Shown: positions 1 through 64,000 of the stretch, one piece after another
Position numbering within the stretch: the stretch's first letter is position 1
Layout of the letters: each line of letters opens with the position of its first letter
From: an uncultured Clostridia bacterium
GTDB taxonomy: Bacteria; Bacillota; Clostridia; TANB77; CAG-508
Length of the DNA stretch: 64,000 nucleotides
Assembly: GCA_944388705.1 (NCBI GenBank)
Contig: CALXJU010000002.1
Coordinates: 3,041 to 67,040 of the forward strand
Reading direction: 5' to 3'
The notes under the pieces: generated by a model
What the model saw: only the letters and a program-made list of their open reading frames with translations
What the model was told of the DNA's origin: nothing
The model's database searches: none
Position numbers and translations under genes: made by a program

Positions 1-399
1 TAGTATTGTAAACATTTTGCATCTGTTTCCACCTATTACATCTGTAAATATTTGGTCTCCGACCACTCCTATATTTTCTGGTTTTTCTTGCAATTTCTTT
101 TGTACTTTTTTAAATCCTATTTTTAATGGTTTCATTCCGAAATATGCATATCCTATTTTTAATTTTCTTGCTACTTCTTTTACTTTTTTCTTTTTGTTTG
201 AGTTTGATAATATATATAATTTTATTCCATTGTTTTTTAAATTTTCTGCCCACTCTATTGTACTATTTTCTAAGTTTTTGTCATAGTCTATTAGTGTATT
301 ATCAACATCAAGTATTAATGCTTTTATATTGTTTTCTTTTAGCAAGTCTAATGTTATTTCTCTTACATTTTTATAATACTTTTTTGGATATAATATCAT
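1..399 (-). CDS. yqeG: HAD-IIIA family phosphatase, YqeG-like (C-terminal end runs off the window)
   Basis: Absent from the ORF track because no stop lies in the window. My minus-strand translation from the ATG at 399-397 gives MILYPKKYYKNVREITLDLLKENNIKALILDVDNTLIDYDKNL...ILSNSNKKK...GMKPL...VVGDQIFTDVIGGNRCKMFTIL. The DxDxT, SNxN and GDQxxTDVxGGNR motifs are colinear with B. subtilis YqeG. A GGAGG SD lies at 405-409 (complement). Confidence 0.85.
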   Translation of the reverse strand, partial: MILYPKKYYKNVREITLDLLKENNIKALILDVDNTLIDYDKNLENSTIEWAENLKNNGIKLYILSNSNKKKKVKEVARKLKIGYAYFGMKPLKIGFKKVQKKLQEKPENIGVVGDQIFTDVIGGNRCKMFTIL

Positions 400-434
400 T
401 TATTCCTCCTATTTGTCAACTTTATTTAATTTAT

Positions 435-526
435 AGAAATTTATATATTACTATTGAATAAAGTCAAGACCCCCGACGAAGACCAGTGACATGTTTTGAC
501 TATGAAATAGTAATATATAAATTTCT
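435..526. repeat. Palindromic intergenic element, copy 1 (AT-rich stem, conserved G/C-rich apical core; inverted relative to copies 2 and 3)
   Basis: Arms AGAAATTTATATATTACTATT / AATAGTAATATATAAATTTCT enclose the core AAGACCCCCGACGAAGACC (reverse complement GGTCTTCGTCGGGGGTCTT). The same core occurs at 35241-35262 and 42368-42389. Confidence 0.85.
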
Positions 527-543
527 AATAAAATCACATAAAA

Positions 544-1128
544 TTAAGTAATTTCTTGATAAATTTTGTAATCTCTTAATATTTTTCTTACATATGTATT
601 TGTTTCTTTAAATGGTATATTTTCTATATCAGAACCATCTGCTTTTATAATTCCTTCTTTTATCCATTTATCTACATTTCCGCTTCCTGCATTATATGCA
701 GCAAGCGCAACTTCCATACACTCATATTTTTCTAATAATTCTGATATATATTTTGTTCCTATTTTTATATTTATTTCAGGTTCTAATATATTTTCTTCAT
801 TTAATTCTATTCCATTTTTTTGTGCTACTTCTTCTGCTGTTGCATACATTAATTGCATTAATCCTTGTGCATTTTTATTTGATACTGCATCTGGCTTAAA
901 ATTACTTTCTGCTTTTATTATTGCATATATTAATTCTTCTTCAACTCCATATTCTTGTGAATATTTTGTTACATATTCAGAATATTCTTTTTTATACATT
1001 TGTCTTATCATTAGTTCTCTTGTTACTATTGTTATTGCTATTATTAATAATATTATCATTATTATAAACAATAGTTTTTTATTTTTTCTTTTTGTCAATT
1101 TACATTCTCCTTTTTTATTTACAATCAT
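544..1128 (-). CDS. Membrane-anchored lytic transglycosylase (SLT domain)
   Basis: N-terminal TM helix, then the SLT motifs AIIKAESNF (catalytic Glu-Ser), GLMQL and AAYNAGSGNV. Confidence 0.9.
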   Translation of the reverse strand: MIVNKKGECKLTKRKNKKLLFIIMIILLIIAITIVTRELMIRQMYKKEYSEYVTKYSQEYGVEEELIYAIIKAESNFKPDAVSNKNAQGLMQLMYATAEEVAQKNGIELNEENILEPEINIKIGTKYISELLEKYECMEVALAAYNAGSGNVDKWIKEGIIKADGSDIENIPFKETNTYVRKILRDYKIYQEIT

Positions 1129-3808
1129 ACCAGTTTGTTGCTTCTGATACTTCTGCTATTAATGGAACATTTAATGTTATTGCTGTTTCCATACAATTTT
1201 TTAGTATTTCTTTTACCTCTTCTACTTCTTCTAATACTGCTTCTATCATCATTTCGTCATGTACTTGTAAAACTATTTTTGATTTCATATTTCTTTTTTT
1301 CAATTCTTTTAATACATTTATCATAGCAATTTTCATTATATCTGCTGCAGTTCCTTGTATTGGAGTATTCATTGCAGCTCTTTGTCCAAATTGTCTAACC
1401 ATATAATTGTTTGATTTTAATTCTGGTATATATCTTCTTCTTTTGAATAATGTTTCTACATATCCAGTTTCTTTTGCATGTTCTACTATATCTGTCATGA
1501 ATTTTTTTATTCCTGAATATTGTTCTAGATATTGTTCTATATATTGTTTTGCTTTTTTTCTTGATATTCCCAATTGCTCTCCTAATCCAAAATCACTTAT
1601 TCCATAAACTATTCCGAAGTTTACTGCTTTTGCATTACTTCTCTGTTCTTTTGTGACTTCATCTATTGGTGTATTAAATACTTTTGATGCTGCTTGTTTG
1701 TGTATATCTTCTCCATTATTAAATGCTTGTACCATATGTTCATCATTTGATATATGTGCTAATACTCTTAATTCTATTTGTGAATAATCTGCATCTATAT
1801 ATATACTTCCTTCAGCTGGTTTGAATACTTTTCTTAATTGTTTTCCTAATTCAAATCTTGTTGGTATATTTTGAAGGTTTGGTTCTGTTGAACTTATTCT
1901 TCCTGTTGCTGTTATTGTTTGATGGAAAAATGAATGTATTCTTTTTGTTTTTGGATTTATATATGGTTTCATTCCTTCTACATATGTTGAGTTTAATTTC
2001 ATTAATTGCCTATATTCTAATAGTTTTTCAATTACAGGATGTTCTTGTTTTAATTTTTCTAAAACGTCTACATCTGTTGAATATCCACTTTTAGTTTTTT
2101 TAACTACTGGTAATCTTAATTTTTCAAATAGAATTTCTCCTAATTGTTTTGTTGAATTTATGTTAAATTCTTCTCCACAAATTTCATATATTTCTTGTGT
2201 TAATATTTCTAATCTATCTTTTAATTCTTGACCATAGTCTTCTAATTCTGTTTCATCTAAGTACATTCCATTCCATTGCATTTCTGCTAATACTTCTACT
2301 GTTGGCATATCTATATTATTAAATAAGCCTATTGCTTCTATTTCTTCTAATTTTTTTATTGTTATCTCTGATAATTTGTATATTTCTTCTGCATATAAAC
2401 AGTTTACTATTTTTTGTGTATTTTCTTCTTTTTGAGGCTCATCAAATAAACTGGTTTGTGCATTTTCTTCCTTTATTCCTTGATTTTGTAAGTATTCATT
2501 ATTGTCTATTTCTAAATAATCTCTTGCTATGATTTCTAAATCATATTTACTTGTTGGATTTAATATATATGCTGCTACTTTTGCATCATATACTATGTTT
2601 TTCATTGTTATTCCATTTTGTTTTAATATTATATAATCTTCTGCTAAATTATATCCATATTTTTCTATTTTTTCGTTTTCAAATATTTCTTTTAACTGTT
2701 GTTTCAAATTTTGTTTTATATAATATATTTTATTATTACTATATATACTTATTCCTGTTATATCTTTTTTTATTATATCTTCTGCATTTTGATTTTCTTG
2801 TGTTTGTAAATAATAATATAACTTTCCATTTAATTCTGGTATTTGTGAAGTTTCTATTATTTCTAATTTTTCTTCTTGTTTTGATTTTGTTGGTTGTACT
2901 ACATTTTTTAGATTAAATCTTTCTATATATCTATTAAATCTCAATTCTTCAAATATTTCTAATACTTTTGGCTTGTCCCATTCTTCTGTTTTTAATGTTT
3001 CTAATGTTTCTTCTATTGGAACTTGTGTATCTATTTCTCCTAATGTTCTTGATATTTCTGCTGATTTTTTATTATTTACTATATTTTCTTTTTGCTTTCC
3101 TTTTAAGTCATCTTCTCCTGATTCTATTTTTTCATATAATTCTTTTACTGTATGGTATTTTTGTATTAATGTTATTGCTGTTTTTGGCCCTATTCCTGGT
3201 ATTCCTGGTATATTGTCTGATGTATCTCCTTGCAGAGCTTTTACTTCTATTAGTTGTTCTGGTTCTAATCCATATTCTTCTAGTATTTTTTCTCTATTAT
3301 AGTCTTCTGTTTCTGTTTTTCCGGCTTTTGTTCGAGGTATTCTTATTGTTATATTGTCACTTGCTAATTGAAATGTGTCTCTATCTCCTGATAGTATTGT
3401 TACTTCTAATCCTTGCTTTTCACCATATTTTGCTAGTGTTCCTAATATATCGTCTCCTTCATATCCCTGTTTTTCTATTATGTCTATATTCATTGCTTTT
3501 AATATTTCTTTTATTATTGGCATTTGCTCCGCTAATTCTTCTGGCATTCCTTTTCTGTTTGCTTTATATCCTTCATATATTTCATGTCTTTTTGTTGGTC
3601 CTTTTAAGTCAAATGCTACTCCTATATATTCTGGTTTTATGTCTTCTAATATTTTAAATAATATTGCTAAAAATCCATATATTGCATTTGTGTATTTTCC
3701 ATCTTTTGTTGTTAACATTTTACTTCCCATTATTCCATAAAATGCTCTATTCATTATACTATTTCCATCTACTAATAATAATTTACTCACTTTTTTATCC
3801 TTTCTCAT
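1115..3808 (-). CDS. polA: DNA polymerase I
   Basis: 897 aa. The 5' nuclease N-terminus reads LLLVDGNSIMNRAFYG. Pol motifs are A (DYSQIELRVLAH), B (RSNAKAVNFGIVYG) and C (QVHDE). Confidence 0.97.
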   Translation of the reverse strand: MRKDKKVSKLLLVDGNSIMNRAFYGIMGSKMLTTKDGKYTNAIYGFLAILFKILEDIKPEYIGVAFDLKGPTKRHEIYEGYKANRKGMPEELAEQMPIIKEILKAMNIDIIEKQGYEGDDILGTLAKYGEKQGLEVTILSGDRDTFQLASDNITIRIPRTKAGKTETEDYNREKILEEYGLEPEQLIEVKALQGDTSDNIPGIPGIGPKTAITLIQKYHTVKELYEKIESGEDDLKGKQKENIVNNKKSAEISRTLGEIDTQVPIEETLETLKTEEWDKPKVLEIFEELRFNRYIERFNLKNVVQPTKSKQEEKLEIIETSQIPELNGKLYYYLQTQENQNAEDIIKKDITGISIYSNNKIYYIKQNLKQQLKEIFENEKIEKYGYNLAEDYIILKQNGITMKNIVYDAKVAAYILNPTSKYDLEIIARDYLEIDNNEYLQNQGIKEENAQTSLFDEPQKEENTQKIVNCLYAEEIYKLSEITIKKLEEIEAIGLFNNIDMPTVEVLAEMQWNGMYLDETELEDYGQELKDRLEILTQEIYEICGEEFNINSTKQLGEILFEKLRLPVVKKTKSGYSTDVDVLEKLKQEHPVIEKLLEYRQLMKLNSTYVEGMKPYINPKTKRIHSFFHQTITATGRISSTEPNLQNIPTRFELGKQLRKVFKPAEGSIYIDADYSQIELRVLAHISNDEHMVQAFNNGEDIHKQAASKVFNTPIDEVTKEQRSNAKAVNFGIVYGISDFGLGEQLGISRKKAKQYIEQYLEQYSGIKKFMTDIVEHAKETGYVETLFKRRRYIPELKSNNYMVRQFGQRAAMNTPIQGTAADIMKIAMINVLKELKKRNMKSKIVLQVHDEMMIEAVLEEVEEVKEILKNCMETAITLNVPLIAEVSEATNWYDCK

Positions 3809-3976
3809 TTTATTAAATATATATATTTTTTATAAAAGTAATCACATTGCTCTTCTGTTATGTCTCCATCCACAAATGCACTATTTACAGAACCTTGCAA
3901 TTCATTTAGTAAACAATCTATATAACTTACTTTGTTTTTTATTCCTTATTTTCAATCTCCTTAAAAATTTTATTTT

Positions 3977-4420
3977 TTAATATTCAGATTCTTTTTTGTC
4001 TGCTTTTTTTATGACGTTATTTATATTTGCATTCTTTTCTTCATATATTTTATTGATTTCTTCTTTTACTAATTCTGCAAATCTTTCTGGTATCTCCGAA
4101 TCATAATTATCACTTTCTATAATATATCTTCCATCAATATATCCCCAATCATTAAAATCAGCAATAAAATACCAATCTGATACTCCTGATTGTGAAATCA
4201 CTTTTCCTTCTATTCTTGCATTATCAATTGTTACACTATTAATTCTTTTTATTTTTTTTGCAACTCTTTTTACAATTTCTTCAAATTCTTTTTTTGACAA
4301 TTCATTATTGTATTCTACTTCTATTTTTCTTCTTTCTTTATCTTTGGCATAATTGCTAAACAATTTGCAACCTAATCCTGTTACTATACCTCCTACTAAT
4401 AGTTTGCTAAAAAACCCCAT
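3977..4420 (-). CDS. Hypothetical protein with N-terminal hydrophobic segment
   Basis: 147-aa ORF on the coding strand of the region. I recognise no motif. Confidence 0.5.
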   Translation of the reverse strand: MGFFSKLLVGGIVTGLGCKLFSNYAKDKERRKIEVEYNNELSKKEFEEIVKRVAKKIKRINSVTIDNARIEGKVISQSGVSDWYFIADFNDWGYIDGRYIIESDNYDSEIPERFAELVKEEINKIYEEKNANINNVIKKADKKESEY

Positions 4421-4476
4421 ATTATTTTCACCAATCCTTCTTCTATTATAACTTTCTCTAGAATTACTACAAAAAA

Positions 4477-5723
4477 CTAATACTTTTCTTCGGAATTTGA
4501 AATGTATTTTTGATTTTTACTTGTTGGTTTATCCGAAATTGTCATTCTTAATATTCCCTTTTCTACTAATGGTTTTATATAATCTCGTCTAAATCTTGTT
4601 CTATTTTTATATCCTATATAATTCATTATTTCAAAAATATTTTTTTCTTGCTTACAAAACTCAATTATTTTCATAATAACCTTATCTTGTGCCTTATCTT
4701 GTGCCTTACTTCCAATTACTGATGCATTTAATTTCTTTACTGTCAATTTATTAACTTCTTTAACTTGTATTTCACTCAATACTTTAACTAAAGGAACTGT
4801 AGCTTTAAAAATATCTCCTTCTTCAAATATTGGTTCTTTACCTGAATAAATTTCTGAATAATTTGTAATGTTTCTTACTCCACTTCCAAGTTCATCTGCT
4901 AAACCTATTTCTCTAAAAATCTTAGCTATCTTAGGGTTTTTTGAATATGGAATACAATTCTATCTATTAAATTTGTAATGATAACATCTCTATCATCATA
5001 TCTATCCATATTTTCTTCTCTATAAATAGCATCTGTTTTAAATGTAGATAGACATGACATAATAGTTTCATCTGTTCCAAATAGTAAAATGGCTGCAAGT
5101 GTTAGTCCCTTTTGGTGTGTCATAACATCCTCTCTATATAGCCCTGAACTTCTTACAATTTCTTCATTAGACATATTTTTCCAAGGATGATTATCATTTT
5201 TTAATATTGCCCATCTTTTAGCTTTTTCAAATAAATCCTCTCTTAAATTATCCATTGTAGCATAAGGAAATATTTTGTCTTCTATATGAAGTTCTCTTTT
5301 TCTAATATACATATCAGCTACTAAATTACTGTTATCTGTAATATCAAAGTCTCCATCTTCATTTCTATCATAGATTCTTCCATTACATCTATATACTTCT
5401 GAAGAATCTGGCACATTTATATATAGTATGATTTTTCCATCTATTTCATAATCCATTATTTTTAAATATATTGTTGGAGAAATTTTAGATGTATTATTGC
5501 ATAAATTAACAAAATCTTTTTTCATCTTTACTACATAATCTTCGTCTACTCCAACAATTTCTTTATTATCATTTACACCTAATATAATGTTTCCACCAAA
5601 TCTATTTAAAAATGCACAAATTGTTTCAAATAAATTTTTAGGCAGCTTATTCTTAGCTTCTTTAAATTCAGTATTTATTTTTTCTCCTTGACTAATTATA
5701 TTTTTAATTATTAATTTATCCAT
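4477..5723 (-). pseudogene. Frameshifted AlbA_2 / HATPase_c_4 / wHTH protein (family usually annotated 'RecG-like' putative transcriptional regulator)
   Basis: ORF 4926-5723 carries the AlbA_2-type N-terminus (EFKEAKNKLPKNLFETICAFLNRFGGNIILGV). A second frame continues from about 4955 as NPKIAKIFREIGLADELGSGVRNI (HATPase_c_4 signature) into ORF 4477-4779 (C-terminal wHTH). The frames switch at the T6/A6 run at 4937-4942; one extra A would give ...VFHIQKNPKIAKIF... Confidence 0.7.
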
Positions 5724-5873
5724 TCTTCCTCACCTCCAAAATTCTTTCTTATATTCTATTTATGTCTTCTTAAAATCTCGAATTATAGTGTTCAATATTC
5801 TTAAACTTTCTTTTTTCCCTCTTTTTTAACTATTAGTAAATTCCTAATAGTTGTGCTTTTTTATATATTTATT

Positions 5874-6440
5874 TTAGATAGATTTAGTTCTTTCTTTATC
5901 CTTTTCTATCTTCTTTCTATACCTATCTTCTTCAGAAAATATACAACCACAATATTTTTGCATATATAGTCCCAATTCTCTTGCTTCATTTTGTCCTTCT
6001 CTAAAACCTGGTCTAAAATCTCTATACAAAAATTTTATTCCATATTTTTCTGCTAACTCTTCTCCAATTTCTTTTAATGCTTCATGATTTTGATAAGGAC
6101 TTATTAGCAATGTTGTTGAAAATGTATCATATCCATTTTCTTTCGCATATTTTGCTGTTTGTTCTAAACGAATTCTATAACAATATTTTACACATCTATT
6201 TTCTAAATCTGTTATTACATTTTTGCAAAATTCTCTTAGTCCATAATTTTCTTCAAATATTGCATTTATTCCTATTGTTCTTGTATATTCTTTTAAAGTA
6301 TCTCTTCTTGCTTTATATTCCATATATGGATGTATGTTTGGATTATACCAATATACAGTTGGTTCAATATTTTCATTTCTTAAACTTTTTATACAATATA
6401 CACTACATGGTGCACAACAAGTATGTAATAATAATTTCAT
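5874..6440 (-). CDS. queH: Epoxyqueuosine reductase QueH (DUF208)
   Basis: The N-terminus LLLHTCCAPCS and the overall 188-aa layout are typical of QueH. Confidence 0.9.
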   Translation of the reverse strand: MKLLLHTCCAPCSVYCIKSLRNENIEPTVYWYNPNIHPYMEYKARRDTLKEYTRTIGINAIFEENYGLREFCKNVITDLENRCVKYCYRIRLEQTAKYAKENGYDTFSTTLLISPYQNHEALKEIGEELAEKYGIKFLYRDFRPGFREGQNEARELGLYMQKYCGCIFSEEDRYRKKIEKDKERTKSI

Positions 6441-6464
6441 TTTATTCCTTCTTTCATTTTGTTT

Positions 6465-7496
6465 TTATCCTAAAAATGGATATCCTAAATGCTCATATGC
6501 TGGTGGTAATACTATTCTTCCTCTAGGTGTTCTTGATATAAATCCTATTTGTATTAAATATGGTTCATATACATCTTCTAATGTGTCTACTTCTTCTCCT
6601 AATGATGTTGCTAATGTTTCTATCCCTACTGGTCTTCCTTGATATTGTGTTATCATTATGTCTAACATTTTTCTATCTGTTTCATCTAGACCAAGTTCAT
6701 CAATTTCTAATTTGTTTAATGCATGTTTTGCTATTTTTATTGTTATTTGTCCGTCTCCTAATACTACAGCATAATCTCTTACTCTTTTTAATAATCTATT
6801 TGCTATTCTTGGAGTTCCTCTTGACCTTCTTGCTATTTCCATTGCCGATTTTTCATCAATTTCGATTTCTAGTATTTTGGCTGACCTTATTACTATTTCA
6901 GTTAATTGTTCTGGTGTATATAATTCTAATTTTTGTATTATTCCAAATCTATCTCTTAATGGTGTTGTTAATGAACCTGCTTTAGTTGTTGCTCCTATTA
7001 ATGTGAATTTTGGTAAATCTATTCTTATTGATTTAGCACTTGGTCCTTTTCCTATTACTATATCTAATGTAAAATCTTCTAATGCTGGATATAAGATTTC
7101 TTCTACATTTTTGCTTAATCTATGTATTTCATCAATAAATAAAACATCTTTTTCTGATAGGTTTGTTAATATTGCTGCTAAATCTCCAGGCTTTTCTATT
7201 GCTGGTCCTGATGTTATTTTTATATTTGATTTCATTTCATTTGCTATTATATTTGCTATTGTTGTTTTTCCTAATCCTGGTGGTCCATAAAATAAGCAAT
7301 GGTCTAATGTTTCATTTCTTTTCTTGGCTGCTTCTATATATATTTTCATGTTTTCTTTTACTTTTGTTTGCCCTATATATTCTTCTAAATGTTGTGGTCT
7401 TAAGGTATTTTCTAATTTTTCTTCTTGCCTATTTTCTAGTTCTGGCTTTATTAATGCTTTTTCATCTATTATATCTTCAAATTCGTTTTCTTCCAT
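6465..7496 (-). CDS. ruvB: Holliday junction branch migration helicase RuvB
   Basis: Walker [10 protein letters not shown], Walker B/sensor LFIDEIHRL, and the C-terminal winged helix typical of RuvB. Confidence 0.97.
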
Positions 7497-7596
7497 TTGG
7501 CAACTTATGTTGTTTCCAACATGTCCTCCTTTTTGTTTTTTCTTTTATACTATATCATTTTTTTGCTGTTTATACAAGTATATTACCACTCTTTTT

Positions 7597-7637
7597 TATA
7601 AATAAAACGTCATCTGCATATTTGTACAAATGACGTT
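7597..7637 (-). terminator. Rho-independent terminator downstream of recA
   Basis: On the minus strand the stem is AACGTCAT (7630-7637) / ATGACGTT (7606-7613), followed by TTTTATTTAT. Confidence 0.6.
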
Positions 7638-7646
7638 CTTTTGCTC

Positions 7647-8699
7647 TTATTCTTCTACTTCTTCATTTTCTTCTTCTGGCAATTCTTCTCCTAAACTTTG
7701 TTCAAAAGCTTTTGCAAAATTATCTCTAACTTTTTTGTCAACTTCTTGTAACATATCTGGATGTTCTATTAAATATCTTTTTGCATTTTCTCTACCTTGT
7801 CCAATTCTTTCTCCATTATAGCTAAACCATGAACCACTTTTTTCAACAATGTCTAAGTTAACAGCCATATCTAAAATATTTCCTTCTTTTGAAATTCCTT
7901 TTCCATATAATACATCAAATTCTGCTTCTCTGAATGGTGGTGCTACTTTATTTTTTATGACTTTTACTCTTACTCTATTTCCTACTACTTCTCCATCTTG
8001 TTTGATGTTTTCTATTTTTCTTATATCCATTCTTACTGAAGCATAGAATTTTAATGCTCTACCTCCTGTTGTTGTTTCTGGATTTCCAAACATTACTCCT
8101 ATTTTTTCTCTTAATTGGTTTATAAATATTAATACTGTTTTTGATTTGTTTATTGCTCCTGCTAATTTACGTAATGCTTGTGACATTAATCTTGCTTGTA
8201 GTCCCATATGAGAATCTCCCATATCTCCATCTATTTCAGCTTTTGGTACTAATGCTGCAACAGAGTCTACTACTATTACATCTAATGCTCCACTTCTTAC
8301 TAATGCTTCTGTTATTTCTAAGGCTTGTTCTCCTGTATCTGGTTGTGATACTATTAAATTATCTATATCTACTCCTAATTTTCTTGCATATACTGGGTCT
8401 AAAGCATGTTCTGCATCTATAAATGCTGCTTCTCCTCCCGTTTTTTGTGCTTCTGCTATTACATGTAATGCTAATGTTGTTTTTCCTGATGATTCTGGTC
8501 CAAATACTTCTATTATTCTTCCTCTAGGAACTCCTCCTATACCTAATGCTATATCTAAACTTAATGCTCCTGTTGGTATTGCTTCTACCTCCATAGCTTT
8601 AAATTCTCCTAATTTCATTACAGATCCTTTTCCAAATTGTTTTTCTATTTGGCTCATTGCCACTTCTAGTGCTTTTCTTTTTTCTACGTTTTCTTCCAT
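7647..8699 (-). CDS. recA: Recombinase RecA
   Basis: GPESSGKTT Walker A; full-length colinearity with the RecA family ([23 protein letters not shown]...). Confidence 0.98.
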
Positions 8700-8718
8700 T
8701 TTTTCCTCCTATATTTTA

Positions 8719-8732
8719 TAAACTTTTGTTCG
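8719..8732 (-). promoter_or_regulatory. Candidate LexA (Cheo/DinR-type) box in the recA leader
   Basis: The minus strand reads CGAACAAAAGTTTA against the Firmicute consensus CGAAC-N4-GTTCG. One half-site is perfect and the other is GTTT. It lies between the predicted -10 and the SD. Confidence 0.5.
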
Positions 8733-8740
8733 ATAACTGT

Positions 8741-8769
8741 ATCGTACACTTTTTATCTTTTTTTGTCAA
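8741..8769 (-). promoter_or_regulatory. Sigma-A-type promoter of recA
   Basis: Minus strand: TTGACA (8764-8769), 17 nt spacer, TACGAT (8741-8746), about 40 nt upstream of the GGAGG SD. Confidence 0.55.
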
Positions 8770-8787
8770 GCTTTTTTTTAAATTTTT

Positions 8788-10356
8788 TTAATTTTTGTAC
8801 CAATTATTTATATCAATAAAAACATTATACCAGTTAGCTTCTATATTTCCTTTTAATGTTAAATTACTCATCACTGCATAATAACTACTATATAGACCAA
8901 TAAATGGTTGTTCTTCATTAAATATTTGTCTTATTCTTGTGTATTTTTCTTTTAACAAATTTTCATCTGTTATATTTTTTACTTCGTTTAATATAGTGTT
9001 TAATTCTTCATTATTATAATTTGATGATACAAAATATGTTTCTAGATTAGGACTTGTTGATTCTGTTGTTCCTGTTAGTATAATGTCATAGTTTTTGTTT
9101 TGTAAGTAATTCTGATATTGAGTGTCACTTGCTTTTACTATTGATACTCTTATTCCAATTTCTTCTAAATTTGTTTTGAGCATTTCTGCAACTGTTACTC
9201 TTGTCTGATTTGTAGCTTGGACTACTAATCTTAGATTTATTGTTAATGTTCTATTATTTTCTACTTTTTGCCATCTATTATTTTTTAATGTCCAACCACC
9301 TTCTTCTAACAGTTTTTTAGCTTCTCCTGGATTATAAGTCTTATCCCCTTCTTGTCCTCTTAGCCAGTTTCCATAGTCTAACGGATAATCTATTGTTTTA
9401 TATTTATTATTAAATACACTAGATATTATATTTTCTCTATTTATTCCATATGATATTGCTCTTCTTACTTCTTTATGTGATAAAACTTGATTTTGTGTAT
9501 TTATTGCTAAATAATCATATTCTCTTCCTGCTACTTCTTTTTTGTTATACCCAATTGTTCCTATGTAATTTTCTATATTTATATTTGTTGTTGTGATTAA
9601 GTCGATTTTTCCTAATTTAAAAGCATTATATAATTCTCCTAAATTCGCATATTTCCCTATGTTTATTGTTTCTAATGTTAGTTCTTTTTCATAATAATTT
9701 TCATTTTTACTTAATGTTATTCCTTCTGCATCATTTCTTGTGATTTTATATTTTCCACTTCCTACTGGCATATTATTTTTTTCTGTTGTAGTAAATTCTT
9801 GCCCTTCATAATATTTTTTACTCATTATTGGAAATATTAAATTATATTCAAAAAATGGTATTTCATGGTCTAATGTTATTTGTAATGATGTTTCATCTAT
9901 CTTATCTGCTCTTATTACATATTGAACATTATATGCATATATTGATGGTGTTTTTTTCAAAATATCTATTGTATATATTACATCTTCTACTGTTAATGGT
10001 TGTCCATCTGACCATTTGATGTCATCTCTTATTTTTATTAAATATGTGGTCTGACTCGTTTTTGCCCAATCTTTTGCTATACAATTTTTAATTTTATATT
10101 CTGAGTCTATTTCTAATAATGGTTCAAATATTATTTTTGATATTTCTTGTACATGTTTATTGTTACTCAATATCGGGTTTATTGTATCAAATTCTGCTAT
10201 TCCTAATGTTATTTCTTTTATTGTTTCTTCTTCTGCTTCTTCTACTGGCTCTTCTTCTGGAATTTCTGTTTTTTGCTCATTTAATTTATATATTGCAAAT
10301 CCCATTATAGCTATTACAAATATGAAAAATATATATTTTATAAAATTGCTTTTCAA
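8788..10356 (-). CDS. ABC transporter substrate-binding protein, family 5 (peptide/nickel, OppA-like), membrane-anchored
   Basis: 522 aa with an N-terminal TM/signal anchor. SBP_bac_5-like segments include IKWSDGQPLTVEDVIYTIDILKK. Confidence 0.8.
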   Translation of the reverse strand: MKSNFIKYIFFIFVIAIMGFAIYKLNEQKTEIPEEEPVEEAEEETIKEITLGIAEFDTINPILSNNKHVQEISKIIFEPLLEIDSEYKIKNCIAKDWAKTSQTTYLIKIRDDIKWSDGQPLTVEDVIYTIDILKKTPSIYAYNVQYVIRADKIDETSLQITLDHEIPFFEYNLIFPIMSKKYYEGQEFTTTEKNNMPVGSGKYKITRNDAEGITLSKNENYYEKELTLETINIGKYANLGELYNAFKLGKIDLITTTNINIENYIGTIGYNKKEVAGREYDYLAINTQNQVLSHKEVRRAISYGINRENIISSVFNNKYKTIDYPLDYGNWLRGQEGDKTYNPGEAKKLLEEGGWTLKNNRWQKVENNRTLTINLRLVVQATNQTRVTVAEMLKTNLEEIGIRVSIVKASDTQYQNYLQNKNYDIILTGTTESTSPNLETYFVSSNYNNEELNTILNEVKNITDENLLKEKYTRIRQIFNEEQPFIGLYSSYYAVMSNLTLKGNIEANWYNVFIDINNWYKN

Positions 10357-10604
10357 ATTATCACCCTCTCGTGTTGTTATAATATATTATTATTCAGTTT
10401 TTTTCAAGTGTTTTGGGATATTTTTATCAACCTCCTTTTTTACAGTTTTCGGTTTTTTTGGATTTTTTAGATTTTTTTGCTTTCCAAAGTTGTAATGCAA
10501 TTGAATTTTTGAATGAACAATATTATGTTACCATATTTTTCTTGTTTTATCAATAGCATTTTTAAATTATTTTTATATTAAATAATATTTTTATATTCTA
10601 TACA

Positions 10605-11013
10605 GGCTGATGTGGAGAGCCCCTTGCACATATGTATTAAATAAATGGAGAATTTTGTGCATCTAAACTTAACGTTAGAAAATCTTATATATTCAGATGA
10701 GGAATGTTCATGGGCAAGCTTATAAATATGTGTATTTTTCATAAACTGCCTCGACTACCCTACATAACGTTAACAAATTCTAAAACTAAAGTCACAACAA
10801 TACCCAAAAATGGGGACCTTTATGACTTTAGTTTAAGAATTTGTAACACTATTCCGGTCGTATTCGTTGTTTAATCAAAATAAACATATTTATAAGCTTG
10901 AGCCTGAATGAAAGCGGCTCATCTGAATATATTAGATTTTATACGGGAAGTTTGGCTTGTCCAAAATTTGGAATGCTTTAATACATATGTGCAAGGGGCT
11001 CTCCACATCAGCC
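10605..11013. repeat. 410-bp foldback: long imperfect inverted repeat with four near-perfect helices and an apical mini-hairpin
   Basis: Paired blocks are 10605-10641/10977-11013 (37 bp perfect), about 10679-10701/10918-10940 (22 of 23), 10716-10731/10884-10899 (16 bp perfect) and about 10769-10794/10823-10847 (1 bulge plus 1 mismatch). The apex is CCCAAAAATGGG, centred at 10809. Internal loops have matched sizes (37/36, 14/18 and 37/36 nt). Confidence 0.9.
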
Positions 11014-11054
11014 AGTCTAGATTATAAAAACATTAGTTGTTATCTGTTCCTCTT

Positions 11055-11086
11055 TATTAAACAAAAGAGAGCATTTTATGCTCTCT
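11055..11086 (-). terminator. Rho-independent terminator downstream of spoVS
   Basis: Minus strand: AGAGAGCA - 5-nt loop - TGCTCTCT, followed by TTTGTTTAAT. Confidence 0.6.
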
Positions 11087-11091
11087 CTGAT

Positions 11092-11355
11092 TTATTTTCT
11101 TGATTCCACAATCAATTTAATTCCTGTACGGTCTTCTCCTTCAACCTCAACTTCTGCAAAAGCTGGTATACATACTAAGTCTACTCCTGCTGGTGCTACA
11201 AATCCTCTTGCTATTGCTACTGCCTTTACTGCTTGGTTTAGAGCTCCTGCTCCGATTGCTTGCATTTCTGCTTTGTTTGATTCTTTTACTAATCCTGCAA
11301 TAGCACCTGCTACTGAATTTGGATTAGATTTTGATGAAATTTTTAAAATTTCCAT
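11092..11355 (-). CDS. spoVS: Stage V sporulation protein S
   Basis: 87 aa: MEILKISSKSNPNSVAGAIAG...AIGAGALNQAVKAVAIARGF... This is the highly conserved SpoVS sequence. Confidence 0.95.
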   Translation of the reverse strand: MEILKISSKSNPNSVAGAIAGLVKESNKAEMQAIGAGALNQAVKAVAIARGFVAPAGVDLVCIPAFAEVEVEGEDRTGIKLIVESRK

Positions 11356-11489
11356 TTTTCTTTTGCCTCCTATTAATTTATTTTTTGTTGCAACTTTTAC
11401 ATTTTGTATTTTACAACATCTGGAAATTTTTGTCTAGTGTTTTTTGGAAATTTTTTCAAGTTTTCATCGCGACTTTCGACAGTTTTTTC

Positions 11490-12269
11490 TTATTTTATAT
11501 ATATTCTTTTTATTTCAGTTACTTTATTAGTTTGATTATCTATTTCAAATATTACTGCATTTAATATGCATTCTCCTTCTGCCAATTTGTATTTTTCTGG
11601 AAGTGTTGTTTCAAATCTTTTTATTGATACATTTACATCCATACCAATTACAGAATTTTTTGGTCCTGTCATTCCTAAATCTGTTATGTATCCTGTCCCT
11701 TTTGGTAATATTTGTTCATCACCTGTTTGTACATGTGTATGTGTTCCAAATAATGCTGTTATTTTTCCATCTAAATATCTTGCCATTGCAATTTTTTCTG
11801 CTGTAGCTTCTGCATGAAAATCAATCATTATTATATCTACTTTATTTTTTAATTCTTCTACCATTTCTTTTGCTATTATAAATGGATTTTCTGTTAATAT
11901 ATTTATGTCTACTCTTCCCATAAGATTTATTACTGCAATTTTCTTTCCATTACATTCATATATACCTAAACCTTTTCCTACTACTCCTTTTGGATAATTT
12001 GCTGGCCTTAATAATCTGGGTTCATCTATAAATTTAAATATATCTTTTTTTCCCCATGTATGATTTCCCATTGTTACTACATTTGTTCCTGCTTCTATTA
12101 TTTCTTTAAAATTTTTTTCTGTTATTCCCATTCCTCCTGCAGAATTTTCTCCATTTGTTATTACAAAATCTATTTCTTCCTCTTTTTTTATTTTTGGTAA
12201 TTCTTCTTTTAATTTTCTTACTCCTGATTCTCCAACAATGTCTCCAACTGCTAATATTCTCAATTTCAT
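11490..12269 (-). CDS. ymdB: YmdB-family metallophosphoesterase (2',3'-cyclic-nucleotide phosphodiesterase-like)
   Basis: MKLRILAVGDIVG...ITNGENSAGGMGIT...MGNHTW... is the YmdB signature, and the gene is adjacent to spoVS as in other Firmicutes. Confidence 0.9.
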   Translation of the reverse strand: MKLRILAVGDIVGESGVRKLKEELPKIKKEEEIDFVITNGENSAGGMGITEKNFKEIIEAGTNVVTMGNHTWGKKDIFKFIDEPRLLRPANYPKGVVGKGLGIYECNGKKIAVINLMGRVDINILTENPFIIAKEMVEELKNKVDIIMIDFHAEATAEKIAMARYLDGKITALFGTHTHVQTGDEQILPKGTGYITDLGMTGPKNSVIGMDVNVSIKRFETTLPEKYKLAEGECILNAVIFEIDNQTNKVTEIKRIYIK

Positions 12270-12389
12270 TCCTTCTTTCTATTTTTTAGTTCTTTTTTAT
12301 TTTAACATTTTTGCTCATTTTCGTCAACACCACAAAAGGAGACAGTTGAATAACATGAACTAAATGTGTGGTAGCATTTAATTCTATTT

Positions 12390-12433
12390 TTTTGTTAAAA
12401 AATAGAAGTGAAGAGTAGTAGTTCTTCACTTCT
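12390..12433 (-). terminator. Rho-independent terminator downstream of the spoIIQ-like gene
   Basis: Stem of 11 bp, AGAAGTGAAGA (12404-12414) / TCTTCACTTCT (12423-12433). The minus strand then reads ATTTTTT. Confidence 0.7.
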
Positions 12434-12467
12434 TTGACTTATTTGACATTAATCGTCTCTTTTAGAG

Positions 12468-13301
12468 TTATTTTAAATAAATTGTTGGGTCTAAATATTC
12501 TCCATCTTTTAATAATTCAAAATGAAGATGTGATTCCATACTGCTTTCAAAAGCGGCTGTATTTCCAGCAGTTCCTATAGTTTGACCTTGTTCAATTTCT
12601 TCTCCTTCAACAACAAATTCTGCTGTAAGTAAATTAGAATAAACAGTTTCATAGCCATCATCATGTTCAATAACCACTGTTAATCCATATCTAGGGTCAT
12701 TAACAATAGATTTAACTATACCTGCTGCAGCTGATTTTATAACACTTGTCTTATCAGCTTTAATATCTATAGCTGTATGAGTAATCCATTCTTTTAAAGT
12801 TTCTGAATAAATTAAATTATCTTTAGCAAACTCACAGATAATTTCTCCTTCTACTGGTTTAATAAAAGTAATTTCTTTATTTGTTTCAGTAACTTCATTT
12901 TCTTCATTTACAGGCTCTTCTGTTGATGTATTTGTATTACTTGGACTATTTGTTAAAACATTTGATGTTGTATTATTAGAATTAGTATTAGTATTCATAT
13001 CTGTACTTGTATTAGAGTTTGTATCAGTTGTTGTATTATTTGTTAAAGTATTTGTTGTATTTTCTTTTAATAAATTTCCTTCTTGTTCTTCAACAGTTTT
13101 TCCAATATCAGTACTAACACTTTCTGTACTTTCTTCTACTGTTTGACTCTGTTCTACCGGATTTCCTATGTTTTCTTCATTTTTTGTACTAGATGTCATG
13201 TACATAATAATTCCAATTGCAACTGCTAATATAGCAAATACTGCTATTCCTCCATATATTAGCAAATTATCATTTTCTAAAAATCTTCTTCCTCTTTTCA
13301 T
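12468..13301 (-). CDS. spoIIQ: Membrane-anchored M23/LytM peptidase, SpoIIQ-like
   Basis: N-terminal TM helix, an N/T-rich linker, then a LytM domain with intact HxxxD (HTAIDI) and HxH (HLHFEL). It lies directly downstream of spoIID, as in Clostridioides difficile. Confidence 0.65.
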   Translation of the reverse strand: MKRGRRFLENDNLLIYGGIAVFAILAVAIGIIMYMTSSTKNEENIGNPVEQSQTVEESTESVSTDIGKTVEEQEGNLLKENTTNTLTNNTTTDTNSNTSTDMNTNTNSNNTTSNVLTNSPSNTNTSTEEPVNEENEVTETNKEITFIKPVEGEIICEFAKDNLIYSETLKEWITHTAIDIKADKTSVIKSAAAGIVKSIVNDPRYGLTVVIEHDDGYETVYSNLLTAEFVVEGEEIEQGQTIGTAGNTAAFESSMESHLHFELLKDGEYLDPTIYLK

Positions 13302-13361
13302 AAATTCCTCCTTGAATATGTTATTAATACCATTATTTACTTTTTTTCAAAGATTATTCAT

Positions 13362-14396
13362 TTAAAGAGAATTTACTTCAATAATTTCCACACCTGTATA
13401 AAAATGTTTTATAATTTCTTCATAATTTGAACCTGATTTTGCTAAACTGTCTGCTCCAGTTTGACTCATTCCAACACCATGTCCATATCCTTTTACAGAA
13501 AAGGTAATATTATCACCATTTATTGAAAATGTAAAATTTGTTGACCTTAGTCCTAATATTGTTCTTGCTTCTGTTCCAGCAATTTCTTTATTTCCAAATT
13601 TTATTGTTTTGACTCTTCCACTTGATGTAAATTCAATAATTTGAATACAATTTTCTTGTGAAAAATCAATTTCACAATCTTCATATTTTTCTCTTATTTT
13701 TGTTAATAATTCTTCTTTTGAAAATGTTACTTCTGAACTATATTGTGTATATCCATCTTCTCCTGATATTTCAACTGATTTCAAATATGGATAATCTATT
13801 CCTCCCCAAATATTTAATGAACTTTCTGTTATACCTCCACTATTTGAATGAAAAAATGCATTTATTGGAGTTCCTCCATATGTTATTATTTTTCCACTTG
13901 TTGAATTTACTGCTTCTACTATCTTATTCCAGTTTGCTTCTGCTTCTTCTGCATTCCATTTTGCAAATCTCTCATCTTTACTAATCCATGCTTGGCAACA
14001 ATTAAAGTCATCACAAACATCCGCGTTTTCGTGTTTTGCTGAATTATTTATTATTTGAAATATTGTATATGTTCTTGCAACTGTTGCTTGTGCTTTTAAT
14101 GCTTCAATTTCAAAATTTGCAGGCATTTCACTTGCAACAACTCCATATAAATATTCATCTATGTTTAATTCTTCTACTTGATTTGTTTCTGTATGTAATA
14201 ATTTTATTGTACCATATTTTTGATAATCGTATTTTTCTGGTGTTTGTTCTTCTTGTTGTGTTTGTGTTTCATCTACTTGTTTTGTTTCTTCAGCATTAGC
14301 TTCATATGTTTCATTTTTTGGTGTTATCGTACAAATTGCAGGAAATATAAAAAATAACATTATAAATGCACTAATATATAAAAGAATTTTTTTCAT
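13362..14396 (-). CDS. spoIID: Stage II sporulation protein D (SpoIID/LytB lytic transglycosylase)
   Basis: SpoIID-domain motifs: ALKAQATVARTYT, NAFFHSNSGGITES and GYGHGVGMSQTGA. Confidence 0.9.
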   Translation of the reverse strand: MKKILLYISAFIMLFFIFPAICTITPKNETYEANAEETKQVDETQTQQEEQTPEKYDYQKYGTIKLLHTETNQVEELNIDEYLYGVVASEMPANFEIEALKAQATVARTYTIFQIINNSAKHENADVCDDFNCCQAWISKDERFAKWNAEEAEANWNKIVEAVNSTSGKIITYGGTPINAFFHSNSGGITESSLNIWGGIDYPYLKSVEISGEDGYTQYSSEVTFSKEELLTKIREKYEDCEIDFSQENCIQIIEFTSSGRVKTIKFGNKEIAGTEARTILGLRSTNFTFSINGDNITFSVKGYGHGVGMSQTGADSLAKSGSNYEEIIKHFYTGVEIIEVNSL

Positions 14397-14409
14397 TTTC
14401 CCTCCTTTT

Positions 14410-15138
14410 TTAGATTGTTAATTTTCTTTTCATTTCACCTAAAATTTTCTTTTCTATTCTTGATACTTGTACTTGTGTTATTCCAAGAATTTTTGAAACT
14501 TGCATTTGTGTTTTTTGCTTATAATATCTTAACATTATTATTTCTTTTTCTTTTTCGCCTAATTCACTTATTAAATTTTTTATTGCAATTTTATTTATTA
14601 TTTCTGTTTGTTCATCTTTTCCTGTAGAAAGTTGTTCTAATATACTTACTGTTTTGTCTGTTTTATTATCTCTATATTGGGCATCTTCTATAGAATCTAC
14701 AGGTCTTGTTGAATCTAAAGCCATTGTTATTTCTTCTTTTGATATTCTGAGTTCTTTTGAAATTTCTTCTAATGTTATTTCTTTTCCATATTTATTATAA
14801 TATTCTTTTTGTAATTCTACTATTTTTACATTTAGTTCTTTTATGCTTCTACTTACTTTTATTGGTCCGTCATCTCTTATATATCTTTTAATTTCTCCTA
14901 AAATGTATGGTACTGCATATGTTGAAAGGCGTACTTCGAAACTTGTATCAAATCTTTGTATTGATTTTATAAATCCTATACATCCAATTTGATATAAATC
15001 ATCAATCTCAAATCCTCTTCCACTAAATCTTCGAACTATGCTCCAAATTAATCCATTGTTATCTTCTACTAATTTTGTCATATCTTCTTTGCTTCCATTT
15101 TGAGCTCTTTCGATGATTTTCATATCGTTTTCATACAC
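14410..15138 (-). CDS. sigF: Sporulation sigma factor SigF
   Basis: Sigma-70 regions 2-4 (DLYQIGCIGFIKSIQRFD, the C-terminal HTH ISKILGITQVQVSRIEKK). It is the third gene of a spoIIAA-spoIIAB-sigF arrangement. Confidence 0.9.
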   Translation of the reverse strand: MYENDMKIIERAQNGSKEDMTKLVEDNNGLIWSIVRRFSGRGFEIDDLYQIGCIGFIKSIQRFDTSFEVRLSTYAVPYILGEIKRYIRDDGPIKVSRSIKELNVKIVELQKEYYNKYGKEITLEEISKELRISKEEITMALDSTRPVDSIEDAQYRDNKTDKTVSILEQLSTGKDEQTEIINKIAIKNLISELGEKEKEIIMLRYYKQKTQMQVSKILGITQVQVSRIEKKILGEMKRKLTI

Positions 15139-15617
15139 TATTCCTCTCTCCTTACCGCTGTCACAGCAACGTTTTCTTCTTTATTATTACTTTTTATTTT
15201 TTTGCTCATTGTTATTTTAGTTCCTATTCCTAGTGTTGATTCAACTTCTACTTCATCCATAAAGCTTTCCATTATTGTAAATCCCATACCTGACCTTTCC
15301 AAGTTTGCTTTTGTTGTATATAATGGTTGTTTCGCTATTTCTATGTTTTCTATTCCTTTTCCTTCATCTATAATTTCTATAAATACTTCATTTTCTACAA
15401 TTCTACAAATTAATTTTACTATTCCTGTTTTTCCTTCATATCCATGTATTATCGAGTTTGTTACCGCTTCTGATACTGATGTTTTTATATCTGCTATTTC
15501 TTCTAATGTTGGGTCTAGTTGTGCTACAAATGCTGCTACTGCAATTCTTGCAAATGCTTCATTACTTGATTTGCTTAAAAATTCTATTTTCATTTCATTG
15601 TCATATATATTATTCAT
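15138..15617 (-). CDS. spoIIAB: Anti-sigma F factor / serine kinase SpoIIAB
   Basis: HATPase_c-type N box ([10 protein letters not shown]) and G boxes ([14 protein letters not shown]). It overlaps both flanking genes. Confidence 0.92.
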
Positions 15618-15945
15618 ATTGTGCCTCCTTTTTTTTATATTTTACTTCTGGCATTATTTTTAAAATTCCACTCATTTCAAATATCTTTCTAACTGGTGTA
15701 TTTATATTTGCTATTTTTACTTTTCCTCCTAACATATTTATTAGTTTGTATCTACCTATTAATAATCCTATTCCTGCACTGTCCATAAAAGTAACATTAC
15801 TAAAATCAAATATAGTTTCTTTTGGCATATATCTTTCAATTTCATTATCTAATCTCCTCCTTATCTTTTGTACACAACATTCATCTATATCTTCATCGAT
15901 TTTGAAGACTAATTGCTTGTCCATTTTGTTATATATACTTTCCAT
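15610..15945 (-). CDS. spoIIAA: Anti-anti-sigma factor SpoIIAA (STAS domain)
   Basis: STAS domain with the phosphorylatable Ser context [10 protein letters not shown] chose the start at MESIYNK because GGAGG lies 4 nt upstream; the ORF track begins 6 codons earlier at 15963. Confidence 0.9.
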
Positions 15946-16004
15946 TTTACCTCCTTCTCCCAAAAGATTGATACTTTATTGGGATGATTTATATATCGTT
16001 TTGT

Positions 16005-16033
16005 ATTATATAACTATTTACATTATTTTCCAA
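16005..16033 (-). promoter_or_regulatory. Candidate promoter of the spoIIA operon
   Basis: Minus strand: TTGGAA (16028-16033), 17 nt spacer, TATAAT (16005-16010). It reads as sigma-A-like, so sigma-H dependence (as in Bacillus) cannot be judged from this sequence. Confidence 0.4.
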
Positions 16034-16035
16034 GA

Positions 16036-16088
16036 GCAAAAAATAAGAAGTTTTGTCGATTTATTATAAGTTTTCGACAAAACTTCTT
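16036..16088 (-). terminator. Strong rho-independent terminator ending the giant-protein operon (left edge of the island)
   Basis: Perfect 15-bp stem AAGAAGTTTTGTCGA (16045-16059) / TCGACAAAACTTCTT (16074-16088). The minus strand then reads ATTTTTTG. Confidence 0.8.
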
Positions 16089-16107
16089 TAATTTTTATTT
16101 ATGTTTT

Positions 16108-17790
16108 TTATTTCATTACAATTAAAATTCCATTTATTAGACCTGTTTCTGTATCTGTAATCATAGTAACATCATATTGTTTTGAAATATCTATTTTTTC
16201 TGGTCCACTTGTGGAATCAGGATTTATAAATACAGTTTCCATATTTCCATAATAAACTGTAATCTTTTTATTATCTGTTTCTATCATATTATTGCTTACT
16301 ACTTCTAAAAGTAATGCATTTACTTGAACCCCTCTTTGATTTTCTCCTTCATATCTTTTCCATCTATCATTAAACATTTCTATTTCTTGTTGTTCCAATT
16401 TATCTGTTTGCTCTGCTAAATGTTCTGATAAATCTTCTAACATTTTATATTTTAGATAATAATTAGTAGTATATATATTTGTAAAAATTAATGGATTTAC
16501 ATCAATACCTAATTTTTCTATATGATTTTGATTAACCTGTTTAATTCTTTCTTGCACTTTATCAAGATAATTTTGACGTGAGGTTTCATCATAATCATCT
16601 AAGAAAATAGAATTTTCTGAATTTAATCTTTCTATAGAAATAGAATTATTAAATTTTATTTTATTTATAATATTATAATTATATGACATTATTTGTTCAT
16701 CATCACTTGCTTCTAAAACAAAATTATGATTTTCATCAATTATATCAAGTGTTTGCAAGCCATTATATTTAGATGTAACACCAATTTTAATTTTCATCTC
16801 ATCTTGTTGCATACTTTTTTGTACCATCTGAATTTCAAATTGATATTCAAGTTGGTCATTAATTATTTGTTTTCTTAAAGTTATAATATTATCATCTATT
16901 TGCAATATAAATCCTGTTAACATTTTATCTGTAGTTTCTATTGTTAATTGAAACTCTTTCACTTCAGAATTTTTAATATTTTCAATCATTTCGTCAATTT
17001 TGTTAGAACTAATTTCTCCATCAAAAATAGTTTTAATTTTATTTTGTAAAGTTGTATCTTGTTTAAAGATTTCTAAAAATTTTAATAATATATTTTTATA
17101 TTCTTCTCCTGTTAATGTTAATTGATAACTTTTTCCTGTTGATATATCATAACTTGAAAATTTTTCGTCTGCATTTTGTTCTTCTAGTATTTTTAAATAA
17201 GTATTTTTTATTTGTTCTACTTCTTCTTTTGAAAATTTAAAATTTTTTATTATTTCCATTTTGTTTTTAAACTCTGAAAGAGCCACAAGATTTTCTTCAT
17301 CTAAGTCTTGAACTTCAGTATTTGTCATTGCTGTATATTTTGCACCAATATAATCACTTTGAATACCATAAGTATCATTATCTTGTTTATAATTTATAGA
17401 AAATGCTAATTCATTTTTTCCATAATCAATTTCTATATTTTGTTCTATTTGTCTTTCAGCTTGATTTGTTTTTCCAGAAAAATTTACTGATATGTTATTT
17501 ACATCATCTGTATTTTCTACTACTTCTTCTGGTATTTGCACATCTAATGTAAGATTTCCTGAATTTTCATAAGCACTTTGCTTTTTCTTTTCAGTATAAT
17601 TTTTTAAATTTGTATCTATAAAATTACTTTCTCCTGATATTAGTTCTGATAGTTTCTCAATTAAAATCTCTTTATCACTTTTGAATATATCTGTTTCAAC
17701 ATATAAATATGCAAATGTTCCACCAATTCCTAGTAAAATCACTAGTAAAATTATTACTAAAATCATTATTATTTTTTTATTTTTATTCAT
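16108..17790 (-). CDS. Secreted/anchored hypothetical protein with SipW-cognate-like signal (GGTFAYLY)
   Basis: 560 aa. The N-terminus is MNKNKK + TM helix + IGGTFAYLYVETD, resembling the TasA-class GGTxAxF signal. I recognise nothing else. Confidence 0.6.
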   Translation of the reverse strand: MNKNKKIIMILVIILLVILLGIGGTFAYLYVETDIFKSDKEILIEKLSELISGESNFIDTNLKNYTEKKKQSAYENSGNLTLDVQIPEEVVENTDDVNNISVNFSGKTNQAERQIEQNIEIDYGKNELAFSINYKQDNDTYGIQSDYIGAKYTAMTNTEVQDLDEENLVALSEFKNKMEIIKNFKFSKEEVEQIKNTYLKILEEQNADEKFSSYDISTGKSYQLTLTGEEYKNILLKFLEIFKQDTTLQNKIKTIFDGEISSNKIDEMIENIKNSEVKEFQLTIETTDKMLTGFILQIDDNIITLRKQIINDQLEYQFEIQMVQKSMQQDEMKIKIGVTSKYNGLQTLDIIDENHNFVLEASDDEQIMSYNYNIINKIKFNNSISIERLNSENSIFLDDYDETSRQNYLDKVQERIKQVNQNHIEKLGIDVNPLIFTNIYTTNYYLKYKMLEDLSEHLAEQTDKLEQQEIEMFNDRWKRYEGENQRGVQVNALLLEVVSNNMIETDNKKITVYYGNMETVFINPDSTSGPEKIDISKQYDVTMITDTETGLINGILIVMK

Positions 17791-17845
17791 TTTTTTGCTC
17801 CTTTTATTTTCAACATCTCAAAAGGAAATACTTCCTTTTGAGATA

Positions 17846-20800
17846 TTATTTAATTATTATCATTTTTTCTACATTTCCTATATAGTTTTCTCCATCATAT
17901 AGTGAAAATACTACTTTATATGTACCAGTAACTAAATTATCTTTTAACATTAAGTTAAAGTTCTGAGTTTCTTGAAGATTATCTGTTACTAAATATTCAT
18001 TTTGAGTTGAAGTTGCAGTTAATGTATTTGATACATAATCTGCTAAATTTACTAAACTATATGTTGATGTATATATATTGTCATAATCTCTTCTATATAA
18101 TGATACATGTAGTTTTGGATTTTCAAATTCAGCTTGATAATTAATTGTAAAGTTTAATTCATTATTATCATTTTTTGTAAATCCTGTTGTTTTATCTATT
18201 AATACTGAATTTTCATCTAATTCTGCTGTTAAACCATAATCTGTATTTATTATTTGCAAGTTGAAACTATCTGTTGCTATTGCACTTGAGAAATATACTC
18301 CATCTAGTGAGCCAAATGTTTCAAATTGGAATGTATATGTTGCTGTTTCTAAACTACCATTTGTTGTATATACTATCATATTTGTTAATACATTTGATAC
18401 TGCATCAGCTATTTTCATTCTAAATGAACCATCTGCTCTTGCATAATATCTATTTCCATCTAATTCAATATATATACCTGTTAAATCACTTGAGGTTAAT
18501 GGTGTACTTCCTTCTAATATTGTTAGTTTTACTCCTAGCTGGTCATCAAAATGTGTTGTGTCATATATTATTTCAGAGTTTTCTATTTGATATTCATATA
18601 CTGTTGATAAATCTATTCCAAAACTTTCTCCCATATATATAAATTGTTTATTTGTACTTGCATCTACACTTTTTATTGCTTCTTTATCACTATATAAATT
18701 GAATATCATTGGATATTGGTCTGTATTTACTGTAAGTTTTGTTGTATTATCCCATAAATCTCTTAATTCAACTATTAATCTCTGATTTGATAATGTATTT
18801 GCTAGTGTTATGTCTGCGAAATCTACTTGGAATATAAATTCCTCTAATACAATGTCCATATCTTTATTATAGTATGCTTGGTCAGAACTGTATTTTTCAT
18901 TTGTACTTCCCATTGCAGTAAAATCTATAAATGGATATTCTCTTTTTCCACTTGCTTCATCTTCTGGTGTTACTATATAATAATAATATTTTACTGTACT
19001 TCCAGAACGGTCTATCATAGTTATTTTTGTTTTTGCTGGTAATACACATGTTGATATTAACCAATGTTTATATCCAACAAAATCATCATAATATTTATCT
19101 TGTGTTGAGTAATTACCTAAATATAATGAATAATATGTTGATAATGAACTGTTACTTGTTATACTTGTATTTGTTGTTGGAAACATACTATATTTTCTAC
19201 CTGGTGTTATTGCACCTTCATAATAATCATTTTCTAATGATGTTGTATTATTTGTTGATATCATTAAGTCTATATATACTTTTCTCATTTTCATTTCATC
19301 ATTTTCTAAATATGTTACTTCAAGTTCTATTGTTACTGTTCCTAAATTCTCGTTTTCACTTATATTTTTTGAGTTTGCTAAGTAAAAACTAAATGTAGGT
19401 GTTGTTGTTGAATTATCACTTAAGAACTGTGTTTCTCCAGCAAAAGTTCCATTCTTGTTATCTTCTGTTGTGAAGAATTCTGATGTTCCTTTTGTCTGCC
19501 ATCCTGTATCTCCTGTTGTCATTGTTAATCCAAATCTACCATTAGCTTTAATTGGATCCATTTCTATATTTGGTATTTCATTTTGGTCTACTATTTCTAC
19601 ATCTGGACTTAATTCTGATGTATCAAATCCAACTACTTCTATATTCATATTTGGAAAACTTAATCCATCTAATGATAATACATGTGTTGATGTTGTAGCA
19701 TATTTTGTAGCAATTAATTCTATTGGTCCATAGAAGATATCATCTGTTATTTCTCCTAATATCCATTGATAATATATTGCATTTTCTGGTGTTGGTATTA
19801 TATATTCAACATTTATTATTCCTTCATTATCATAGTTTGTATAAAATCCATCTACTTCTATATTATGACTCTCATAATGTTTTCCTTGTACATATGAATT
19901 TCTTTCAAATTGTTCTATGTCTGCTGGAATTGTATCTCCTTCATCATAATCTGGTGAATATATACCTGTATTTCTTGTCATTGTTCCACTAAACATTCCT
20001 ATATATGTCATTCCACTTACATCACCATGTGCTCCTGCTTCTGTTGCTAAAATTAGGTTTTTACCTTGTAATATATATATTCTATTATCAACATTTCTAC
20101 TTACTACTCCATTTTCTCCAATTTCTACTGTTGCTTTATTGTTTGTTCCATCTACACTTGTTAATTTTTCAAGTATGTTTGCTCCACTTGCTAAGTATAA
20201 TGTTGTATTATTTTTTATTATTAATTCATTTATTCTGTTGAAGGTATATACTGCTGATGATATTTCATTTGTTCTATCTGTTGTTCCTTCTAAATATATT
20301 CCACAATTATCTAAAGTTACTTGTGTTGCCCTCTGTATTGATATATTGTCTTTCAAATTATCTGCTGAACCATAGTTTGATACTCTTATATATCCATTTC
20401 CTGATATTTTTGCCGCATTTCCTGAACCAAATATGCTTTCTCCTATATTAAATGTATATGTTCCATTATCATATTCATTTGCATTTATGTCTATATTTAC
20501 ATCTCCTGTAACACTTTCAAATGTAAAGTCATAGTCTTCTGAACCTGCTGTATTTGATTTTCCTCCTCCAAATACTGTTCCTGCTATTTCTATATTTCCT
20601 TGTGTTAAACTATCATCTCCAACTACTGCTTTTCCTATTCTTACTTGTGTTTCTCCATTTACTACTGAGGTATTTGCTGCTCCATATACATCTCCGCCTA
20701 TTGTTGCTCCTGTTATATATACTCTTACTACTGAATTTTTATTTTCTGCTGTTCCTGTTGCTGCTGCATTTCCTCCTCCAAATAGGTCTCCTGCTATATT

Positions 20801-23800
20801 ACTAGTTCCTTCTACTGTTATAATACTATCTCCTATAACTACTGCTGCTGAACCGTTTCCTCCTCCATATGCACTTCCAGTAATATTTGCATTTGTTAGT
20901 AGTACATCTGTATCTCCAGAGGTTATTGCTTCATTTCCTCCTCCATATACATTTTCTGCTATACTATTTACAATAACTTCTGTATCTATTGTATTTCCTC
21001 CTGCATTATTTCCTCCAAATACATTTTTTACTGTTCCTGAATTTATTGTTACATATGATTTTGTTACTGTTCCTTGTTGGTTTGAACCTCCATATATATT
21101 TTCTGCTGTACTTCCTGCAAGTATTATTGTAGTATTTGTTACATTTGCTGCATTTCCTCCACCAAATCCGTTTGTTACTACTCCTCCTGTTAAATTTACA
21201 TTACTTGCTGTTGTTTCTGCCTGATATCCTCCACCATATACATTTGTTGTTGTTCCTCCTGTTACATATACATTTGTTGTTGTTGTTGTTCCTCCTACAT
21301 TATTTCCTCCATATACATTTTCTGCTGTTCCTGATTGTATATATACATGGCTTGCTGTTACTGTTCCTGATGAGTCTGAACCTCCAAATATATTTTCAGC
21401 ATGTCCTCCTTGTAAATAAATTGCTCTTGTTGTATCTGCTGAACCTGATGAAAGTAAATTTGCTGCTCTTCCTCCATTAAATGCATTTGTTACATCTGCA
21501 TTTCCTAATAAATATACATATACTCCTGGTGATGATGTTGTTATATTTGCTTGGTTTCCTCCTCCATATGCTCCTAATATTGTTGATTTATAAGTTTCTC
21601 CTATATTTACTGTTATAATTCCTGAAGTTGTTCCATTTATGTCATTTCCTCCAAATACACTTGCTTCTGGAAGATTGCTTCCATCTACATTTATTGTTGC
21701 TGTTCCACTTATTGTTGCTGCTCTTTGCTCATTTCCTTTTCCACCTGCAAATATAAATCCTATTATTGATATTGTATTTGGCGTATCTGGTATATCTTGT
21801 ATATTTACTTCTACATTTCCATTCATTCTTCCTAATTGGCTTCCACCATATCCACTTCCATAAATTCGTACATTTTGGTCTGTATCTAGAATATTTACTA
21901 CTGCATTTCCTGATATTGTTGTGTTTTGTCCATATCCTCCTCCGAATAATACCCCATTAACTGTAGTATTTCCTTCTACTCCTAATGTTCCTCCTGTTAC
22001 ATTTATTGCTGATGTTGTTGATATTGTTCCTGATGAGTTTGAACCTCCATATACTGCTCCTTTTACTTGTCCACCTTTTACATTTACTATTGTTTGTCCA
22101 TATATATTGTTCTGATTTGCTCCTCCATATACATTTTGGTCTACTGTTCCACCAATTATTTCTATCTTAGCTGTTGCTCTTGTAGAATTTGTTTCTCCTA
22201 CTATTCCATAGTTTCCTCCTCCATACACACTATTTAATATATGTGCATTTTGGTCTACTATTATATGTGAATTATTTACTTGTCCTGAATTTGCTACATC
22301 ATTTGTTCCATTTCCTGCTCCTAGTACATTTCCAGCTTGAACTTCATATAATGTACTATTTAATGTGTCTTGTGTTCCTATTTGTGCATTTCCACCTATA
22401 TATATTAATGTATCACAATTTAAAATTTTTCCATTATCTGTTCTTGTAGAATATGCTCCATTTGAACCTCCACTTATACTATATCTTATACTTCCTCCAG
22501 TTACTTGTATTATTCTATCTTCATAGGTTTCAGAACGACCTGCTCCTCCGACTATATTATATACTTCTCCGCCTTTTACATATATTCTTGTTTCAACCCC
22601 TGAATTTTGTGTAGTTTTTAATCCTCCTATTATATTAGCTATTTGTCCACCTTCAACAATCATATATCTATCACTTATATCTCTTGTTGAACTACTTGTA
22701 ACTTGTCCATATCCTCCTACATATATTCCAGCATATGCACTTTCAGTATAATCTCCTCCTTGTCCTTCAAAATAATCTATTCCAAATCTTCCACTTTTTA
22801 CATTTATTAGATATGCCATTTCATCTACTGTGTTTTTTCCATTTACTCCACTACCTGAATTCATAGTTGTTCTATAATATACTGATAAATCATTATTTTT
22901 ATTTAATGCTCTATCTATATCACTTCCTAATACTAAATATGCTGTTCCATAATATGATAATGATGTGCCATTTCTATTAATTCCCTGTATTGAAGAATAT
23001 TTTCCTGATTCAACAACTAATCTATATTCATTATCATCATTTCTTGTGCTTCCAATTGTCCCTGCACCTGTTGCTCCTAATACATTACCAAATGTTGCTG
23101 CATTATCTCCACTTCCTGCGATTGTTATTCCTCTACCTATTCTTACATTATTAGCTCTTCCATAAAACATAGGATATGCTGTCGAAAAACTTGTTCCACT
23201 ACTATTTGATGTGTATCCTGATGCTTCTATATTTAAATATTCCATTTGGAAATCATTATATATTTCAAAATCAAAATAATTTCTATTTGTTAATGTTAAT
23301 TTTGCATTTTGTCTATAATCTACATCTCCATATAAACTTGTTAATGTAAATGCTATATTTAAGTTATCATAATAGTATCCGTTATCTTGCGTATCTCCTA
23401 ATTGAGGAGCTCCTGCTTGTGCATATGTTAAAAAGTAAAATTGTTGTCCGTTTCTAGAAGATGTAGTTGTTGTCCACCCATTGCTATATCTAATATAATA
23501 TGTTGTTCCAAACCATCCTCCTGTACTATATGAAAATCTTCTATTTGAATATTCCCATTCAAATGCAGTATTACTCATAGTTAATCCATTATCATAAGCT
23601 AAATATTGTCCTGTTGCAACATTTTGTATTGTGCAAGTAGATGATGACCATCCTTCTTCAATTATTGATATTGTCCATTTTACATTATCTTCTGGGTTTT
23701 CGTCTGGTAATCTTGTGTTTGTTATTGAATTTCCATTTGCAGTTATCGCATTACTTCCTGCACCTGTTCCTGTTGCTAATATAAATGTTCCTGAAGATAT

Positions 23801-25414
23801 TGATGTTGTTGATTCATATCCTGTATATGTTGATGCTGATACTGGTGTTGTATAATTTATAGATGTATCCATATTTGACATCATAACTACAATATTATTT
23901 TCTCTATCATTTGCATTTGATGTATTATTTCTTAATATTCTTAGAGCTGCTCCCCATGAACCAACTGGTGTTTCTGGTGTTAAACCATTATTTGAGTCTA
24001 CACCAATATTTTGACTAACATATACAACTGTTGCTGTTGTCCAATTTGCATATACATTTATTGTTATATTTGTAGAACCTGTTACTGTTATTGTTTGTAC
24101 ATTTGTATGTGAGTTTTTAGTAATTGTTCCATCTGATGATGTCCAACCACCAAAACCATATCCTGTTGGCCTATCTATAAATGGATTGTCTATTAATTCA
24201 ATTGATACATTTCCATTTATTATTGGTGCTGTTTTCTTATATGTAATTACATTATATCTTTCTGTAAGTGATACATATCCTACTTTTTCTGGCTCTACCT
24301 CATTATTTGCATATCCATGATAATTTATTGTTACATTTGCTAGATTAGCTTCTGTATATGTTCCTCTATATTCTCCTGATATATTATCAGTATAATTTTT
24401 TCCTAAATAATAATACTTATCTGAGTCTGCATCATCTATTGTTAATACACTATCTGCCATACCATCTACTGCTAATGTTGTTGCTTCTACATCTTCTAAT
24501 GCAAATATAGAAAATCCATCTGTTTCTACTGATGTTGTGTTTTCATTTTGCTCATCTTCTAATTTTTCTACTTTATTTGTATCATCTATATGCCATACAT
24601 TTACTTCTTTGTTTTGTAATGATTCTTTTTCTATTTTTACATTTAAATTTTCAGCAACATCATATGGTTCAAATATTTCTTCTCCTACTTGAATTTTTAT
24701 GTCATATGCTACTGCTAAAATTACTGGTGTTGATGTTTGTTCTCTTATTGTTGTTTGTGCTTCTTTTTTGTTTATTTCTTCTACTTTTAATTGTGCATTT
24801 TCTGGCATATATCCTGTTACTATTATTTTACTATCATTTATTTGTTGTTCTAATAATTTGTTATATAATTTTTGACCTTCTTTTTCTTTTGTATCATAAT
24901 GTGCTAATATTGTTAATTCTTTTTTTTCTATTTCACTTGTTGTTAAATATATTTTATTTTCAGGTAATACATCATCTGGACCTATTTCATTTATATTATT
25001 TTCAACATCTTGTTCATTTTCTGTTGTTTGTATATCTTCTTCTATTGTTTCTTCTGTTTTATTATTTTCTTCTGTTTCTTCTAATTCTTCTGTTTCATCA
25101 TTTTCTTGTATAATTTTACTTGGTTCTAAATAATATGAATATTTTATTACTTTTTTATTATTTATGTATTCTGGTAATTTTATATAAAATGATTCTCCAT
25201 CACTTCCTGATGTTGCATCTACTGTAAGTTTTTCTATATTTTCTTGTATTTCAGAATTTTTTATGTTGACATTTACTTCTATTATGTCTTTAGCTTTTGA
25301 AAAATTTGATGTATAATATGTTGCTACTGCGATAACAGAAAATATTAAAAGAAATGCTGTATTGATTATTTTTCTTTTTAACATTCTTTTTTTGTGTTTT
25401 TCCAAATGCTTCAT
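17846..25414 (-). CDS. Giant (2522 aa) surface protein with a parallel beta-helix repeat core and a Listeria-Bacteroides (Flg_new) repeat
   Basis: Basic N-terminus + TM helix + VATYYTSNFS. GYGFGGWTSSDGTITKN matches the Flg_new-type repeat. More than 20 consecutive units of about 19-20 aa have the form x-V/I-[YF]-G-G-x-N (VYGGGNYG, VYGGANQN, VYGGSNSS, IFGGSDSS, VYGGNNVG, VFGGNNAG, LFGGGNAA...). No LPXTG or SLH motif was seen. Confidence 0.85.
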   Translation of the reverse strand: MKHLEKHKKRMLKRKIINTAFLLIFSVIAVATYYTSNFSKAKDIIEVNVNIKNSEIQENIEKLTVDATSGSDGESFYIKLPEYINNKKVIKYSYYLEPSKIIQENDETEELEETEENNKTEETIEEDIQTTENEQDVENNINEIGPDDVLPENKIYLTTSEIEKKELTILAHYDTKEKEGQKLYNKLLEQQINDSKIIVTGYMPENAQLKVEEINKKEAQTTIREQTSTPVILAVAYDIKIQVGEEIFEPYDVAENLNVKIEKESLQNKEVNVWHIDDTNKVEKLEDEQNENTTSVETDGFSIFALEDVEATTLAVDGMADSVLTIDDADSDKYYYLGKNYTDNISGEYRGTYTEANLANVTINYHGYANNEVEPEKVGYVSLTERYNVITYKKTAPIINGNVSIELIDNPFIDRPTGYGFGGWTSSDGTITKNSHTNVQTITVTGSTNITINVYANWTTATVVYVSQNIGVDSNNGLTPETPVGSWGAALRILRNNTSNANDRENNIVVMMSNMDTSINYTTPVSASTYTGYESTTSISSGTFILATGTGAGSNAITANGNSITNTRLPDENPEDNVKWTISIIEEGWSSSTCTIQNVATGQYLAYDNGLTMSNTAFEWEYSNRRFSYSTGGWFGTTYYIRYSNGWTTTTSSRNGQQFYFLTYAQAGAPQLGDTQDNGYYYDNLNIAFTLTSLYGDVDYRQNAKLTLTNRNYFDFEIYNDFQMEYLNIEASGYTSNSSGTSFSTAYPMFYGRANNVRIGRGITIAGSGDNAATFGNVLGATGAGTIGSTRNDDNEYRLVVESGKYSSIQGINRNGTSLSYYGTAYLVLGSDIDRALNKNNDLSVYYRTTMNSGSGVNGKNTVDEMAYLINVKSGRFGIDYFEGQGGDYTESAYAGIYVGGYGQVTSSSTRDISDRYMIVEGGQIANIIGGLKTTQNSGVETRIYVKGGEVYNIVGGAGRSETYEDRIIQVTGGSIRYSISGGSNGAYSTRTDNGKILNCDTLIYIGGNAQIGTQDTLNSTLYEVQAGNVLGAGNGTNDVANSGQVNNSHIIVDQNAHILNSVYGGGNYGIVGETNSTRATAKIEIIGGTVDQNVYGGANQNNIYGQTIVNVKGGQVKGAVYGGSNSSGTISTTSAINVTGGTLGVEGNTTVNGVLFGGGYGQNTTISGNAVVNILDTDQNVRIYGSGYGGSQLGRMNGNVEVNIQDIPDTPNTISIIGFIFAGGKGNEQRAATISGTATINVDGSNLPEASVFGGNDINGTTSGIITVNIGETYKSTILGAYGGGNQANITTSSPGVYVYLLGNADVTNAFNGGRAANLLSSGSADTTRAIYLQGGHAENIFGGSDSSGTVTASHVYIQSGTAENVYGGNNVGGTTTTTNVYVTGGTTTNVYGGGYQAETTASNVNLTGGVVTNGFGGGNAANVTNTTIILAGSTAENIYGGSNQQGTVTKSYVTINSGTVKNVFGGNNAGGNTIDTEVIVNSIAENVYGGGNEAITSGDTDVLLTNANITGSAYGGGNGSAAVVIGDSIITVEGTSNIAGDLFGGGNAAATGTAENKNSVVRVYITGATIGGDVYGAANTSVVNGETQVRIGKAVVGDDSLTQGNIEIAGTVFGGGKSNTAGSEDYDFTFESVTGDVNIDINANEYDNGTYTFNIGESIFGSGNAAKISGNGYIRVSNYGSADNLKDNISIQRATQVTLDNCGIYLEGTTDRTNEISSAVYTFNRINELIIKNNTTLYLASGANILEKLTSVDGTNNKATVEIGENGVVSRNVDNRIYILQGKNLILATEAGAHGDVSGMTYIGMFSGTMTRNTGIYSPDYDEGDTIPADIEQFERNSYVQGKHYESHNIEVDGFYTNYDNEGIINVEYIIPTPENAIYYQWILGEITDDIFYGPIELIATKYATTSTHVLSLDGLSFPNMNIEVVGFDTSELSPDVEIVDQNEIPNIEMDPIKANGRFGLTMTTGDTGWQTKGTSEFFTTEDNKNGTFAGETQFLSDNSTTTPTFSFYLANSKNISENENLGTVTIELEVTYLENDEMKMRKVYIDLMISTNNTTSLENDYYEGAITPGRKYSMFPTTNTSITSNSSLSTYYSLYLGNYSTQDKYYDDFVGYKHWLISTCVLPAKTKITMIDRSGSTVKYYYYIVTPEDEASGKREYPFIDFTAMGSTNEKYSSDQAYYNKDMDIVLEEFIFQVDFADITLANTLSNQRLIVELRDLWDNTTKLTVNTDQYPMIFNLYSDKEAIKSVDASTNKQFIYMGESFGIDLSTVYEYQIENSEIIYDTTHFDDQLGVKLTILEGSTPLTSSDLTGIYIELDGNRYYARADGSFRMKIADAVSNVLTNMIVYTTNGSLETATYTFQFETFGSLDGVYFSSAIATDSFNLQIINTDYGLTAELDENSVLIDKTTGFTKNDNNELNFTINYQAEFENPKLHVSLYRRDYDNIYTSTYSLVNLADYVSNTLTATSTQNEYLVTDNLQETQNFNLMLKDNLVTGTYKVVFSLYDGENYIGNVEKMIIIK

Positions 25415-25423
25415 CTGTTCCTC

Positions 25424-25957
25424 CTAATTTACTTTTTCATCTCTCAATTCTATTTTTATTGCATCACTAAAGTTTCCTTCGCAAACTATTGTTGAACGTA
25501 TACTTTCTCCTGGTTTTAAATTTTCTATATTTATTTCTGTTTTTTCTATTACTTCTCCTTTGCTGTTTATCAAATTTATTGGTATTATATTTGTTACTTC
25601 ATAGTCACAATAATTTGTTGTTTCTATACTTATTATTGTTTGTTGCTGTTGTTCTTGATATATCATTGTTGCTTTTGTTATCCTTATCTCTTGTTCTTTC
25701 ATTTCTGGTAATATTAATTCTTTTTCTTTTTTGTTGTCTGGTTTTTGTAATAATTGTTCTTTTATTATTTCTTTTTGTTCTTCTGCAGTTATTTTTGTTA
25801 TTTCTGGTTTTTCTTCATCTTTTTTTACAAATTTTATTCCTACTATTATTAATAATATTATTATTGCTATTTCTATAATTAGGTTTTTTACCCTTCTTTT
25901 GTAATTTCTTGTTCTATGTCTTTTTTCTGAATGTAATACGCTTCGTCTTCTGCTCAT
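25424..25957 (-). CDS. Membrane-anchored hypothetical protein, first gene of the giant-protein operon
   Basis: I chose the start at MSRRRSV because GGAGG lies 5 nt upstream; the ORF track starts 4 codons earlier at 25969. It has an Arg-rich n-region, one TM helix, and a C-terminal beta-rich domain of about 90 aa. Confidence 0.6.
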   Translation of the reverse strand: MSRRRSVLHSEKRHRTRNYKRRVKNLIIEIAIIILLIIVGIKFVKKDEEKPEITKITAEEQKEIIKEQLLQKPDNKKEKELILPEMKEQEIRITKATMIYQEQQQQTIISIETTNYCDYEVTNIIPINLINSKGEVIEKTEINIENLKPGESIRSTIVCEGNFSDAIKIELRDEKVN

Positions 25958-26002
25958 ATTTTCCTCCATTCATTTTTTGACAAAATTACATTTCTATCAA
26001 AA

Positions 26003-26011
26003 TTATAGCAC
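26003..26011 (-). promoter_or_regulatory. Candidate extended -10 (TGcTATAAT) for the 25957-16108 operon
   Basis: The minus strand reads TGCTATAAT about 40 nt upstream of the start codon. The -35 is weak (TAGAAA). Confidence 0.35.
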
Positions 26012-26050
26012 AATAACAACTTTTTTTCTACTTATTTTGACTGTTTTAAT

Positions 26051-26094
26051 ATTACTTTTATATTACATTTTTATTACATTTTTATTACATCTTT
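26051..26094. promoter_or_regulatory. Four tandem 11-bp ATTACATTTTT repeats between divergent promoters (candidate operator array)
   Basis: ATTACTTTTAT / ATTACATTTTT / ATTACATTTTT / ATTACATCTTT in exact 11-bp phasing. A related phased TTACAT array lies at 34425-34489. Confidence 0.5.
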
Positions 26095-26129
26095 TTTGTA
26101 AATTTTTTTTAGTTTTTTTGTCATTTTTA

Positions 26130-26158
26130 TTGGAAATTTTTTTTTTATATGATATAAT
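26130..26158 (+). promoter_or_regulatory. Sigma-A-type promoter with extended -10 for the 26200-27942 gene
   Basis: TTGGAA (26130-26135), 17 nt spacer, TGaTATAAT (26150-26158). Confidence 0.55.
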
Positions 26159-26199
26159 TTGACATGAATTGTAATTTTTTTAAAAGAGGAGTTTTAAAT

Positions 26200-27942
26200 A
26201 TGATTAATTATGATGAAGAACTAAAAAATCCCGCTCAATTTGATGCTAAAATTTCAAAAGAAATGGCCATAATTGACGGACTTCAACTTTCTCAAAATAG
26301 TTTAAAAAATTATATTAATACATATGTTGAAGAAATTTCAACAACTTTTGCAAATGATGAAGTATTTAAAAACATGTTATTAGCAAGTTTAGAAACAGCA
26401 TTATTACAAATAGGAATTAATACAACAGATTTATCTAACTTATATAATATTTTAGATATAATATTAAGTCAAAAATCATCATTAAAAGAAAATGTTGAAC
26501 AATATAATAAATTATTTACTAAAGTTGAAAAAAATATATCAATTGTAAAAGAAATTTTACAAAAAACAATAAATTCATTTGAACAATTATCAGCTATATC
26601 TAATAAAACAATTGCTTCATCAGGAGTAAATAAAGCAAAATTAGAAGAAGCAAAAAAAGCAATTATGGGAACAGAAAAAAAGACTAGAGGAAAAAGAAGT
26701 GTTGAAAGAAATATAAAAGAAATTACTGATAAATCTTCTTCAGATTTATTATGTTTCTTTCCTAAATCTGATAATGATATTCTTGCAATTTCAACTGTTC
26801 AAGATACATATAAAGTTTTATTTGATGAAAATGCTGCAACAGTTTGTATAGATGAAGAGAATTTTAATTTGACAATAAAAACAATAGGAGTTCAAATTTC
26901 TAATTCTGAAAATGTTTTATTAATATCACGTGAAACTACTGGATATTTTATTATAACAAATATGCCTATTGAAGTACCATCATATATAAGTGTTTCAAGA
27001 ATAGATAGAAATAAAAATTTTATAGAAATAGGTGTTAATAATAGTACATTAAGTATATCTGTTACAAAAAATGAAATTACATTTTCTGATGAATTAGAAG
27101 AAATTAAACCTGTTAGAGCAAAACATGCAAAAACTTATTCTGTTAGCCCTTCAGAAGATACACCTATACCAGAAAAGTTAATTGCATCTCAAACAGCACC
27201 TGTTGAACCTGTTGTTCAACAAGTTGTAACATCTATTGGACAACAACCTATTATACAACAAGTTCAACCACAACAAGTTGCTCAACAAGTAATTCAAATT
27301 CCACCTCAACCAGCACCAGTTATTCAGCAACAGCCTCAAGTTCCGGTTACTCAAGTTCAACCACCACCACCTGTTATTGTTGCTGAACCTGTTGCTCAAC
27401 CACCTGCAGAAGAAGTTGAAGAAAAGCCTATTACTAAGAAAAAGACTAAAAAACCTGTTAAGGTTGTTGAAGAAGATGAGGATGAAGATTATGAAGATGA
27501 TGACGAATTAGATTTAATGAAAGATAATGATACTTTAATTATTTCAGAAGAAGATAATCAAGTTATTCTTCCTTATAAATTATCTGATGTAGAAAGACAA
27601 TATAAGAAAAATAAAAAGAAATATTCTTCTGTTAAGGATTTAATACAAAATGAATATATTATCCCAACCGATAATTTCAAAAATCCTATTAAATCTCGTT
27701 TTAGAGAAGCTTATCAATTAATTAAGAAAAAAGAACATGGTCATCTAAAAGAAGCACTTGAATTAGGTTTTGAATTAATGTTCCAATCAAATTTAAATCC
27801 TGCAATTATTGCAGCTTGTAAGAATTTGAAAGAACTAGATATTTATCTTGACTGTTTAGATGATAATGAATTAGATAAATTTTCTTGTTTTAATATTGTT
27901 TATAATATGCCACCATCAAAAAGTAAAAGCAAGAAAAAATAG
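26200..27942 (+). CDS. Hypothetical protein with a central P/Q-rich linker, acidic patch and basic C-terminal domain; no signal peptide
   Basis: I chose the start at MINYDEEL because AGAGGAG lies 8 nt upstream; the ORF track starts at 26164. It contains a QQPIIQQVQPQQVAQQVIQIPPQPAPVIQQQPQVPVTQVQPPPP tract followed by EEDEDEDYEDDDELD. Confidence 0.7.
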   Translation: MINYDEELKNPAQFDAKISKEMAIIDGLQLSQNSLKNYINTYVEEISTTFANDEVFKNMLLASLETALLQIGINTTDLSNLYNILDIILSQKSSLKENVEQYNKLFTKVEKNISIVKEILQKTINSFEQLSAISNKTIASSGVNKAKLEEAKKAIMGTEKKTRGKRSVERNIKEITDKSSSDLLCFFPKSDNDILAISTVQDTYKVLFDENAATVCIDEENFNLTIKTIGVQISNSENVLLISRETTGYFIITNMPIEVPSYISVSRIDRNKNFIEIGVNNSTLSISVTKNEITFSDELEEIKPVRAKHAKTYSVSPSEDTPIPEKLIASQTAPVEPVVQQVVTSIGQQPIIQQVQPQQVAQQVIQIPPQPAPVIQQQPQVPVTQVQPPPPVIVAEPVAQPPAEEVEEKPITKKKTKKPVKVVEEDEDEDYEDDDELDLMKDNDTLIISEEDNQVILPYKLSDVERQYKKNKKKYSSVKDLIQNEYIIPTDNFKNPIKSRFREAYQLIKKKEHGHLKEALELGFELMFQSNLNPAIIAACKNLKELDIYLDCLDDNELDKFSCFNIVYNMPPSKSKSKKK

Positions 27943-27967
27943 CACTTTATTGAGTGCTATTTTTTTC
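27933..27967. terminator. Bidirectional terminator at a 4-nt convergent gene junction
   Basis: TAGCACT (27940-27946) - TTATTG - AGTGCTA (27953-27959), flanked by an A-run (27934-27939) and a T-run (27960-27966). The hairpin overlaps the last codons of the 27947-28549 gene. Confidence 0.65.
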
Positions 27968-28549
27968 GTATTTTTCTCTTTCTTTACTTCTTTTTATTTT
28001 TTTAGTATTTGTTTTTTGTTCAAATATATATATTATTATTAATATTGCTAATATTATTCCTAATGTTGTTTTACTTTTTAGTGCTAATACTATTTTTCCT
28101 ATTTTGGGAATTACATTTATACATTTTCCTTCTATTTCGTCAAATGTTATTTTATCTTCATCTTCTGTATTATTTGCATCCCCTTGTGTTGTGTATAATA
28201 ATTCTCCATTTTCAGATTTTGATATTTTTATTATTCTATGTGTTATTGTTTCTCCTTTATGTTTAAATGCTATTATATCTCCTCTTTTTATTTCATTTTG
28301 CTCTACTTCTTTTATTATGACAATATCATTTACTGATATTGTTGGTTCCATACTTCCTGATATTATGCAAAATGTTTTTATTCCAAATACACTTGGAGTC
28401 TCATTTGGTTTTTGTATTGTTTGAATTATTATTATTAAATCCCACAATATTATTGGTAATAACAATATATATATTAATTTTACTAATGTATTTTTTATTG
28501 TTTTTATCACTTGTTTTTTTCTCATTTTTTCGTTGTAGTATTCTTCCAT
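27947..28549 (-). CDS. sipW: Signal peptidase I, ER/archaeal (SipW) type, paralog 1
   Basis: TM helix, then IISGSMEPT (Ser box), ITHRII (His box) and TQGDANNTEDE, with a C-terminal TM helix. This is the S26B layout. Confidence 0.85.
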   Translation of the reverse strand: MEEYYNEKMRKKQVIKTIKNTLVKLIYILLLPIILWDLIIIIQTIQKPNETPSVFGIKTFCIISGSMEPTISVNDIVIIKEVEQNEIKRGDIIAFKHKGETITHRIIKISKSENGELLYTTQGDANNTEDEDKITFDEIEGKCINVIPKIGKIVLALKSKTTLGIILAILIIIYIFEQKTNTKKIKRSKEREKYEKNSTQ

Positions 28550-28552
28550 TGT

Positions 28553-30169
28553 TTACCTTTCAGCATTATTTTTTAAATCTTCTAATATTTTGTTTGCTTT
28601 TAATATGAATTTTGCATCTTCTAAGTCTAATCCACTATTTTCTAAATTATATGCATTTACTAGTGTTTCTACTGTATTTACTAATGCCCCAATTGAAGAT
28701 TCTGATAAATCTTCTTTTGTTATATTTATATTAAATAAATTATATTTGTCTTTTATCATAAGTGCCATATCTTTTTCTTCTTTTATTGTTACATTATTTA
28801 TTATTGTTATATATGGGCTTGTGATAAATTTTCTTATTGCTACGACTGTTTCATTTATTTCTTTTTCAGGTATGTCAGGAAATTCTTTTATTATTGCTTC
28901 TACTAAAAATGTGTAAAATGAACCAGCTAAAAATAGTGCATCATATATTGTCGAATTATCTGTTAACATTGTTGATATTTTATCAAAAACTTTATCATCA
29001 TCTATTTTTCTATATAATTCTTTTAAATTTATTATTTGATTATTTATATCAATTGTTAATGTTTTTAATTTTTCTTCACTATTTTTCTTAAAGAATATCA
29101 TGTTTTTTAGTTTGTCTGTTTTTTCATATTTTTTATTTGTTTTTACTAATTTGCTTTCTAATTTTTGTATTTCTTTTTTTTGCCTTTCATATCCATTTTT
29201 GTATTTTTCTTTTTCTTTATATATTTTTAATAATTCATCAAATATAAATTTATATTTTAAATAATTTTGATATTCTTCTAATGTTTTTGATAATTTAACA
29301 ATATTTTCTTTTATATCATTAAGTTCTGTTTTGGCATAATTGTCTATTGGTTGTGCTAATATTTTTTCAAATTGTTTTTCTATTGCTATTGGCTCATAAT
29401 CTTTTGGGTCTAATTCTTTATTTAAAAATCTATCTAACATTAATTTTTTGTCAGGTCCTTTTAAATCATCTAATTTTGCTTTTAATGTTCTATATTTTTC
29501 TAAATATTCTCTATCAGATGTTTCTAAGTCTTTTAATATTAATTTGTTTTCATTTGCAAAATGTCTATCTATTTCTTTTTCATGTTTTAAATATAAATAT
29601 CTGATATTTAATTCTATGTGTACTATTATATCTGAACATTCCCAATATAATTTTTCAAATATGTCTTTCATTGTTTGTGAATTTACATCACCTTTTTTAT
29701 ATTCTCTGAAAAATACTTTCATATATCTTCTTGCAAATGGACTATAATTAAAATCTTCTGGTTTTAATTCAACTCCAACTTCTGCAAACCTTCTAATACA
29801 TGCTAATATATTATTATTTACTTGTTCTAGATTGTTTTTATAAAATCTTCTTAATATAAATAATAATTCATCTAATTTCATTTTTTCATATGATGTATTT
29901 CCTATTCCTAATAAATCTAAATTATTGAATTTTTCTAAGTCTTCTTCAACTTCTTTGATTTCTGGATTTTCTTTTATTTCATTTATTTTGTTAGTTCTAT
30001 CTTGTATTTCATTTATAATATTGCCTAGATATTTTTCATAATTTATTTTTATTTCTTGTACTTTTTTTATATATGATTCAAGATTTTTCTTTGTATTTTT
30101 TGGCAATACTGCTAATATTTCTTTGTCAGTATCTATTTTTTCATTTAATATCTCTATTGGACTACTCAT
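28553..30169 (-). CDS. Hypothetical cytoplasmic coiled-coil protein
   Basis: 538 aa, K/E-rich and helical, with no TM segment or signal. Its stop lies 3 nt upstream of the sipW paralog 1 start. Confidence 0.6.
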   Translation of the reverse strand: MSSPIEILNEKIDTDKEILAVLPKNTKKNLESYIKKVQEIKINYEKYLGNIINEIQDRTNKINEIKENPEIKEVEEDLEKFNNLDLLGIGNTSYEKMKLDELLFILRRFYKNNLEQVNNNILACIRRFAEVGVELKPEDFNYSPFARRYMKVFFREYKKGDVNSQTMKDIFEKLYWECSDIIVHIELNIRYLYLKHEKEIDRHFANENKLILKDLETSDREYLEKYRTLKAKLDDLKGPDKKLMLDRFLNKELDPKDYEPIAIEKQFEKILAQPIDNYAKTELNDIKENIVKLSKTLEEYQNYLKYKFIFDELLKIYKEKEKYKNGYERQKKEIQKLESKLVKTNKKYEKTDKLKNMIFFKKNSEEKLKTLTIDINNQIINLKELYRKIDDDKVFDKISTMLTDNSTIYDALFLAGSFYTFLVEAIIKEFPDIPEKEINETVVAIRKFITSPYITIINNVTIKEEKDMALMIKDKYNLFNINITKEDLSESSIGALVNTVETLVNAYNLENSGLDLEDAKFILKANKILEDLKNNAER

Positions 30170-30297
30170 TATTTTTTCTCCACCTCATTTGTTTTTATTT
30201 CATTTTCTAGAAATTCTATGTATTCTTCTGTTCTATTATAAATTTCTAGTAATTCTTCATTTGTTATTTTGCTTAAGTTTATTTCACTTATTTCCAT
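30169..30297 (-). CDS. Possible 42-aa small ORF translationally coupled to the 538-aa gene
   Basis: My translation is MEISEINLSKITNEELLEIYNRTEEYIEFLENEIKTNEVEKK. Its TAA overlaps the downstream ATG (TAATG). The SD is weak, and it falls below the ORF-track size cutoff. Confidence 0.3.
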   Translation of the reverse strand: MEISEINLSKITNEELLEIYNRTEEYIEFLENEIKTNEVEKK

Positions 30298-30376
30298 TGT
30301 TTCTTCTCATTCCTTTCGTACAGAATTATATATAAAAAAACTTTTTATGTCTATATCTTTTTTAAATTTTTTTAGT

Positions 30377-31414
30377 TTATATTGTTTCTTTTTTTTCATT
30401 TTCTTCTGATGTATTTTGTTCAGGTGTTTCTTCTTCTTTTGGTGGTTGAGTTTCTTCTGGTTGAACTTCTTCTGGTTCACTTTCTTCTGGTTTTTCTTCT
30501 GGCTTGTCCTCAGGATTTTCTTCTTCTCCTTGTTCTGGTGGTGTTATTGGTTCTTCTACTACTGGTTGGTCTGGTTGTTCTATAGGTTCCTGTATTACTG
30601 GTGGTTGTTCTGGTTGGGCTTGTGGTGTTGGTGTATAATTTTTCCATGGGTTTCCACTTGCTGGGTCTGTTGGGTCCCAACCTCTTACACTTTCTTCTCC
30701 TGATATTTTTTGTGCTGATGGTTTTCCTAATGGTCCTGGATTTGAGTCATAATAAAATTCTACTTGTGTACCTGCTGGACAATTATCATATATCCATTTT
30801 GCATCTCTTACTGTTAATCGTATACATCCTGCTGATGCTTTTGTTCCTAATTTATCATATTCCCAATATTCTAATGTTGATTTATCTTTACTTGTATATG
30901 GCACTGAATGGAATAATATACTTCCTTTTATTCTTACATAATATTGTGCCCATACTCCTCCTTCCATTTGTCCCCATGTCCATCTATCCCATGTCTTTCC
31001 TGGTATTGTATATACTCCTTCTGTTGGTGTTGCTTTTCCTATTGAACATATCATTGCTTTATATGGTACTGTGTAATTTCCATTTTTGTCTTTTGTATAT
31101 ATTGTTACTACATTTGCTTGATTATTTACTTTTATATAATATTTTATTTCTTGTTTTTTCTGCTCTACTTCTGGTTCTTCTTTTTCTTCAATTTGTTCTA
31201 CATTTGGTGGTGGTTCTTCTGAATTTATTTGTTGCCTATTTGTTGTTATTATTTCTGTTTTTTCTTGTTTTCCTATTTCTACTGTTTCTTGCATTACTTC
31301 TTTTGTTTCTTTTGACATGTTTATTATTGCTATTACTGCTAATATTAGTAATAATACTACTAATATTGATATTAATATTACTAGCCCCTTTTTTCTTTTT
31401 ATTTTTTCTAACAT
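30377..31414 (-). CDS. L,D-transpeptidase (YkuD domain), membrane-anchored, with a long acidic P/E-rich C-terminal tail
   Basis: YkuD catalytic motifs SILFHSVPY and ASAGCIRL. The tail reads PQAQPEQPPVIQEPIEQPDQPVVEEPITPPEQGEEENPEDKPEEKPEE... Confidence 0.85.
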   Translation of the reverse strand: MLEKIKRKKGLVILISILVVLLLILAVIAIINMSKETKEVMQETVEIGKQEKTEIITTNRQQINSEEPPPNVEQIEEKEEPEVEQKKQEIKYYIKVNNQANVVTIYTKDKNGNYTVPYKAMICSIGKATPTEGVYTIPGKTWDRWTWGQMEGGVWAQYYVRIKGSILFHSVPYTSKDKSTLEYWEYDKLGTKASAGCIRLTVRDAKWIYDNCPAGTQVEFYYDSNPGPLGKPSAQKISGEESVRGWDPTDPASGNPWKNYTPTPQAQPEQPPVIQEPIEQPDQPVVEEPITPPEQGEEENPEDKPEEKPEESEPEEVQPEETQPPKEEETPEQNTSEENEKKETI

Positions 31415-31489
31415 CTATATTTTCCTTTCCTATATTTTCCACCTTATTATATAGTTTTTTACACTTTTTTTCAAGATGTTTTTATATTT

Positions 31490-31531
31490 TTATACACAAA
31501 AGCACAAAATGTTTTTTCACATTTTGTGCTT
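31490..31531 (-). terminator. Rho-independent terminator after the tandem major-subunit genes
   Basis: Perfect 13-bp stem AAAGCACAAAATG (31498-31510) / CATTTTGTGCTTT (31519-31531). The minus strand then reads TGTGTATAAAAAT; the run of four U is supplied by the 3' arm of the stem itself (GCTTTT, counting the next base). Confidence 0.75.
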
Positions 31532-31537
31532 TCAAAA

Positions 31538-32548
31538 TTATGGTTTTTTTACTGATGGTTTTGTAAATCCTAATACTATGTCTATTGATTTACCTGTTGA
31601 TGCTGTATCAACATTGTCTGGGTCTTGTCCTTCTAACCATATATATACTCTTGCTTTCATTATTGAATTTTGTGCTAACATCATATTATCAGTACCTAAG
31701 TTTGTCATATTTGTAGCAGTTCCTACTGTTGCATCTGTTTTTAATGTTTTTTGCTCTCCTAAATTTTCATTAGCATTACCTGCTGTTAAATCTGGTACAT
31801 TAACTCCAGAAATTGTTCCTCCACCATTCTTTTTTACTCCTAATGTTGTAAATTCTGCTGTTGCATTTGGAACTCTTGTTGGGTCATTTCTTACAATTTC
31901 TGCTATATGTTTATTATAATTTGGTTCCCATATACATACTGTTGGTGTTCCAGGTGCTATTTGTCTAATATCTGTACCTGCTGCTGTCATAACTTCTTTA
32001 TTACTATATAATACAACTGCTGATCTTACACAGTTTTCTAGTCCTGTATTTTGTTTTCCGTCTGCTGCTATTGCAACTTTTGTACCTGTATTTAATTGTA
32101 ATATATCTCCATCTACTTTTGAAGATGAATTTTTAAAATATAAATCAAATGCTATATATTTTGTTGTATCTGCATCATTTTCTTGATCAACATTTGTTAA
32201 TTGTGTTCCATCTGCACTTATATCTCCATAAAACATATTCATCTCTCCAGAAGCTGTTTCTCCTACTGTTGATACTGGTACTAATGCCTCTGGCCAAGCA
32301 TAATTATTATCTATTGCTGCTGCTAAGTTCACTTTATTAATTGTTATTTTTGAACTCCATGCTTCTCCATCAAGTGATATCTGTAAACCTTCTGCAGCTA
32401 CAACTTTTGCATTTATTCCTTCAAGTGCAACTTCTTTGTTTGCTGAGAACCATGCATATGTTGATGATAATAGTAGCATTCCTATTAATATTGTTGTCAT
32501 AAATAAAGATTTTAGTCTTCTTTTACTTCTTCTACTTCTCCTACTCAT
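31538..32548 (-). CDS. SipW-cognate-signal secreted protein, TasA-like superfamily, 'major' paralog A1
   Basis: MSRRSRRSKRRLKSLF + TM helix + SSTYAWFSANKE, and the C-terminal motif ARVYIWLEGQDPDNVD. By eye it is roughly three-quarters identical to the next gene. Confidence 0.7.
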   Translation of the reverse strand: MSRRSRRSKRRLKSLFMTTILIGMLLLSSTYAWFSANKEVALEGINAKVVAAEGLQISLDGEAWSSKITINKVNLAAAIDNNYAWPEALVPVSTVGETASGEMNMFYGDISADGTQLTNVDQENDADTTKYIAFDLYFKNSSSKVDGDILQLNTGTKVAIAADGKQNTGLENCVRSAVVLYSNKEVMTAAGTDIRQIAPGTPTVCIWEPNYNKHIAEIVRNDPTRVPNATAEFTTLGVKKNGGGTISGVNVPDLTAGNANENLGEQKTLKTDATVGTATNMTNLGTDNMMLAQNSIMKARVYIWLEGQDPDNVDTASTGKSIDIVLGFTKPSVKKP

Positions 32549-32591
32549 AATCTTTCTCCTTTGATTTAATTATATAAATAATTAATTAATT

Positions 32592-33599
32592 TTAGCCACC
32601 TGGTTGTGTTACTGCTGGTTTTGTAAATCCTAATACTATATCTATTGATTTACCTGTTGATGCTGTATCTATACAATCTGGGTCTTGTCCTTCAAGCCAT
32701 ATATATATTCTTGCTTTCATTACAGAATTTTGTTTTAATTTTAGTTGAGTAGAACCATCTACTGCTGTCATATTTGTAGCAGTTCCTACTGTTGCATCTG
32801 TTTTAATTGTAGTTTGTTCTCCTAAAAATTCATTTGATGGGTCTGTTGCTACATTTATTCCTGTTACTGTTCCATCTCCTACAGATTTTAGTCCTAAAGT
32901 TGTAAAATCAGTATCTGCACTTGGTATTCTATCATTGTCATTTTTTACAACTTCTGCTATATGTTTATTATAATTTGGTTCCCATATACTTACTAATGGT
33001 GTTCCTGCTGCAATTGCTCTAATTGTTGCTCCATCATCTGTCATTAATGCTGTATTTTCATATAATACTATACTAGATCTTACACAGTTTTCTAGTCCTG
33101 TTCCTTGTTTTCCATCAACTGCATTTATTGCTACTTTTGTACCAACATTTAATTGTAAATCATCTGTTGGTTTTGAAGATGAGTTTTTAAAATATAAATC
33201 AAATACTATATATTTTGTTGTATCTGCATCAGATTCTATAGCTGCATTTGTTAATTCTGAACCATCTGCACTTACATCTCCATAAAACATATTCATGTTT
33301 CCTGATGCTGTTTCTCCTACTGTTGATACTGGTACTAAAGCATCTGGCCATTTATAGTTATTTGATACTGCTGCAGCTAAATTTTCTTTATTTATTGTTA
33401 TTTTTGAACTCCATGCTTCTCCATCAAGTGATATTTGCAAACCTTCTGCAGCTACAACTTTTGCATTTATTCCTTCAAGTGCAACTTCCTTGTTTGCTGA
33501 GAACCATGCATATGTTGATGTTACCATTAACATTGCTGTTAATATCAACATAATAAATAATGATTTTAATCTTCTTCTGTTACTTCTACTTCTTCTCAT
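32592..33599 (-). CDS. SipW-cognate-signal secreted protein, TasA-like superfamily, 'major' paralog A2
   Basis: MRRSRSNRRRLKSLF + TM helix + TSTYAWFSANKE, and the C-terminal motif ARIYIWLEGQDPDCID. It is a tandem duplicate of 31538-32548. Confidence 0.7.
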   Translation of the reverse strand: MRRSRSNRRRLKSLFIMLILTAMLMVTSTYAWFSANKEVALEGINAKVVAAEGLQISLDGEAWSSKITINKENLAAAVSNNYKWPDALVPVSTVGETASGNMNMFYGDVSADGSELTNAAIESDADTTKYIVFDLYFKNSSSKPTDDLQLNVGTKVAINAVDGKQGTGLENCVRSSIVLYENTALMTDDGATIRAIAAGTPLVSIWEPNYNKHIAEVVKNDNDRIPSADTDFTTLGLKSVGDGTVTGINVATDPSNEFLGEQTTIKTDATVGTATNMTAVDGSTQLKLKQNSVMKARIYIWLEGQDPDCIDTASTGKSIDIVLGFTKPAVTQPGG

Positions 33600-33613
33600 T
33601 TTTTTCTCTCCTT

Positions 33614-34327
33614 TTATATATTATTCTCTTGTTCAACATGCTCTTCCAAAATACTCATATGCATTTTAATTTCTCCACCTATTAAATCATCTAAGCATTC
33701 TGGGTCATTACCATCTATCCAAATTACGACAGTAATTTTATCTATCTCGCCAGAGTTAAAGTTTTCTCTAGGTTCGACTATGATTTCTTTTGCATCATTA
33801 AATGGGATTGTATTTCCTTCTGGTTCTTTTGTTGTACTATTTACTTTTGCATATACTTTTTTCTCTCCATTTAAAAATATTGTCACTCTCAATGCTTCAT
33901 CTACTCTTTTTATTACATCATCTAGTACAACTTGATACCAATAATTCATAGTATTGTCACTTCTGTTTTCTACATAGAATGTATATGCTATATAGTTTGT
34001 GCCATTGTGACTTCCTTCTGCCTGACTGTCAATATCTGCTGGTAGCCAACTTTCTGCTATATTTGTAAAAAAATCAACTGTATCTGCTTCTAATTTTTGC
34101 TGGGCCTTTTTTTCTTCTAGTTTATCATAAATTATTAGACCACTCATTGGGTCTCCTGCTTTATCTAATATTATCGTAAATCTTCCTGAATCATATACTA
34201 TTTTTAATATAAAATATATGATTAGTAAGAATATTACCATTATAACAAGCAGTCGCCTTATCCATCGTATTCTAGAATTTCTTTCGCTTATCTTGTTGGC
34301 ATTCTTTCGTATTCTCCTTTTTGACAT
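33614..34327 (-). CDS. Membrane-anchored paralog of the A family lacking the SipW cleavage motif
   Basis: MSKRRIRKNANK...RWIRR + TM helix, but no [ST]xA[WK][FY] motif. It shares NYIAYTFYVENRS (compare KYIAFDLYFKNSS) and ITVVIWIDGNDPECLD with the A1/A2 genes. Confidence 0.6.
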   Translation of the reverse strand: MSKRRIRKNANKISERNSRIRWIRRLLVIMVIFLLIIYFILKIVYDSGRFTIILDKAGDPMSGLIIYDKLEEKKAQQKLEADTVDFFTNIAESWLPADIDSQAEGSHNGTNYIAYTFYVENRSDNTMNYWYQVVLDDVIKRVDEALRVTIFLNGEKKVYAKVNSTTKEPEGNTIPFNDAKEIIVEPRENFNSGEIDKITVVIWIDGNDPECLDDLIGGEIKMHMSILEEHVEQENNI

Positions 34328-34424
34328 TTACATTCTACCTACCCCATTTGTTATTTCATCAAAAATGAACAAAATATGATATTTTTGTTATTTAAATTTT
34401 AGCATATTCGACTGTCAAATACAA

Positions 34425-34489
34425 TTACAAATATGTTACATTTATATTACATTTTTTTTTACATTTTTCTAATATTTTTGTAACATTTC
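34425..34489. promoter_or_regulatory. Phased TTACA(T/A) repeat array in a divergent promoter region
   Basis: TTACAA at 34425, then TTACAT at 34436, 34447 and 34459 (spacing 11, 11 and 12 bp), plus GTAACATT at 34480. The core matches the 26051-26094 array. Confidence 0.45.
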
Positions 34490-34551
34490 GTTTTTTTATT
34501 GTATTTTACTACATTTTATGCTATGCTTTTTTTAGTGTAATAGGAGGATTT

Positions 34552-35136
34552 ATGGATAAAAATTTAATTACTAAAAAGAAAGCTTTTTTATTACTTGCAT
34601 GTATTTGGCTTATTATTAGTCTTTCTGTAGTTCAAACTACATATGCTAAATATGTGACTAATTTAGATGCAAATGCAAATATTGCAATTTCATATTGGAA
34701 TATCTTAGTTAATAATCAAAATATCGCTGAAAACCCTGATATTAGTGCTACTATGACTGCTGTTTTTCCTGGTAATGAGTTTATGAAAAATGATGTTATT
34801 GTTCCAGGTGCAGTTGGTTATTTTGATTTAAATATAGATTCTTCAAATGTAACAGTTCCTTTTACTATAACTGTTACCACTTCAGTAAATGAAAATAGTT
34901 CTCTAACTATGGATTTCGTTGTTTCAGGTTATTCAATTAATAATGGAGAAATTATAGAACTTATAGATACTAATTCATTTTCTTATGATATTTCTTTGGA
35001 TGCTGATTCAACTATTATAAGAATTTACACAACCTGGTTAGATGATGGACTTGATTCAGTAGAAGATACAGCTCTAGGTATAGCTGGTGGTACTGCAATT
35101 TTAGATGTAACGTTAAACTTTGAACAAATTATATAG
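34552..35136 (+). CDS. SipW-cognate-signal secreted protein, TasA-like superfamily, B family
   Basis: Signal ending VVQTTYAKYVTN; VPGAVGYFDLNIDSSN (compare TasA/camelysin APGD...F.v.N); IRIYTTWLDDGLD; C-terminus LNFEQII. It is a paralog of 42482-43111 and 41225-41785. Confidence 0.65.
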   Translation: MDKNLITKKKAFLLLACIWLIISLSVVQTTYAKYVTNLDANANIAISYWNILVNNQNIAENPDISATMTAVFPGNEFMKNDVIVPGAVGYFDLNIDSSNVTVPFTITVTTSVNENSSLTMDFVVSGYSINNGEIIELIDTNSFSYDISLDADSTIIRIYTTWLDDGLDSVEDTALGIAGGTAILDVTLNFEQII

Positions 35137-35154
35137 GGACGGTTCTGTTTTGAA

Positions 35155-35336
35155 GGGGACGGTCCTTTTTGGTGCATTTATTATTTGTATTTAAATACGA
35201 AAAGATTATATATTACTATTCCATAGCCAAAACATATTCTGGGTCTTCGTCGGGGGTCTTGGCTTTATTTCATAGTAATATATAATCTTTTCGTTATAGT
35301 TATAAAGTAAAAAATGCATCAAAAAGGACCGTCCCC
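35155..35336. repeat. Palindromic intergenic element, copy 2, with an extra G/C-rich outer stem (182-bp hairpin) between convergent genes
   Basis: Outer stem GGGGACGGTCCTTTTTGGTGCATT (from 35155) / AATGCATCAAAAAGGACCGTCCCC (ending 35336). Inner arms GAAAAGATTATATATTACTATT / AGTAATATATAATCTTTTC. Core GGTCTTCGTCGGGGGTCTTGG at 35242-35262. Confidence 0.85.
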
Positions 35337-35338
35337 TT

Positions 35339-35986
35339 TTAAGCATTCTTTTGCTCAGCTTTTAATTTTATTTTTATTTCAATTGCTGATTTTCCTGTAT
35401 TTTGTTGATAATATTTATAACTATCTACTCCATATTGAGTATCAAGTTCATCATCACCACTTTCATATGCCCAGGTAAATTTAACATTTATTGTAGCTTC
35501 TCCACCATTCATTGCTAAATCTGTTGAACTTACATTTACAGTTATTTCAAAAGGAAAATCTTCTAATAGCATTTGAGCTAATTCTTCAGCTGTCATTTTT
35601 ATTTCAGTACCTGTTAAATTTTCTTTTTCTTCTGTTGATAATTCTTCTTCCACAATATATATATCGTCAAATATTCTGGCAGTAGTTATCACATAACTTA
35701 AAGTTGCATCTTTTTCTCCCGAATTATTAACAGTAACTGTTTTTTCGACCTCATCCATTCCAGGATATGCATGGTCTATTTCCAATACAAAATTATTTTC
35801 TATTACTTGATCTCCAACTTCAAAATTTACACTCCATGCATCAACATGTACTGTCATATTCGTAGATACTGTTGTTACATATAGAAACCAGGCGTATGTA
35901 TTAAAAATTAAAGTTAAAGAAAGTAAGAATAAAGTCTTTAATTTCAATCTTCTACGTTTTCTTCTTTCTTCTCTTTTTCTTTTCAT
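35339..35986 (-). CDS. SipW-cognate-signal secreted protein, TasA-like superfamily (last gene of the 8-gene operon)
   Basis: MKRKREERRKRRRLKLKTLF + TM helix + FNTYAWFLY; YPGMDEVEKTVTVNNSGEKDA (TasA-like PGx...N.G motif); FTWAYESGDDELD. Confidence 0.65.
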   Translation of the reverse strand: MKRKREERRKRRRLKLKTLFLLSLTLIFNTYAWFLYVTTVSTNMTVHVDAWSVNFEVGDQVIENNFVLEIDHAYPGMDEVEKTVTVNNSGEKDATLSYVITTARIFDDIYIVEEELSTEEKENLTGTEIKMTAEELAQMLLEDFPFEITVNVSSTDLAMNGGEATINVKFTWAYESGDDELDTQYGVDSYKYYQQNTGKSAIEIKIKLKAEQKNA

Positions 35987-36002
35987 TACATCCTCCTTTC
36001 TT

Positions 36003-36647
36003 CTATTCGTATCTTCTTCTACGTTTAGCTCTTTTTTCTTTTCGTTTTTTGGCTTTTTTATCTATAATTTTTTCATTATCATCTTTTTCTTCTGAATCAT
36101 CTTCATCTTCTTCATCATAATCTTCTTTTTCTTCTTTAAATGCTTTAAATTCTGTAAACATTATTATTGCAAGAGGTATTATTATTAAAAAATACATACC
36201 ATACATATTATTTATTATTCCATTTAAAAATGTTACTATTTGCAGTTTTGTCTGAACAACTCCATATATTTGTTCTTCACTAACTAATGGGTCTTCATCT
36301 TCATTTGCAATACCTTTTGTATGAAATTTTAGAAGTCCATCTTCCCCATTTTCTATATTTATTACTTGGTGTGTTACTATTTTATCTGCATAGCTTCCTA
36401 CTTTCCCCATATATGTAACATCGTCACCTATTTGTATGTTGCTTTTTTCTTCTTCTTTTACTAATATTACATCTCCTACTTTATATTTAGGTACCATACT
36501 TTCTGTTACTACTGTGAATATTCGATATCCTGCAAGTGATATGTTATTATTAGAAAATCTTTGTATTAGTATTACAGCTATAAATACTATTATTACTATT
36601 GTTAAAATAAATTTTATAGTAGATATTACAAATTTAACTGTTTTCAT
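36003..36647 (-). CDS. sipW: Signal peptidase I, SipW type, paralog 2, with a charged C-terminal extension
   Basis: VVTESMVPK (Ser box), VTHQVI (His box) and TKGIANEDEDP; a second TM helix; then the tail EEKEDYDEEDEDDSEEKDDNEK...KKAKKRKEKRAKRRRRYE. Confidence 0.75.
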   Translation of the reverse strand: MKTVKFVISTIKFILTIVIIVFIAVILIQRFSNNNISLAGYRIFTVVTESMVPKYKVGDVILVKEEEKSNIQIGDDVTYMGKVGSYADKIVTHQVINIENGEDGLLKFHTKGIANEDEDPLVSEEQIYGVVQTKLQIVTFLNGIINNMYGMYFLIIIPLAIIMFTEFKAFKEEKEDYDEEDEDDSEEKDDNEKIIDKKAKKRKEKRAKRRRRYE

Positions 36648-36658
36648 TTTTTCACCTT

Positions 36659-37762
36659 TTAAATGCTTACTTCACTGATTTTTTGAAAATATTTATCCAT
36701 ATATTTTCTAAATATTTTTTCAATATCTTTTTTAGATGCCATTCTGACTTCTTTTACTTTATCAAATTTGTCTCCTAGCTTTTCTTGCAATTGCTTTTTA
36801 GTCATTTCTGGATTCATTTCAATTATTTTGTCTAGCATACTTGATAGTGTTTTTTCTTTCGCTTTTTCAATATCTTCATTACTTGCTTTATTATTAATAG
36901 AGTTTACTGTTAAATATTCCAATAAGAAAGTCTGATCTATTAATTCTTTTAATTGGCTTTTATCTTGATAATCCTTTTTTTCTTGTTCAGGTTCATTTTT
37001 ATCAGCCATATGTTCCATAATGTAATCCCATAATTTCATTGCATATTGGAAATTTACATTTTTCAATATTACATTTGTCTTTTTTATCGGATTTGTAACA
37101 AAAGCCACTCCTTCTTTATCTAAGGCAAGATATACTTCTGAAAGCTTTAATGCTTTTATATCTGTTTCTATTTTTTTAATTCTTTCTTCATAATTTGGGT
37201 CTTTATTTAATGAAGTGTCAAGATCTGTATTTAATGTTATATTTACACTTACTTTTTCTTCTCCAACCATTGTTGTACTAGTATAATCTATTTTTTTATT
37301 ATCTCTAAGTCTTGGATCTTTATTTGTATTATCTAGTTTTAATCTTATAAATTGTTCCATATATGCTATTAGTGTGTAAATAAATCTATTTTCATATGTA
37401 TTAAATGTTTCTTCTTTAAATACATTTAATAATTTTGATGGTATTACATCTCCTGTATCTTCATCTAAATCTTGTATAAAGTTTGTATGTTTTGCTAAAT
37501 GTTTTATTGTTTCTACTCCTACTTTTTTTGCTTGTTCTACTTTTATAATTTCTTCTTCTGTTGTTATAAATCTTTTAGGATTTCTTACTATTTTATCCAA
37601 ATATGGAAGGGTAAATTCAAATAAATCTACCCATTTATCATCAAAACTATCTCTAAAATAATCTGTCTGTACTCTCATGCTTGAATCTAGATTACTACCA
37701 AAATCACTTACTTTACTTTCATCTACTTGATTGACTAAATCATTTACATCTAATCCTGCCAT
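36659..37762 (-). CDS. Hypothetical soluble helical protein, candidate partner of the AAA+ NTPase (weak McrC/DUF2357-N-like resemblance, no nuclease motif seen)
   Basis: 367 aa. The segment FNTYENRFIYTLIAYMEQFI is recalled from memory as similar to DUF2357/McrC N-domains. The C-terminal half is K/E-rich coiled coil, and I found no PD-(D/E)xK motif. Confidence 0.35.
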   Translation of the reverse strand: MAGLDVNDLVNQVDESKVSDFGSNLDSSMRVQTDYFRDSFDDKWVDLFEFTLPYLDKIVRNPKRFITTEEEIIKVEQAKKVGVETIKHLAKHTNFIQDLDEDTGDVIPSKLLNVFKEETFNTYENRFIYTLIAYMEQFIRLKLDNTNKDPRLRDNKKIDYTSTTMVGEEKVSVNITLNTDLDTSLNKDPNYEERIKKIETDIKALKLSEVYLALDKEGVAFVTNPIKKTNVILKNVNFQYAMKLWDYIMEHMADKNEPEQEKKDYQDKSQLKELIDQTFLLEYLTVNSINNKASNEDIEKAKEKTLSSMLDKIIEMNPEMTKKQLQEKLGDKFDKVKEVRMASKKDIEKIFRKYMDKYFQKISEVSI

Positions 37763-37774
37763 TATTTTTCTCCT

Positions 37775-39304
37775 TTATGCAGATTTCTTTAATCTTAATA
37801 AATATTCTATACATTCTGCCATTGCACCTTTTCCAAATGTATCATCTAAAAATTTTATGTATGGATCTATTTCGTCTTTTATTAATGCCATATTTAATTG
37901 TTCAAATTTTCTTAATATTTTTTTAGCAATAAAGTAATCTACTCCTTCTACTTCTGTTCCTCCACATGCTACATATACTGGTACAAATTTTTTCATATGT
38001 GCTACAATACGGTTACCAAATGCTATACGGAAATGTGCTATTACATAATCATCCATTTGCTCTATTTTGTCTAATGTGTCTTGTGATATTGCATATGTTT
38101 CCATTGCTTCTGAAAATATTCTATCTAAGTATGAATAATTTACATCCATTGCATCTCTTTGTTCTGGTACAAATACTTTTCCTTTATCATTTATATCTAT
38201 AGGCATAGCTCTATCATATACCTTATCTGTTACAGCAAATGTAGAGTCGTCGTTATTGATTGTACCTATGTACCACATATTTGCTGGTACTTGTATTTTT
38301 CCAAACATTAATTTTTTAGGGTCTGTTGGCCAACTATTTGGTACAACTTCTATTACCCATTCTTTTTTGTTAGGCATTTCTAGTATTGATAACATTTCTG
38401 CAAAATAATATTCAACACGTGATAAGTTCATCTCGTCTAATATTATTGTATATATATCATCTGTATAATTTGCTATATACATTTCTTTTAATATATCTGT
38501 TTCATTAAATTTCTTTGTAAATTCGTTGAAATATCCAAAAAGGTCTGTTCTATCTCTCCATGATGGTTGTACTGATGCTACACATGAATCATGTTTTAAG
38601 AATTTTCCCCATGCATATGCAAGAGATGTTTTACCTGTACCAGAAATACCTTGTAATATTACTAATTTTGTTGATGCTATTCCTGCAATAAATATTCTCA
38701 TCATTTTTTCTGTATAATATAATTTTAATTTTGATGCAGCATAATTTCTAAAGTTGAAGCAAAATTCTGGTAAATCAAATGAGTTATTATAATTTTGTAT
38801 TTTATAATTGGCATATTCCATATCTATTAATGATAGTTTTGCAAAACGTTGTGTTGTTGATGGATCAACTTCTTCTCCTTCTTCACCATTTTGAGGAGTT
38901 TCTTCATCTAATTCTGATGGTTTTAATCCTAATTGTGATACTTTCATTGCTAATATTTCATCTTTTTCTTTTGATAATTTGACCACTTTTTTATTTAATG
39001 TTGCAACTTCATCTAATAATGCCTCTTGGTCTGTTACTGGCTTTCTTAGCTTAGCATATTTTTTTACTATAAATAATACTAAAAATACTATTAATCCTAA
39101 AAAAATTACTACAAATAATATTGATAATACTGCCATTACCCATTCAGGTGCAGAAAAGTCTGCATAATAGTTTCTAAACACTTCCATATATTGCTTTATA
39201 TTAAACATTTGCTTAATACCATCTATTAAGCCTTTAAATATCATTAATATTCCTGAAACTGTTTGATTTATAAATTCATATAAAAATCTTACAAATGTAT
39301 CCAT
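37775..39304 (-). CDS. Membrane-anchored McrB-like AAA+ (AAA_5) NTPase
   Basis: TM helix WVMAVLSILFVVIFLGLIVFLVLFIV, then a coiled coil. Walker A LQGISGTGKTS, Walker B plus McrB-type segment IILDEMNLSRVEYYFAEMLSILE, then YIGTINNDDSTFAVTDKVYDRA. I chose the start at MDTFVRF (AGGGG SD); the longest ORF extends to 39322. Confidence 0.75.
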   Translation of the reverse strand: MDTFVRFLYEFINQTVSGILMIFKGLIDGIKQMFNIKQYMEVFRNYYADFSAPEWVMAVLSILFVVIFLGLIVFLVLFIVKKYAKLRKPVTDQEALLDEVATLNKKVVKLSKEKDEILAMKVSQLGLKPSELDEETPQNGEEGEEVDPSTTQRFAKLSLIDMEYANYKIQNYNNSFDLPEFCFNFRNYAASKLKLYYTEKMMRIFIAGIASTKLVILQGISGTGKTSLAYAWGKFLKHDSCVASVQPSWRDRTDLFGYFNEFTKKFNETDILKEMYIANYTDDIYTIILDEMNLSRVEYYFAEMLSILEMPNKKEWVIEVVPNSWPTDPKKLMFGKIQVPANMWYIGTINNDDSTFAVTDKVYDRAMPIDINDKGKVFVPEQRDAMDVNYSYLDRIFSEAMETYAISQDTLDKIEQMDDYVIAHFRIAFGNRIVAHMKKFVPVYVACGGTEVEGVDYFIAKKILRKFEQLNMALIKDEIDPYIKFLDDTFGKGAMAECIEYLLRLKKSA

Positions 39305-39311
39305 TATACCC

Positions 39312-40325
39312 CTATCCTTCATCTATTATTAAATTTTTTAATTCATCTGCATTTTCTTTGAATTCTTCAAAATATTCAAGTTTTTTGCTTACGATTACAT
39401 AATTAAATATTTCTAATTTTCTTATATGTTCTCTACTTATTATAAATGAGTCATCTATTATTATAGCAAATTTATATCCACTTTTCATTAATTCATATAT
39501 TTCATTTCTATGTATTATAAAATCTCTATATTTTACTTTTATTTTTATTTTTTCTTGTATTGATGGGTCATTTATTATACGTAATATTTGTTCTAATTTT
39601 TTCCTTTTTTCAAATAATGTCATTGGAAATTCTACTAAATATTGAGTATTAAATTTCCCTTCTAATATCATTCTTATATTATAAACTGTTAACATTAAAT
39701 ATTGTATTATTAATTTATCTTCATTTACTATATTTTCATTATACACATCTGTTATTGCTCTATTGCTAAAAATATATGGAAATTTAAAATTGTATTTTAA
39801 ATCAACTTTATATACATCTTTTATTAATGGATATTTGGTAATTACAAGTTCAAAATCATCTGATTCGAATTGTTTTAGATATTTTTCTTTTTTATCTCTA
39901 TATTCTCTTATCATTTTATAAAGATTATCTCGTAATTCTCCATCTCTTTTCATTTCAAATTTAGTTATTCTTTTTTCATACATCTCATTTATAAATTCTC
40001 TCCATTCTTTATGTAATGGACGTACAAAATCTATGTAAAATATATATTGATATGTTTCTAACATATTTCTAATTACTGGATGATTTTCTTCATATTGATT
40101 GAATTCTAGCTTAGTCGCTGATTTCTGTAATGCAGAATATATTCTTCTATAAAATACTCTTTGTTTTTCATTTCCTCCATAATTATTATATCTGGCTTCT
40201 ATATAAGTTTCTATAAATTCTTTTGATATATTTTCATCATATTTTTCTTTAAAAAATTCTTTCATAAATTCTTTTAAAAATTTTTTTGTGTATTCTATAT
40301 ATTCTGCCATTATATTATATGTCAT
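39312..40325 (-). CDS. Hypothetical cytoplasmic protein; the C-terminal half may be a degenerate EAL-like domain
   Basis: 337 aa with no TM segment. The layout LVEFPMTLF...IKIKVKY...LMKSGYKFAIIIDDSFIISREHIRKLEIFNYVIVSKK parallels the EAL-domain strands (vNlS...lEitE...L..G..ialDDFGtGys...d.lKiD), but the catalytic residues are replaced. Confidence 0.3.
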   Translation of the reverse strand: MTYNIMAEYIEYTKKFLKEFMKEFFKEKYDENISKEFIETYIEARYNNYGGNEKQRVFYRRIYSALQKSATKLEFNQYEENHPVIRNMLETYQYIFYIDFVRPLHKEWREFINEMYEKRITKFEMKRDGELRDNLYKMIREYRDKKEKYLKQFESDDFELVITKYPLIKDVYKVDLKYNFKFPYIFSNRAITDVYNENIVNEDKLIIQYLMLTVYNIRMILEGKFNTQYLVEFPMTLFEKRKKLEQILRIINDPSIQEKIKIKVKYRDFIIHRNEIYELMKSGYKFAIIIDDSFIISREHIRKLEIFNYVIVSKKLEYFEEFKENADELKNLIIDEG

Positions 40326-40340
40326 ATTTTCACCTCTTTT

Positions 40341-41195
40341 TTAGTATGTTAGTGTGATTACTGGAGGTTCAGTACTTCCAGCTTCGTGTGTATAGTTTTG
40401 CGTTGGGTCTATTTTATAAAATTTTACTGTTGTTGTTTGAAGTGTATCTACAAATGATGTTACTGAATTTACATATGAATACCCATTTATTTCAGTTGTT
40501 GTAGTTGCTGTTGAATTTAAGTAATAACTACTTGTCATATCAAGTAATATTATATTAGGGTCAAATGATAATTTTACATCTTTTCCTATATCTAATGAGT
40601 TTGTTATATTTACTTCTAAGTATGGACTGTTTTCTGAGTCCATTATTTCATATGATATATCTTCTGTTCCTACTCCTACTATTAATCTTCCACTTAATGT
40701 TTTTTCATATGGTGATGTTGATGTTACCTCAACTTCTACCCATGTGGTTTCTCCATTTGCTAATGCTTGTCCTCCTGCTGGATTTATTTTTATTGTGAAA
40801 TAGTCTTCATTTATTCCTCCATTTTGACTCCCTATTATTGTCCCACTATTTTTACTTAATTCACATTCAATATTATCTGAATGTGTTAAATTTACAGTAT
40901 AGTCTATATCTGTTTCTGCAAATAATAAGTCATTTTTTTTACTATTTAAGTTTATTGTTATTGTATATGTTTCTGCTCCTGACCAGTTATTTGCTATTTC
41001 AAATTCTGCGTGGTCTGTTGTTAGTTTATCACTATTAAAATAAAATCCTTTTGAACCTAAATAATAATCTTGTACTGCATTATATACATATTTTGATAAA
41101 CTTGTCATTGTTGGCACAAGTATAACTATTATTATCAGAATAATTAATAATGGTATTATTTTATTATTTCTTTTTTTTCTCCTTCTCCTTGTCAT
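40341..41195 (-). CDS. Secreted protein with SipW-like signal (MTSLSKYVYN), beta-rich
   Basis: MTRRRRKKRNNK + TM helix + PTMTSLSKYVYNAV. 284 aa, T/S/N-rich and probably all-beta. Confidence 0.5.
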   Translation of the reverse strand: MTRRRRKKRNNKIIPLLIILIIIVILVPTMTSLSKYVYNAVQDYYLGSKGFYFNSDKLTTDHAEFEIANNWSGAETYTITINLNSKKNDLLFAETDIDYTVNLTHSDNIECELSKNSGTIIGSQNGGINEDYFTIKINPAGGQALANGETTWVEVEVTSTSPYEKTLSGRLIVGVGTEDISYEIMDSENSPYLEVNITNSLDIGKDVKLSFDPNIILLDMTSSYYLNSTATTTTEINGYSYVNSVTSFVDTLQTTTVKFYKIDPTQNYTHEAGSTEPPVITLTY

Positions 41196-41224
41196 TTGAA
41201 CTTCCTTTTCTTACTAATTATTTA

Positions 41225-41785
41225 TTATACAATTTGTTCAGAATTTATTGTAATTTCAACAGCTTCTATTATTCCCTGATACTCTACTGAATTTAGTTCT
41301 TTAGGGAATGTTACTTCTAACCTATAATTATTTATCTCATCAGTTTCAAATCCAAATGTGTTTTCACTTGATGTTATTGTTTTAAAATATGTACCATATT
41401 CATCTTGTGTAGTTTGGTAATCTCTAAATAAGTCATCTGCTCCATCATTCATATATAAACTATATGTTAACGGAAGATTTGTTGTCATTCGTATTGATAT
41501 GGTATATTTTAATGCTGTTTCTGTTCTATCTGTTCCATCATTATTTGCTATAGAAAAATTGTATATGTATTTTTCATCACTTGGAATCATTTCTTCTAAT
41601 GCTATTGTTTCTGATATTTTTTGTTCTTTTAACAAATAAAATGCTACATCTACATTTGCTTCTGATTTTCCTGATGAACTATATCTTGCTAATGTTCCCT
41701 TTAGTATGAATATTAGGATAATTATTAATACAAATATTATTATTATTTTTTTATAAAATTTGTTCTTTCTTCTCCTTCTACTCAT
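41225..41785 (-). CDS. SipW-cognate-signal secreted protein, TasA-like superfamily, B family
   Basis: MSRRRRKNKFYKK + TM helix + KGTLARYSSSGK. The C-terminus ITINSEQIV matches LNFEQII of 34552-35136. It overlaps the upstream sipW paralog by 8 nt. Confidence 0.6.
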   Translation of the reverse strand: MSRRRRKNKFYKKIIIIFVLIIILIFILKGTLARYSSSGKSEANVDVAFYLLKEQKISETIALEEMIPSDEKYIYNFSIANNDGTDRTETALKYTISIRMTTNLPLTYSLYMNDGADDLFRDYQTTQDEYGTYFKTITSSENTFGFETDEINNYRLEVTFPKELNSVEYQGIIEAVEITINSEQIV

Positions 41786-42305
41786 TTTTATTCCTTTCGT
41801 TTTTTATTTTTTCTGTTTTATCTTTTGATATTGCTAATCCTATTAATACAAGTGTGATAAATATTGATATTAAAACATTTGGCTCTGTAAAAACTTTTGC
41901 CCAAATTCCAACTCTGGGATATACTGAAACAACTTTTCCTATTACTGCATCTTTTGTAATTTCTTCGTCTTCAGTATTATTTGCATCTCCTTTTGTTACT
42001 AATTTATCTCCATTTATCTTCATTATTCTATGTGTTATTAAGTCATTGTCTTTTTTGAATGTTATTATGTCATTTTCTTTTACATCTTTTGTTATCTTTA
42101 CTAATATTACGTCATATACATTTAATGTTTTTGCCATACTTCCTGTTTTTATTTCAAATATTGTATATCCAAAAAAGTTCGTATAGTCTTTATTCATTAT
42201 TTGTAATTGTATATAGTTATATCCAACTATTAGCACTATCAAAAAAACTATTACTATTATTATATTTAATATAATATGTGCTATTTTTTCAAATATTTTG
42301 TACAT
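41778..42305 (-). CDS. sipW: Signal peptidase I, SipW type, paralog 3
   Basis: EIKTGSMAKT (Ser box), ITHRIM (His box) and TKGDANNTEDEE, plus a C-terminal TM helix. Confidence 0.8.
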   Translation of the reverse strand: MYKIFEKIAHIILNIIIVIVFLIVLIVGYNYIQLQIMNKDYTNFFGYTIFEIKTGSMAKTLNVYDVILVKITKDVKENDIITFKKDNDLITHRIMKINGDKLVTKGDANNTEDEEITKDAVIGKVVSVYPRVGIWAKVFTEPNVLISIFITLVLIGLAISKDKTEKIKNERNKNE

Positions 42306-42321
42306 TTTTAATCCTTTCTTT

Positions 42322-42423
42322 GCATAATATTTATATATATAACTATTTCATAGCAAAACCATATCTGGGGCTTTCGTCGGGGAGCTTTGCTTTATTACAT
42401 AGTTATATATATAAATATTATGC
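42322..42423. repeat. Palindromic intergenic element, copy 3 (same orientation as copy 2)
   Basis: Arms GCATAATATTTATATATATAACTATTTCATAG / ACATAGTTATATATATAAATATTATGC. The core GGGGCTTTCGTCGGGGAGCTTTGC lies at 42367-42390. Confidence 0.85.
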
Positions 42424-42481
42424 AAAAATTATGTAAAAATTAATTAAAACTAATTAAAACTAATTTCAATTATCTATTAAA

Positions 42482-43111
42482 CTAAGGATTATATTCTTCT
42501 ATATTTTCTCCCAAATATTGACTTGCTTTTACTTCTACTGGTATAGATATTTGTATGTCTTTTTGCAATCCTAATTCTGAATCTGCTTCGTCATTTACTC
42601 CTGTTCCATCATCATCCCAACCTAAATAAACTCTGATTGTATTTGTTTTTTTATTTTGTATGTCATCTAGGCTAACTACTCCTGTATAAGTACTTTCTCC
42701 TGTTTTTGTTATTCCTTCTGTTGACTCTACTCCATCTACTACTTTTACTAATCTTGCAAAATATATAGAATCTGTTAAATCTAGTTGTTCAAAATTTATT
42801 GATACATCATATCTTACTGCAACACTTGCTTCTGTTGCATCTATTTCTACATCAAAATATCCTAGCAAACCTGGCGCAATTTTTCCCTCTAACACATAAT
42901 CATTTGAATTATATGTTAATTCATTTATAGTAAATTCTTGTGAATCTGTTCCTGTTGCTATATTTGTTCCATTTACTTTTACTATCCATGCTCCTATTTG
43001 TTCTTCTATTGTTCCTTTTGCTTCTGTATAGTATTTAGCATATGCACTATTTATTTGATATAGTGTAATTATTAACATTATTAATGCTGATAATATCCAT
43101 ATTTTTCTCAT
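42482..43111 (-). CDS. SipW-cognate-signal secreted protein, TasA-like superfamily, B family
   Basis: Signal ending YQINSAYAKYYTE; APGLLGYFDVEIDATE; IRVYLGWDDDGTG. Confidence 0.65.
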   Translation of the reverse strand: MRKIWILSALIMLIITLYQINSAYAKYYTEAKGTIEEQIGAWIVKVNGTNIATGTDSQEFTINELTYNSNDYVLEGKIAPGLLGYFDVEIDATEASVAVRYDVSINFEQLDLTDSIYFARLVKVVDGVESTEGITKTGESTYTGVVSLDDIQNKKTNTIRVYLGWDDDGTGVNDEADSELGLQKDIQISIPVEVKASQYLGENIEEYNP

Positions 43112-43127
43112 ATTTCTTTCCTTTGTT

Positions 43128-43628
43128 TTAATCTTTATTTCCTAATTCTACTATTACCTCAAATATTTCATGTAAAAATGCTATTACTGATGGAAATATT
43201 ATTAAAAATAAAAATCCCCATCTTGATTCTAATATACTTAGGATTTTTCCAACTTTACTATATACTTTTACATTGTCTTCGCTACCTATTACATCATCTT
43301 CTATTACTTGATGATTTCCATCTAAAATGTAAGTAGTACTTATTCCTTCGTATTCATTTATTTGATTTACTTCTCCTAGTTTTATGTCCCTATCATTATA
43401 AAAAAATATTTTATCCCCTACTTCTACTTTATCCAAGTTTTCTTTTGTAGCTATTACTAAGTCTCCTTCTACATATTCAGGTTCTAGTGAATCATCGGCT
43501 ATTAGTATTAATGTGTTATTTCCGAATTCTGTTACATTATAATCATTATAATTTAACAAACATAATGTTACCACTATCGCTATTATCACATATACTATAA
43601 CTATCAGATTTACTATTGCTCTCTTCAT
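43128..43628 (-). CDS. SipW-like protein with a degenerate catalytic site (possible pseudo-peptidase), paralog 4
   Basis: It has the same TM - beta core - TM layout as the other three. The Ser box survives as DDSLEPE, but the His box [IV]TH[RQ] is replaced by KLGEVNQI and GDAN by LDGNHQ. Confidence 0.5.
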   Translation of the reverse strand: MKRAIVNLIVIVYVIIAIVVTLCLLNYNDYNVTEFGNNTLILIADDSLEPEYVEGDLVIATKENLDKVEVGDKIFFYNDRDIKLGEVNQINEYEGISTTYILDGNHQVIEDDVIGSEDNVKVYSKVGKILSILESRWGFLFLIIFPSVIAFLHEIFEVIVELGNKD

Positions 43629-43779
43629 TTAAAATTCCTCCTACATAATATATCAATTCTATTATACCAAATAAAAATAAAATTGCAATATTTTTGTCGA
43701 GTTTTTTTGTTGTTAATTTTTACTGCAATTTTATTTCTAATTTTATATTATATAGATTTGTTTGATACACTTTTTTATT

Positions 43780-44181
43780 TTATACATTTATGTATTTTTC
43801 TAATATTATTATTCTTTCTTTATTTTCATTATACATATCTTCTGTTGATGTTTGATATGACCACAATATTGCTTCTATATCTTCTTTATCCTTCTTCCTA
43901 CGTATTTCATTTAATTCCCACATTTTTTTATTTTCCTGCCAACGCTTTTCATTTTCTTCCCAACGTTTCATATTTTCTTGCCAACGCTTTTCATTTTCTT
44001 CCCAGCGTTTATCATTTTCTTGCCAACGCTTTTCATTTTGTTCCCAACGCTTTCTATTTTCTTTTAATTCCTCTCTTATTTCATTAAGTGCTTTCATTGT
44101 TTCCGCTTGAAAAGTAGTTAATGTGTTCGTTAATTGAGTTAATGTATTCATTAACTGAGTTAATAATTCCATTTCTTGCAT
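43780..44181 (-). CDS. Heptad-repeat coiled-coil protein ((E/Q)ENxKRW x8)
   Basis: RWEQNEKRWQENDKRWEENEKRWQENMKRWEENEKRWQENKKMWELNE. I chose the start at MQEMELL (AGGAG 8 nt upstream); the ORF track starts at 44199. Confidence 0.6.
   Translation of the reverse strand: MQEMELLTQLMNTLTQLTNTLTTFQAETMKALNEIREELKENRKRWEQNEKRWQENDKRWEENEKRWQENMKRWEENEKRWQENKKMWELNEIRRKKDKEDIEAILWSYQTSTEDMYNENKERIIILEKYINV
43933..44058. repeat. 6 x 21-bp tandem repeat (coding, inside the 43780-44181 gene)
   Basis: The units are TTCYTSCCAACGYTTYYCATT-like, starting at 43933, 43954, 43975, 43996, 44017 and 44038. Confidence 0.85.
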
Positions 44182-44325
44182 AATAATTGCTCCTTTCATT
44201 ACAAATTAATTTTTGATTTCTTTAAAGATTAAATCTTTTATTTTGAATTTAAAAAATTTGATTTTAAAAAACATGTGTATCAAACTTTTGTGTTTCCTCT
44301 ACTTCACTCAAAATGCGAGTTTTTT

Positions 44326-44368
44326 GATAAAAAATATAGAAACACAATTATAAAAATTATGTTTCTAT
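44326..44368 (-). terminator. Rho-independent terminator downstream of mutS (right edge of the island)
   Basis: ATAGAAACA (44336-44344) / TGTTTCTAT (44360-44368) with an inner AATT/AATT pairing. The minus strand then reads ATTTTTTAT. Confidence 0.65.
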
Positions 44369-44423
44369 TATACTATTGTTTAATGTAGTTTGTCAAGAAC
44401 TTTTCATCGACAAGTTTCGACAA

Positions 44424-47036
44424 TTATTTCATTTTATCTTTTATTTTTACTAAAGTATTTAATGCATCTATTGGAGTTAATTCATTTAAATTAATTTTAT
44501 CAATTTCATTTGCAATTTCTGCAAGTTTAAAGTTAAACATATCAACTTGTCCTTCAACAACTTTTTTATTTTCTTGCTTTTTGCCACTTATCATGCTTTT
44601 TCTTTCTAAGCTTCTTAATATTTCATTAGCTCTTTTGGTTACAGTTTTAGGTACTCCTGCAAGTCTTGCAACATGAATTCCATAGCTTTCATCTGTTCCA
44701 CCTTCTACAATTTTTCTTAAAAAGATTATATCTTCTCCTTTTTCTTTTACTGCAATTGAATAATTCTTTACTCCTTCAATTTTGTCTGCAAGTTCTATTA
44801 ATTCATGGTAGTGTGTTGCAAATAATGTTTTAGCTCCGCATTTTTCTTTATCAGCTATGTATTCTGCAACTGCCCAAGCTATAGAAAGACCATCATATGT
44901 TGAAGTTCCTCTTCCAATTTCATCTAATATTACCAGACTGTCTTGAGTAGCTTCTCTTAATATTGTTGCAACTTCCATCATTTCTACCATAAATGTACTT
45001 TGTCCCATACTTAAATCATCTGATGCTCCAACTCTTGTAAATATTTTGTCTACCACTCCGATTTTGGCTTGTTGTGCTGGTACAAAGCTTCCTACTTGTG
45101 CCATTAATGTTATTAATGCCACTTGCCTCATATAAGTTGATTTTCCCGCCATATTGGGCCCAGTTATTATTGATAATCTGCTTTCATTTTTATCTAAATA
45201 TGTATCATTTGGAACAAAATTTCCAATTCCCATCATTTTTTCTATTACTGGATGTCTTCCATCTTTGATGTCTATTATCCCATCATTATTTATTTCTGGC
45301 ATGCAATAATTTAAATCTTCTGCAACTTGAGCAAATGATGATAATACATCAAGTGTTGATACTACATTTGCTGTTTTTTGAAGTCTTTTTATGTTTTTTG
45401 CAATTTCTTCTCTTATTTTTACAAATTCATTATATTCTAAATTTACTACTTTTTCTTCAGCTCCAAGTATCTGATTTTCCAAATTTTTTAGTTCTTCTGT
45501 TATATATCTTTCTCCATTTGTTAATGTTTGTTTTCTTATAAATCTATCTGGTACTTGTGGTATAAATGATTTTGATACTTCTATGTAATACCCAAATACT
45601 TTGTTATATCCTATTTTTAATGTTTTTATTCCTGTTTTTTCTTTTTCTTCTGCCTCTAGTTTGATAATCCAATTTTTTCCCTGTGTTGTAGCTGTTTTTA
45701 GTTTATCAATTTCTTCGTCATATCCTAGTTTAATGATTCCTCCATCTTTTATTCCCATTGGTGGGTCATCAACTATTGATTTTTCTATTAATTCATATAT
45801 ATCTTGTAATTCATCTATATTTTCATATAGTTCTTTTAATTTTTTTGAATTACATTGTGACAACACCTGTTTTACAGCTGGTAATTTTTCTAATGAATTT
45901 TTTAAAGTTATCATATCTCTTGCATTTGCATTTCCATAAGCCATTTTTCCTGATAAACGTTCAATATCATATACTTTTTTTAATGTTTCTGTTGTATCTC
46001 CTCTAAGTATCATATTGTCTTTCAATTCTTTTACAGCTTCTAGTCTTTCTTGTATTTCTTTTACATCTAATAATGGGTCATTTAACCATCTTCTAAGTAG
46101 TCTTCCCCCCATAGATGTTGATGTTTTATCTAATACCCAAAGTAATGTTCCTTTTTTTGATTTATCTCTCATTTTTTCTGTTATTTCTAAGTTTCTTCTT
46201 GCATTTATATCTAATGACATATATTTTGATATATTGTATATTGTTATTGTATTTATGTGTTCTAAGCTTGTCATCTGAGTTTCATTTAAATACTCTAATA
46301 AGGCATTTATTGTTCTTACTACTAAGCTTTTTTCTTTTAGATTTTCTACTTCTTTTTTATTTTCTATTATATTATAATCTAATTGTAAATTTCCTATTTC
46401 ATCTGTGAAAAACTTGTCATTAAATTTGCTCATATAAATTTGAAATCTTTCTTTGATTTTATTTAATTGTTCTTCACATTCGAAAAAATTAGAATTTGCA
46501 ATTATTTCTGATGGAGTAAATCTTGCAATTTCATCTAATAATAATTCAAAATTGTTTTCTTCTTTTATTTCACTACTATAAAATTCACCTGTTGATATAT
46601 CACATACACTTAGTCCAAAATATAATCCACTTTTATATATACTCATTATATAATTGTTTTTCTTTTCTTCTAACAAATTTGATTCTACTATTGTTCCAGG
46701 TGTTAATACTCTTATTACTCCTCTTTTTACTATCCCTTTTGTTGTTTTTGGGTCTTCTAGTTGTTCACATATTGCTACTTTATATCCTTTTTCTATTAAT
46801 CTTGCTGCATATGTTTCTGCCGCATGATGTGGCACTCCTGCCATTGGCGCTCTTTCTTCTTGTCCACAATCTTTTCCTGTTAATGTTATTTCTAGTTCTC
46901 TTGATGCTATTATTGCATCATCAAAAAACATTTCATAAAAGTCTCCTAATCTATAAAATAGTATACAGTCTTTGTATTTTTCTTTTGTTTCTAAATATCT
47001 TTGCATCATTGGTGAATATTCTGCTTTTTCTGCCAT
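44424..47036 (-). CDS. mutS: DNA mismatch repair protein MutS
   Basis: 870 aa. The N-terminal mismatch-binding segment is PMMQRYLETKEKYKDCILFYRLGDFYEMF, Walker A is GPNMAGKST, and the gene is colinear with the family throughout. Confidence 0.97.
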   Translation of the reverse strand: MAEKAEYSPMMQRYLETKEKYKDCILFYRLGDFYEMFFDDAIIASRELEITLTGKDCGQEERAPMAGVPHHAAETYAARLIEKGYKVAICEQLEDPKTTKGIVKRGVIRVLTPGTIVESNLLEEKKNNYIMSIYKSGLYFGLSVCDISTGEFYSSEIKEENNFELLLDEIARFTPSEIIANSNFFECEEQLNKIKERFQIYMSKFNDKFFTDEIGNLQLDYNIIENKKEVENLKEKSLVVRTINALLEYLNETQMTSLEHINTITIYNISKYMSLDINARRNLEITEKMRDKSKKGTLLWVLDKTSTSMGGRLLRRWLNDPLLDVKEIQERLEAVKELKDNMILRGDTTETLKKVYDIERLSGKMAYGNANARDMITLKNSLEKLPAVKQVLSQCNSKKLKELYENIDELQDIYELIEKSIVDDPPMGIKDGGIIKLGYDEEIDKLKTATTQGKNWIIKLEAEEKEKTGIKTLKIGYNKVFGYYIEVSKSFIPQVPDRFIRKQTLTNGERYITEELKNLENQILGAEEKVVNLEYNEFVKIREEIAKNIKRLQKTANVVSTLDVLSSFAQVAEDLNYCMPEINNDGIIDIKDGRHPVIEKMMGIGNFVPNDTYLDKNESRLSIITGPNMAGKSTYMRQVALITLMAQVGSFVPAQQAKIGVVDKIFTRVGASDDLSMGQSTFMVEMMEVATILREATQDSLVILDEIGRGTSTYDGLSIAWAVAEYIADKEKCGAKTLFATHYHELIELADKIEGVKNYSIAVKEKGEDIIFLRKIVEGGTDESYGIHVARLAGVPKTVTKRANEILRSLERKSMISGKKQENKKVVEGQVDMFNFKLAEIANEIDKINLNELTPIDALNTLVKIKDKMK

Positions 47037-47039
47037 ATT

Positions 47040-48452
47040 TTACTTCCTTTCTCCTTTTAAATACCACATATGTTCTGAAACTATTTTTAAATCTATTATT
47101 TTGTTTATTAATTCTTGTTCTCCTTCAAAAATAACTACTTTGTTACTGTCTGTTCTTCCAGTCAATAATTTAGGATTATTTTTGCTTGGGCCTTCTACTA
47201 ATACTTTTTGAATTGTGCCTACATATTTCTGATTATTTTCTGCAATTTGACTTTCAACTAATTGTTTTAATCTATCAAATCTTTTATGTTTGATTTCTTC
47301 TGGAATTTGATTTTCCATTTTATCTCCTGGTGTTCCTACTCTTCTTGAATATATAAACATATAAACTTGTTCAAAACATACTTTTCTTACTACATCAAGT
47401 GTATCTTCAAAATCTTCTTCTGTTTCTCCTGCAAATCCCACTATGATATCTGTTGATAATGTTAAATTTGGTATTTTTGCTTTCATTTTTTCTACTAATT
47501 CTAAATATTGTTCTTTTGTATATTTCCTATTCATTGTTTTTAATACTTGTGTACTTCCTGATTGTAAAGGTAAATGTACTAATTTACAAATTTTTTCACA
47601 ACTAGCTATTGCATCAATTACATCATCTGTGAAGTCTTTTGGATGTGGTGATACAAATCTAATTCTTTCTATTCCATCTATTTTATTTATTTCTTTTAAC
47701 AATGTTGCAAATGAATTTATTCCTTTATATTCTTTTCCTTCTTCTTTCCATTTTTCAGCTCTTAGATATGAATTAACATTTTGTCCTAATAATGTTATTT
47801 CTTTGTATCCCTCTTTTGCAAGTTGTTCTACTTCTTCTAATATATCTTTTGGATGTCTACTTCTTTCTCTTCCTCTTACATATGGAACTATGCAATAACT
47901 ACAAAAGTTATTACATCCATACATTATTGTTACTGATGCTTTTATTTCACTTGTTCTTTTTATTGGCAAACCTTCATAAATTTCTCCATCTATATCTATT
48001 ACATCTTGAAGTTTTTTTCTATTTTCTAAGATTTTATAAATATCTTCTGGAAGTTTATGCATTGTATGTGTTCCAAATATGATGTCTGTATATGGGTAGC
48101 TTTCTTGAATTTTATCTGTTATGTGTTTTTCTTGCATCATACATCCACCAATTGCTATAATTGTTCCTCTTTTTTCTTTTACCTTTTTTAACTCTCCTAG
48201 TTTCCCAAATAATTTGTCTTCTGCATTTTCTCTTACACAACATGTGTTAAATATTACTAAATCTGCTTGTGTATAATCTTCTGTAGAGATATACCCCATC
48301 TCTTCTAACATTCCACATATTTTTTCTGAATCATTTTCATTAAGTTGACATCCCATTGTTAATATGTAATATTTTAGTTGTTTTTCTTTGTTTATTTCTC
48401 GCACCTTTTCTATATATTGTTTTTGTTTTACTATTTCTTGTTTTGTTTCCAT
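47040..48452 (-). CDS. miaB: tRNA-2-methylthio-N6-dimethylallyladenosine synthase MiaB
   Basis: The UPF0004 N-terminus reads YYILTMGCQLNENDSE, the radical-SAM motif is CNNFCSYCIVP, and a TRAM C-terminus follows. I chose the start at METKQ (AAGGAG SD); the ORF track starts at 48530. Confidence 0.93.
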   Translation of the reverse strand: METKQEIVKQKQYIEKVREINKEKQLKYYILTMGCQLNENDSEKICGMLEEMGYISTEDYTQADLVIFNTCCVRENAEDKLFGKLGELKKVKEKRGTIIAIGGCMMQEKHITDKIQESYPYTDIIFGTHTMHKLPEDIYKILENRKKLQDVIDIDGEIYEGLPIKRTSEIKASVTIMYGCNNFCSYCIVPYVRGRERSRHPKDILEEVEQLAKEGYKEITLLGQNVNSYLRAEKWKEEGKEYKGINSFATLLKEINKIDGIERIRFVSPHPKDFTDDVIDAIASCEKICKLVHLPLQSGSTQVLKTMNRKYTKEQYLELVEKMKAKIPNLTLSTDIIVGFAGETEEDFEDTLDVVRKVCFEQVYMFIYSRRVGTPGDKMENQIPEEIKHKRFDRLKQLVESQIAENNQKYVGTIQKVLVEGPSKNNPKLLTGRTDSNKVVIFEGEQELINKIIDLKIVSEHMWYLKGERK

Positions 48453-48567
48453 ATTGCTCCTTTTCTCCTTTATCTTGCACATTTTATCATATTTTGTTGA
48501 AAAAATAAAGTGTTTTATTTGTTTTATCAAAAAAGTTCCAGAATAAACTGGAACTTTTTTGATATTA

Positions 48568-49765
48568 TTATTTTAAATAATTTATTGTAGCATTACAAGA
48601 ACTTTTCCAATATTCATTCCATCCTTCTGGTATTTCTCCTTCTTTAAATGGAACATTTATTGTCTGCGTAGACATCCAGTCGAAAAATACTCCATATCCA
48701 ACAGTAGTCACTGATTTTGGAATTGTTATATTGGTTAAGCTGGTACATATTCTAAATGCTCTCTCTCCTATACTTGTTACACTTTCTGGGATTGTTATAT
48801 TTGTTAAACTACTACAACCACCAAATGCCCCATCTCCTATACTTGTTACACTTTCTGGTATTGTAATATTTTCTAATTCTTGACAGCCGTTAAATGCCTC
48901 TTTTCCAATTGTTTTTAATTTATTAGGTAATACAACTGTTTTTAATGTTTTATTCCCGAAAGTATCCTGAATTACCCCCATATATTTCTTCTATAGTATT
49001 AGGATATATTACTGTTTCAACTTCTGGAAATGAATAACAATCAAAACCTCCCATTGCATGTAGATTTACTTCAGTTATTTTATACATTTCCCCATCTAAT
49101 TCTACTTGATATGGAATTATCAATGTATCTGATATTTTTTCTCCTTCATAAATAATTTCGTAATTAGTATTTTCATAAGTTCCATCAGAGCTTGATATTC
49201 CACTACAGTATTCTTGTTTTATTCGTAATATTTTAGCTTTTTTGGATGGCAATTTTCCTATTGTTACAGCTCCTATTTCTGCTTCATCTATTATTTCATA
49301 TTCAAATAAATCTGTTGATGCTATATCTTCTTCATTTACTGCAGCTTCATACATTTCATTTAAGTCTACTTCTTGTTCTAAATCTACGTCTACTTCTCTT
49401 TCTTCTTCTGGAAATATTATTTGAGTTGGAAATTCACTTCCTTCTGCATACACATCATCTCTATTTTCCATCTCATTTACTTCTTCTGCTACCATCTGTG
49501 GTGTTATTCCATTTGTACTTCCCATGTTTTCTCCGATTAAACTATTTACTGCTAAATCCACTAATTCTTGCACTCTTGCTTGTTCCGTCTCATCTTTTGC
49601 TTTACCTGCTTGTGTTACTATTCCATTTTCTCCTGTTAACATTGATATACTTACTCCTGCTAAAATCAATAATACTACTATTGTTACTACTAATGCTATC
49701 AGTGTTATTCCTTGTTCTTTTTTCATTTTTTCCTCCTTCGTTTTTCTAATTAATTGATTTTTCAA
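48568..49765 (-). pseudogene. Frameshifted pilin-like (prepilin-type N-terminal helix) protein with C-terminal BspA-type leucine-rich repeats
   Basis: ORFs 48950-49765 and 48568-48981 overlap in different frames. The N-terminus is KEQGITLIALVVTIVVLLILAGVSI. The C-terminal LRRs are ...ITIPESVTSIGDGAF..., ITIPESVTSIGERAF and ITIPKSVTTVGYGVF. The frames join if one base is removed from the C5/G5 run at 48975-48979 (...EEIYGVIQDTFGNKTL...). Confidence 0.7.
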
Positions 49766-49969
49766 TCTTTTATAAGCATTTTTGTTTCATTAATTTATTT
49801 AATGAACGAAATACTATAAATAAAATATATCAATGTGTTCAAAAGATGTCAAGATGCTTATAAATTTTTTTAATCAGTTAAGTTATATTATATAAAAAAA
49901 TAAATACTTAAAAAATACTATAGTTAAAAGATAATGAAAATCCTTTAGTAAATAAATTAAGGAAATTTT

Positions 49970-52900
49970 TTATATTATTATTTGTTTATCTAAATAAGTT
50001 GAATAAATAAATACTTTATCAACTTTTTTATTTAGAGACTTTTCTAGTGCCATCTTATATAAATCTAATTGTGTTTTATATTTATTAACCAATATTTTTT
50101 CATTCGCATTTTCTACAAAATCAGTTTTATAATCAACCAAAACCACTTCATCTTGAGCATTTATGTAAAATAAATCTATCATACCTTGGACTAAAATATT
50201 TTCATCTAGTTCTTTATCATAAATTTCTTTTGCAGGTATATTAATATAAAATGGCTTTTCTCTTTCAACTAATTTACTATTAATTAATTCACTCCATATA
50301 CTTGATTTGGTAAAATTGTATACTTTTTTTATATTAATTGTTTCTGCTTCTTTTTGAGATATTATTTTTTTTGCTTGTAGTTTTTCAACTAACTCTTTTA
50401 TATCTTCTATTGTATAAGATTTTTTTGTTACATCCAGTTTTTGCATACATAGATGTATTAATGTTCCTTTTTCTGCATTAGTAATTTTTATTTCTTCATC
50501 ATCTTGTAAAAATTTAGGTTTTGGCATTTCTATTCCTGTTTCTTCAAATGTCGTATCTTTTTCTAATTTTAAATTTTTCAACTCTGTTACAGAAGTTTTG
50601 GTTGGAATTATTGTAGAATTTTTATATTTATATTGATATTCTAATAATTCTATTATTTTCTGTTGTTCATTTTTGTCAATTTCGTTATTATCTAATTTTT
50701 GTAAAATCTCATCAGAAGTTTTATTTTCTATTTCTGTATCTTCTTTTTGTTGTTTTAAAATATCGTTTTTATTAAATACTTTAACTATAGCAAGATTTTG
50801 CATTTGCTCTTTATTGTATAAGCAAACTAATCTTATCCAGTCTAAATATGATTTATATTTTTTTAATAAAATATAATTTATTTTATCATCTTCTTTTCCA
50901 TATTTATAGATTATATCAATCATATTTTTTTCTTTTTCTGTATCATTTTTGCTATATCCTGTTATGATTAGTTTTTCTTTTGCTCTTGTTAATGCAACAT
51001 ACAAAACTCTCATTTCTTCTGATAAAGTTTCTAACATTATCTGATTTCTCATTGCTTGTTTTGATAAAGTATCATATTCTATTTGTCTATCATAATCTAT
51101 ATATTTTACGCCTATTCCCATTTCTGGATGTAATAAAATTTTATTGTTTAAGTCTTGCATATTAAATTGTTTTCCCGTTCCTGATAAAAATACAATAGGA
51201 AATTCAAGACCTTTACTTTTATGAATACTCATTATTCTTATTACATCATCATTTTCTCCAATTATTTTGGCTGAATCCATATCTTTACTACTTGTTTTTA
51301 CTTTTTCTATATAATTTATAAAATTGAATAATCCTTTAAAACTTATGCTTTCACATTGTTTTGCTCTTTCAAATAACATTTTTAAATTTGCTTGTCTTAA
51401 TTCTCCATTTGTCATTAGTCCAACATAGTTGTAATAACCAGTATCATTATAGATTTTCCAGATTAATTCATCTAAACTTAAATATTCTTGTTCTTTTCTC
51501 CACATTTCTAGATTATTTAAAAATATATCTATTTTATTTCTTAAGTTTTTGTCTACATCTTTTTTGGCTTTTAATATTGTATTATAAAAATTATCATATT
51601 TATCACTTAATCTTATTTGTACTAATTCATTATCAGTAAATCCTCCGATTATACTTCTCATTACTGCTACTAGTGGAATCTCTTGTAATGGATTATCTAT
51701 TATTTTTAATAAGCTCATTATTGTCTGAATTTCTATACTTTCTAAGTATTCTGATGATGAATCACTAAATACAGGCATTCCTAAATTTAATATTTCTTTT
51801 TCAAATATAGGTGCTGGTTCTTTTGTTGACCTTAATAATATTACTATATCTGAAAATTTTATATTTCTTTTTTCTTGTTTTTTTGCATCATATACTTGAA
51901 ACTGATTTTGTATTAGTTTTTTTATTCTATTTGCTACAAATTTTGCTTCTAGTTCTATATCTTCTATTCTTTCTGTTTCTTCTTCATTTTCATTATCTTG
52001 CGAAATTTCTTGTTGTTGTTCATTTTCATCTATGTTTAATATATCAATTTCTGTTCTTAAATCTTGGTTTGTGTCTTCATAATTTGCACCTAAATTCAAA
52101 TATTCTTCTTGCGTATAATTTAATTCTCCTAAATTTTCACTCATTATGTTTTCAAATATTACATTTGTAAAATCCAAAACTTCTTTTCTACTTCTAAAGT
52201 TTTTGAATAATTGTATTTTTAAATTATCATTCTCATCTTTTTCTTGTTTTAGTTTATATGTCTTATATTTATTTAAAAATAAGTCAGGTCTTGCTTGTCT
52301 AAATTTATAGATACTTTGCTTTACATCTCCTACCATAAATATATTATTACCTCTTGATACAGCATTTAATATATATTCTTGTACTAAATTACTATCTTGA
52401 TATTCATCTATTGCAATTTCTTCAAATTTTTCTTGATATTTTTTTGCAATTTCTGTTGGTTCTTTTGTTTCTTCATCTAATAAAATTTGTAATGTAAAAT
52501 GCTCTATATCCCCAAAATCTACTATATTTTTTTCTTTTTTTCTTTTTGCAAATTTTTCACCAAATTCAAGAATTACTTTTTCTAATTTTTTTAGAATTTC
52601 ATACATATCATTTATGTCTTGGTTTGCTTCTTTTGAATTAAATATTAATATTTTTTCTGTTATTTTTTTGATTGCTCCTTTTACTTCATCTCTCGTCTGT
52701 TTTGCTATATCTTTTGCTTCTTCTGTTATTTTTTTGTTTACTGCCCATGTTTTAAATTTTAAGTTTAATGTTAATTCATATGCTTTATCCCATGAATCCA
52801 AATTTGCTTTTAACATTTCTAATTGTTCTATATCATCATTTATTATCTGAAAATATGTTGTTAATTCTGTATATTTTCCTAAATTATTTCTTTCTTTTTC

Positions 52901-53584
52901 TAGCTTAATTATTCCATCTTGTAATATTTCTTCTACTTGCTTTAATAGTAATTTTCCCCATACTGTTTTTGCAAAATCTTGCTCTAAATTATCTAAATTG
53001 AACATTTCAATTTTTTCATGTAACCATTTTTCCGGAAATGGATTACTTTGTATATATGTATATATTTTTAAAATTAGTTCTTTTAATGGTGTATCATCTT
53101 TATAACTCGTGTATGTATTTATTAGTTTTTCAAAATCTTTATCTTCACTTTCATATTTTTCTTCAAATATCTCTTCTATTATGTCTTGTTTTAATATTTC
53201 TATTTCTGTCGTGTCTCCTATTCTGAAGTTTTGTGATATGTCAAGTTCGAAAAAATTATTCCTTACTACATCTAAACAAAATGAGTCTATTGTACATATA
53301 TTTGATTTGTTTAATAATGTAACTTGTCTTTGTAGTCTTTCATTTTCTGGTTCTTCATCTATTTTTTTATATATTGCATTTAATACTCTTTCTCTCATTT
53401 CTGATGCAGCAGCATTTGTAAATGTTACAACTAGTAATTTATCAATATCTATGTTTTCAGTTATTACTTTATTTATTATTCTTTCTACTAATACAGCTGT
53501 TTTTCCACTTCCTGCAGCTGCTGCAACTAGTATATTACTTCCTTTTTCATATATCGCTTGCTCTTGTTCTTGTGTCCATTTCAT
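49970..53584 (-). CDS. addA: ATP-dependent helicase/nuclease subunit A (AddA)
   Basis: 1204 aa. The UvrD-type N-terminus is WTQEQEQAIYEKGSNILVAAAAGSGKT, and the C-terminal RecB-type nuclease motif is VVLVDYKTD. Confidence 0.93.
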   Translation of the reverse strand: MKWTQEQEQAIYEKGSNILVAAAAGSGKTAVLVERIINKVITENIDIDKLLVVTFTNAAASEMRERVLNAIYKKIDEEPENERLQRQVTLLNKSNICTIDSFCLDVVRNNFFELDISQNFRIGDTTEIEILKQDIIEEIFEEKYESEDKDFEKLINTYTSYKDDTPLKELILKIYTYIQSNPFPEKWLHEKIEMFNLDNLEQDFAKTVWGKLLLKQVEEILQDGIIKLEKERNNLGKYTELTTYFQIINDDIEQLEMLKANLDSWDKAYELTLNLKFKTWAVNKKITEEAKDIAKQTRDEVKGAIKKITEKILIFNSKEANQDINDMYEILKKLEKVILEFGEKFAKRKKEKNIVDFGDIEHFTLQILLDEETKEPTEIAKKYQEKFEEIAIDEYQDSNLVQEYILNAVSRGNNIFMVGDVKQSIYKFRQARPDLFLNKYKTYKLKQEKDENDNLKIQLFKNFRSRKEVLDFTNVIFENIMSENLGELNYTQEEYLNLGANYEDTNQDLRTEIDILNIDENEQQQEISQDNENEEETERIEDIELEAKFVANRIKKLIQNQFQVYDAKKQEKRNIKFSDIVILLRSTKEPAPIFEKEILNLGMPVFSDSSSEYLESIEIQTIMSLLKIIDNPLQEIPLVAVMRSIIGGFTDNELVQIRLSDKYDNFYNTILKAKKDVDKNLRNKIDIFLNNLEMWRKEQEYLSLDELIWKIYNDTGYYNYVGLMTNGELRQANLKMLFERAKQCESISFKGLFNFINYIEKVKTSSKDMDSAKIIGENDDVIRIMSIHKSKGLEFPIVFLSGTGKQFNMQDLNNKILLHPEMGIGVKYIDYDRQIEYDTLSKQAMRNQIMLETLSEEMRVLYVALTRAKEKLIITGYSKNDTEKEKNMIDIIYKYGKEDDKINYILLKKYKSYLDWIRLVCLYNKEQMQNLAIVKVFNKNDILKQQKEDTEIENKTSDEILQKLDNNEIDKNEQQKIIELLEYQYKYKNSTIIPTKTSVTELKNLKLEKDTTFEETGIEMPKPKFLQDDEEIKITNAEKGTLIHLCMQKLDVTKKSYTIEDIKELVEKLQAKKIISQKEAETINIKKVYNFTKSSIWSELINSKLVEREKPFYINIPAKEIYDKELDENILVQGMIDLFYINAQDEVVLVDYKTDFVENANEKILVNKYKTQLDLYKMALEKSLNKKVDKVFIYSTYLDKQIII

Positions 53585-53600
53585 ACTATTTTTCTCCTTC

Positions 53601-53650
53601 TGGGAAATTTGGGGACTGTCCCCTTTTTTCCTTTTGGGAAATTTGGGGAC
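53601..53650. repeat. Two copies of the 16-bp direct repeat TGGGAAATTTGGGGAC, plus a GGGGACTGTCCCC hairpin, in the addA leader
   Basis: The copies are at 53601-53616 and 53635-53650. The palindrome GGGGAC-T-GTCCCC lies at 53611-53623, followed by T6 on the plus strand. This is a G/C-rich patch in an AT-rich intergenic region. Confidence 0.8.
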
Positions 53651-53686
53651 ACATCTATTTTTCCTTTATATCATATATAGGCTTTT

Positions 53687-56600
53687 TTATCTTTCATCTT
53701 CAACATCTTGTTCATTTGTACTTTGCTGATTTACATCTGTTTCTATATTTTCTAAAACTTTTCCATTCAAGTTATAACCACCTAAATAGCGTATAAATCC
53801 ACCATCTATATATATCATTGGTTTGGTAAAATCATTATTAAAAAATTTCACATTTGCTCCTTGTTTTTGTGGTGTATGTCCTACAACCATTGCATAATCT
53901 TTTGGCCAGCTTATTGGAGCATAGTGTGTATTTGTAGTTTCTTGTCTATACCACAATACGTTTTTAAATCTTGATATTATATCATTATATTTATTCGTTC
54001 CTCTTTGTAATTGCATATCAACAGCTTTTTTTAAATTGAAATTTTTATCATATAAATAAAGGTCTGTATCAAAAACTGCATGTGCTAATGCATATTTAAT
54101 TCCTTTTTGTTCTGTTGTCATCTGAAGTGGTTGATTTCCTAACCAATCACTAAGTTCTTTTAAGCTAATTTTCTTACTTATTATTCCATCTCTAAGTGCT
54201 TCTTGTACTGTCTGTCCAAAGTTTTCTATTTTTTGAAGTGTTACTCCTCCTTTATTATACTCTAAATTTTTCTTATTGTTTAGGTATTGAGAATCATTTG
54301 TATATCCTTCAAGCATGCCTCTCATTACATTATATGCAAATTCATCATGATTTCCAGGTAAATATTGTATTCTTCCTTGATCACTTAATTCTTTTATTTG
54401 TAAAAGAATCTCCATTCCATAATTGCCTCTATCCATGGCATCACCCAAAATTATAAAATTAAGGTTTGGATTTTGTGCCAACTTATTTTTTATTGTTTCC
54501 CAACTATCCTTTCTACCATGTAAATCGCTTACTACAATTGTTTGTGGCTGTTGATTTATAGAAGCATTTTCTTTATTTACCTGTGATGAAGGTTTATCTG
54601 CCTGTTCTTCTGGCTCTTGTTGTCTTTTTTGATAATCTTGCTCTGCTTGTTTAAACTGTTTTTGTATTTCTTCTACTTCTTGCCTTACTCTATTAGTAGT
54701 TTCTATTAATTTTTCCGCCTGATTCCTTACACTTTCTATTTCTTTTGAACCTGTTAAACTTGCTGACCATCCTTTATTTTCTACATCAAAATCGATGCTT
54801 CCTAAAAATTGTATTTCATCATGCCCAGCAGTAGCTTCTTGTAATTTTTTATACAAATCACTAAAAACTTCTGGATTTTCATTAAGTATATCTATTGGAT
54901 TTCCAATTGTTGGTAGTAACACATACTTTGTATTTATCTTGTTATCAACATCACTTTTATCCCATGATTGAATTTCCCACAATATTTGATTTTTTATCAT
55001 TCCAATTGGCGAATAATCTGTTATTTCCAAATTTGTATTTTCTTTAACAGTAGGCTCTGGCAAAATTTCATTATTTTGTTGTTTAGTAAAAAATCCTTTT
55101 ATTGAATCAAGCATACTATTTTTTACTTTATTTGCTTTGGGTATATATGCTTGATTTTCTTTGGCAAGATTTTTTATTTCTTTTTTCATTTCTTCTGATA
55201 TTTCTGTATTGCATTGTATGTCTTGGTTATCAGAAGATATTGACCTTTTATCCGCATATTTTTCACTTTTTTGCATTTGTTCATCACTTTTTAAATATTT
55301 ACCTATATTAGTCATAGAAAGGTCTGATTTATACGCTGACATATCAAAATTATACCATTGTCCATCTATTTTTACTTCATTCCACATATTTGTATCTGAT
55401 TGAACTATTCTTGTTTCTATCCCCTGTGCTTCAAAAACTGCTTTCGTAATATATGCTAATCCATTACTATTTGTTTTTCCATCAATAACGCCATTTGAAA
55501 AGCTTTCAGCATATGTCATTTCATTGTTATATGTATTTTGAGTATTCTTTCTTATACTCATCGCTAATTTTGTAAACTTTTCTAATTCAGTATCTTTATC
55601 TGTTATATCTGCTGTGAAATTATTTATTTTTCCATTCATTCTTTCAACTGTTGTTAATGGGATAATAATTCCACCATATTCATTTAATATAACATCCATG
55701 TCTTCTTTAACATAAGATTTTGCCTTATAATTATTTACTACTTTATCGAAATCTGCTAAAAGTCCATCAGATTCTATGTACAATTTATTAGTTGCTGCTG
55801 TAACTTGAGTTATTCTATCTTTTTTAATTTCTGTTGTTTCCGTTTTTTGGGGTTCTAAATCTTGTGTTACATTTGAATTCTCATCTACTAATGCTATATT
55901 TACTTTCTCATTTGTATTCAAATATTTCTTTAATGTTATTTCATCTATCATATCAGCAAAAGCTGCTATATATGGATTAATATCTTCATTATGTTGTAAT
56001 CTTTTTTGACTTAATTCATCCTGAAGTTCTACATTATCTGAAATTTCTGTTTTCTTTTGTTTTAAGTCTTGATTAGTCATATTTATCTGTGCATATTCAC
56101 TTGCAATTTTATCATAATTAAATATCTGTTGAGCAAAGTCTGATAAAGTATATTCGCTTAATTTTTTATTAATACCATTAACTACACTTTCATTGTCTTT
56201 AAAAATTTCTTGGAATTTTAATAACTCTACTGCATCTTCAATTGATATCTTAGAATTTAATGTTTTTATCAATTGATTTTGTGCTTTCTCAAGCAATTGT
56301 GATGGAGTATATACATCAAGAATTTTTTCATTTTCGTCTAATTCATATTCTGTCTGTTGTTCAGTTGTATTATTAGCTCTATTAGAAGATTCATAATCTA
56401 TTTGAGGATTATTTGCTGGTCCTACTAAACCACGAGTAATCATATTTAAAACTACCGTTGACAATGTTGTCGTTACAGCTGTATTTGTCCAATCATCAAA
56501 GCTATAACTAGCATCTGGATTTACAGTAGCTCTATCTATGTAAGTTCCTGCTATATCAGAAATTGTTTCCTCTAATACTTCTCCGCCTATTCCAATTCCT

Positions 56601-57949
56601 TCATCTGCTATTTTTTGTACTACTTCATTTTTTATGCTTTGTGTTAATGAATTTGTCACATCATCTAATGTTCCTCCACCAAATATTTTTAAACCACCAG
56701 TTAATTTTTCTGTTCCTACTTCTACCATCCCTTTTGCGTTTCCTACTTTTACCGCATCATCTAATTCTGCACCTTGGTTTATTGCTTCTTGTGTTGCCTG
56801 TCCTTTCGCACTTATTCCCATTATACTTAAAGCTAATTCTGGATTTTGAGTAAGGTATGATACAAGCAAACTTGGAGCCATATTTCCTATTGTTTGTCCT
56901 ACATTTCCTGCTGTTTGTGCCACTGCACCATACTCTTCTCCTTCTTCACTTAATTCTTGATTCATATTTCCTATTGCATCTGACATTACAGTTTCAGCTT
57001 CCATCGTTTTTTCATCTAAATTAGGCATCAATTTTCCATATAATTGACATGTTGTATCAAATAATTTTTTTGCTGATAACGAATTTATAGCTACTGAACT
57101 TGCTTCTACAAATATACCAGCCATTTTTTCTGGTATACTTTTGTCTTTATCTGTTACTATTTCAGATACCTTTTTTTCATATTCTAGAATATCATCGAAA
57201 TCAATTGTCAAAGCACCTGTAGATGAAGCAGCTTGGAATCCATCTGTTACTATATCTACTCCACTTTTTTCTTCACTTTCATTCATATTATTTGCAGCTT
57301 CTGTCATTACAGCCTGTCCTACTCCACCTATTCCAGAAACTATTCCAGCTCCAGTTCTTCTGGCTACATATCCTACATTATCTCCTATCGTTTTTTCATC
57401 ATCAATACTTTGATTATTTGCTTGTTCACTCCAATATGACTCCTCTAATTGATTATAATTTTCTAATTCGTCAAATGTAGTATTTGCAATAATATCTCTT
57501 CCTTGCCCTCTGGCAATTTGGGTTTCTTTAGTTTTTTGGCTATTATTTATTTCTGTATTTTCTAAATAGCTACTTTCTGAATATGTTTCATCTATTATAG
57601 GATTACCTTCTCTATCTGAATCTATCTGTTTCTTCATATTACTTCTTTTTACAGTTCCATCTTCTTGTTGGCTATAATTGGTAACTTCTTTTGAAACTGT
57701 TCCATCATAGTATATTGTAATTGAATCTTCTTTTACAGATAAATTTTCCATCAATAAATCTACTATTTCTTCATTTGATAAATCTTCGTTTATGTTTTGT
57801 AATTCTGATAAATAATAGTCCATTTCATGCAAAAGGACTTCATTTTCTAGTAGTTCTTTTTTTACATTTAGATTTTTCAATTTATTTTCTAATTCTTTCA
57901 TTAGTGGTGATTTTTCTTCCATACATCCTCCAATATTTTCTTTAATCAT
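53687..57949 (-). CDS. Large multidomain protein: Gly-rich/hydrophobic N-terminal region, degenerate transglutaminase-like core, C-terminal PPP-family metallophosphatase
   Basis: The C-terminus has VVSDLHGR (DxHG), GDAMDRGNYG (GDxxDRG) and LPGNHDEF (GNHD/E). The middle segment NGLAYITKAVFEAQGIETRIVQSDTNMWNEVKIDGQWYNFD is laid out like a transglutaminase core but lacks the Cys and His. The likely start is MEEKSP at 57922 (GGAGG upstream). Confidence 0.65.
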   Translation of the reverse strand: MIKENIGGCMEEKSPLMKELENKLKNLNVKKELLENEVLLHEMDYYLSELQNINEDLSNEEIVDLLMENLSVKEDSITIYYDGTVSKEVTNYSQQEDGTVKRSNMKKQIDSDREGNPIIDETYSESSYLENTEINNSQKTKETQIARGQGRDIIANTTFDELENYNQLEESYWSEQANNQSIDDEKTIGDNVGYVARRTGAGIVSGIGGVGQAVMTEAANNMNESEEKSGVDIVTDGFQAASSTGALTIDFDDILEYEKKVSEIVTDKDKSIPEKMAGIFVEASSVAINSLSAKKLFDTTCQLYGKLMPNLDEKTMEAETVMSDAIGNMNQELSEEGEEYGAVAQTAGNVGQTIGNMAPSLLVSYLTQNPELALSIMGISAKGQATQEAINQGAELDDAVKVGNAKGMVEVGTEKLTGGLKIFGGGTLDDVTNSLTQSIKNEVVQKIADEGIGIGGEVLEETISDIAGTYIDRATVNPDASYSFDDWTNTAVTTTLSTVVLNMITRGLVGPANNPQIDYESSNRANNTTEQQTEYELDENEKILDVYTPSQLLEKAQNQLIKTLNSKISIEDAVELLKFQEIFKDNESVVNGINKKLSEYTLSDFAQQIFNYDKIASEYAQINMTNQDLKQKKTEISDNVELQDELSQKRLQHNEDINPYIAAFADMIDEITLKKYLNTNEKVNIALVDENSNVTQDLEPQKTETTEIKKDRITQVTAATNKLYIESDGLLADFDKVVNNYKAKSYVKEDMDVILNEYGGIIIPLTTVERMNGKINNFTADITDKDTELEKFTKLAMSIRKNTQNTYNNEMTYAESFSNGVIDGKTNSNGLAYITKAVFEAQGIETRIVQSDTNMWNEVKIDGQWYNFDMSAYKSDLSMTNIGKYLKSDEQMQKSEKYADKRSISSDNQDIQCNTEISEEMKKEIKNLAKENQAYIPKANKVKNSMLDSIKGFFTKQQNNEILPEPTVKENTNLEITDYSPIGMIKNQILWEIQSWDKSDVDNKINTKYVLLPTIGNPIDILNENPEVFSDLYKKLQEATAGHDEIQFLGSIDFDVENKGWSASLTGSKEIESVRNQAEKLIETTNRVRQEVEEIQKQFKQAEQDYQKRQQEPEEQADKPSSQVNKENASINQQPQTIVVSDLHGRKDSWETIKNKLAQNPNLNFIILGDAMDRGNYGMEILLQIKELSDQGRIQYLPGNHDEFAYNVMRGMLEGYTNDSQYLNNKKNLEYNKGGVTLQKIENFGQTVQEALRDGIISKKISLKELSDWLGNQPLQMTTEQKGIKYALAHAVFDTDLYLYDKNFNLKKAVDMQLQRGTNKYNDIISRFKNVLWYRQETTNTHYAPISWPKDYAMVVGHTPQKQGANVKFFNNDFTKPMIYIDGGFIRYLGGYNLNGKVLENIETDVNQQSTNEQDVEDER

Positions 57950-57964
57950 TTGTACTTAAAATCA

Positions 57965-59323
57965 TTAAACTATTATTGATATTTTAGCAGCTAGTCCGAT
58001 ATAATCTTTAGTTTCTAAGCTTAGTAATTTATTTTTATCTTCTTCTTTTATATCTAATTTTTTTACAAATTCTTTAATTTCTTCTAACGTTACCTTTTTT
58101 CCTCTTGTTAAATCTTTTAATATTTCATATGCATCTTGGTATCCGTTTTTTCTTAATATTGTTTGTATTGCTTCTGACAATACCTCTGGTGAATTTCTTA
58201 ATTCTTCTTCTAATAATTTTTTATTTACACTTAATTTATTAACCCCTTTTATTGTTTGTTTTATAGAAATTAATGAATATGCTATTGCTAATCCAATATT
58301 TCTAAGCATAGACGAATCACTCAAATCTCTCTGCATTCTTGAAATTTGTAAATTATCAATAAAACTTGTTAATATTCCATTTGAAATTCTAATATTGGCC
58401 ATAGAATTTTCAAAGTTTATTGGATTGATTTTATGTGGCATAACTGAAGAACCTATTTCTCCTTTTACATTACTTTGTAGAAAATAATTTCTACTAATAT
58501 ACATCCACATATCATTATCAAAATCTAATAATATATTATTAAATAATTTTATTTCTGAAAATAAGATACATATATTATCATGTGTTTCTATTTGTGTTGT
58601 AAATAAATTATACTCTATTCCAAAGCTTTCTACAAATTCTTGTGTTAATTTAATCCAATCAATTTCTGGATATGCTATTACATGTGCATTAAAATTTCCA
58701 ACAGTTCCATTAAATTTTCCTGTTATTTTTTCATTTTCTAATTTATTTATTATCTTTTCCCATCTATATGCAAATATTCCTAGTTCTTTTCCTACAGTTG
58801 TTGGTGTTGCAGGTTGACCATGTGTATGTGAAAGCATTGAAATTTCTGAATATTCTTTTGTTTTTTGCTTTATATCGTCTATTAATTTTCTTGCATTAGG
58901 TATAAATATTTTACTTACTAGTCCTTTTATCATTATACCATATGCTATATTATTTATATCTTCTGATGTGCATGCAAAATGTATCCAATTATTATATTTT
59001 TCAATTCCTTTTTCTTTAAATTTTTCTCTTAAAAAATATTCTACAGCTTTTACATCATGTTTTGTTTTTTCTTCTATTTCTTTTACTCTTTTTGCTTGTG
59101 TTAAGTCAAATTCTTCTATAATCTGTTCTAATATATCAATATCATTTTTCTCATATTTTATATTTAGCTTTTCACTGTATTCAAATAACTTTTCTAACCA
59201 CTTTATTTCTACAATTACTCTATATTTTATTAAATTGTATTCATTAAAAACTTGTTTTATCTCTTGTGTTAATTCTTCATATCTACCTTCTACTGGTGAT
59301 ATGCTGTATAAATTATCTGACAT
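57965..59323 (-). CDS. purB: Adenylosuccinate lyase
   Basis: 452 aa. SPVEGRYEELT..., the fumarate-lyase signature region SSVMPHKINPINFEN, and the long PurB-type C-terminus. Confidence 0.93.
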   Translation of the reverse strand: MSDNLYSISPVEGRYEELTQEIKQVFNEYNLIKYRVIVEIKWLEKLFEYSEKLNIKYEKNDIDILEQIIEEFDLTQAKRVKEIEEKTKHDVKAVEYFLREKFKEKGIEKYNNWIHFACTSEDINNIAYGIMIKGLVSKIFIPNARKLIDDIKQKTKEYSEISMLSHTHGQPATPTTVGKELGIFAYRWEKIINKLENEKITGKFNGTVGNFNAHVIAYPEIDWIKLTQEFVESFGIEYNLFTTQIETHDNICILFSEIKLFNNILLDFDNDMWMYISRNYFLQSNVKGEIGSSVMPHKINPINFENSMANIRISNGILTSFIDNLQISRMQRDLSDSSMLRNIGLAIAYSLISIKQTIKGVNKLSVNKKLLEEELRNSPEVLSEAIQTILRKNGYQDAYEILKDLTRGKKVTLEEIKEFVKKLDIKEEDKNKLLSLETKDYIGLAAKISIIV

Positions 59324-59336
59324 AATATTTCTCCTT

Positions 59337-60647
<1,311 letters not shown>

Positions 60648-60687
60648 TTATATTATTAAAATGAGTGTTTGTCTATATATTTGAGTA

Positions 60688-60732
60688 AAATAAAAAAGAC
60701 GATTTTATCCAAATTTATGATAAATCGTCTTT
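60688..60732 (-). terminator. Rho-independent terminator downstream of pnp
   Basis: 11-bp stem AAAGACGATTT (60695-60705) / AAATCGTCTTT (60722-60732). The stem's 3' arm plus the next bases read CGTCTTTTTTATTTTAC on the minus strand. Confidence 0.7.
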
Positions 60733-60737
60733 AAAAT

Positions 60738-62897
60738 TTATTCGTTTTCTATTACTTCATTCTCTGTTTCTTCATTTTCAGTTGATTCTTCTTTATTTTC
60801 AACCAAATCTTTCATTGTAAGATTAATTCTGCCTTGTTCGTCGATTTCAATTACTTTAACAGGAACTTTATCTCCAACTTTTACAAAGTCTTCTACATTT
60901 TTAACTCTTTCTTTTGATATTTTAGATACATGAACTAATCCTTCTTTTCCTCCCCCAATGTCTACAAAAGCTCCATAAGTTGTTGTTCTAGTAACTGTTC
61001 CATAATAGATTTGTCCAACTTCAAACTCTCTAACAATGTCTTCTATCATATCTAGAGCTTGATATGCTTTGTCTTGGTCTGCTGAATAAATCATAACTTG
61101 TCCATCTTCTTCGATATCTATTTTTACTCCTGTTGCATCTATTATTTTGTTGATTGTTTCTCCACCTTTACCTATAACATCTTTTATTTTTTCTACTTTT
61201 ATTTGTGTTGAAACAATATGTGGTGCATATTTTGATATTTCTTCTCTTGGCTCAGCTATTTGTGGTTTCATTATTTCATCTAAAATATATTGTCTTGCTT
61301 TTCTAGTTCTAGAAAATGCTTCTTCAATTATTTCATATGATAAACCATCTACTTTTATATCTACTTGAATTGCTGTAATTCCTTTTTCTGTTCCTCCAAC
61401 TTTAAAATCCATATCTCCAAAGAAATCTTCTAATCCTTGAATGTCTGTTAACATTACATAATCATCTGGATTTTCTGGGTTTGTTACTAATCCTGTTGAA
61501 ATTCCTGCAACTGGTCTTTTTATTGGAACACCTGCATCCATTAATGCTAATGTACTTCCACATATACTTGCTTGTGATGTTGAACCATTTGATGATAATA
61601 CTTCTGATACAACTCTTATTGCATATGGAAATTCTTCTTTTGATGGTATTACCGGTACCAATGCTTTTTCTGCTAATGCACCATGTCCTATTTCTCTTCT
61701 TCCTGGTCCTCTTGATGGCCTTGCTTCTCCAACACTATATGCTGGAAAATTATATTGATGCATATATCTTTTAGCTGTTTCTGTGTCTATTCCATCTAGT
61801 TCTTGTTCTTCACTTATCATTCCTAATGTTACAACTGACATTACTTGTGTTTGTCCTCTTGTGAATAATGCACTACCATGTGTACGTGGTAATATTCCAA
61901 CTTCACATGATAATGGTCTTATTTCATCTAACGCTCTACCATCAACTCTTTTATGCTCATAAAATATCATGTCTCTTACACATTTTTTCTCTAATTTGTA
62001 TATTGCTTCTCCAATTTCTTGTTTTCTTTCTTCTGCTTCTTCTTCACCTAATTTTTCTGTTACAGCTGCAATAATTTCATCTGACAATACTGATACATTA
62101 TTATCTCTTGTATCTTTATCTACTTCTTGTACAGCTACTTTCATTTTTTCTGTGAAGTTTTCTTCCATGAAGTCATATAATTCATGGTCTACTGCAAATG
62201 ATTTATATTCAAATTTTGGTTTTCCTATTTCTTCTTTTATTGATGAAATAAATTTACATATTTTTTTGATTTCTTCATGTCCTCTTTTTATTGCTTCTAG
62301 CATTGTTTCATCTGAAACTTCATTTGCTCCAGCTTCTATCATTGCAACTTTTTCTTCTGTTCCTGCTACTGTTAATGTTAAGTCACTTACTTCTCTTTGT
62401 GCTTCTGTTGGGTTTATTACAATCTGTCCATCTACTAATCCAACATTTACTGCTGCTGTTGGTCCTCCAAATGGAATATCTGATATTGATAATGCTGCTG
62501 AAGCTCCTATCATCGCTGCAACTTCTGGTGAATTATCTTGTTCAACACATAAAACTGTTGCAACTACTACTACATCATTTCTAAAGTCTTTTGGGAACAA
62601 TGGTCTTAATGGTCTATCTATTGCTCTTGATGTTAATATTGCTTTATCACTTGGTTTTCCTTCTCTTTTTTGGAATGACCCTGGTATTTTTCCTACTGCA
62701 TATAATTTTTCTTCATAATCTACTGATAATGGAAAAAAGTCTATTCCTTCTTTTGGCTCTTTTGATGCTGTAACATTTACCATTACAACTGTATCCCCAT
62801 ATTTTACTAGCACACTACCATTTGTTAGTCCACATAGTTTACCTGTTTCTATTACAAGTTTTCTTCCTGCTAATTCTGTTTCATAACTTTTAAACAT
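60738..62897 (-). CDS. pnp: Polyribonucleotide nucleotidyltransferase (PNPase)
   Basis: 719 aa with two RNase PH domains, a KH domain (IGKGGETINKI) and an S1 domain (GQIYYGTVTRTTTYGAFVDIGGGKEGLVHVS). Confidence 0.97.
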   Translation of the reverse strand: MFKSYETELAGRKLVIETGKLCGLTNGSVLVKYGDTVVMVNVTASKEPKEGIDFFPLSVDYEEKLYAVGKIPGSFQKREGKPSDKAILTSRAIDRPLRPLFPKDFRNDVVVVATVLCVEQDNSPEVAAMIGASAALSISDIPFGGPTAAVNVGLVDGQIVINPTEAQREVSDLTLTVAGTEEKVAMIEAGANEVSDETMLEAIKRGHEEIKKICKFISSIKEEIGKPKFEYKSFAVDHELYDFMEENFTEKMKVAVQEVDKDTRDNNVSVLSDEIIAAVTEKLGEEEAEERKQEIGEAIYKLEKKCVRDMIFYEHKRVDGRALDEIRPLSCEVGILPRTHGSALFTRGQTQVMSVVTLGMISEEQELDGIDTETAKRYMHQYNFPAYSVGEARPSRGPGRREIGHGALAEKALVPVIPSKEEFPYAIRVVSEVLSSNGSTSQASICGSTLALMDAGVPIKRPVAGISTGLVTNPENPDDYVMLTDIQGLEDFFGDMDFKVGGTEKGITAIQVDIKVDGLSYEIIEEAFSRTRKARQYILDEIMKPQIAEPREEISKYAPHIVSTQIKVEKIKDVIGKGGETINKIIDATGVKIDIEEDGQVMIYSADQDKAYQALDMIEDIVREFEVGQIYYGTVTRTTTYGAFVDIGGGKEGLVHVSKISKERVKNVEDFVKVGDKVPVKVIEIDEQGRINLTMKDLVENKEESTENEETENEVIENE

Positions 62898-63019
62898 ATT
62901 TTTACTCTCCTTTTTTTATTTTTACACCTATTTTCAAGTAAACTAATTAGATTGTAACCTCTATAATATCTTAATTTCTTAGGACATTATACAAGCTACT
63001 TTTCTACTTTAGTTTACTT

Positions 63020-63056
63020 GAATAAAAGAGACGCTAGCTTGTTGCAAACGCCTCTT
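63020..63056 (-). terminator. Terminator/attenuator hairpin between rpsO and pnp
   Basis: Minus strand: AAGAGGCGTT (63047-63056) pairs with AGCGTCTCTT (63026-63035), including two G-U pairs, followed by TTATTC. Confidence 0.5.
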
Positions 63057-63068
63057 ACAACTTATCAA

Positions 63069-63332
63069 CTATTTTCTTAGTCCTAGTTTTTCAACTATTG
63101 CTTTATATGCATTTTCGTCTTTTTTTGCTAAGTAGTTTAATAAATTTCTTCTTCTTCCAACCATTTTTAGTAATCCTCTTCTTGAATGATTGTCTTTTTT
63201 ATGAACTTTTAAATGCTCTGTTAATTCATTAATTCTTTCTGTTAAAAGAGCGATTTGTACTTCTGATGATCCAGTGTCTTTTTCGTCTCTTCTGTATTGA
63301 TTAATGATTTCTTGTTTTCTTTCAGCTGTCAT
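63069..63332 (-). CDS. rpsO: 30S ribosomal protein S15
   Basis: 87 aa: ...[49 protein letters not shown]... Confidence 0.97.
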
Positions 63333-63456
63333 AATTACACCTCCTATTTCTTTTCCTCCTTATACCGAGCTACAATAATAGGTGTATTTTATTGTGCTAA
63401 GTTTAAGGAACATTTTTTTACATAAATATTGTACTATACTTTTGAACAGAAATCAA
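63333..63456 (-). promoter_or_regulatory. rpsO promoter and structured leader (candidate S15 autoregulatory element)
   Basis: Minus strand: TTGATT (63451-63456), 17 nt spacer, TACAAT (63428-63433). The leader hairpin is ACAATAA-loop-TTATTGT. Its loop sequence TACACCTAT is complementary to the ATAGG(AG)GTGTA that spans the SD. Confidence 0.45.
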
Positions 63457-63475
63457 GTGTTTATGGTAATTTTTT

Positions 63476-64000
63476 CTATATTATATCTCTTCTATTAAAA
63501 CTATCATACATGGTAACTAGCATAAGAATTGCACAAACTCCTAATACTCCAAGTGAAAACCATAATGATGTTGATGTTGCAAAACTATCTGTTGCAAAAC
63601 TTATTGGATTACTTGCATTTGGAAATATTTTATCAGCAATATTCAAATTATTAAATGGTACAAAACGTATCCAATCTTTTTTTATAAATTGATTTATTAT
63701 TGCCATTGCAATTGAGTTTCCAATATATATTGCAACACTAAAGCTTACTGCTACTGCTGTATTTCTTGTCAATACTGAAAGCATAAGTGCAAATAGTGCA
63801 AATATAATTACTGGAATTAGTTTTGCAAAATATAATGATATTAAATATACTGCATTTCCTAATTCAACTACATTTCCATCTTTAACAAATAGATATGTTT
63901 CTGCCTGAGTATCAAAGAATATATTTCCTAATATTATAGTTAATATTGCCATTACTAATGTTATTACAATTATATAGAATAATATTGATAATATTTTTGC
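63476..64000 (-). CDS. ABC-2-type transporter permease-like membrane protein (N-terminus beyond the window)
   Basis: The reading frame stays open to position 64000 (...AKILSILFYIIVITLVMAIL...). It has multiple TM helices. The assignment is by hydrophobic pattern only. Confidence 0.4.
   Translation of the reverse strand, partial: AKILSILFYIIVITLVMAILTIILGNIFFDTQAETYLFVKDGNVVELGNAVYLISLYFAKLIPVIIFALFALMLSVLTRNTAVAVSFSVAIYIGNSIAMAIINQFIKKDWIRFVPFNNLNIADKIFPNASNPISFATDSFATSTSLWFSLGVLGVCAILMLVTMYDSFNRRDII

Follow-up and report, generated by a model that had tools for sequence, protein, structure and literature searches.

The 64,000-nt stretch analysed here (the window) is a chromosomal segment with a base composition of 25–32% GC, and its gene content includes polA, recA, ruvB, mutS, addA, pnp and rpsO together with sporulation genes. 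It carries three copies of a palindromic repeat, referred to below as A copies. Copy 1 (435–526, minus strand), recognised by its fold, its inverted arms and a match to the covariance model, is located between slt (544–1128, minus) and a HAD/PGP-phosphatase gene (1–399, minus), with its core in the sense orientation relative to both. Copy 2 (35198–35293, plus) occupies a convergent gap between genes at 34552–35136 (plus) and 35339–35986 (minus), where it is nested inside a larger palindrome (35155–35336). Copy 3 (42319–42426, plus) separates a TasA-like gene (42482–43111, minus) from sipW (41778–42305, minus), its core being antisense to both. The original prediction had named copies at these three places, and all of them are confirmed.

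Two of the three copies in the window fall within a region (27947–43628) whose repeated gene clusters encode SipW-like signal peptidases (27947–28549 and 41778–42305). Several paralogous secreted proteins encoded there have no Pfam match and appear TasA/camelysin-like by eye, and a DUF2357 protein is encoded at 36659–37762.

The element is a unit of 92–108 nt that forms a hairpin, with perfect inverted arms flanking an asymmetric core of about 52 nt that contains TTCGTCGGGG. The perfect arms of copies 1, 2 and 3 comprise 21, 23 and 28 bp, respectively, within the range of 18–28 bp (median 21) observed across intact copies. In copy 1, read on the minus strand, the 5' arm AGAAATTTATATATTACTATT (506–526) is the inverted partner of the 3' arm (435–455), and the core between them (456–505) includes the decamer (471–480) and helix 2, in which GTCAA (496–500) pairs with TTGAC (463–467). 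The core of copy 2 (35220–35271, plus) has its decamer at 35246–35255, with GCCAA (35226–35230) paired to TTGGC (35259–35263). In copy 3 the 5' arm TTTGCATAATATTTATATATATAACTAT (42319–42346, plus) is matched by a partner arm at 42399–42426; the core (42347–42398) carries the decamer at 42373–42382 and pairs GCAAA (42353–42357) with TTTGC (42386–42390). The covariation of this closing helix (GTCAA/TTGAC, GCCAA/TTGGC, GCAAA/TTTGC), pointed out in the original prediction, was quoted correctly and holds in 30 aligned copies.

A short helix closes the core and contains an A·C mismatch that is conserved in 30 of 30 copies; the core further comprises a variable 8-nt patch and a near-invariant GGKYYTTCGTCGGGGRKC followed by CTTTATT. 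The internal loops are unequal (7 versus 8 nt), which, together with the conserved A·C mismatch, gives the centre of the core a conserved polarity. Two GGGTCTT direct repeats, about 12–13 nt apart, can be seen in the core sequence. TTCGTCGGGG, described as invariant in the original prediction, is not strictly so: one orthologous lineage has TTCGTCGAGG instead.

These repeats are not chance occurrences. With at most one mismatch, TTCGTCGGGG is found three times in the window versus 0.01 times expected by chance. Relative to shuffled sequences, all three copies fold with z scores of −7 to −11 as RNA and −6.5 to −8.9 as DNA. A covariance model, built from 30 copies and run across the window without filters, recovered these three copies only, with 110–129 bits on the forward strand and 46–53 bits on the reverse strand; the best unrelated hairpin in the window reached 25 bits. 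A literature search with the core and the motif strings of the B family (described below) returned nothing but unrelated primers.

The distribution of the family is narrow. When TTCGTCGGGGNNCTTNNCTTTAT was searched for in 185,579 species, each represented by a single genome, 28 stretches were returned, 27 of them from uncultured Clostridia and one a chance match in Arthrobacter. The 27 stretches belong to five related 26%-GC Clostridia assemblies from the human gut, among which CALXXZ alone accounts for 18 loci. A scan of JGI metagenomes added only two further copies, both diverged, while no copies were found among IMG/VR viral contigs, PLSDB plasmids or GenBank phages. Beyond the window, at least 30 copies are known, confined to the five related assemblies and two metagenome contigs. 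The DNA of the window is 88–91% identical to parts of two of the element-bearing assemblies. At one locus (L001:4560–4640, minus) a full copy is preceded, about 90 nt upstream, by a truncated second copy in tandem, which consists of the core with TTCGTCGGGG and the right arm and has no left arm.

All copies are intergenic, and none lies inside a gene. Among the 29 copies with genes called on both sides, 28 adjoin at least one gene 3' end: 19 are in tandem gaps (core sense in 12, antisense in 7), nine are in convergent gaps and one is in a divergent gap. The neighbours are mostly ordinary housekeeping genes (such as dnaK, mreB, hrcA, nrdD, clpB and relA). There is no strand bias relative to GC skew (15:15), and no target-site duplication was detected, the best flanking direct repeat averaging 1.7 nt in the copies and 1.7 nt in mismatched controls.

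Adjacency to gene 3' ends and the enrichment of convergent gaps (9 of 29) are what would be expected of a cis-acting structured RNA, namely a 3'-UTR hairpin, an intrinsic terminator, an RNase III processing site or an RNA-stability element. The original prediction listed a terminator or processing site among the candidate roles. Also in favour are the high stability of the long hairpin, the conservation of copy 1 between species (see below) and the outcome of a simple terminator scan, which flagged in the core of all three copies, and there on the forward strand only, a small G+C hairpin preceding CTTTATT. However, the element does not have the anatomy of an intrinsic terminator: its long stem is A+T-rich and its orientation to the upstream gene is mixed, while the arrangement of A-run, GC stem and T-run belongs to the outer B arms and not to the present element. 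The orientation of the core relative to flanking transcription (12 sense and 7 antisense) is random, and at one locus the core has flipped, so that the asymmetric core is not consistently readable in a transcript. No Rfam family matched at gathering scores anywhere in the window, a search that the original prediction had called for; at a permissive E-value, the region 35100–35400 yielded only generic long-hairpin models (plant miRNA precursors), far below their gathering scores.

Promoter-like hexamers are present in both orientations, which weakens the idea of an invertible promoter with its −35 element in the core and its −10 element in an arm. In a relative that lacks copy 1 (L077–L085:1268–1312, compared with window positions 400–434), the slt–HAD gap contains a good promoter (TTGACA, 17 nt, TAATAT). 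In the element-bearing lineages this TTGACA is kept, but it stands only 17 nt before the ATG, and the HAD gene would therefore be expressed by read-through or from the promoter-like hexamers of the element (TTGACT, 16 nt, TATAAA).

Sequence conservation is highest at the centre of the element and lowest at its ends, the opposite of what is seen in MITEs and REPINs. Identity between genomes is 96% in the apex, 87% in the closing helix and 88% in the inner arm, and falls to 69% in the 8-nt patch, 60% in the outer arm and about 38% in the flanks. Across the 30 aligned copies, 97.9% of stem cells are paired and changes on both sides are found in 16 of 28 pairs; 0 of 500 shuffles reached the observed values, and slid registers also came nowhere near them. 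Covariation is therefore strong in this larger copy set.

The nature of this covariation is nonetheless not that of an RNA. Of 840 stem cells, 817 are Watson-Crick pairs, four are G·T, five are A·C and 14 are other mismatches, corresponding to only four and five possible G·U pairs on the two strands. A-T to T-A swaps, for which no wobble state lies in between, make up many of the double changes. Structural selection on an RNA would leave wobble intermediates on one of the strands. Their near-absence on either strand argues for maintenance at the DNA level rather than selection on RNA, and the stem covariation, although real, points to a process of the DNA kind. The helix-2 variants exist in only three states that are common to subfamilies, and their covariation thus represents few independent events. 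All four combinations of helix-2 type and patch type occur, which indicates exchange between copies or recurrent change. Covariation does not support the apical mini-hairpin with a GUCG loop, and pairing improves when the register is shifted by one. Considering all this, a strand-specific structured RNA is unlikely, although it fares best among the alternatives to the reading preferred below. The other part of the original prediction, a hairpin that presents a fixed asymmetric apex and is actively maintained, is supported, and templated repair, which it had offered as a cause, is favoured by the nearly pure Watson-Crick stems, the mirrored differences between arms and the inversion of a core in situ. 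Its interpretation as a whole is partly supported; the flipping of the core, the nesting at palindrome apexes and the restriction to one small clade were not part of it.

Orthologous loci, collected by exact-protein look-ups of the flanking genes and their homologues, reveal how the element changes. At the copy 3 locus (tasA-like/sipW) the core is antisense in the window, in at least eight other strains and in the sister species CALXXZ, whereas in one strain lineage of the window species (L039 from Logan and L046 from ENA) it is sense. The 28-bp arms of L039 and L046 are identical to those of the other strains and the locus-specific core signature AAAACCATATCTGGGGCTTTCG is the same, only its orientation being opposite; the core has thus been inverted in situ. 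The two sequences come from different assemblers, with about 1% divergence from the other strains outside the core, and since the 28-bp arms are shorter than the Logan k of 31, the inversion is not a k-mer artefact. Across copy 3, sample SAMEA6814445 / ERZ28614683 is 100% identical to the window, and SRR13089946 has the flipped allele. In a further lineage (P0123, SipW 86% identical, L090–L095) the same arms enclose a sense core of the common family-consensus subtype, meaning that here the core has been replaced by one of another subtype. In a fourth lineage (77% identical, L096) the site is devoid of the element and the intergenic gap is 15 nt.

The arms at this locus evolve in concert. Between the window species and CALXXZ they differ at no fewer than six positions, and in each species the two arms match each other perfectly over 20–28 bp; a possible 2-nt indel between the species is present in only one of the two CALXXZ arms. 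The clear evidence for change of the core consists of one inversion in situ and one replacement, both at the copy 3 locus. Four lineages compared at the copy 1 locus and six strains compared at the copy 2 locus showed no flip. Next to copy 3 (42427–42481), units of 10–11 nt (ttagttttaa and cataatttttg) vary in number among strains (L039, L041, L044, L046, L059 and L065), giving intergenic lengths of 167, 177 or 188 nt.

Contig ends within the core in Logan assemblies are explained by the collapse of repeats at k = 31 and not by inversion. Short metagenome contigs (L052:1048–1330 and L053:1702–1980, compared with window positions 35140–35340, and L092:1–30) match the window only up to the A core and continue with a different arm and unrelated downstream DNA; these junctions represent either recombination between copies or chimeric assembly at the repeat.

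The element of the copy 1 locus (slt/HAD) has the same orientation in four lineages, with orthologues in L015 and L069–L076, and the site is empty in a fifth lineage (L077–L085). Copy 1 is 95.7–96.7% identical between lineages, versus 79–81% at third codon positions of the two flanking genes. It retains a signature of its own, the GTCAA/TTGAC helix and the ATCAC patch, and has therefore not simply been homogenised by other copies. Copy 1 is thus individually under purifying selection, which purely selfish behaviour would not predict. Copy 2 is identical in strains L035, L049–L051 and L054. Presence/absence differences are also found elsewhere. Positions 63470–63485 of the window are without an element, while an 89%-identical relative (L007) has there, downstream of the orthologous gene, an A copy together with about 45 nt of additional sequence (L007:3522–3651). 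At another intergenic site an A copy is present in L019 and a B half-element in L023. Among the loci compared, there was no clean pair of filled and empty sites that fixes the insertion junctions.

The occurrence of both core orientations between identical arms at the tasA-like/sipW locus, within the window species as well as in the P0123 lineage, brings to mind miniature invertons, in which a site-specific recombinase would flip the 52-nt core, switch a directional signal (a −35 box or a terminator-like hairpin) and cause phase variation of the neighbouring genes. In the cwpV switch of Clostridioides difficile, for example, a terminator forms in one orientation only. The random orientation of the core across the family and the position of two window copies in a surface-fibre-like TasA/SipW gene cluster agree with this idea. 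Against it, the inverted allele is that of one strain lineage, about 1% diverged, which does not resemble rapid switching; no flips were seen at the loci of copies 1 and 2; most neighbours are housekeeping genes, and one third of the copies lie between convergent genes; promoter-like hexamers are found in both orientations; and no recombinase gene was found in the window. A distance of 52 bp between recombination sites is also very short for a recombinase synapse. Miniature invertons are thus very unlikely.

A second characteristic of the family is its nesting. In 19 of 32 copies the flanks extend as a larger palindrome, beyond all 50 shuffles, and at least three unrelated families of outer palindromes enclose A copies. 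The outer arms of 14 copies consist of one or two 20-nt units containing GGGGACGGTCC, as around copy 2. Such units belong to a separate family, named B, with the dyad GGGGAC-N-GTCCCC. The outer left arm of copy 2 (35136–35186, plus) comprises two 20-nt GGGACGGTYC units (35136–35145 and 35156–35165) and TTTTTGGTGCATTT, and the outer right arm (35305–35345, minus) comprises one B unit (35326–35335) followed by a T-run. Four copies in the CAKOXV assembly have outer arms of a different family, which also forms a palindrome of about 410 nt at 10600–11010 of the window, and a third type of outer arm is found at L008. In composites with B arms, the two outer arms agree at 38–40 of 40 positions in six of eight compared, the other two being mis-registered, and the left B arms of different composites are about 88% alike; the B arms thus behave like the arms of the A copies. 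The asymmetric spacers of the B-enclosed composites L009 and L020 are AT-rich and align too weakly for core flips there to be more than hinted at.

In the B family the dyad is flanked by an A-run and a T-run, and an arm usually has two 20-nt units in tandem, the arms being inverted relative to each other. B sites are located at 35136–35165, 35326–35336 and 53600–53660 of the window, at L018:5373–5432 and at L023:4590–4640. The GC-rich 11-mer of this family is matched five times versus 0.12 expected, a strong over-representation for a 26%-GC genome, and the compact B hairpin without an A copy resembles an intrinsic terminator acting in both directions. The nested palindrome of about 410 nt (10600–11010) lies upstream of ymdB, in a 721-nt gap between an SBP_bac_5 gene and an ORF of 119 aa. 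It has perfect outer arms of 37 bp (GGCTGATGTGGAGAGCCCCTTGCACATATGTATTAAA) and at least three inner hairpin layers, and its arm family encloses A copies in another genome (L005, L013 and L028). It matched no Rfam family, and a look-up through YmdB for the same palindrome (10.6–11.0 kb) in other strains found nothing.

A copies favour palindrome apexes and gene 3' ends, perhaps because hairpin loops are targeted, or perhaps simply because such DNA is tolerated there. One may imagine a putative hairpin-specific enzyme that recognises the core, inserts the unit at palindrome apexes and inverts or exchanges the core. If this were so, a reversible directional signal would be present at dozens of gene 3' ends in each genome, and the family would be a mobile miniature inverton for which there is no described system of the kind. 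We regard this possibility as a long shot.

A search for a partner enzyme gave no candidate. Pfam scans of 43 of the 49 ORFs called in the window found no mobile-element gene, including no transposase, recombinase or enzyme of the HUH/RAYT type that the original prediction had named as a candidate, and none stands out among 150 neighbour genes of other copies scanned in the same way. Three YhgA/Rpn-like “Transposase_31” paralogues in CALXXZ were considered as the partner and rejected, their flanks being free of A-like and B-like repeats. These three diverged paralogues of the PF04754 family (PD-(D/E)XK nuclease) are encoded at L027:1176–2198, L027:6567–7433 and L014:3–947, a few kb from A copies.

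A protein of the host could be the partner instead. The element would then be a binding site on a cruciform-prone palindrome, comparable to REP/BIME sequences bound by gyrase or IHF, non-mobile and kept for the benefit of the host. Such a function would not depend on orientation, and it would suit the strongly conserved core, the constraint on an old orthologous copy and the two GGGTCTT direct repeats. Copies, however, turn over between close relatives, only a handful of species carry the family and nothing points to a binding protein, making a host-maintained site a decidedly improbable explanation. The least probable reading of all is a classical MITE, that is, a deletion derivative of an IS with a DDE transposase mobilised via its terminal inverted repeats: the element is small, AT-rich, non-coding, intergenic, present in at least 30 copies in one lineage and bounded by inverted repeats, but it has no target-site duplication, its arm ends are the least and its centre the most conserved part, arm variants within a genome change on both sides together, as recognition of the ends by a transposase would not predict, and about 280 kb of related sequence (the window and about 220 kb of loci) contained no IS of element length bounded by these ends. 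Dif/Xer-like arms, CtsR or Spo0A boxes in the core and a retron msd were dismissed as weak or chance-level resemblances by eye with the wrong anatomy, and an integron attC site was dismissed since here the base is variable and the centre conserved, and the copies are solitary and dispersed rather than arranged in cassette arrays.

Overall, the repeats are best explained, with a probability of roughly 0.6, as a family of palindromic interspersed repeats that is non-coding, restricted to one lineage, active at the DNA level, REPIN/MITE-like and probably non-autonomous. The arms recombine with or template each other, by which Watson-Crick complementarity is kept; the core occasionally inverts, and cores are swapped between copies. 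Copies reside in intergenic DNA at gene 3' ends and are gained and lost between related species with no target-site duplications. Arm-to-arm recombination or template switching would explain at once why changes are “compensatory”, why orientation is mixed and why wobble pairs are absent. The conserved core may be what a trans-acting protein encoded elsewhere, either a mobilising enzyme or a host protein, recognises in a sequence-specific manner, and the arms would need only to pair. Some long-lived copies may have gained a local constraint, possibly a cis-regulatory one. What suggests mobility is solely the presence/absence of copies among relatives and their dispersal.

The analysis brings to light a repeat family that had not been described, in gut Clostridia that are poorly known and very AT-rich, and shows cleanly, in a natural case, how exchange between inverted repeats at the DNA level produces apparent RNA-like covariation. 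It is also a warning for covariation-based discovery of RNAs, shuffle tests being maximally “significant” here. The element breaks metagenome assemblies and may cause chimeric joins. Should a protein partner of the core exist, the family could be a route to a hairpin-recognising enzyme not known before.

Among known systems, invertons such as cwpV, fimS of E. coli and the capsule promoters of Bacteroides likewise have inverted repeats flanking a segment found in both orientations at one locus. Unlike them, the present family has an invertible segment of only 52 nt, and each genome contains about 20 or more homologous copies, most of which adjoin the 3' ends of housekeeping genes; its flips appear rare, and a recombinase was not found in the window. 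Kelchner and Wendel reportedly described, in 1996, minute inversions of hairpin loops in chloroplast non-coding DNA, where loops are said to flip recurrently without a dedicated recombinase. At chloroplast sites of this kind the stems stay complementary, and the sites are usually downstream of genes. These are single-copy hairpins of an organelle, whereas the present family is dispersed and homologous, with a core conserved in sequence.

SPRITE and BOX of Streptococcus pneumoniae are also dispersed intergenic repeats of a Firmicute, and SPRITE is similar to a Rho-independent terminator. BOX has a modular build in which the outer modules are complementary, resembling the composites of B arms and spacers that enclose an A copy. 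There is, however, no sequence relationship, and the present core is asymmetric, conserved, able to flip and nested in several unrelated outer families. The bcr1 repeat of the Bacillus cereus group is another small interspersed repeat of Firmicutes in which compensatory changes keep a long double-stranded fold. It is flanked by 5-bp direct repeats and was described as conserved at the RNA level (Delihas, 2011, PMC3184786), whereas the present family lacks target-site duplications and has stems that pair in the Watson-Crick manner only.

The closest known system is that of REPINs, doublets of REP sequences that form hairpins and are mobilised by RAYT tyrosine transposases (Bertels and Rainey, 2011, PMC3116915). 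Both are extragenic, hairpin-forming, non-coding repeats of about 70–110 nt with compensatory changes common on both sides of the hairpin, long vertical inheritance and a transposase that is not inside the element, and the lack of target-site duplications in the present family is a further likeness. In REPINs, however, the ends (REP 16-mers) are invariant and the spacer is variable, while in the present family the centre is conserved most and the ends least; its arms have no internal mini-palindrome of the REP type, no RAYT gene was found in the window or among the 150 neighbours of other copies, and its hosts are 26%-GC Firmicutes. The conserved centre, the lack of target-site duplications, the flipping of the core and the nesting set the family apart from REPINs, bcr1, SPRITE and BOX, and it is thus an undescribed family within a known class, the small palindromic interspersed repeats.

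Follow-up and report, generated by a model that had tools for sequence, protein, structure and literature searches.

The window, by which we mean the whole 64,000-nt (64-kb) stretch of DNA analysed here, comes from an uncultured Clostridia bacterium. Its minus strand carries, in this order, ymdB, spoVS, the element under study, an SBP_bac_5 (OppA-like) gene and recA. The element is a long foldback in the spacer between spoVS and the SBP gene (Table 1). As the preliminary description had placed it, the intrinsic terminator of spoVS stands on one side, and the start of the SBP gene, at 10356, lies 249 nt away on the other. The neighbouring genes are SpoIID, peptidase M23, YmdB, SpoVS, SBP_bac_5, RecA, RuvB, QueH and RecJ-like genes; within a few kb to the left or right, none was called as a recombinase or transposase. 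Two promoter-like sites seem to serve the SBP gene. The distal one (Table 1) has TTGCAA as its first hexamer in the related loci L043/L044. The proximal one, TTGAAA-17-TATTAT, lies at 10379-10407, in a stretch that by eye looks conserved in the spacers of several relatives, and an A-rich leader of roughly 120 nt lies between the two.

Table 1 Features of the foldback element and of the adjoining host sequence in the window
Feature	Coordinates	Strand	Basis
Full foldback element, ~470 bp; true ends uncertain	10575-11043		Inverted repeat 10575-10675 with 10943-11043; arm alignment
Left outermost arm, degenerate counterpart of the family terminus GTTACTATAGAATAGTTTTGAG...	10575-10604		22/30 complementary to 11014-11043
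Left half of the 37-bp helix (helix 1): GC-rich subterminal stem GGCTGATGTGGAGAGCCCCT and conserved TGCACATATGTATTAAA	10605-10641		Two inverted occurrences in the window
Asymmetric core, ~335 nt: helices 2-4 and conserved non-complementary blocks	10642-10976	+	Similarity to L001; profile
Helix 2	10679-10701 with 10918-10940		22/23 paired
Helix 3	10715-10738 with 10877-10900		23/24 paired
Apex block, best-conserved part of the family; helix 4 and mini-hairpin	10760-10859	+	Between-genome identity
Helix 4	10773-10794 with 10823-10844		21/22 paired
Apex mini-hairpin CCC-AAAAAT-GGG	10803-10814		
Right half of the perfect 37-bp helix	10977-11013		Second inverted occurrence in the window
Right outermost arm, likewise a degenerate terminus	11014-11043		Arm alignment
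spoVS intrinsic terminator; host sequence just upstream of the insertion point, outside the element	11064-11088	-	Conserved in L001, L036 and the empty site L043
SBP promoter-like site TTGATA-17-TAACAT (TG-extended); host sequence downstream of the element	10525-10553	-	Consensus scan; L001, L036, L043/L044

The preliminary description had reported a foldback of four helices separated by internal loops, and an inverted-repeat search with arm alignment located the blocks as claimed. Helix 1 pairs perfectly over 37 bp, and its 36-nt end motif occurs twice within the 64-kb window, in inverted orientation and both times at the element. Each strand folds into a single long hairpin of about -195 kcal/mol (-193 and -197 kcal/mol for the two strands). 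Shuffled sequences fold at -85 ± 6 kcal/mol, which gives a z-score of about -18 (-18 and -19). The mini-hairpin reported at the centre was confirmed. The size-matched layout of the internal loops also held, but the loops are partly complementary, with short helices such as AATTTTG and AAACTT inside them. The foldback itself is real, but an extent of 10605-11013 is too short, as weak pairing continues for ~30 nt past both ends, to ~10575 and ~11043 (22 of 30 positions complementary).

Syntenic loci were obtained by exact-protein look-up with SpoVS, and dispersed copies were found by scanning species-representative genomes with a 22-nt core motif (loci carry L numbers below). The same look-up returned no record with YmdB, and with RecA only contigs of the same species. 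The search for further copies proposed earlier was productive: homologous copies of 470-495 bp occur at unrelated intergenic sites of related metagenome-assembled Clostridia genomes, at least two per genome. The uncultured Clostridia bacterium MAG CALXXZ01 holds two (L001/L017 and L020, the latter between an aspartokinase-like and a phosphofructokinase-like gene). MAG CAUWKC01 has two contigs (L018 and L019) that each end inside a copy and differ in their neighbour genes, and MAG CANPDB01 has one copy (L021). Within the 64-kb window only one copy is present. It matches the family profile over 10607-11045 with 427 bits, and an nhmmer search with the profile over the window and every fetched locus recovered no diverged copies beyond the known ones. 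All dispersed copies are intergenic: a stop codon or terminator precedes them and the next gene follows. A local inverted duplication unique to the spoVS-SBP locus was rejected on the basis of this dispersal.

The well-preserved copies share termini of the form GTTACTATA(G/T)RAT...ATYMTATAGTAAC, and a terminal inverted repeat (TIR) GTTACTATA(G/T)RATRGTTTT is common to L001, L020, L018, L019 and L036. Target-site duplications (TSDs) abut both termini in three of these: TTTGTATT (8 bp) in L001, TTTGTGTT (8 bp) in L036 and AAAATAATA (9 bp) in L020. The relative represented by L043/L044, whose SBP is 74% identical, lacks the element: a lone TTTGTGTT comes between the spoVS terminator and the promoter. 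TIRs, TSDs, dispersed copies and an empty site are the behavior of a non-autonomous foldback transposon (MITE). The preliminary description had left three readings side by side: a large structured RNA, a long dsRNA/RNase III substrate and a foldback mobile element. The last is the one that the other copies bear out, and the two RNA readings are improbable beside it; TIRs with TSDs in other copies, which that description had itself named as evidence against an RNA, are present in L001, L036 and L020. We conclude that the feature is most probably one copy of a non-coding, MITE-like family of foldback transposable elements, ~470-495 bp long, in uncultured low-GC Clostridia. Mobilisation of the copies would have been in trans, through a DDE-type transposase recognising the GTTACTATA... 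ends and cutting with a stagger of 8-9 bp.

In the window copy the ends are less distinct. Its ends, including the left outermost arm, align with the termini of L001 and L020 at only ~55-60% identity, and no intact family terminus was found in the window at up to three mismatches. Because of this low likeness and the absence of an intact terminus, we regard the window copy as one whose ends have decayed and whose recognisable termini appear to be lost; it is probably immobile. The only TSD candidate is a 7-bp direct repeat, TATTAAA, at 10576-10582 and 11055-11061. If it is a TSD, it would possibly set the ends of the window element at 10583 and 11054.

The copies encode no conserved ORF, and frame-breaking indels separate close copies; a small protein encoded in the core was rejected on this ground. 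An autonomous element with matching ends was not found in the window or in the loci, which span a few kb each (up to ~14 kb), and no gene is enclosed there by an inverted pair of GTTACTATA ends. BLASTN of the element against phage and plasmid collections gave no match. Scans of viral contigs with the GC-rich stem, the core motif and the terminus returned nothing, or single chance matches without an inverted partner. The ten contigs recovered from a JGI metagenome scan with a 20-nt core motif were all chance matches of 20-32 nt. A role of the GC-rich stems as guides or spacers against phages was rejected, as no credible match was found. Literature searches on Clostridial foldback MITEs returned no description of this family.

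A spoVS-SBP spacer of 110-200 nt, with just a terminator and a promoter, is found in most species and in the more distant relatives (L003-L009). The element inserted in the AT-rich spacer, with the spoVS terminator directly before it and the promoters of the SBP gene itself beyond it. Its presence here is probably near-neutral and would at most add a hairpin barrier to spoVS read-through. In other species (L002:4265-4614 and L010:4265-6277) the spacer contains an unrelated palindrome of ~170 bp (GGAGCAATATATGCTTTAATTTTATGTT...AACATAAAATTAAAGCATATATTG), joined in L010 by an IS with a 414-aa HTH_38 ORF, ends GTCAACTGTAAAAGTAAATTCTATT and a duplicated ATATTAGAACAAG. Judging from these other occupants, the stretch between spoVS and the SBP gene is an insertion hot spot. 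The same few nucleotides after the terminator appear to have been hit repeatedly; elsewhere, the L020 insertion lies 9 nt after a terminator-like hairpin. The L010 IS was also considered as the autonomous partner of the family and rejected, as its ends differ.

The locus also provides a comparison between sister lineages. The SBP encoded in L001 is 89% identical to that of the window, and its 743-nt spacer holds a homologous foldback. The inner 369 nt of this foldback are ~90.5% identical to window positions 10625-10993 and are inverted relative to the flanking genes. The family profile scores the window at 427 bits forward and 133 bits in reverse, which calls the orientation without ambiguity: the core of the window copy lies on the plus strand, opposite to the direction of spoVS-to-SBP transcription. 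All contigs of the same species have the window-type orientation (the window, L011/L032, L012/L033, L014 and L034, with four independent samples), and all contigs of the L001 lineage have the other (L001, L037 and L038; three samples). With one orientation in every contig of each lineage, the core orientation is therefore fixed within each lineage, with the proviso that consensus assemblies would hide a minority orientation.

The opposite orientations in two sister lineages could have arisen by recombination between the arms or by an independent hit on the same hot spot. L001 and L036 share one insertion point, and both copies of their TSDs differ by A versus G, the empty site having the G form. 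The window copy has junctions displaced by a few nucleotides and outer arms of another subtype. The SBP identities form a near-trichotomy (89-92%). For these reasons, independent hits on the hot spot behind the terminator have the same likelihood as a single old insertion that later inverted.

Two loci carry shortened elements. L036, whose SBP is 91% identical to that of the window, has at the L001 insertion site only 33-bp outer stems and 9 nt, an 84-bp hairpin; its 9-nt loop (CCATTCCCA) is similar to the L001 interior at the inner right end of the latter (CCATCCCAG). In L037, 74 nt of the apex are missing between ATTC direct repeats. The variants lie at L036:150-245 and L037:1194-1862. Internal deletions of this kind are typical of palindromes; those seen here are either palindrome-driven or the product of short-read assembly collapse. 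The element breaks short-read assemblies and many contigs end within it, among them L012, L014, L015, L018, L019 and L038.

We aligned the cores, as had been proposed, and found that the two arms change together. The alignment contains 134 pairs, with 95.2% of cells paired. In 33 of the 134 pairs both sides have changed, compared with 13.6 ± 2.4 in shuffles and 2-7 in slid controls, and one-side-only variation is found in 6 of 134. G-U pairs make up ~1.5% of cells, without strand bias. Each copy has 4-7 mismatches of the G-U type and 7-10 of the A-C type; the majority of mismatches are non-wobble and again show no strand bias, and an attempt to choose an RNA strand from the G-U and A-C counts was abandoned for that reason. 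Paired and unpaired core columns are each ~75% conserved in most between-genome comparisons. The outer helices have neither mismatch nor wobble, over 37 bp in the window and over even longer stretches in L001 and L020. Within any one copy the GC-rich subterminal stem pairs perfectly, yet between copies it is only ~60-70% identical.

In RNA helices under selection, G-U pairs are normally seen and evolution is slower than in loops. Because G-U pairs are scarce and unbiased here and paired columns are no slower than unpaired ones, symmetry maintained at the DNA level is favored, and the covariation pattern would fit copying from arm to arm better than selection on an RNA. Rfam 15, including the models for OLE, ROOL, GOLLD, raiA and HEARO, gave no match at the gathering score in the whole window, and at E<=10 the locus had only miRNA-like hairpin matches far below the gathering score. 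The search that the preliminary description had called for thus returned nothing meaningful, and that description had likewise matched the element to none of these five classes. Its argument that the pattern looks like selection on helices is, as far as an RNA is concerned, weakened by the near-absence of G-U pairs, the lack of strand bias, the similar divergence of paired and unpaired columns and the Rfam result.

That description had also argued that alternating perfect and divergent blocks are not what uniform decay would leave, and this part is upheld. The asymmetric, non-complementary blocks have sequence common to all copies, and because they are shared in this way they are ancestral asymmetries and not decay. 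Several single mismatches inside helices are likewise conserved in every copy, which argues against indiscriminate homogenisation of the arms and for some constraint on the core. The block pattern would have two origins. The size-matched non-complementary blocks and the few single mismatches would be ancestral asymmetries inherited by every copy, and the helices would be kept complementary by arm-to-arm recombination or gene conversion, or by quasi-palindrome template switching.

Divergence is uneven along the element. Within a genome, L001 and L020 have cores 94-100% identical and outer arms 70% identical; for L018 and L019 the values are 100% over ~290 nt of core and 92%. Between the window and L001, the core is ~90.5-92% identical and the outer arms 62%, and the host DNA differs at 66 of 372 four-fold sites (~82% identical), with spacers at 85-86%. 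Across genomes, the apex is 86-98% identical and the mid-core 65-84%. Helix 4 is invariant in 25 of 29 pairs, and the mini-hairpin shows one A-T to G-C swap among copies. L021 has the core with different outer arms, whereas L006 and L010 have the terminus with a different interior. A plain MITE burst does not predict copies that diverge so unevenly. Beyond what a simple MITE would show are also the opposed core orientations of the sister lineages, the covariation of the arms and the contrast between a variable GC-rich stem and a nearly invariant apex. The observations, made on six copies, allow a nested or modular element, or functional constraint on the core and especially on the apex.

The first of these possibilities is a composite element, in which a younger mobile or converting core, perhaps together with the GC-rich stem, repeatedly entered the middle of older, diverged small hairpin MITEs of ~80 bp with GTTACTATA ends. 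On this view the 84-bp hairpin of L036 is an outer element that was never occupied or has lost its insert, and the feature would still be a mobile element with a different anatomy. Such an arrangement would account for same-genome cores (94-100%) being more alike than the outer arms (70-92%), for the sharp fall of identity just outside ...CACATATG among the window, L001 and L020, and for outer stems standing alone at the same site in L036. It would also account for the exchanged interiors of L006 and L010 and the exchanged outer arms of L021, for the difference in core orientation between the window and L001, and for the palindromic CTAG that flanks the interior in L020 and L036. However, the likeness of the L036 loop CCATTCCCA to the L001 interior end CCATCCCAG fits an internal deletion better than an empty target. 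An insertion would also need to have left the GC-rich segment as an inverted and not a direct duplication, and between more distant genomes similarity fades gradually outward without a sharp boundary. We consider this anatomy rather unlikely.

The second possibility is that the core is a functional structured nucleic acid carried on the repeat, either a ~340-nt hairpin RNA cut by RNase III from a perfect processing stem free of sequence constraint or a protein-binding DNA hairpin, with the conserved asymmetric blocks and the apex as its functional sites. The identity of the apex across genomes (86-98%, against 65-84% for the rest), core conservation above that of four-fold sites and spacers, the retention of asymmetric blocks and single mismatches in all copies, and the strong helix covariation are all in its favor, as is a promoter-like TGGACA-16-TAAAAT on one core strand. 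That site is only partly conserved, however, and promoter-like sites in the element show no excess over shuffles; the element has no conserved promoter, and a consensus scan found no terminator inside it. The lack of a meaningful Rfam match even at E<=10 and unbiased G-U pairs at ~1.5% of cells also count against it, and outer stems without any wobble are unlike RNA helices under selection. In either orientation, copies occupy the gap between a terminator and the promoter that follows. A functional core of this kind is thus improbable in our judgment. A more specific form of it would have the near-invariant apex and the asymmetric core under purifying selection as a functional hairpin on a transposable chassis, a new rod-shaped ncRNA or a protein-bound DNA cruciform. 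The role of the GC-rich stem would be that of a clamp or a processing stalk, and the stem would be hypervariable yet complementary via a dedicated arm-copying step; we hold this to be equally doubtful.

Least probable is a programmed invertible DNA switch, in which the perfect inverted repeats act as recombination sites and flipping of the core alters SBP-recA expression. In its favor, the core of the window lineage is inverted with respect to that of the L001 lineage at this locus, perfect repeats of at least 37 bp flank it, and it lies upstream of the SBP gene, at which its promoter-like site points in the window orientation. Against it, every contig of a lineage has one orientation (four independent samples besides the window for the window type, three contigs for the L001 type), no recombinase gene was called in the neighborhood, the SBP gene retains two conserved promoters that lie downstream of the element, the copies are found at unrelated loci, and the two lineages may carry independent insertions, as their TSDs and outer arms differ.

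The foldback transposon that we favor can be compared with several known systems. The Correia, RUP and ERIC repeats are ~100-200 bp long. Like these hairpin MITEs of Neisseria, pneumococci and enterobacteria (reviewed in PMC2229807), the family is non-coding, has TIRs and TSDs, occurs in intergenic copies near terminators or promoters, and folds into a long hairpin from either strand; many such copies are the rule in those repeats. It differs from them in its size (~470-495 bp), in being a foldback over nearly its whole length and not at the ends alone, and in having an apex better conserved than the subterminal arms.

A second resemblance, by description, is to eukaryotic Foldback (FB) transposons and long-TIR foldback MITEs, which have two long inverted arms and a short centre and in which internal deletion and inversion of the centre are common. 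The arms of FB transposons are built of tandem subrepeats, whereas the arms here are of unique sequence with conserved asymmetric blocks, in a prokaryote. With large structured RNAs such as OLE, ROOL, GOLLD, raiA and HEARO the element shares its size range, intergenic position and covarying helices. Unlike them, it has no covariance-model match, forms a single rod-like hairpin without strand asymmetry, bears TIRs and TSDs and is a dispersed repeat.

The co-evolution of the arms resembles quasi-palindrome correction and arm-to-arm gene conversion, in which one arm templates the other and double-sided Watson-Crick changes arise without G-U intermediates. That quasi-palindromes are perfected by template switching is an established mechanism of mutation (PMC7202029). 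It is a mutational process and no family of elements, and its laboratory cases are short hairpins; it would here operate on stems of 37-65 bp in a 470-bp foldback.

Other foldbacks were seen in the window and in the related loci. The SBP-recA spacers of related species hold foldbacks at L006:6055-6529, L010:7860-8264, L007:5965-6324, L005:5983-6348 and L002:6202-6607. Those of L006 and L010 have the same family terminus (...TTTTCAAAACCATTATA(T/C)AGTAAC) and a different interior, and those of L007, L005 and L002 have a common apex with ATGGCACCCTTCCAT...ATGAACTCTTTCCATAAAA. Because L006 and L010 share a terminus but not an interior, and the other three share an apex, this pattern suggests that there may be a superfamily with shared ends and exchangeable interiors.

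A second foldback in the window, of ~200 bp (35147-35345), lies between convergent ORFs at 34552-35136 (plus strand) and 35339-35986 (minus strand). Its outer arms (TTTTGAAGGGGACGGTCCTTTTTGGTGCATTT, 41 nt) are GC-rich and 85% complementary, and its inner helix (CGAAAAGATTATATATTACTAT) is AT-rich. In style it is like the element studied here, and its subterminal GTTTTGAAG resembles the GTTTTGAGG of the element family; it could belong to a related repeat, or else act as a bidirectional terminator. Small AT-rich, near-perfect palindromes are present at 434-527 and 42319-42426, with arms of 27 and 34 nt that are 93-94% complementary and 40 nt apart.

These results correct the status of a striking 410-bp structured RNA candidate, which is best read as a mobile foldback repeat. 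Before similar candidates in AT-rich Clostridia are called RNAs, TIRs, TSDs and empty sites should be looked for. The family provides a clean natural example of palindrome arms that co-evolve through double-sided Watson-Crick changes with no wobble intermediates. Its interior is conserved more strongly than its subterminal arms, and the residual interest lies in the conserved apex and in a stem that is paired yet hypervariable.

Follow-up and report, generated by a model that had tools for sequence, protein, structure and literature searches.

What does a bacterium build with four signal peptidases whose genes are interleaved with those of secreted proteins? The locus that raises this question lies in a 64,000-nucleotide stretch of DNA (the window) from an uncultured gut Clostridia bacterium. 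Here, a conserved gene cluster of ~26-28 kb encodes four signal peptidases, ~10 pilin-like proteins that are secreted, and a GTPase that is anchored in the membrane and descends from a DNA-restriction system; it most likely builds a surface fibre. The original prediction placed the system at 27947-43628. The genes in that interval were confirmed, while the boundary was drawn too tightly, as the system reaches at least to position 17846, in the giant protein B. Coordinates below are window positions with the strand as (+) or (-), and co-occurrence counts refer to 42 well-covered related loci.

Three active signal peptidases and a conserved pseudo-peptidase

All four predicted peptidase ORFs were confirmed at their positions, and three pass TIGR02228, the model for archaeal/ER-type signal peptidase I (cutoff 51.85 bits). 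The active ER/archaeal-type peptidase sip1 (27947-28549 (-); 99.2 bits; SGSMEP, ITHRI, GDANNTEDE) and the active ER-type enzymes sip2 (36003-36647 (-); 77.2 bits; TESMVP, VTHQV, GIANEDED) and sip3 (41778-42305 (-); 67.7 bits; TGSMAK, ITHRI, GDANNTEDE) keep both the Ser and the His box. In sip1, which has transmembrane (TM) segments at its N- and C-terminus, these boxes are conserved among orthologs; sip2 carries a long cytoplasmic C-tail, acidic then basic. The fourth, sip4 (43128-43628 (-)), scores 34.0 bits (E 2.3e-8), under the cutoff. It keeps the Ser (DDSLEP), has Gly at the His position (IKLGEV) and has lost the GDANN box. Because Gly replaces His and the His box is absent in 34/37 sip4 orthologs, its earlier description as a degenerate copy was right; the degeneracy is itself conserved, and we class sip4 as a conserved pseudo-peptidase.

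The peptidases keep stable partners: sip1 pairs with H and F (adjoining F in 19 loci), sip2 with L, and sip3 and sip4 with R, Q and T. The neighbours of sip2 are N in 30 loci and L in 31, sip3 adjoins R in 14, and sip4 lies next to T in 11 and to Q in 11. Co-occurrence of sip2 and L is perfect, with both present in 26 loci, both missing from 16 and none discordant.

A shared signal defines two classes of secreted proteins

About ten secreted or anchored proteins combine a TM helix with a strongly basic N-tail on the cytoplasmic side. Seven interleaved proteins add a conserved T-x-A/[WK][FY] site and together form a network of remote homologs. The signal motifs quoted in the original prediction are all in the sequence, and among orthologs they fall into two conserved classes: a WF class (T-[YF]-A-W-F) in H, I and L, and a KY class ([ST]-x-[AS]-[KR]-Y) in K, T, Q and R. 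A motif scan of the 54 window ORFs of >=100 aa with an N-terminal hydrophobic segment flagged six, and all six lie inside the locus; T209 (SAYAKY) fell under the scan's hydropathy threshold. The cleavage motif, written as T-aromatic-A/x-[FY], aligns with GTWA/AF, the experimentally defined site of TasA.

The looser motifs ascribed to the 560- and 2522-residue proteins are present; their placement in the same signal class is tentative. A560 (16108-17790 (-)), a DUF6583 protein (PF20224, E 1.5e-11) with an N-terminal TM, carries the most TasA-like signal of the region (GGTFAYLY), which reaches only 10.7 bits against the TIGR04088 cutoff of 19. The gene lies outside the flank that the related loci cover, and A560 is an uncertain member of the system.

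Major-type, minor and anchor-type subunits

H336 (31538-32548 (-); STYA/WF) is a putative major subunit with a large beta-sandwich (AF2 model pLDDT 88.8) and >1000 homologs, none of them annotated. The first ~30 mature residues and the C-terminal Trp-acidic loop are its most conserved parts, with conservation highest at residues 31-60 and 301-320 and a variable patch at 251-290. Related loci carry one to four tandem copies of H; here its paralog I335 (32592-33599 (-); TYAWF), 73% identical to H, is a second major-type subunit. Directly after the H stop codon stands an intrinsic-terminator-like hairpin (31498-31533 (-); 15 bp, AT-rich, U-tail) with a fold energy of -25.8 kcal/mol (z = -6.5). 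J237 (33614-34327 (-)), TM-anchored, H-related and noted in the original prediction for its C-terminal motif only, is without the cleavage motif, which is missing in 57/58 orthologs. Found in 38/42 loci, mostly directly upstream of H, J is a candidate membrane anchor or base subunit. The C-terminal strand-Trp-acidic motif proposed to be shared is real and is picked up by profile-profile comparison (hhalign H-J, 92% over the last 45 residues).

The remaining subunits are smaller or minor. K194 (34552-35136 (+); TTYA/KY), a small KY-class protein with a pilin-type Ig fold, has its gene on the other strand in almost every locus. Its paralog T209 (42482-43111 (-); SAYA/KY) is another small KY-class subunit (31% identity; hhalign 100% over full length), and the K/T family numbers 3311 representatives at 50% clustering. 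L215 (35339-35986 (-); NTYA/WF), a WF-class minor subunit, is linked by hhalign to H (96.9%), to T (89% over 164 columns) and to K (95.8% over 29 residues). The KY-class secreted subunits Q284 (40341-41195 (-); TSLS/KY) and R186 (41225-41785 (-); GTLA/RY) align with each other (97% over 135 columns), and R also with K (95.3%) and L (95.2%).

Do these proteins belong to the TasA family? The label "TasA-like paralogs" fits insofar as the K fold and the cleavage motif resemble TasA. It fails as a statement of membership: in HMM searches no locus subunit matched Peptidase_M73 (PF12389), TIGR04087 or TIGR04088, and profile-profile comparison with the TasA/CalY profile gave probabilities of 3.9% for K/T and 0.17% for H. 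With no significant PDB fold match for H either, TasA-family membership of the subunits is not supported.

Structure models had been suggested earlier as a check. For the AF2 model of H, no significant PDB fold match was found. K (pLDDT 83.2) resembles the TasA fibre among donor-strand pilins; its best PDB matches are donor-strand-complemented pilins, with FimG (4.4e-4), the PapG pilin domain (4.6e-4), archaeal AbpA (2.6e-3) and the TasA fibre (5.4e-3) among the Foldseek hits. Because these E-values are modest (4e-4 to 5e-3, with TM-scores of 0.3-0.57) and the Ig fold is common, the K fold does not by itself demonstrate donor-strand assembly.

A GTPase module embedded in the locus

The original prediction left out the best-conserved genes in the cluster, foremost O and N, together with P and F, although all four lie inside its own coordinates. 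O (509 aa from M7; 37775-39304 (-), ORF to 39322) is a membrane-anchored McrB-like AAA+ GTPase (GISGTGKT, ILDEMN, GTINNDDST) with E. coli McrB as its best PDB matches. Over 338 aa it shares 37% identity (E 5e-63) with a CoCoNuT-like GTPase whose gene adjoins a DUF2357 gene. O bears the NxD+[DE] signature and matches the PADLOC defence-candidate model PDC-M26A (118 bits). O has a single TM at residues ~60-90 and is without a DNA-binding N-domain. It is the most conserved gene of the system, with a mean column identity of 67%, far above the subunits, and 51-57% identity across classes. N367 (36659-37762 (-)) is an McrC homolog (DUF2357; PF09823, E 9e-12) and shares 20% identity (E 4e-10) with a Deinococcus DUF2357 protein. 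DUF2357 was matched in 23/27 N orthologs and a nuclease family in 0/27, and no nuclease domain was detected in N. N accompanies O in 30 of the 31 O-containing loci.

P337 (39312-40325 (-)) is a cytoplasmic protein without a TM. In four loci (L025, L043, L050, L077) it forms the C-terminal part of a natural fusion with a signal peptidase, whose order is TM, SPase, TM, acidic linker, P; L029 also carries such a fusion, cut by the contig end. F538 (28553-30169 (-)) is conserved, cytoplasmic and without a TM; it has heptad-rich segments, and searches gave no Pfam or PDB match and no known domain. It is found in 31/42 loci, nearly always directly after the H genes. A conserved acidic ORF of 42 aa (30169-30297 (-)) lies immediately upstream of F and overlaps its start, and a 42-44-aa gene is called at the same place in L001, L002, L004, L005 and L085.

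If the locus were an expanded but ordinary SipW/TasA-type biofilm-matrix fibre that self-assembles after cleavage, then O, N and P would be an unrelated type IV restriction-like defence cassette. ER-type peptidases do adjoin secreted beta-sandwich proteins with a TasA-like cleavage motif, K matches the TasA fibre in fold, O matches a defence-candidate model, and, to our knowledge, no NTPase takes part in the polymerisation of TasA, AbpA or cannulae fibres. We nevertheless find this reading quite improbable. O and N keep their place with respect to sip2 and L in 30/42 loci from Clostridia, Bacilli, Erysipelotrichaceae and Oscillospiraceae, and are retained even in minimal Oscillospiraceae loci; O is the slowest-evolving gene of the locus, unlike a defence gene. 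The membrane anchor of O, its missing DNA-binding domain, the lack of a detectable nuclease in N, the P-peptidase fusions and the absence of any subunit detectable as PF12389 all argue in the same direction.

Alternatively, the whole cluster might be an anti-phage or conflict system of the CoCoNuT/McrBC lineage, in which the GTPase senses infection and the secreted or membrane proteins are effectors, for example in envelope remodelling or receptor masking. O and N do fall in the NxD branch of McrBC, in which the remaining members are predicted to act in defence. However, searches of the cluster turned up neither a nuclease nor any other toxic effector domain, and its ~26-28 kb are syntenic with housekeeping-like conservation (51-57% identity of O across classes) and sit between mutS and sporulation genes, without the context of a variable island. 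We regard a defence function as very unlikely.

Accessory genes and the case for polymerisation

The giant B2522 (17846-25414 (-)), a secreted protein, combines a basic N-tail and a TM with Gly-rich YGGxN-type repeats; no Pfam or PDB sequence match was found for it. B-like proteins come after D in Clostridia-type loci, and in four Bacilli-type loci those of 2438-2553 aa separate the H-type genes from F; B is a candidate distal adhesin or fibre component. C181 (25424-25969 (-)), a small TM-anchored protein whose N-tail is very basic, lacks a cleavage motif and is limited to close relatives. D592 (26164-27942 (+)) is cytoplasmic, without a TM, with a Pro/Gln-rich linker, and is divergently transcribed; in a same-strain scaffold it is called from M13 (580 aa). 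It is accessory and confined to the Clostridia lineage, found in 13/42 loci and beside sip1 every time, and there is a bidirectional terminator at 27933-27966. G345 (30377-31414 (-)), a membrane-anchored YkuD L,D-transpeptidase (PF03734, E 1e-15), is a lineage-specific insertion seen only in the closest relatives L001, L002 and L007. Between the convergent K and L, nested inverted repeats form a ~200-nt hairpin (35146-35345; -96.3 kcal/mol, z = -13), conserved in L001, with simpler hairpins there in other relatives. It is likely an elaborate bidirectional terminator.

Must the secreted proteins polymerise at all? They could be surface-coat, adhesin or cell-cell junction proteins, individually processed and anchored via J, C or the cell wall, with the GTPase module as a cytoplasmic export regulator or quality control. 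H has no pilin-like fold match, J and C remain anchored, the closest relatives carry an inserted YkuD L,D-transpeptidase, and B is a giant adhesin-like protein. Bell et al. (PMC11090510) also reported FtsB homology for the GTPase N-domain, and an FtsB-like anchor might direct the module to the septum; we looked for FtsB homology of O and for coiled coils on O and N, and did not confirm them. Against this rather unlikely reading, the extremely conserved first 30 mature residues and C-terminal loop of H, together with its variable surface patch, are typical of a polymerising major pilin. Tandem H paralogs and the terminator after H suit a high-copy structural subunit, K is like the incomplete-Ig donor-strand pilins, and many minor subunits accompany one major subunit, as in known pili.

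Conservation as a unit and the sporulation neighbourhood

Synteny and co-occurrence show the gene set conserved as a unit in the related loci. They support the view of the locus as one coherent apparatus, in which secreted subunits of major, minor and anchor type are served by ER-type signal peptidases of their own. Peptidases, subunits and O, N, P and F co-occur in ~30/42 loci from Clostridia, Bacilli, Erysipelotrichaceae and Oscillospiraceae MAGs; individually, O is present in 31, N in 30, an active-type SPase in 33, F in 31 and J in 38. Eight loci have F or a peptidase-type gene and no O within 10 kb; in these the O block may sit outside the flank. The hosts are uncultured MAGs throughout.

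The earlier suggestion of a spore appendage was based on neighbouring spoIIA and spoIID genes only, and we find it unsupported. Expression of an appendage or exosporium fibre would be expected during sporulation, either in the mother cell or at the surface of the forespore, and the host is a spore-former with SigF (288 bits), SpoIIAB, SpoIID and a SpoIIQ-like protein encoded 0.5-5 kb left of A560. This adjacency is positional only, however. MutS and miaB form the right flank, and comparison of related loci found no sporulation gene co-conserved within the locus. The system also occurs in other genomic contexts, among MAGs that carry the labels Mollicutes, Tenericutes, Mycoplasma, Bacilli and Erysipelotrichaceae. 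Upstream of sip4 and V139, the strongest promoter-like matches are of sigma-A type, though the frequency of such matches is not above chance in this AT-rich DNA. We see only a slim chance that the fibre belongs to the spore.

A proposed model for GTPase-coupled fibre assembly

Collectively, our data are best read as a GTPase-coupled, peptidase-dependent surface-fibre assembly system on a Gram-positive cell, to which we assign a probability of roughly 0.6; cleavage, polymerisation and the role of the GTPase are what we infer. In such a model, Sec would insert the subunits as signal-anchored precursors, and the cognate peptidase would cut after T-x-A, freeing the conserved N-terminal strand for polymerisation by donor-strand complementation. 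H and I would form the shaft, L, K, T, Q and R would serve as initiators, adaptors or tips, the giant protein B would be the distal adhesin and uncleaved J the membrane anchor. On the cytoplasmic side, an O hexamer, activated by N and tied to the peptidases via P and possibly F, would hydrolyse GTP to order, gate or energise cleavage-coupled assembly.

A GTPase requirement would be without precedent, because TasA, chaperone-usher and archaeal bundling pili are not known to depend on an NTPase. The original prediction knew of no characterised equivalent, which is right as far as experiments go, but the class already has a name: the locus matches CoCoPALM, defined by the same gene association, named in two sentences of one paper and described no further (Bell et al., eLife 2024; PMC11090510). 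In overall logic, the system resembles type IV pili, with a class-specific signal, a dedicated peptidase and a cytoplasmic NTPase, although the parts are unrelated.

Conservation and genomic setting of the locus

The pilin/peptidase gene cluster sits in an AT-rich (~26% GC) chromosomal window from an endospore-forming Firmicute, with polA, ruvB, recA and the genes for a SpoIIQ-like protein, SpoIID, SigF and SpoIIAB to its left and mutS and miaB to its right. By exact-match look-ups, the sequence is also carried on human- and animal-gut metagenome scaffolds. The reading frames and motifs behind the original prediction were all found where it had placed them. The genes run in the order sip4-T-sip3-R-Q-P-O-N-sip2-L-(K reversed)-J-H-(42-aa ORF)-F-sip1-(D reversed)-B. 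Here, sip1 to sip4 encode signal peptidases; H, I, L, K, T, Q and R are secreted subunits, H and I being the putative major ones; J is a membrane-anchored relative of H; O and N are an McrB-like GTPase and its McrC/DUF2357 partner; P, F and D are cytoplasmic; and B is a giant protein. The same order is kept around H homologs of 78% and ~45% identity, showing that the gene set is conserved as a unit.

A scan of one genome per species yielded 128 relatives, from which we kept 79 loci, all in uncultured MAGs. They span Clostridia, Bacilli/'Mollicutes'/'Tenericutes', Erysipelotrichaceae, Oscillospiraceae and Ca. Scatovivens. This distribution bears on the earlier proposal that the structure is a spore appendage: support for it is positional, coming from the neighboring sporulation genes, and the presence of the system in lineages labelled Mollicutes and Tenericutes weakens it.

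We classified the ORFs of the related loci with HMMs built from the window proteins and counted them over the 42 loci of at least 18 kb. J was present in 38 of these, an active-type peptidase in 33, O and F in 31 each, and N in 30, always together with O. Every well-covered locus with O also has a peptidase (31/31). N adjoins O in all syntenic loci, and directly adjoins sip2 in 30 loci. Most loci that lack O are Bacilli-type, with the order 'J H H H F R Q sip4 (sip3)'; in these the 10-kb flank probably stops just short of the P-O-N block. Conservation is highest in O, with a mean column identity of 67%; in Oscillospiraceae- and Bacilli-type loci it is 51-57% identical to the window protein, and H 25-33%. 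Giant B-like proteins are found within four Bacilli-type loci.

Peptidases and subunits keep fixed company. The genes for sip2 and L are both present in 26 loci and both absent from 16, with 0 discordant cases, and are adjacent, forming an O-N-sip2-L block. The sip3 and sip4 genes adjoin R, Q and T, which carry one of two signal classes (KY, described below), and sip1 adjoins F and H. This stable adjacency, together with the co-occurrence of sip2 and L, argues for cognate peptidase-substrate modules. A minimal Oscillospiraceae locus consists of J, an H-like gene, a peptidase, O, N, three H-like genes and a peptidase, and every cleavable subunit in it belongs to the other class (WF).

Three signal peptidases and a conserved pseudo-peptidase

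Four genes had been read as signal peptidases of the ER/archaeal layout, one of them degenerate, and profile searches bear this out. Three pass the cutoff (51.85) of TIGR02228, which describes archaeal/ER-type signal peptidase I, with 99.2 (sip1), 77.2 (sip2) and 67.7 bits (sip3), and all three keep the catalytic Ser/His boxes (SGSMEP/ITHRI, TESMVP/VTHQV and TGSMAK/ITHRI, respectively). The degenerate copy, sip4 (43128-43628), scores 34.0 bits, under the cutoff, and retains the Ser with Gly in place of the His. As the same loss of His is found in 34/37 orthologs, sip4 is a conserved pseudo-peptidase, not a decaying gene. None of the four passes the SipW equivalog model NF046067 (cutoff 190 bits; sip1 88.1, sip2 75.1, sip3 52.6, sip4 23.4). 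They are enzymes of the same class as SipW without being its orthologs.

After its second transmembrane helix, sip2 (36003-36647) carries a cytoplasmic tail of ~45 residues, in which an acidic run is followed by a poly-basic run (EEKEDYDEEDEDDSEEKDD...KKAKKRKEKRAKRRRRYE). The C-terminal region of B. subtilis SipW has a separate regulatory role. It is conceivable that the sip2 tail serves as a docking point for the cytoplasmic module.

Seven secreted subunits carry two classes of signal

H, I, L, K, T, Q and R (n=7) share a basic N-tail, one transmembrane helix and a conserved site in which small-x-small precedes a pair of aromatic or basic residues. Comparison of orthologs separates the site into two forms, T-[YF]-A-W-F in H, I and L (WF class) and [ST]-x-[AS]-[KR]-Y in K, T, Q and R (KY class). 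When the ORFs of the window were scanned for the motif, all matches fell within the locus. The N-tail of H has 8 K/R in its first 13 residues, and that of L 12 in its first 17. J has the transmembrane anchor, and the cleavage motif is absent in 57/58 of its orthologs.

Profile-profile comparison by hhalign connects the subunit families to one another: K with T at 100% and Q with R at 97%; H with L at 97% at the N-terminus, and T with L at 89% across 164 columns; and, through the C-terminal strand-Trp-acidic motif, H with J at 92% and K with L at 96%. Given this network, the suggestion that the subunits form one diverged superfamily is reasonable. A pilin-like module was sought in the giant protein B and in the DUF6583 protein A560, and found in neither. 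A560 (16108-17790, reverse strand), a possible member of the system, is encoded between B and the spoIIA operon, a position short of which the related loci end. Its signal, GIGGTFAYLY, is closer to the canonical TasA/CalY type than any other in the region.

Conservation in H is maximal at residues 31-60, which hold the cleavage site and first mature residues, and at 301-320, the Trp-acidic loop. The N-terminal 30 residues of the mature protein are its most conserved segment, and residues 251-290 form a variable patch. Related loci carry 1-4 tandem copies of H, and in the window a 15-bp hairpin with a U-tail stands directly 3' of the H stop codon (z = -6.5). Taken together, the conservation profile, variable patch, tandem copies and terminator-like hairpin are consistent with a subunit that polymerises, is made in high copy and exposes a variable surface.

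The K/T and H families are both large. In an exhaustive HMMER search, the K/T profile recovered ~3300 clusters at 50% identity; the 150 matches listed were all strong family members, with no bridge to a named family. The H family comprises >1000 clusters at 90% identity. As neither has an annotation, a Pfam family or a structure, a large part of the gut-microbiome surfaceome is currently invisible, and these proteins may have roles in adhesion, aggregation or host contact. In some genomes there are additional H-family genes whose 10-kb surroundings hold neither a peptidase nor O, N or F (L037, L045 and L074, and the shorter loci L058, L073 and L078). They look like orphan paralogs of the subunits at other chromosomal sites, and may be variants of the major subunit.

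The subunits fall outside the TasA family, and K resembles pilins

The original prediction had described the subunits as TasA-like paralogs. Pfam and NCBIfam scans of all secreted proteins returned no match to Peptidase_M73, TapA or cognate_SipW. Among the secreted proteins scanned, none matched PF12389 at E ≤ 0.1, and TIGR04087 and TIGR04088 were likewise without a match, the best TIGR04088 score being 10.7 bits (A560) against a cutoff of 19. Searched against PDB sequences, TasA included, the H and K/T profiles found nothing at E ≤ 10. For hhalign, we verified the TasA sequence against the fibre structure 8AUR and used 38 PF12389 members as the TasA/CalY reference alignment. K/T reached a probability of 3.9%, with the C-terminal strand-loop-strand aligned, and H 0.17%, with the signal peptides alone aligned. 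The absent family matches and insignificant profile-profile scores (≤3.9%) rule out family membership. What does align occupies equivalent places in the topology, namely the cleavage site (STYAWFSAN, opposite GTWAAFND of TasA) and the C-terminal strand, acidic loop and strand. Both site classes, T-[YF]-A/W-F and [ST]-x-[AS]/[KR]-Y, align with T-W-A/A-F of TasA.

The predicted structures gave a split answer to the question of a TasA-like fold. The AF2 model of K (pLDDT 83.2) has donor-strand-complemented pilins as its best Foldseek matches, alongside MSCRAMM Ig domains: FimG (4.4e-4), the PapG pilin domain (4.6e-4) and AbpA (2.6e-3). It also matches the TasA fibre 8AUR (E 5.4e-3, probability 0.99, TMq 0.40), with FimG and PapG scoring better. 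The AF2 model of H (pLDDT 88.8) consists of an N-terminal helix and then a large beta-sandwich; in Foldseek it has no PDB match at E ≤ 0.001, and what it returns is generic jelly-roll/lectin noise, with TasA not among the best 50. Both single-chain models lose confidence in the linker that follows the cleavage site; this and the conserved mature N-terminus of H are indirect pointers to donor-strand exchange.

It is plausible that the small subunits work like a TasA-type or pilin-type subunit. As H is without a pilin match, a non-polymeric surface coat with a regulatory GTPase is a possible alternative to the fibre that the conservation of H fits.

A membrane-anchored McrB-like GTPase module

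Between sip2 and Q lie the genes for N, O and P. N contains DUF2357, the N-terminal domain of McrC (PF09823, E 9e-12), as do 23/27 of its orthologs, and sequence-model searches of N and the 27 orthologs against Pfam nuclease families gave no match. The best PDB matches of O are to E. coli McrB, with which it aligns gaplessly across the Walker A (GISGTGKT) and Walker B (ILDEMN) motifs and the signature region. The signature of O is GTINNDDST, which lines up with GTANHDETT and GTLNMDETV in CoCoNuT-like GTPases and with GLMNTADRS in E. coli McrB. It can be described as NxD followed by D or E (NNDD, compared with NHDE and NMDE, and with NTAD in E. coli), although NNDD is also readable as NxxD. NNDD is found in 42/45 O orthologs.

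A Deinococcus plasmid encodes, beside a DUF2357 gene, an 'AAA family ATPase' that shares 37% identity with O across 338 residues (E 5e-63). On this plasmid (Deinococcus sp. AJ005 p96k, 30371-34899; record L087), an 800-aa AAA ATPase is followed by a 705-aa DUF2357 protein. Among cultured organisms, no annotated pair is closer to O and N than this CoCoNuT-like one. O-like GTPase domains also occur in 280 plasmid records, mainly from Klebsiella. Against the PADLOC candidate PDC-M26A, O scores 118 bits.

O, whose true start is probably M7, has one strong transmembrane helix at ~residues 60-90, with no DNA-binding domain there, and a short charged helix after it. There was no Pfam match of O to DivIC/FtsB, and one ortholog matches FtsL_2 (E 0.011). 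A crude heptad scan flagged no coiled coil in O, its transmembrane region included, or in N. Searches of PDB sequences with the P, N and F profiles gave nothing meaningful. A weak match to a designed TIM barrel had hinted that P might be an EAL-like domain, which Pfam did not bear out.

In Bacilli-type MAGs, P is fused to a peptidase in four full-length genes and one cut by a contig end (L077:388-2658; L050:1461-3857; L025:13059-15197; L043:18285-20378; L029:18-1922). The fusions are laid out as a transmembrane helix, catalytic domain, transmembrane helix, long acidic linker and P. As P follows a complete TM-peptidase-TM unit, it is cytoplasmic and physically tied to the peptidase.

These data also speak to whether O-N-P is a foreign element. 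A plain TasA-type locus carrying a passenger defence cassette is contradicted by the co-conservation of the module with the peptidases and subunits, the membrane anchor of O, the lack of a Pfam nuclease match in N and the peptidase-P fusions; on the first three of these we rejected an inserted defence island. A defence system in its own right lacks any effector, none having been found.

Hairpins and small elements

The convergent genes K and L are separated by a spacer (35146-35345) with nested inverted repeats, in which 41-nt arms (85% complementary) surround 23-nt perfect arms and a 52-nt core. The spacer folds as a single ~200-nt hairpin (-96 kcal/mol, z = -13). It is kept with the same core spacing in the 78%-identity relative (L001:7192-7403), and distant relatives have a simple hairpin only. 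The hairpin holds a motif, GGGGACGGTCC, with 5 matches in the window at up to 2 mismatches, against 0.09 expected; a palindromic copy lies at 53610-53624. We considered an invertible switch carrying K, which is on the opposite strand, and rejected it, as no inverted repeats flank the gene and the repeats found are a terminator-like hairpin. A bidirectional terminator lies between D and sip1. A scan for sigma-70 promoters was uninformative in this AT-rich window (152 sites, 146 expected), and no Rfam family was found in the locus.

A conserved 42-aa acidic ORF (30169-30297, reverse strand; MEISEINLSKITNEELLEIYNRTEEYIEFLENEIKTNEVEKK) overlaps the start of F, and a gene of 42-44 aa occupies the equivalent position in relatives down to ~45% identity. 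Between H and this ORF lies a gene for a membrane-anchored YkuD L,D-transpeptidase with a Pro/Glu-rich tail (30377-31414, reverse strand). It has its own promoter-like TTGAAA-17-TATAAT and is confined to the closest relatives, a lineage in which it could tie the structure to peptidoglycan. A 139-aa protein made mostly of EKRW(Q/E)EN-type repeats (43780-44199, reverse strand) has a perfect TTGACA-18-TATAAT upstream, at 44396-44367; as it is seen in only 2 related loci, it is probably outside the system.

A model for assembly

The idea of a fibre apparatus with dedicated peptidases survives in spirit, shorn of its family assignment and extended by the GTPase module that it had overlooked. In our model, subunits would enter the membrane via Sec as signal-anchored precursors, to be cut after T-x-A by class-specific ER-type peptidases. 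The conserved N-terminal strand freed in this way would drive donor-strand polymerisation of H and I on the anchor J. The remaining subunits, L, K, T, Q and R, would take initiator, adaptor or tip positions, and B would be a distal adhesin. On balance, we lean slightly towards a fibre made by strand exchange. On the cytoplasmic side, a membrane-tethered O hexamer, activated by N, would use GTP to order, gate or energise assembly, possibly by acting on the poly-basic N-tails. P, and perhaps also F and the 42-aa peptide, would join this hexamer to the peptidases, and sip4 might bind precursors but leave them uncut. We hold the part given to the GTPase in assembly as somewhat less likely than not.

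Taken as a whole, the model would add a fifth route of pilus assembly, with a mechanism of its own, to the chaperone-usher, type IV, sortase and TasA-type self-assembly routes. In it, an McrBC-derived membrane GTPase ring, an McrC-like activator and a set of ER-type peptidases, pseudo-peptidase and P adaptor would couple signal-anchor cleavage to ordered donor-strand polymerisation of two pilin classes, and the system would be widespread among uncultured gut Firmicutes. We give this reading a probability of roughly 40%. If it is true, Gram-positive gut bacteria own a surface-fibre machine built on a new principle, with the GTPase motor of a restriction enzyme recruited to membrane protein assembly, and McrBC machinery has been put to use outside nucleic-acid conflict.

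Comparison with known systems

Type IV pili and type II pseudopili share with the locus a logic only: a class-specific N-terminal signal, a dedicated membrane peptidase, a cytoplasmic hexameric NTPase, and major and minor subunits. The parts are all unrelated, with a Ser/His ER-type peptidase in place of the aspartic prepilin peptidase and an McrB-type AAA+ protein in place of PilB/GspE. Moreover, type IV prepilin peptidases cut before the transmembrane helix, whereas the cut in the locus is predicted to come after the helix and so remove it.

K finds its best structural matches among chaperone-usher pilins (FimG, FimF, FimA and the PapG pilin domain; E 4.4e-4 to 1.8e-3, probability 1.0), whose pili likewise combine a single major subunit with several minor ones and a large adhesin. 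However, theirs is a Gram-negative periplasmic pathway, there is no sequence similarity, and the subunits of the locus carry SipW-type signals; Pfam and NCBIfam scans found no chaperone or usher domain among the locus proteins.

In the SipW-TasA/TapA (B. subtilis), SipW-TasA-CalY (B. cereus) and SipW-BsaA (C. perfringens) systems, as in the locus, an ER/archaeal-type peptidase is found beside secreted beta-sandwich substrates. The likeness extends to the T-aromatic-A/x-[FY] site, which aligns with GTWA/AF of TasA, to the match of the K fold to 8AUR, and to the C-terminal strand, acidic loop and strand at the equivalent position. The locus differs in having four peptidases, ~10 substrates, two signal classes and unusually basic N-tails. 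It also has an obligatory GTPase/McrC module and other cytoplasmic proteins, which the SipW systems are without.

Archaeal bundling pili (AbpA, 7UEG) are matched by K (E 2.6e-3, probability 0.96). Together with TasA-like archaeal matrix fibres (CanA cannulae and AbpX), they share processing by archaeal-type signal peptidase I and donor-strand polymerisation, which is putative in the locus; the acidic loops of H, J and K may recall the Ca-binding sites reported for cannulae. The archaeal fibres polymerise without a chaperone or NTPase, and the match of H to AbpA is insignificant (E 0.45).

With McrBC, the locus shares the gapless alignment of O to E. coli McrB through the motifs and the DUF2357 domain that N has in common with the N-terminus of McrC. 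In contrast to McrBC, O has a membrane anchor replacing the DNA-binding domain and an NxD+D rather than NxxD signature, N has no PD-(D/E)xK Pfam match, and the pair is embedded in a conserved secretion/assembly locus.

Closest of all is CoCoPALM, a class that was named and described in two sentences, with the rest deferred to a future paper (Bell et al., 2024; eLife, PMC11090510). We met neither the name nor such a system elsewhere in the literature searched. The class is described as having an NxD McrB-like GTPase fused to an FtsB-like N-terminal domain (a transmembrane helix and coiled coil), an adjacent McrC homolog (DUF2357) that usually has a coiled coil and is often nuclease-less, and an association with the signal peptidase family (Bell et al., 2024). 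The locus likewise has, in Bacillota hosts, an NxD McrB-like GTPase with an N-terminal transmembrane helix replacing the DNA-binding domain, an adjacent McrC homolog with no nuclease match (DUF2357 in 23/27), and associated signal peptidases. By its GTPase clade, DUF2357 partner and peptidase association, it is very probably a CoCoPALM-type system. The published description is silent on substrates and their two signal classes, on a pseudo-peptidase or fusions of peptidase to P, and on F, J and the giant protein. The locus is a fully resolved new member of a class known by name only and experimentally uncharted, and it supplies CoCoPALM with a concrete list of parts, comprising two signal classes and their cognate peptidases, a conserved pseudo-peptidase, a putative uncleaved anchor and a peptidase-adaptor fusion.

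Follow-up and report, generated by a model that had tools for sequence, protein, structure and literature searches.

To our knowledge, all McrBC-type GTPases described so far are either restriction motors that translocate DNA or predicted immune components. An association of McrB-like GTPases of the NxD type with signal-peptidase-family proteins was reported independently by Bell et al. (2024), who named the arrangement "CoCoPALM" in two sentences of the available text, without a mechanism. According to the same text, the CoCoPALM GTPases possess an N-terminal transmembrane (TM) and coiled-coil region homologous to FtsB and a motif that reads NxD rather than NxxD, usually followed by D or E, while a coiled coil is "usually" found on the McrC homologue; the other members of the NxD clade, the CoCoNuTs, are predicted immune systems. 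The accessible part of the supplementary text yielded no further details on CoCoPALM, and no experimental study of any member of the class was found in the literature.

The locus described here lies in a window of 64,000 nucleotides (the whole stretch of DNA analysed) from an uncultured Clostridia bacterium and resembles CoCoPALM, as outlined in the available text of Bell et al., in combining an NxD GTPase that carries an N-terminal TM helix and a predicted coiled-coil segment with a McrC homologue and signal peptidases. It differs in that HMMER failed to recover homology to FtsB and in that a coiled coil is not evident in its McrC homologue. The original prediction that such an arrangement is undescribed was therefore wrong, as the name CoCoPALM had already been given to it; the available text of that study mentions neither the EAL-like accessory gene nor the fusion of McrC to SipW nor the variants in gene order presented below.

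Genes and proteins of the eight-gene unit

The unit comprises eight close-packed genes on the minus strand (35339-42305), as had been predicted, and each ORF was found at its expected position. There is an 8-nt overlap between the first two genes, the gaps thereafter down the operon are 29, 15, 7, 12, 11 and 16 nt, and no terminator-like site was found on the minus strand inside the unit. Promoter-like sites were as frequent as in the background (101 observed against 100.8 expected) and are thus uninformative. The unit opens with a SipW-type signal peptidase (41778-42305), a small secreted or membrane-anchored protein of family t3 (41225-41785; basic N-terminal tail, TM helix, then ..ARY..) and a secreted or membrane-anchored protein of family t2, assigned by sequence (40341-41195); the positions of t3 and t2 are kept in 46 and 53 loci, respectively. 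These are followed by three non-secreted proteins, namely a cytoplasmic EAL-like accessory protein of 337 aa (39312-40325), a McrB-like AAA+ NTPase (37775-39304) and a DUF2357 protein of 367 aa (36659-37762), and the unit closes with a second SipW-type peptidase directly downstream of the McrC-like gene (36003-36647) and a secreted protein of family t1 (35339-35986; basic tail, TM helix, T-Y-A-W-F motif). The motifs GISGTGKTS, IILDEMNLSRVEYYFAEMLSILE, IGTINNDDST..DRA, TYENRFIYTLI and YKFAIIIDDSF are each present in the translations from the window.

The conserved locus extends beyond the unit on both sides. Upstream lies an "S t4" block, formed on the minus strand by the secreted protein t4 (42482-43111) and a SipW-like protein with a sub-threshold score of 34 bits for TIGR02228 (43128-43628). 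Downstream, locus comparison identified t4b (34552-35136, plus strand) and t5 (33614-34327, minus strand), followed by two tandem T6 paralogues with an invariant A-W-F motif (32592-33599 and 31538-32548, minus strand). A 75-nt hairpin repeat occurs twice on the minus strand, once just upstream of the unit and 3' of the preceding gene (42340-42415), and once directly downstream of its final gene (35215-35290). The conserved intergenic element upstream of the unit is a species-specific hairpin repeat sited at gene 3' ends; its candidate identity as a c-di-GMP riboswitch was rejected, as no Rfam family matched at the gathering threshold or at permissive ones.

Three peptidases in the window exceeded the cutoff of 51.85 bits of TIGR02228, the model for archaeal/SipW-type signal peptidase I: 41778-42305 (67.7 bits; also Peptidase_S24 with 27.8 bits), 36003-36647 (77.2 bits) and 27947-28549 (99.2 bits). 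The second of these ends in a highly charged C-terminal tail of ~55 aa. The neighbouring secreted proteins share a conserved N-terminal A-W-F motif, and no profile in Pfam or NCBIfam matches them, be it TasA/camelysin (Peptidase_M73), TapA, pilin or any other; likewise, the T6 family profile retrieved nothing from PDB and no TasA or pilin from Pfam. The TasA-like label originally given to one of these genes is therefore established by no profile, and "fibre" is an assumption.

The product of 37775-39304 is supported as a McrB-like NTPase of the NxD type by its motifs and profile matches, and GTP hydrolysis is its putative activity. E. coli McrB was the only PDB family matched, with the family profile retrieving McrB chains only (E=2.8e-5). 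Pfam AAA_5 matched all 24 family members (best 2.5e-7), although by itself the window protein reached 13.9 bits, with the cutoff at 22. Walker A (GISGTGKTS, conforming to GxxGxGK[ST]) and Walker B (IILDEMN, hhhhDE) are present, and the residues that are invariant across 24 diverse homologues include G219, G222, G224, K225, D290, N350, D352, R365 and R432, with E291 nearly invariant. The signature GT[AI]N-x-D-[DE]-ST, which reads N-N-D-D in the window, is found in nearly all of 150 representatives and aligns to MNTAD of E. coli McrB. A start at 39304 is favoured by the homologues (509-510 aa), an alternative ATG being located at 39322. The N-terminal TM helix of the original prediction was recovered by hydropathy as a strong single helix (~55-79); a heptad scan placed a heptad-patterned helix behind it (~90-118), and the NTPase core begins at ~190. 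The N-terminal domains of longer TM-type relatives gave no matches in a Pfam scan.

For the downstream partner (36659-37762), the proposed identity as a McrC/DUF2357 N-domain without a nuclease was supported. Pfam DUF2357 (PF09823) scored 45.2 bits (cutoff 23.3), and the best 120 of 2728 homologues, from which lengths and domains were taken, are mostly 360-375 aa long and all contain PF09823. The AF2 model, of moderate confidence only (pLDDT 67), shows a DUF2357 core together with an extended beta-hairpin at residues 151-184; beyond the core the chain is helical up to the C-terminus and forms no alpha/beta nuclease fold, and no nuclease family matched the protein. As DUF2357 is present, the nuclease is missing and the length is only 367 aa, the partner is a McrC-N-domain protein and not a McrC. 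Foldseek did not recover McrC with this model and returned only noise (TolC, kinesin), and the partner profile had no match in PDB; kinship with McrC thus rests on Pfam DUF2357. The C-terminal helices have low pLDDT, and the crude heptad score of the partner did not exceed the shuffled control.

The EAL-like protein (39312-40325) was modelled with higher confidence (pLDDT 89, pTM 0.86) as an N-terminal helical domain (1-151) and a truncated alpha/beta domain (~155-337). All of the top 50 Foldseek matches in PDB were EAL domains, including those of FimX, MorA, Bd1971, LapD and YahA (E 1e-3 to 0.16; probability 0.80-1.00, mostly >=0.9; target-normalised TM-score 0.26-0.52). In sequence, Pfam EAL (PF00563) matched none of 23 family members at E<=10, the family profile found no EAL and no other match in Pfam or PDB, and hhalign against E. 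coli PdeL gave a probability of 0.1%. With these searches empty, fold comparison alone is informative for this protein. Invariant in the family are Y41, R45, D99, F158, E202, D203, K204, Y209, Y229, K240, K243, L248, Y277, G283 and F307, and the catalytic and metal-binding motifs of EAL domains (EAL, N, ExxE, DDFGTG, K, EGVE, QG) are not conserved; in a mapping of motifs to strands inferred by inspection of the AF2 secondary structure, "DDSF" is the sole remnant, with D291 nearly invariant. The weak original call of a catalytically dead EAL layout is consequently upheld at the level of the modelled fold, with degenerate catalytic motifs.

Conservation of the locus across species

The compared loci came from 80 species representatives (87 sources) with 50-75% identity of the ATPase, belonging to uncultured, small-genome gut Bacilli-like lineages and Oscillospirales; among GTDB species-representative genomes, at least 592 stretches carry the GTPase branch. 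In the 80 representatives the genes of the GTPase and its partner adjoin SipW-type peptidases and secreted A-W-F proteins. SipW-like ORFs occur in 86 of the 87 sources and stand beside the GTPase or McrC-like gene in every untruncated locus map. One lineage shows the order "E B C S t1" (EAL-like, GTPase, McrC-like, SipW, t1) and the other "t5 T6 S B C", and t1, present in 61 loci, follows the McrC-like-SipW pair every time. Finding this gene order again in 80 further species excludes a chance arrangement, and insertion of a remnant McrBC into the operon was rejected on the grounds of the conserved synteny and of NTPase residues that do not vary.

In at least 55 of the 87 sources, the gene that immediately precedes the GTPase is the EAL-like one; it is missing from the Oscillospirales-type loci, which keep the SipW-GTPase-McrC-like core (S-B-C). 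With regard to the question raised earlier, whether the three non-secreted proteins always accompany SipW genes, the module keeps company with the genes of SipW and secreted proteins and is not associated with defence islands. The most likely reading of the EAL-like protein is that of a lineage-specific accessory.

In two Ruminococcus MAGs (L078 and L083) the McrC-like gene is fused to a SipW peptidase in the same position as 36003-36647. The fusion ORFs consist of DUF2357, a charged helical linker of ~480 aa, a TM helix and the SipW peptidase, with profile E-values of ~5e-58 and 3e-58, and the ORF of L078 also exceeds the cutoffs of both Pfam models, DUF2357 and Peptidase_S26. This fusion predicts a physical complex of the McrC-like protein with SipW.

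A proposed role of the McrBC-derived module in surface-protein processing

On balance, the locus is probably a member of the CoCoPALM class, which is characterised by a membrane-anchored NxD GTPase of McrB type, a DUF2357 partner that has no nuclease, and SipW-type peptidases with their secreted substrates. In it, a McrBC GTPase module would have been exapted to act, at the cytoplasmic face of the membrane, on surface-protein processing or assembly that depends on SipW. A GTPase hexamer would be held at this face by its TM helix and a short coiled-coil stalk, and the DUF2357 partner might insert its beta-hairpin or a stalk into the ring and stimulate NTP hydrolysis as McrC does on McrB. The C-terminal helices of the partner could touch the neighbouring SipW peptidase, a contact that would have become covalent in the lineages with the fusion. 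Hydrolysis may then be coupled, presumably in this direction, to the processing, release or polymerisation of the anchored precursors with their basic tail, TM helix and A-W-F motif, and the lineage-specific EAL-like protein would serve the GTPase as an adaptor or regulator without catalytic activity. A branch of GTPases permanently tied to signal peptidases and surface proteins would represent an immune motor exapted for envelope biogenesis.

A more far-reaching version, which we put forward only tentatively, is that CoCoPALM constitutes an unrecognised NTP-powered machinery for surface-fibre assembly in monoderm gut bacteria, in which a GTPase motor taken over from a restriction enzyme, mechanically coupled to a SipW-type peptidase and in certain lineages fused to it via the McrC-like activator, extracts and polymerises anchored subunits and is gated by the degenerate EAL-like sensor in one lineage. 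If true, this would be a new class of pilus biogenesis and a clear recruitment of an immune motor to cell-surface construction. The McrC-SipW fusion, the confidently modelled EAL-like protein and the minimal conserved S-B-C core provide handles for experiments.

Alternatively, the locus could be a defence or conflict system, with a McrBC-derived NTP-dependent membrane sensor that responds to infection (e.g. by phages that bind to fibres) by activating an effector or switching off surface structures. The nearest relatives of the GTPase are predicted conflict systems: it falls into the NxD clade together with the CoCoNuTs, for which Bell et al. predict immune functions in the available text, and it matches the PADLOC candidate PDC-M26A (E=1.2e-34), whereas PADLOC returned no significant match for the partner or the EAL-like protein. 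The cluster contains no nuclease or other recognisable effector, its synteny with SipW and secreted genes is fixed across 80 species between housekeeping genes (e.g. mutS, RpoB/C-like, UvrA-like, tyrS, relA), and no close relatives were found in the viral contig collection. Together with the partner-SipW fusion in two MAGs, this makes a role in defence unlikely.

Equally unlikely is that the module is a nucleotide-gated switch and not a motor, with the EAL-like protein sensing c-di-GMP or a related nucleotide and gating a GTPase that controls SipW or the fibres, by analogy with FimX-PilZ-PilB. The degenerate EAL receptors FimX and LapD are among the best fold matches, and the EAL-like gene frequently precedes the GTPase, as described above, but the S-B-C core persists without it in Oscillospirales-type loci. 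The EAL-like domain (~180 aa, compared with 241-262 aa in EAL-only target chains) is furthermore ~60 aa shorter than a canonical EAL domain, and it has neither a detectable EAL sequence signal nor conserved signature residues. A GGDEF gene adjoins the cluster in one locus (L028), though in only this one of 87, and with the EAL-like gene being lineage-specific, the case originally made for responsiveness to c-di-GMP is thin. A role in cell division or the envelope, unrelated to the adjoining secreted proteins, was suggested by the N-terminal region of the GTPase, called FtsB-homologous in the available text of Bell et al. and consisting of a TM helix with a short heptad-patterned helix behind it, but is very improbable, as the Pfam DivIC/FtsB model matched none of 24 family members and the GTPase always sits among SipW and secreted proteins and never in a division cluster.

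Comparison with known systems

The operons tapA-sipW-tasA of B. subtilis and sipW-bsa of C. perfringens resemble the locus in encoding a SipW-type peptidase together with secreted substrates, but they contain no NTPase, and TasA fibres, as far as we know, need none. The N-terminus of TasA fits a ..T-[WY]-A-[AW]-F.. motif that is also seen in the substrates of the window, and the N-terminal T-Y-A-W-F after the TM helix is the sole feature that these secreted proteins, which match no TasA, camelysin or TapA model, share with the TasA/camelysin subunits.

In FimX-PilZ-PilB and LapD, a non-catalytic EAL-like fold is likewise found next to a hexameric NTPase (a hexamer being predicted for the window) in a surface-appendage locus, as the locus of the window is presumed to be. 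The EAL-like protein of the window differs from FimX and LapD by the missing sequence similarity and the truncated barrel, and its c-di-GMP binding is putative; unlike FimX-PilZ-PilB, the window has no PilZ, and its NTPase belongs to another family.

The CoCoNuTs, or PADLOC candidate PDC-M26, share the NxD GTPase clade, as indicated by the strong profile match, and their McrC homologues often have no active nuclease. Their GTPases, however, measure 700-870 aa, have extended coiled coils but lack a TM helix, and are linked to nucleases of the HEPN or other kinds, in contrast to the nuclease-free cluster of the window. Finally, E. coli McrBC (PDB 6UT6, 6HZ4, 7VSR) has in common with the locus the AAA+ core, Walker A and B, the Nx(x)D motif and a DUF2357 partner encoded directly downstream. 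Compared with McrBC, the GTPase of the window carries NxD in place of NxxD, its partner has no PD-(D/E)xK nuclease, a TM anchor replaces the DNA-binding N-domain, and the surrounding genes serve secretion instead of restriction-modification.

The eight-gene unit and its McrB-like ATPase

Eight minus-strand genes occupy positions 35339-42305 of the window and are packed as tightly as the original prediction held. In operon direction they encode a SipW-like peptidase (41778-42305), two secreted proteins (41225-41785 and 40341-41195), a 337-aa EAL-like protein (39312-40325), a McrB-like ATPase (37775-39322), a 367-aa McrC-like partner (36659-37762), a second SipW-like peptidase (36003-36647) and a further secreted protein (35339-35986). 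Between the first two genes there is an 8-nt overlap, and the gaps that follow measure 29, 15, 7, 12, 11 and 16 nt. For the ATPase the ATG at 39304 is the favoured start, since its homologues are 509-510 aa long. Minus-strand terminator-like sites were not found within the unit, and promoter-like hexamers occur in this window of ~26% G+C at the background rate (101 seen, 100.8 expected) and are therefore uninformative. No source names any of the unit's proteins; a protein identical to the ATPase is encoded on a public 73.6-kb contig. The unit is exactly enclosed by two copies of a 75-nt hairpin element (42340-42415 and 35215-35290, both minus strand), and a third copy lies at 440-515 (plus strand). 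These copies are 80% identical, have in common an exact core, CCCCGACGAA, for which 0.02 occurrences are expected by chance, and each sits just 3' of a same-strand gene. Their inner stem covaries (AGCAAA/TTTGCT, AGCCAA/TTGGCT, AGTCAA/TTGACT) and their RNA fold z-scores range from -3.7 to -8.0. The element, which has no Rfam match and was not found among the 87 loci compared here, is probably a terminator or a REP-like repeat.

The peptide motifs quoted in the original prediction were all found in the translations, and its McrB-like call for the ATPase is borne out. E. coli McrB was the sole PDB match both for the single sequence (E ~1e-3), in an alignment without gaps over Walker B and IGTINNDDS/IGLMNTADR, and for a profile from 24 diverse homologues (E=2.8e-5). 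Pfam AAA_5 scores under threshold on the window protein itself (13.9 bits) and matches 24 of 24 family members, at best with 2.5e-7. When 1.84 billion cluster representatives were searched exhaustively, 8356 relatives emerged at E<=1e-3, including 768 at E<=1e-30. Among the best 150 of the 8356, GT[AI]N-x-D-[DE]-ST is essentially constant, and two kinds of protein occur, one with a TM helix and ~450-700 aa (a few longer), the other TM-less and ~700-870 aa long. The Walker A glycines and lysine, D290 of Walker B, N350, D352, R365 and R432 are among the fully conserved columns; on its sequence, the ATPase reads as a functional NTPase under selection and not as a remnant. Its single strong hydrophobic helix (residues 55-79) is followed by KKYAKLRK and, immediately thereafter, by the best heptad-patterned window (residues 90-118), and the positive-inside rule would place the NTPase domain in the cytoplasm.

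The downstream neighbour had been likened to McrC/DUF2357 proteins without a nuclease, and this description stands. DUF2357, the N-terminal domain of McrC in Pfam, matches the partner at 45.2 bits (cutoff 23.3), and of its 2728 homologues all 120 listed bear PF09823, with the full-length ones among those listed spanning 360-375 aa. The AF2 model, of moderate confidence (pLDDT 67; confident stretches at residues 25-65 and 120-290), consists of a helical bundle and a long beta-hairpin (151-184), after which there are helices only. Neither an alpha/beta nuclease domain in this model nor a match of the partner to any nuclease family was found, and nothing useful came from Foldseek or from a profile search of the PDB. 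Because of the DUF2357 match and the lack of a nuclease domain or family match, the partner is a McrC-N-domain protein, in which McrC's defining nuclease was looked for and not found.

Conservation of the locus and a McrC-SipW fusion

With one genome scanned for each GTDB species, relatives turned up in at least 592 stretches, the best 80 of which show 50-75% identity. These 80 loci comprise uncultured gut MAGs labelled Bacilli, Tenericutes, Erysipelotrichaceae or 'Clostridia bacterium' and, with lower identities, Oscillospirales (Acutalibacteraceae, Ruminococcus sp. CAG:488, Oscillospiraceae). ORFs were called and labelled with purpose-built profiles in 87 sources, namely the 80 best loci, six metagenome loci and the window. 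SipW-like genes do accompany the module, with 196 copies spread over 86 of the 87 sources; 85 sources have the McrC-like gene and 55 the EAL-like gene, beyond which some sources carry distant EAL-like homologues (E ~1e-6) at the equivalent position. With S for the SipW-like peptidase, B for the GTPase, C for the McrC-like partner, E for the EAL-like protein and t1-t5 and T6 for secreted-protein families, the gene order is 'S t4 S t3 t2 E B C S t1 <t4b t5 T6' in the window's lineage; in Oscillospirales it is 't5 T6 S B C', with the gene for a 2000-2600-aa protein coming next. Given both orders, the invariant core is S-B-C together with secreted proteins that carry a basic tail, a TM helix and an invariant A-W-F. 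Three further contigs, reached via McrC-like homologues at 44-47% identity, have the same layout.

The flanks are housekeeping genes that differ by lineage (mutS in the window; tyrS, relA and PFK in the related locus L001; RpoB/C-like and UvrA-like N-termini elsewhere), and IMG/VR holds only 11 relatives, all distant (26-32% identity). The locus is a chromosomal surface-protein locus of largely vertical inheritance and no defence island.

Two independent Ruminococcus MAGs have, directly behind the GTPase gene, a single ORF for a long fused protein (L078, 9828-12824, plus strand, 998 aa; L083, 7353-10307, plus strand, 984 aa). Its McrC-like module (profile E ~5e-58) is joined by a helical, highly charged linker of ~480 aa to a TM helix, which leads into a SipW-type peptidase that shows the motifs TGSMEPS, THRI and GDAN (E ~3e-58). 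Pfam recovers DUF2357 (33.8 bits) and Peptidase_S26 (23.4 bits) on the L078 fusion and Peptidase_S26 (24 bits) on that of L083. From this Rosetta-stone fusion, the McrC-like protein and SipW are therefore predicted to act within one complex.

The EAL-like protein and c-di-GMP

The protein at 39312-40325 has only 139 detectable homologues, evolves faster than the ATPase and the McrC-like partner, and was unrecognised in every profile library searched. Its AF2 model, from a 23-sequence alignment (pLDDT 89, pTM 0.86), has an N-terminal helical domain (1-151) and a beta-hairpin, followed by alternating beta/alpha units. The weak EAL call of the original prediction proved right as to fold, because all of the top 50 Foldseek matches in the PDB are EAL domains, among them FimX, MorA, Bd1971, MucR, RocR, LapD, YahA and BlrP1 (E 1e-3 to 0.16, most probabilities >=0.9, target-normalised TM-score up to 0.52). 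The EAL-like part spans ~180 residues versus 241-262 in EAL-only target chains, and hhalign against E. coli PdeL gave a null result. Invariant residues of the family (N-E-D-K at 201-204, Y209, Y229, K240, K243, Y277, G283) differ from the EAL catalytic set, and a 'DDSF' remnant alone is left of the EAL motifs. The protein is best regarded as carrying a degenerate, probably non-catalytic EAL-like domain.

Possibly, the module is a c-di-GMP-gated switch in the lineage that carries this gene, as a GGDEF diguanylate cyclase gene (6574-7434, minus strand; Pfam E=3e-29) adjoins the cluster in the related locus L028 and is divergently transcribed. However, L028 is alone among the 87 loci in having such a neighbour, no other full-length GGDEF gene being present in 1.5 Mb of related loci, and other lineages dispense with the EAL-like gene. 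We favour the EAL-like protein as a putative lineage-specific adaptor or regulator.

Surface proteins, class membership and proposed mechanism

The label 'TasA-like' found no support for the secreted proteins, for which none of the TasA, camelysin or pilin models gave a match; the sole feature in common is an N-terminal motif that resembles the TasA cleavage region. A fibre nature of these substrates is an assumption. T6, the main secreted protein, is encoded by tandem paralogues (31538-32548 and 32592-33599, minus strand) with nearly identical N-terminal halves and a common antisense hairpin, TGTAGCAGTTCCTACTGTTGCA. A fourth SipW-like protein (43128-43628, minus strand; 34 bits, cutoff 51.85) apparently, by eye, lacks the T-H-R/Q histidine of those at 41778-42305 and 36003-36647, and may be an inactive pseudo-peptidase. 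In the SipW at 36003-36647, whose gene directly follows the McrC-like one, a ~55-aa tail (residues ~160-214) turns from extremely acidic to basic (..EDYDEEDEDDSEEKDD..KKRKEKRAKRRRRYE) and is a candidate site at which the GTPase-partner complex may dock. The giant 2000-2600-aa proteins of the locus (window copy at 17846-25414, minus strand), which start with a signal anchor, contain no Pfam domain and directly follow the McrC-like gene in the Oscillospirales loci L062, L064, L073, L077, L079 and L084, may be fibre-associated adhesins. The extended surface-protein locus also encodes a membrane-anchored YkuD L,D-transpeptidase (30377-31414, minus strand; E=1e-15) and a DUF6583 protein (16108-17790, minus strand; E=1.5e-11). 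Two cytoplasmic proteins of unknown family, one of 538 aa (28553-30169, minus strand) with a constant place in 24 related loci and one of 592 aa (26164-27942, plus strand) with a constant place in 13, are further components of the locus.

While the observation behind the original prediction is real and its domain calls were largely correct, the EAL guess included, the arrangement is not undescribed. Bell et al. (2024) give the name CoCoPALM to the class combining a McrB-like GTPase, a McrC homologue and a signal peptidase. Their account, two sentences long, describes the clade's GTPase as bearing a fused TM and coiled-coil domain that is FtsB-like, and announces a later paper for the analysis itself. 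A literature search found no later papers using the name in that sense, and nothing else relevant linking TasA or SipW with AAA+ or McrB. The window system belongs to this named but experimentally uncharacterised class. Relatives of the clade, including the PADLOC candidate PDC-M26A, which matches the ATPase at 1.2e-34, point to a defence role, but this is disfavoured by the lack of an effector, the fixed synteny, the McrC-SipW fusion and the housekeeping context. A role in cell division, via the FtsB similarity, has no support.

Three features make the CoCoPALM class open to direct tests: the McrC-SipW fusion, the EAL-like accessory protein and the S-B-C minimal core. In McrBC (6UT6, 6HZ4), the stalk of the partner enters the GTPase hexamer and stimulates hydrolysis, and by analogy the DUF2357 protein would insert its stalk and increase hydrolysis here. 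Unlike in McrBC, the hexamer would be held at the membrane and its activator coupled to a signal peptidase, and it is because of this tethering and linkage that we propose that NTP hydrolysis could be tied to the processing, release or polymerisation of membrane-anchored precursors.
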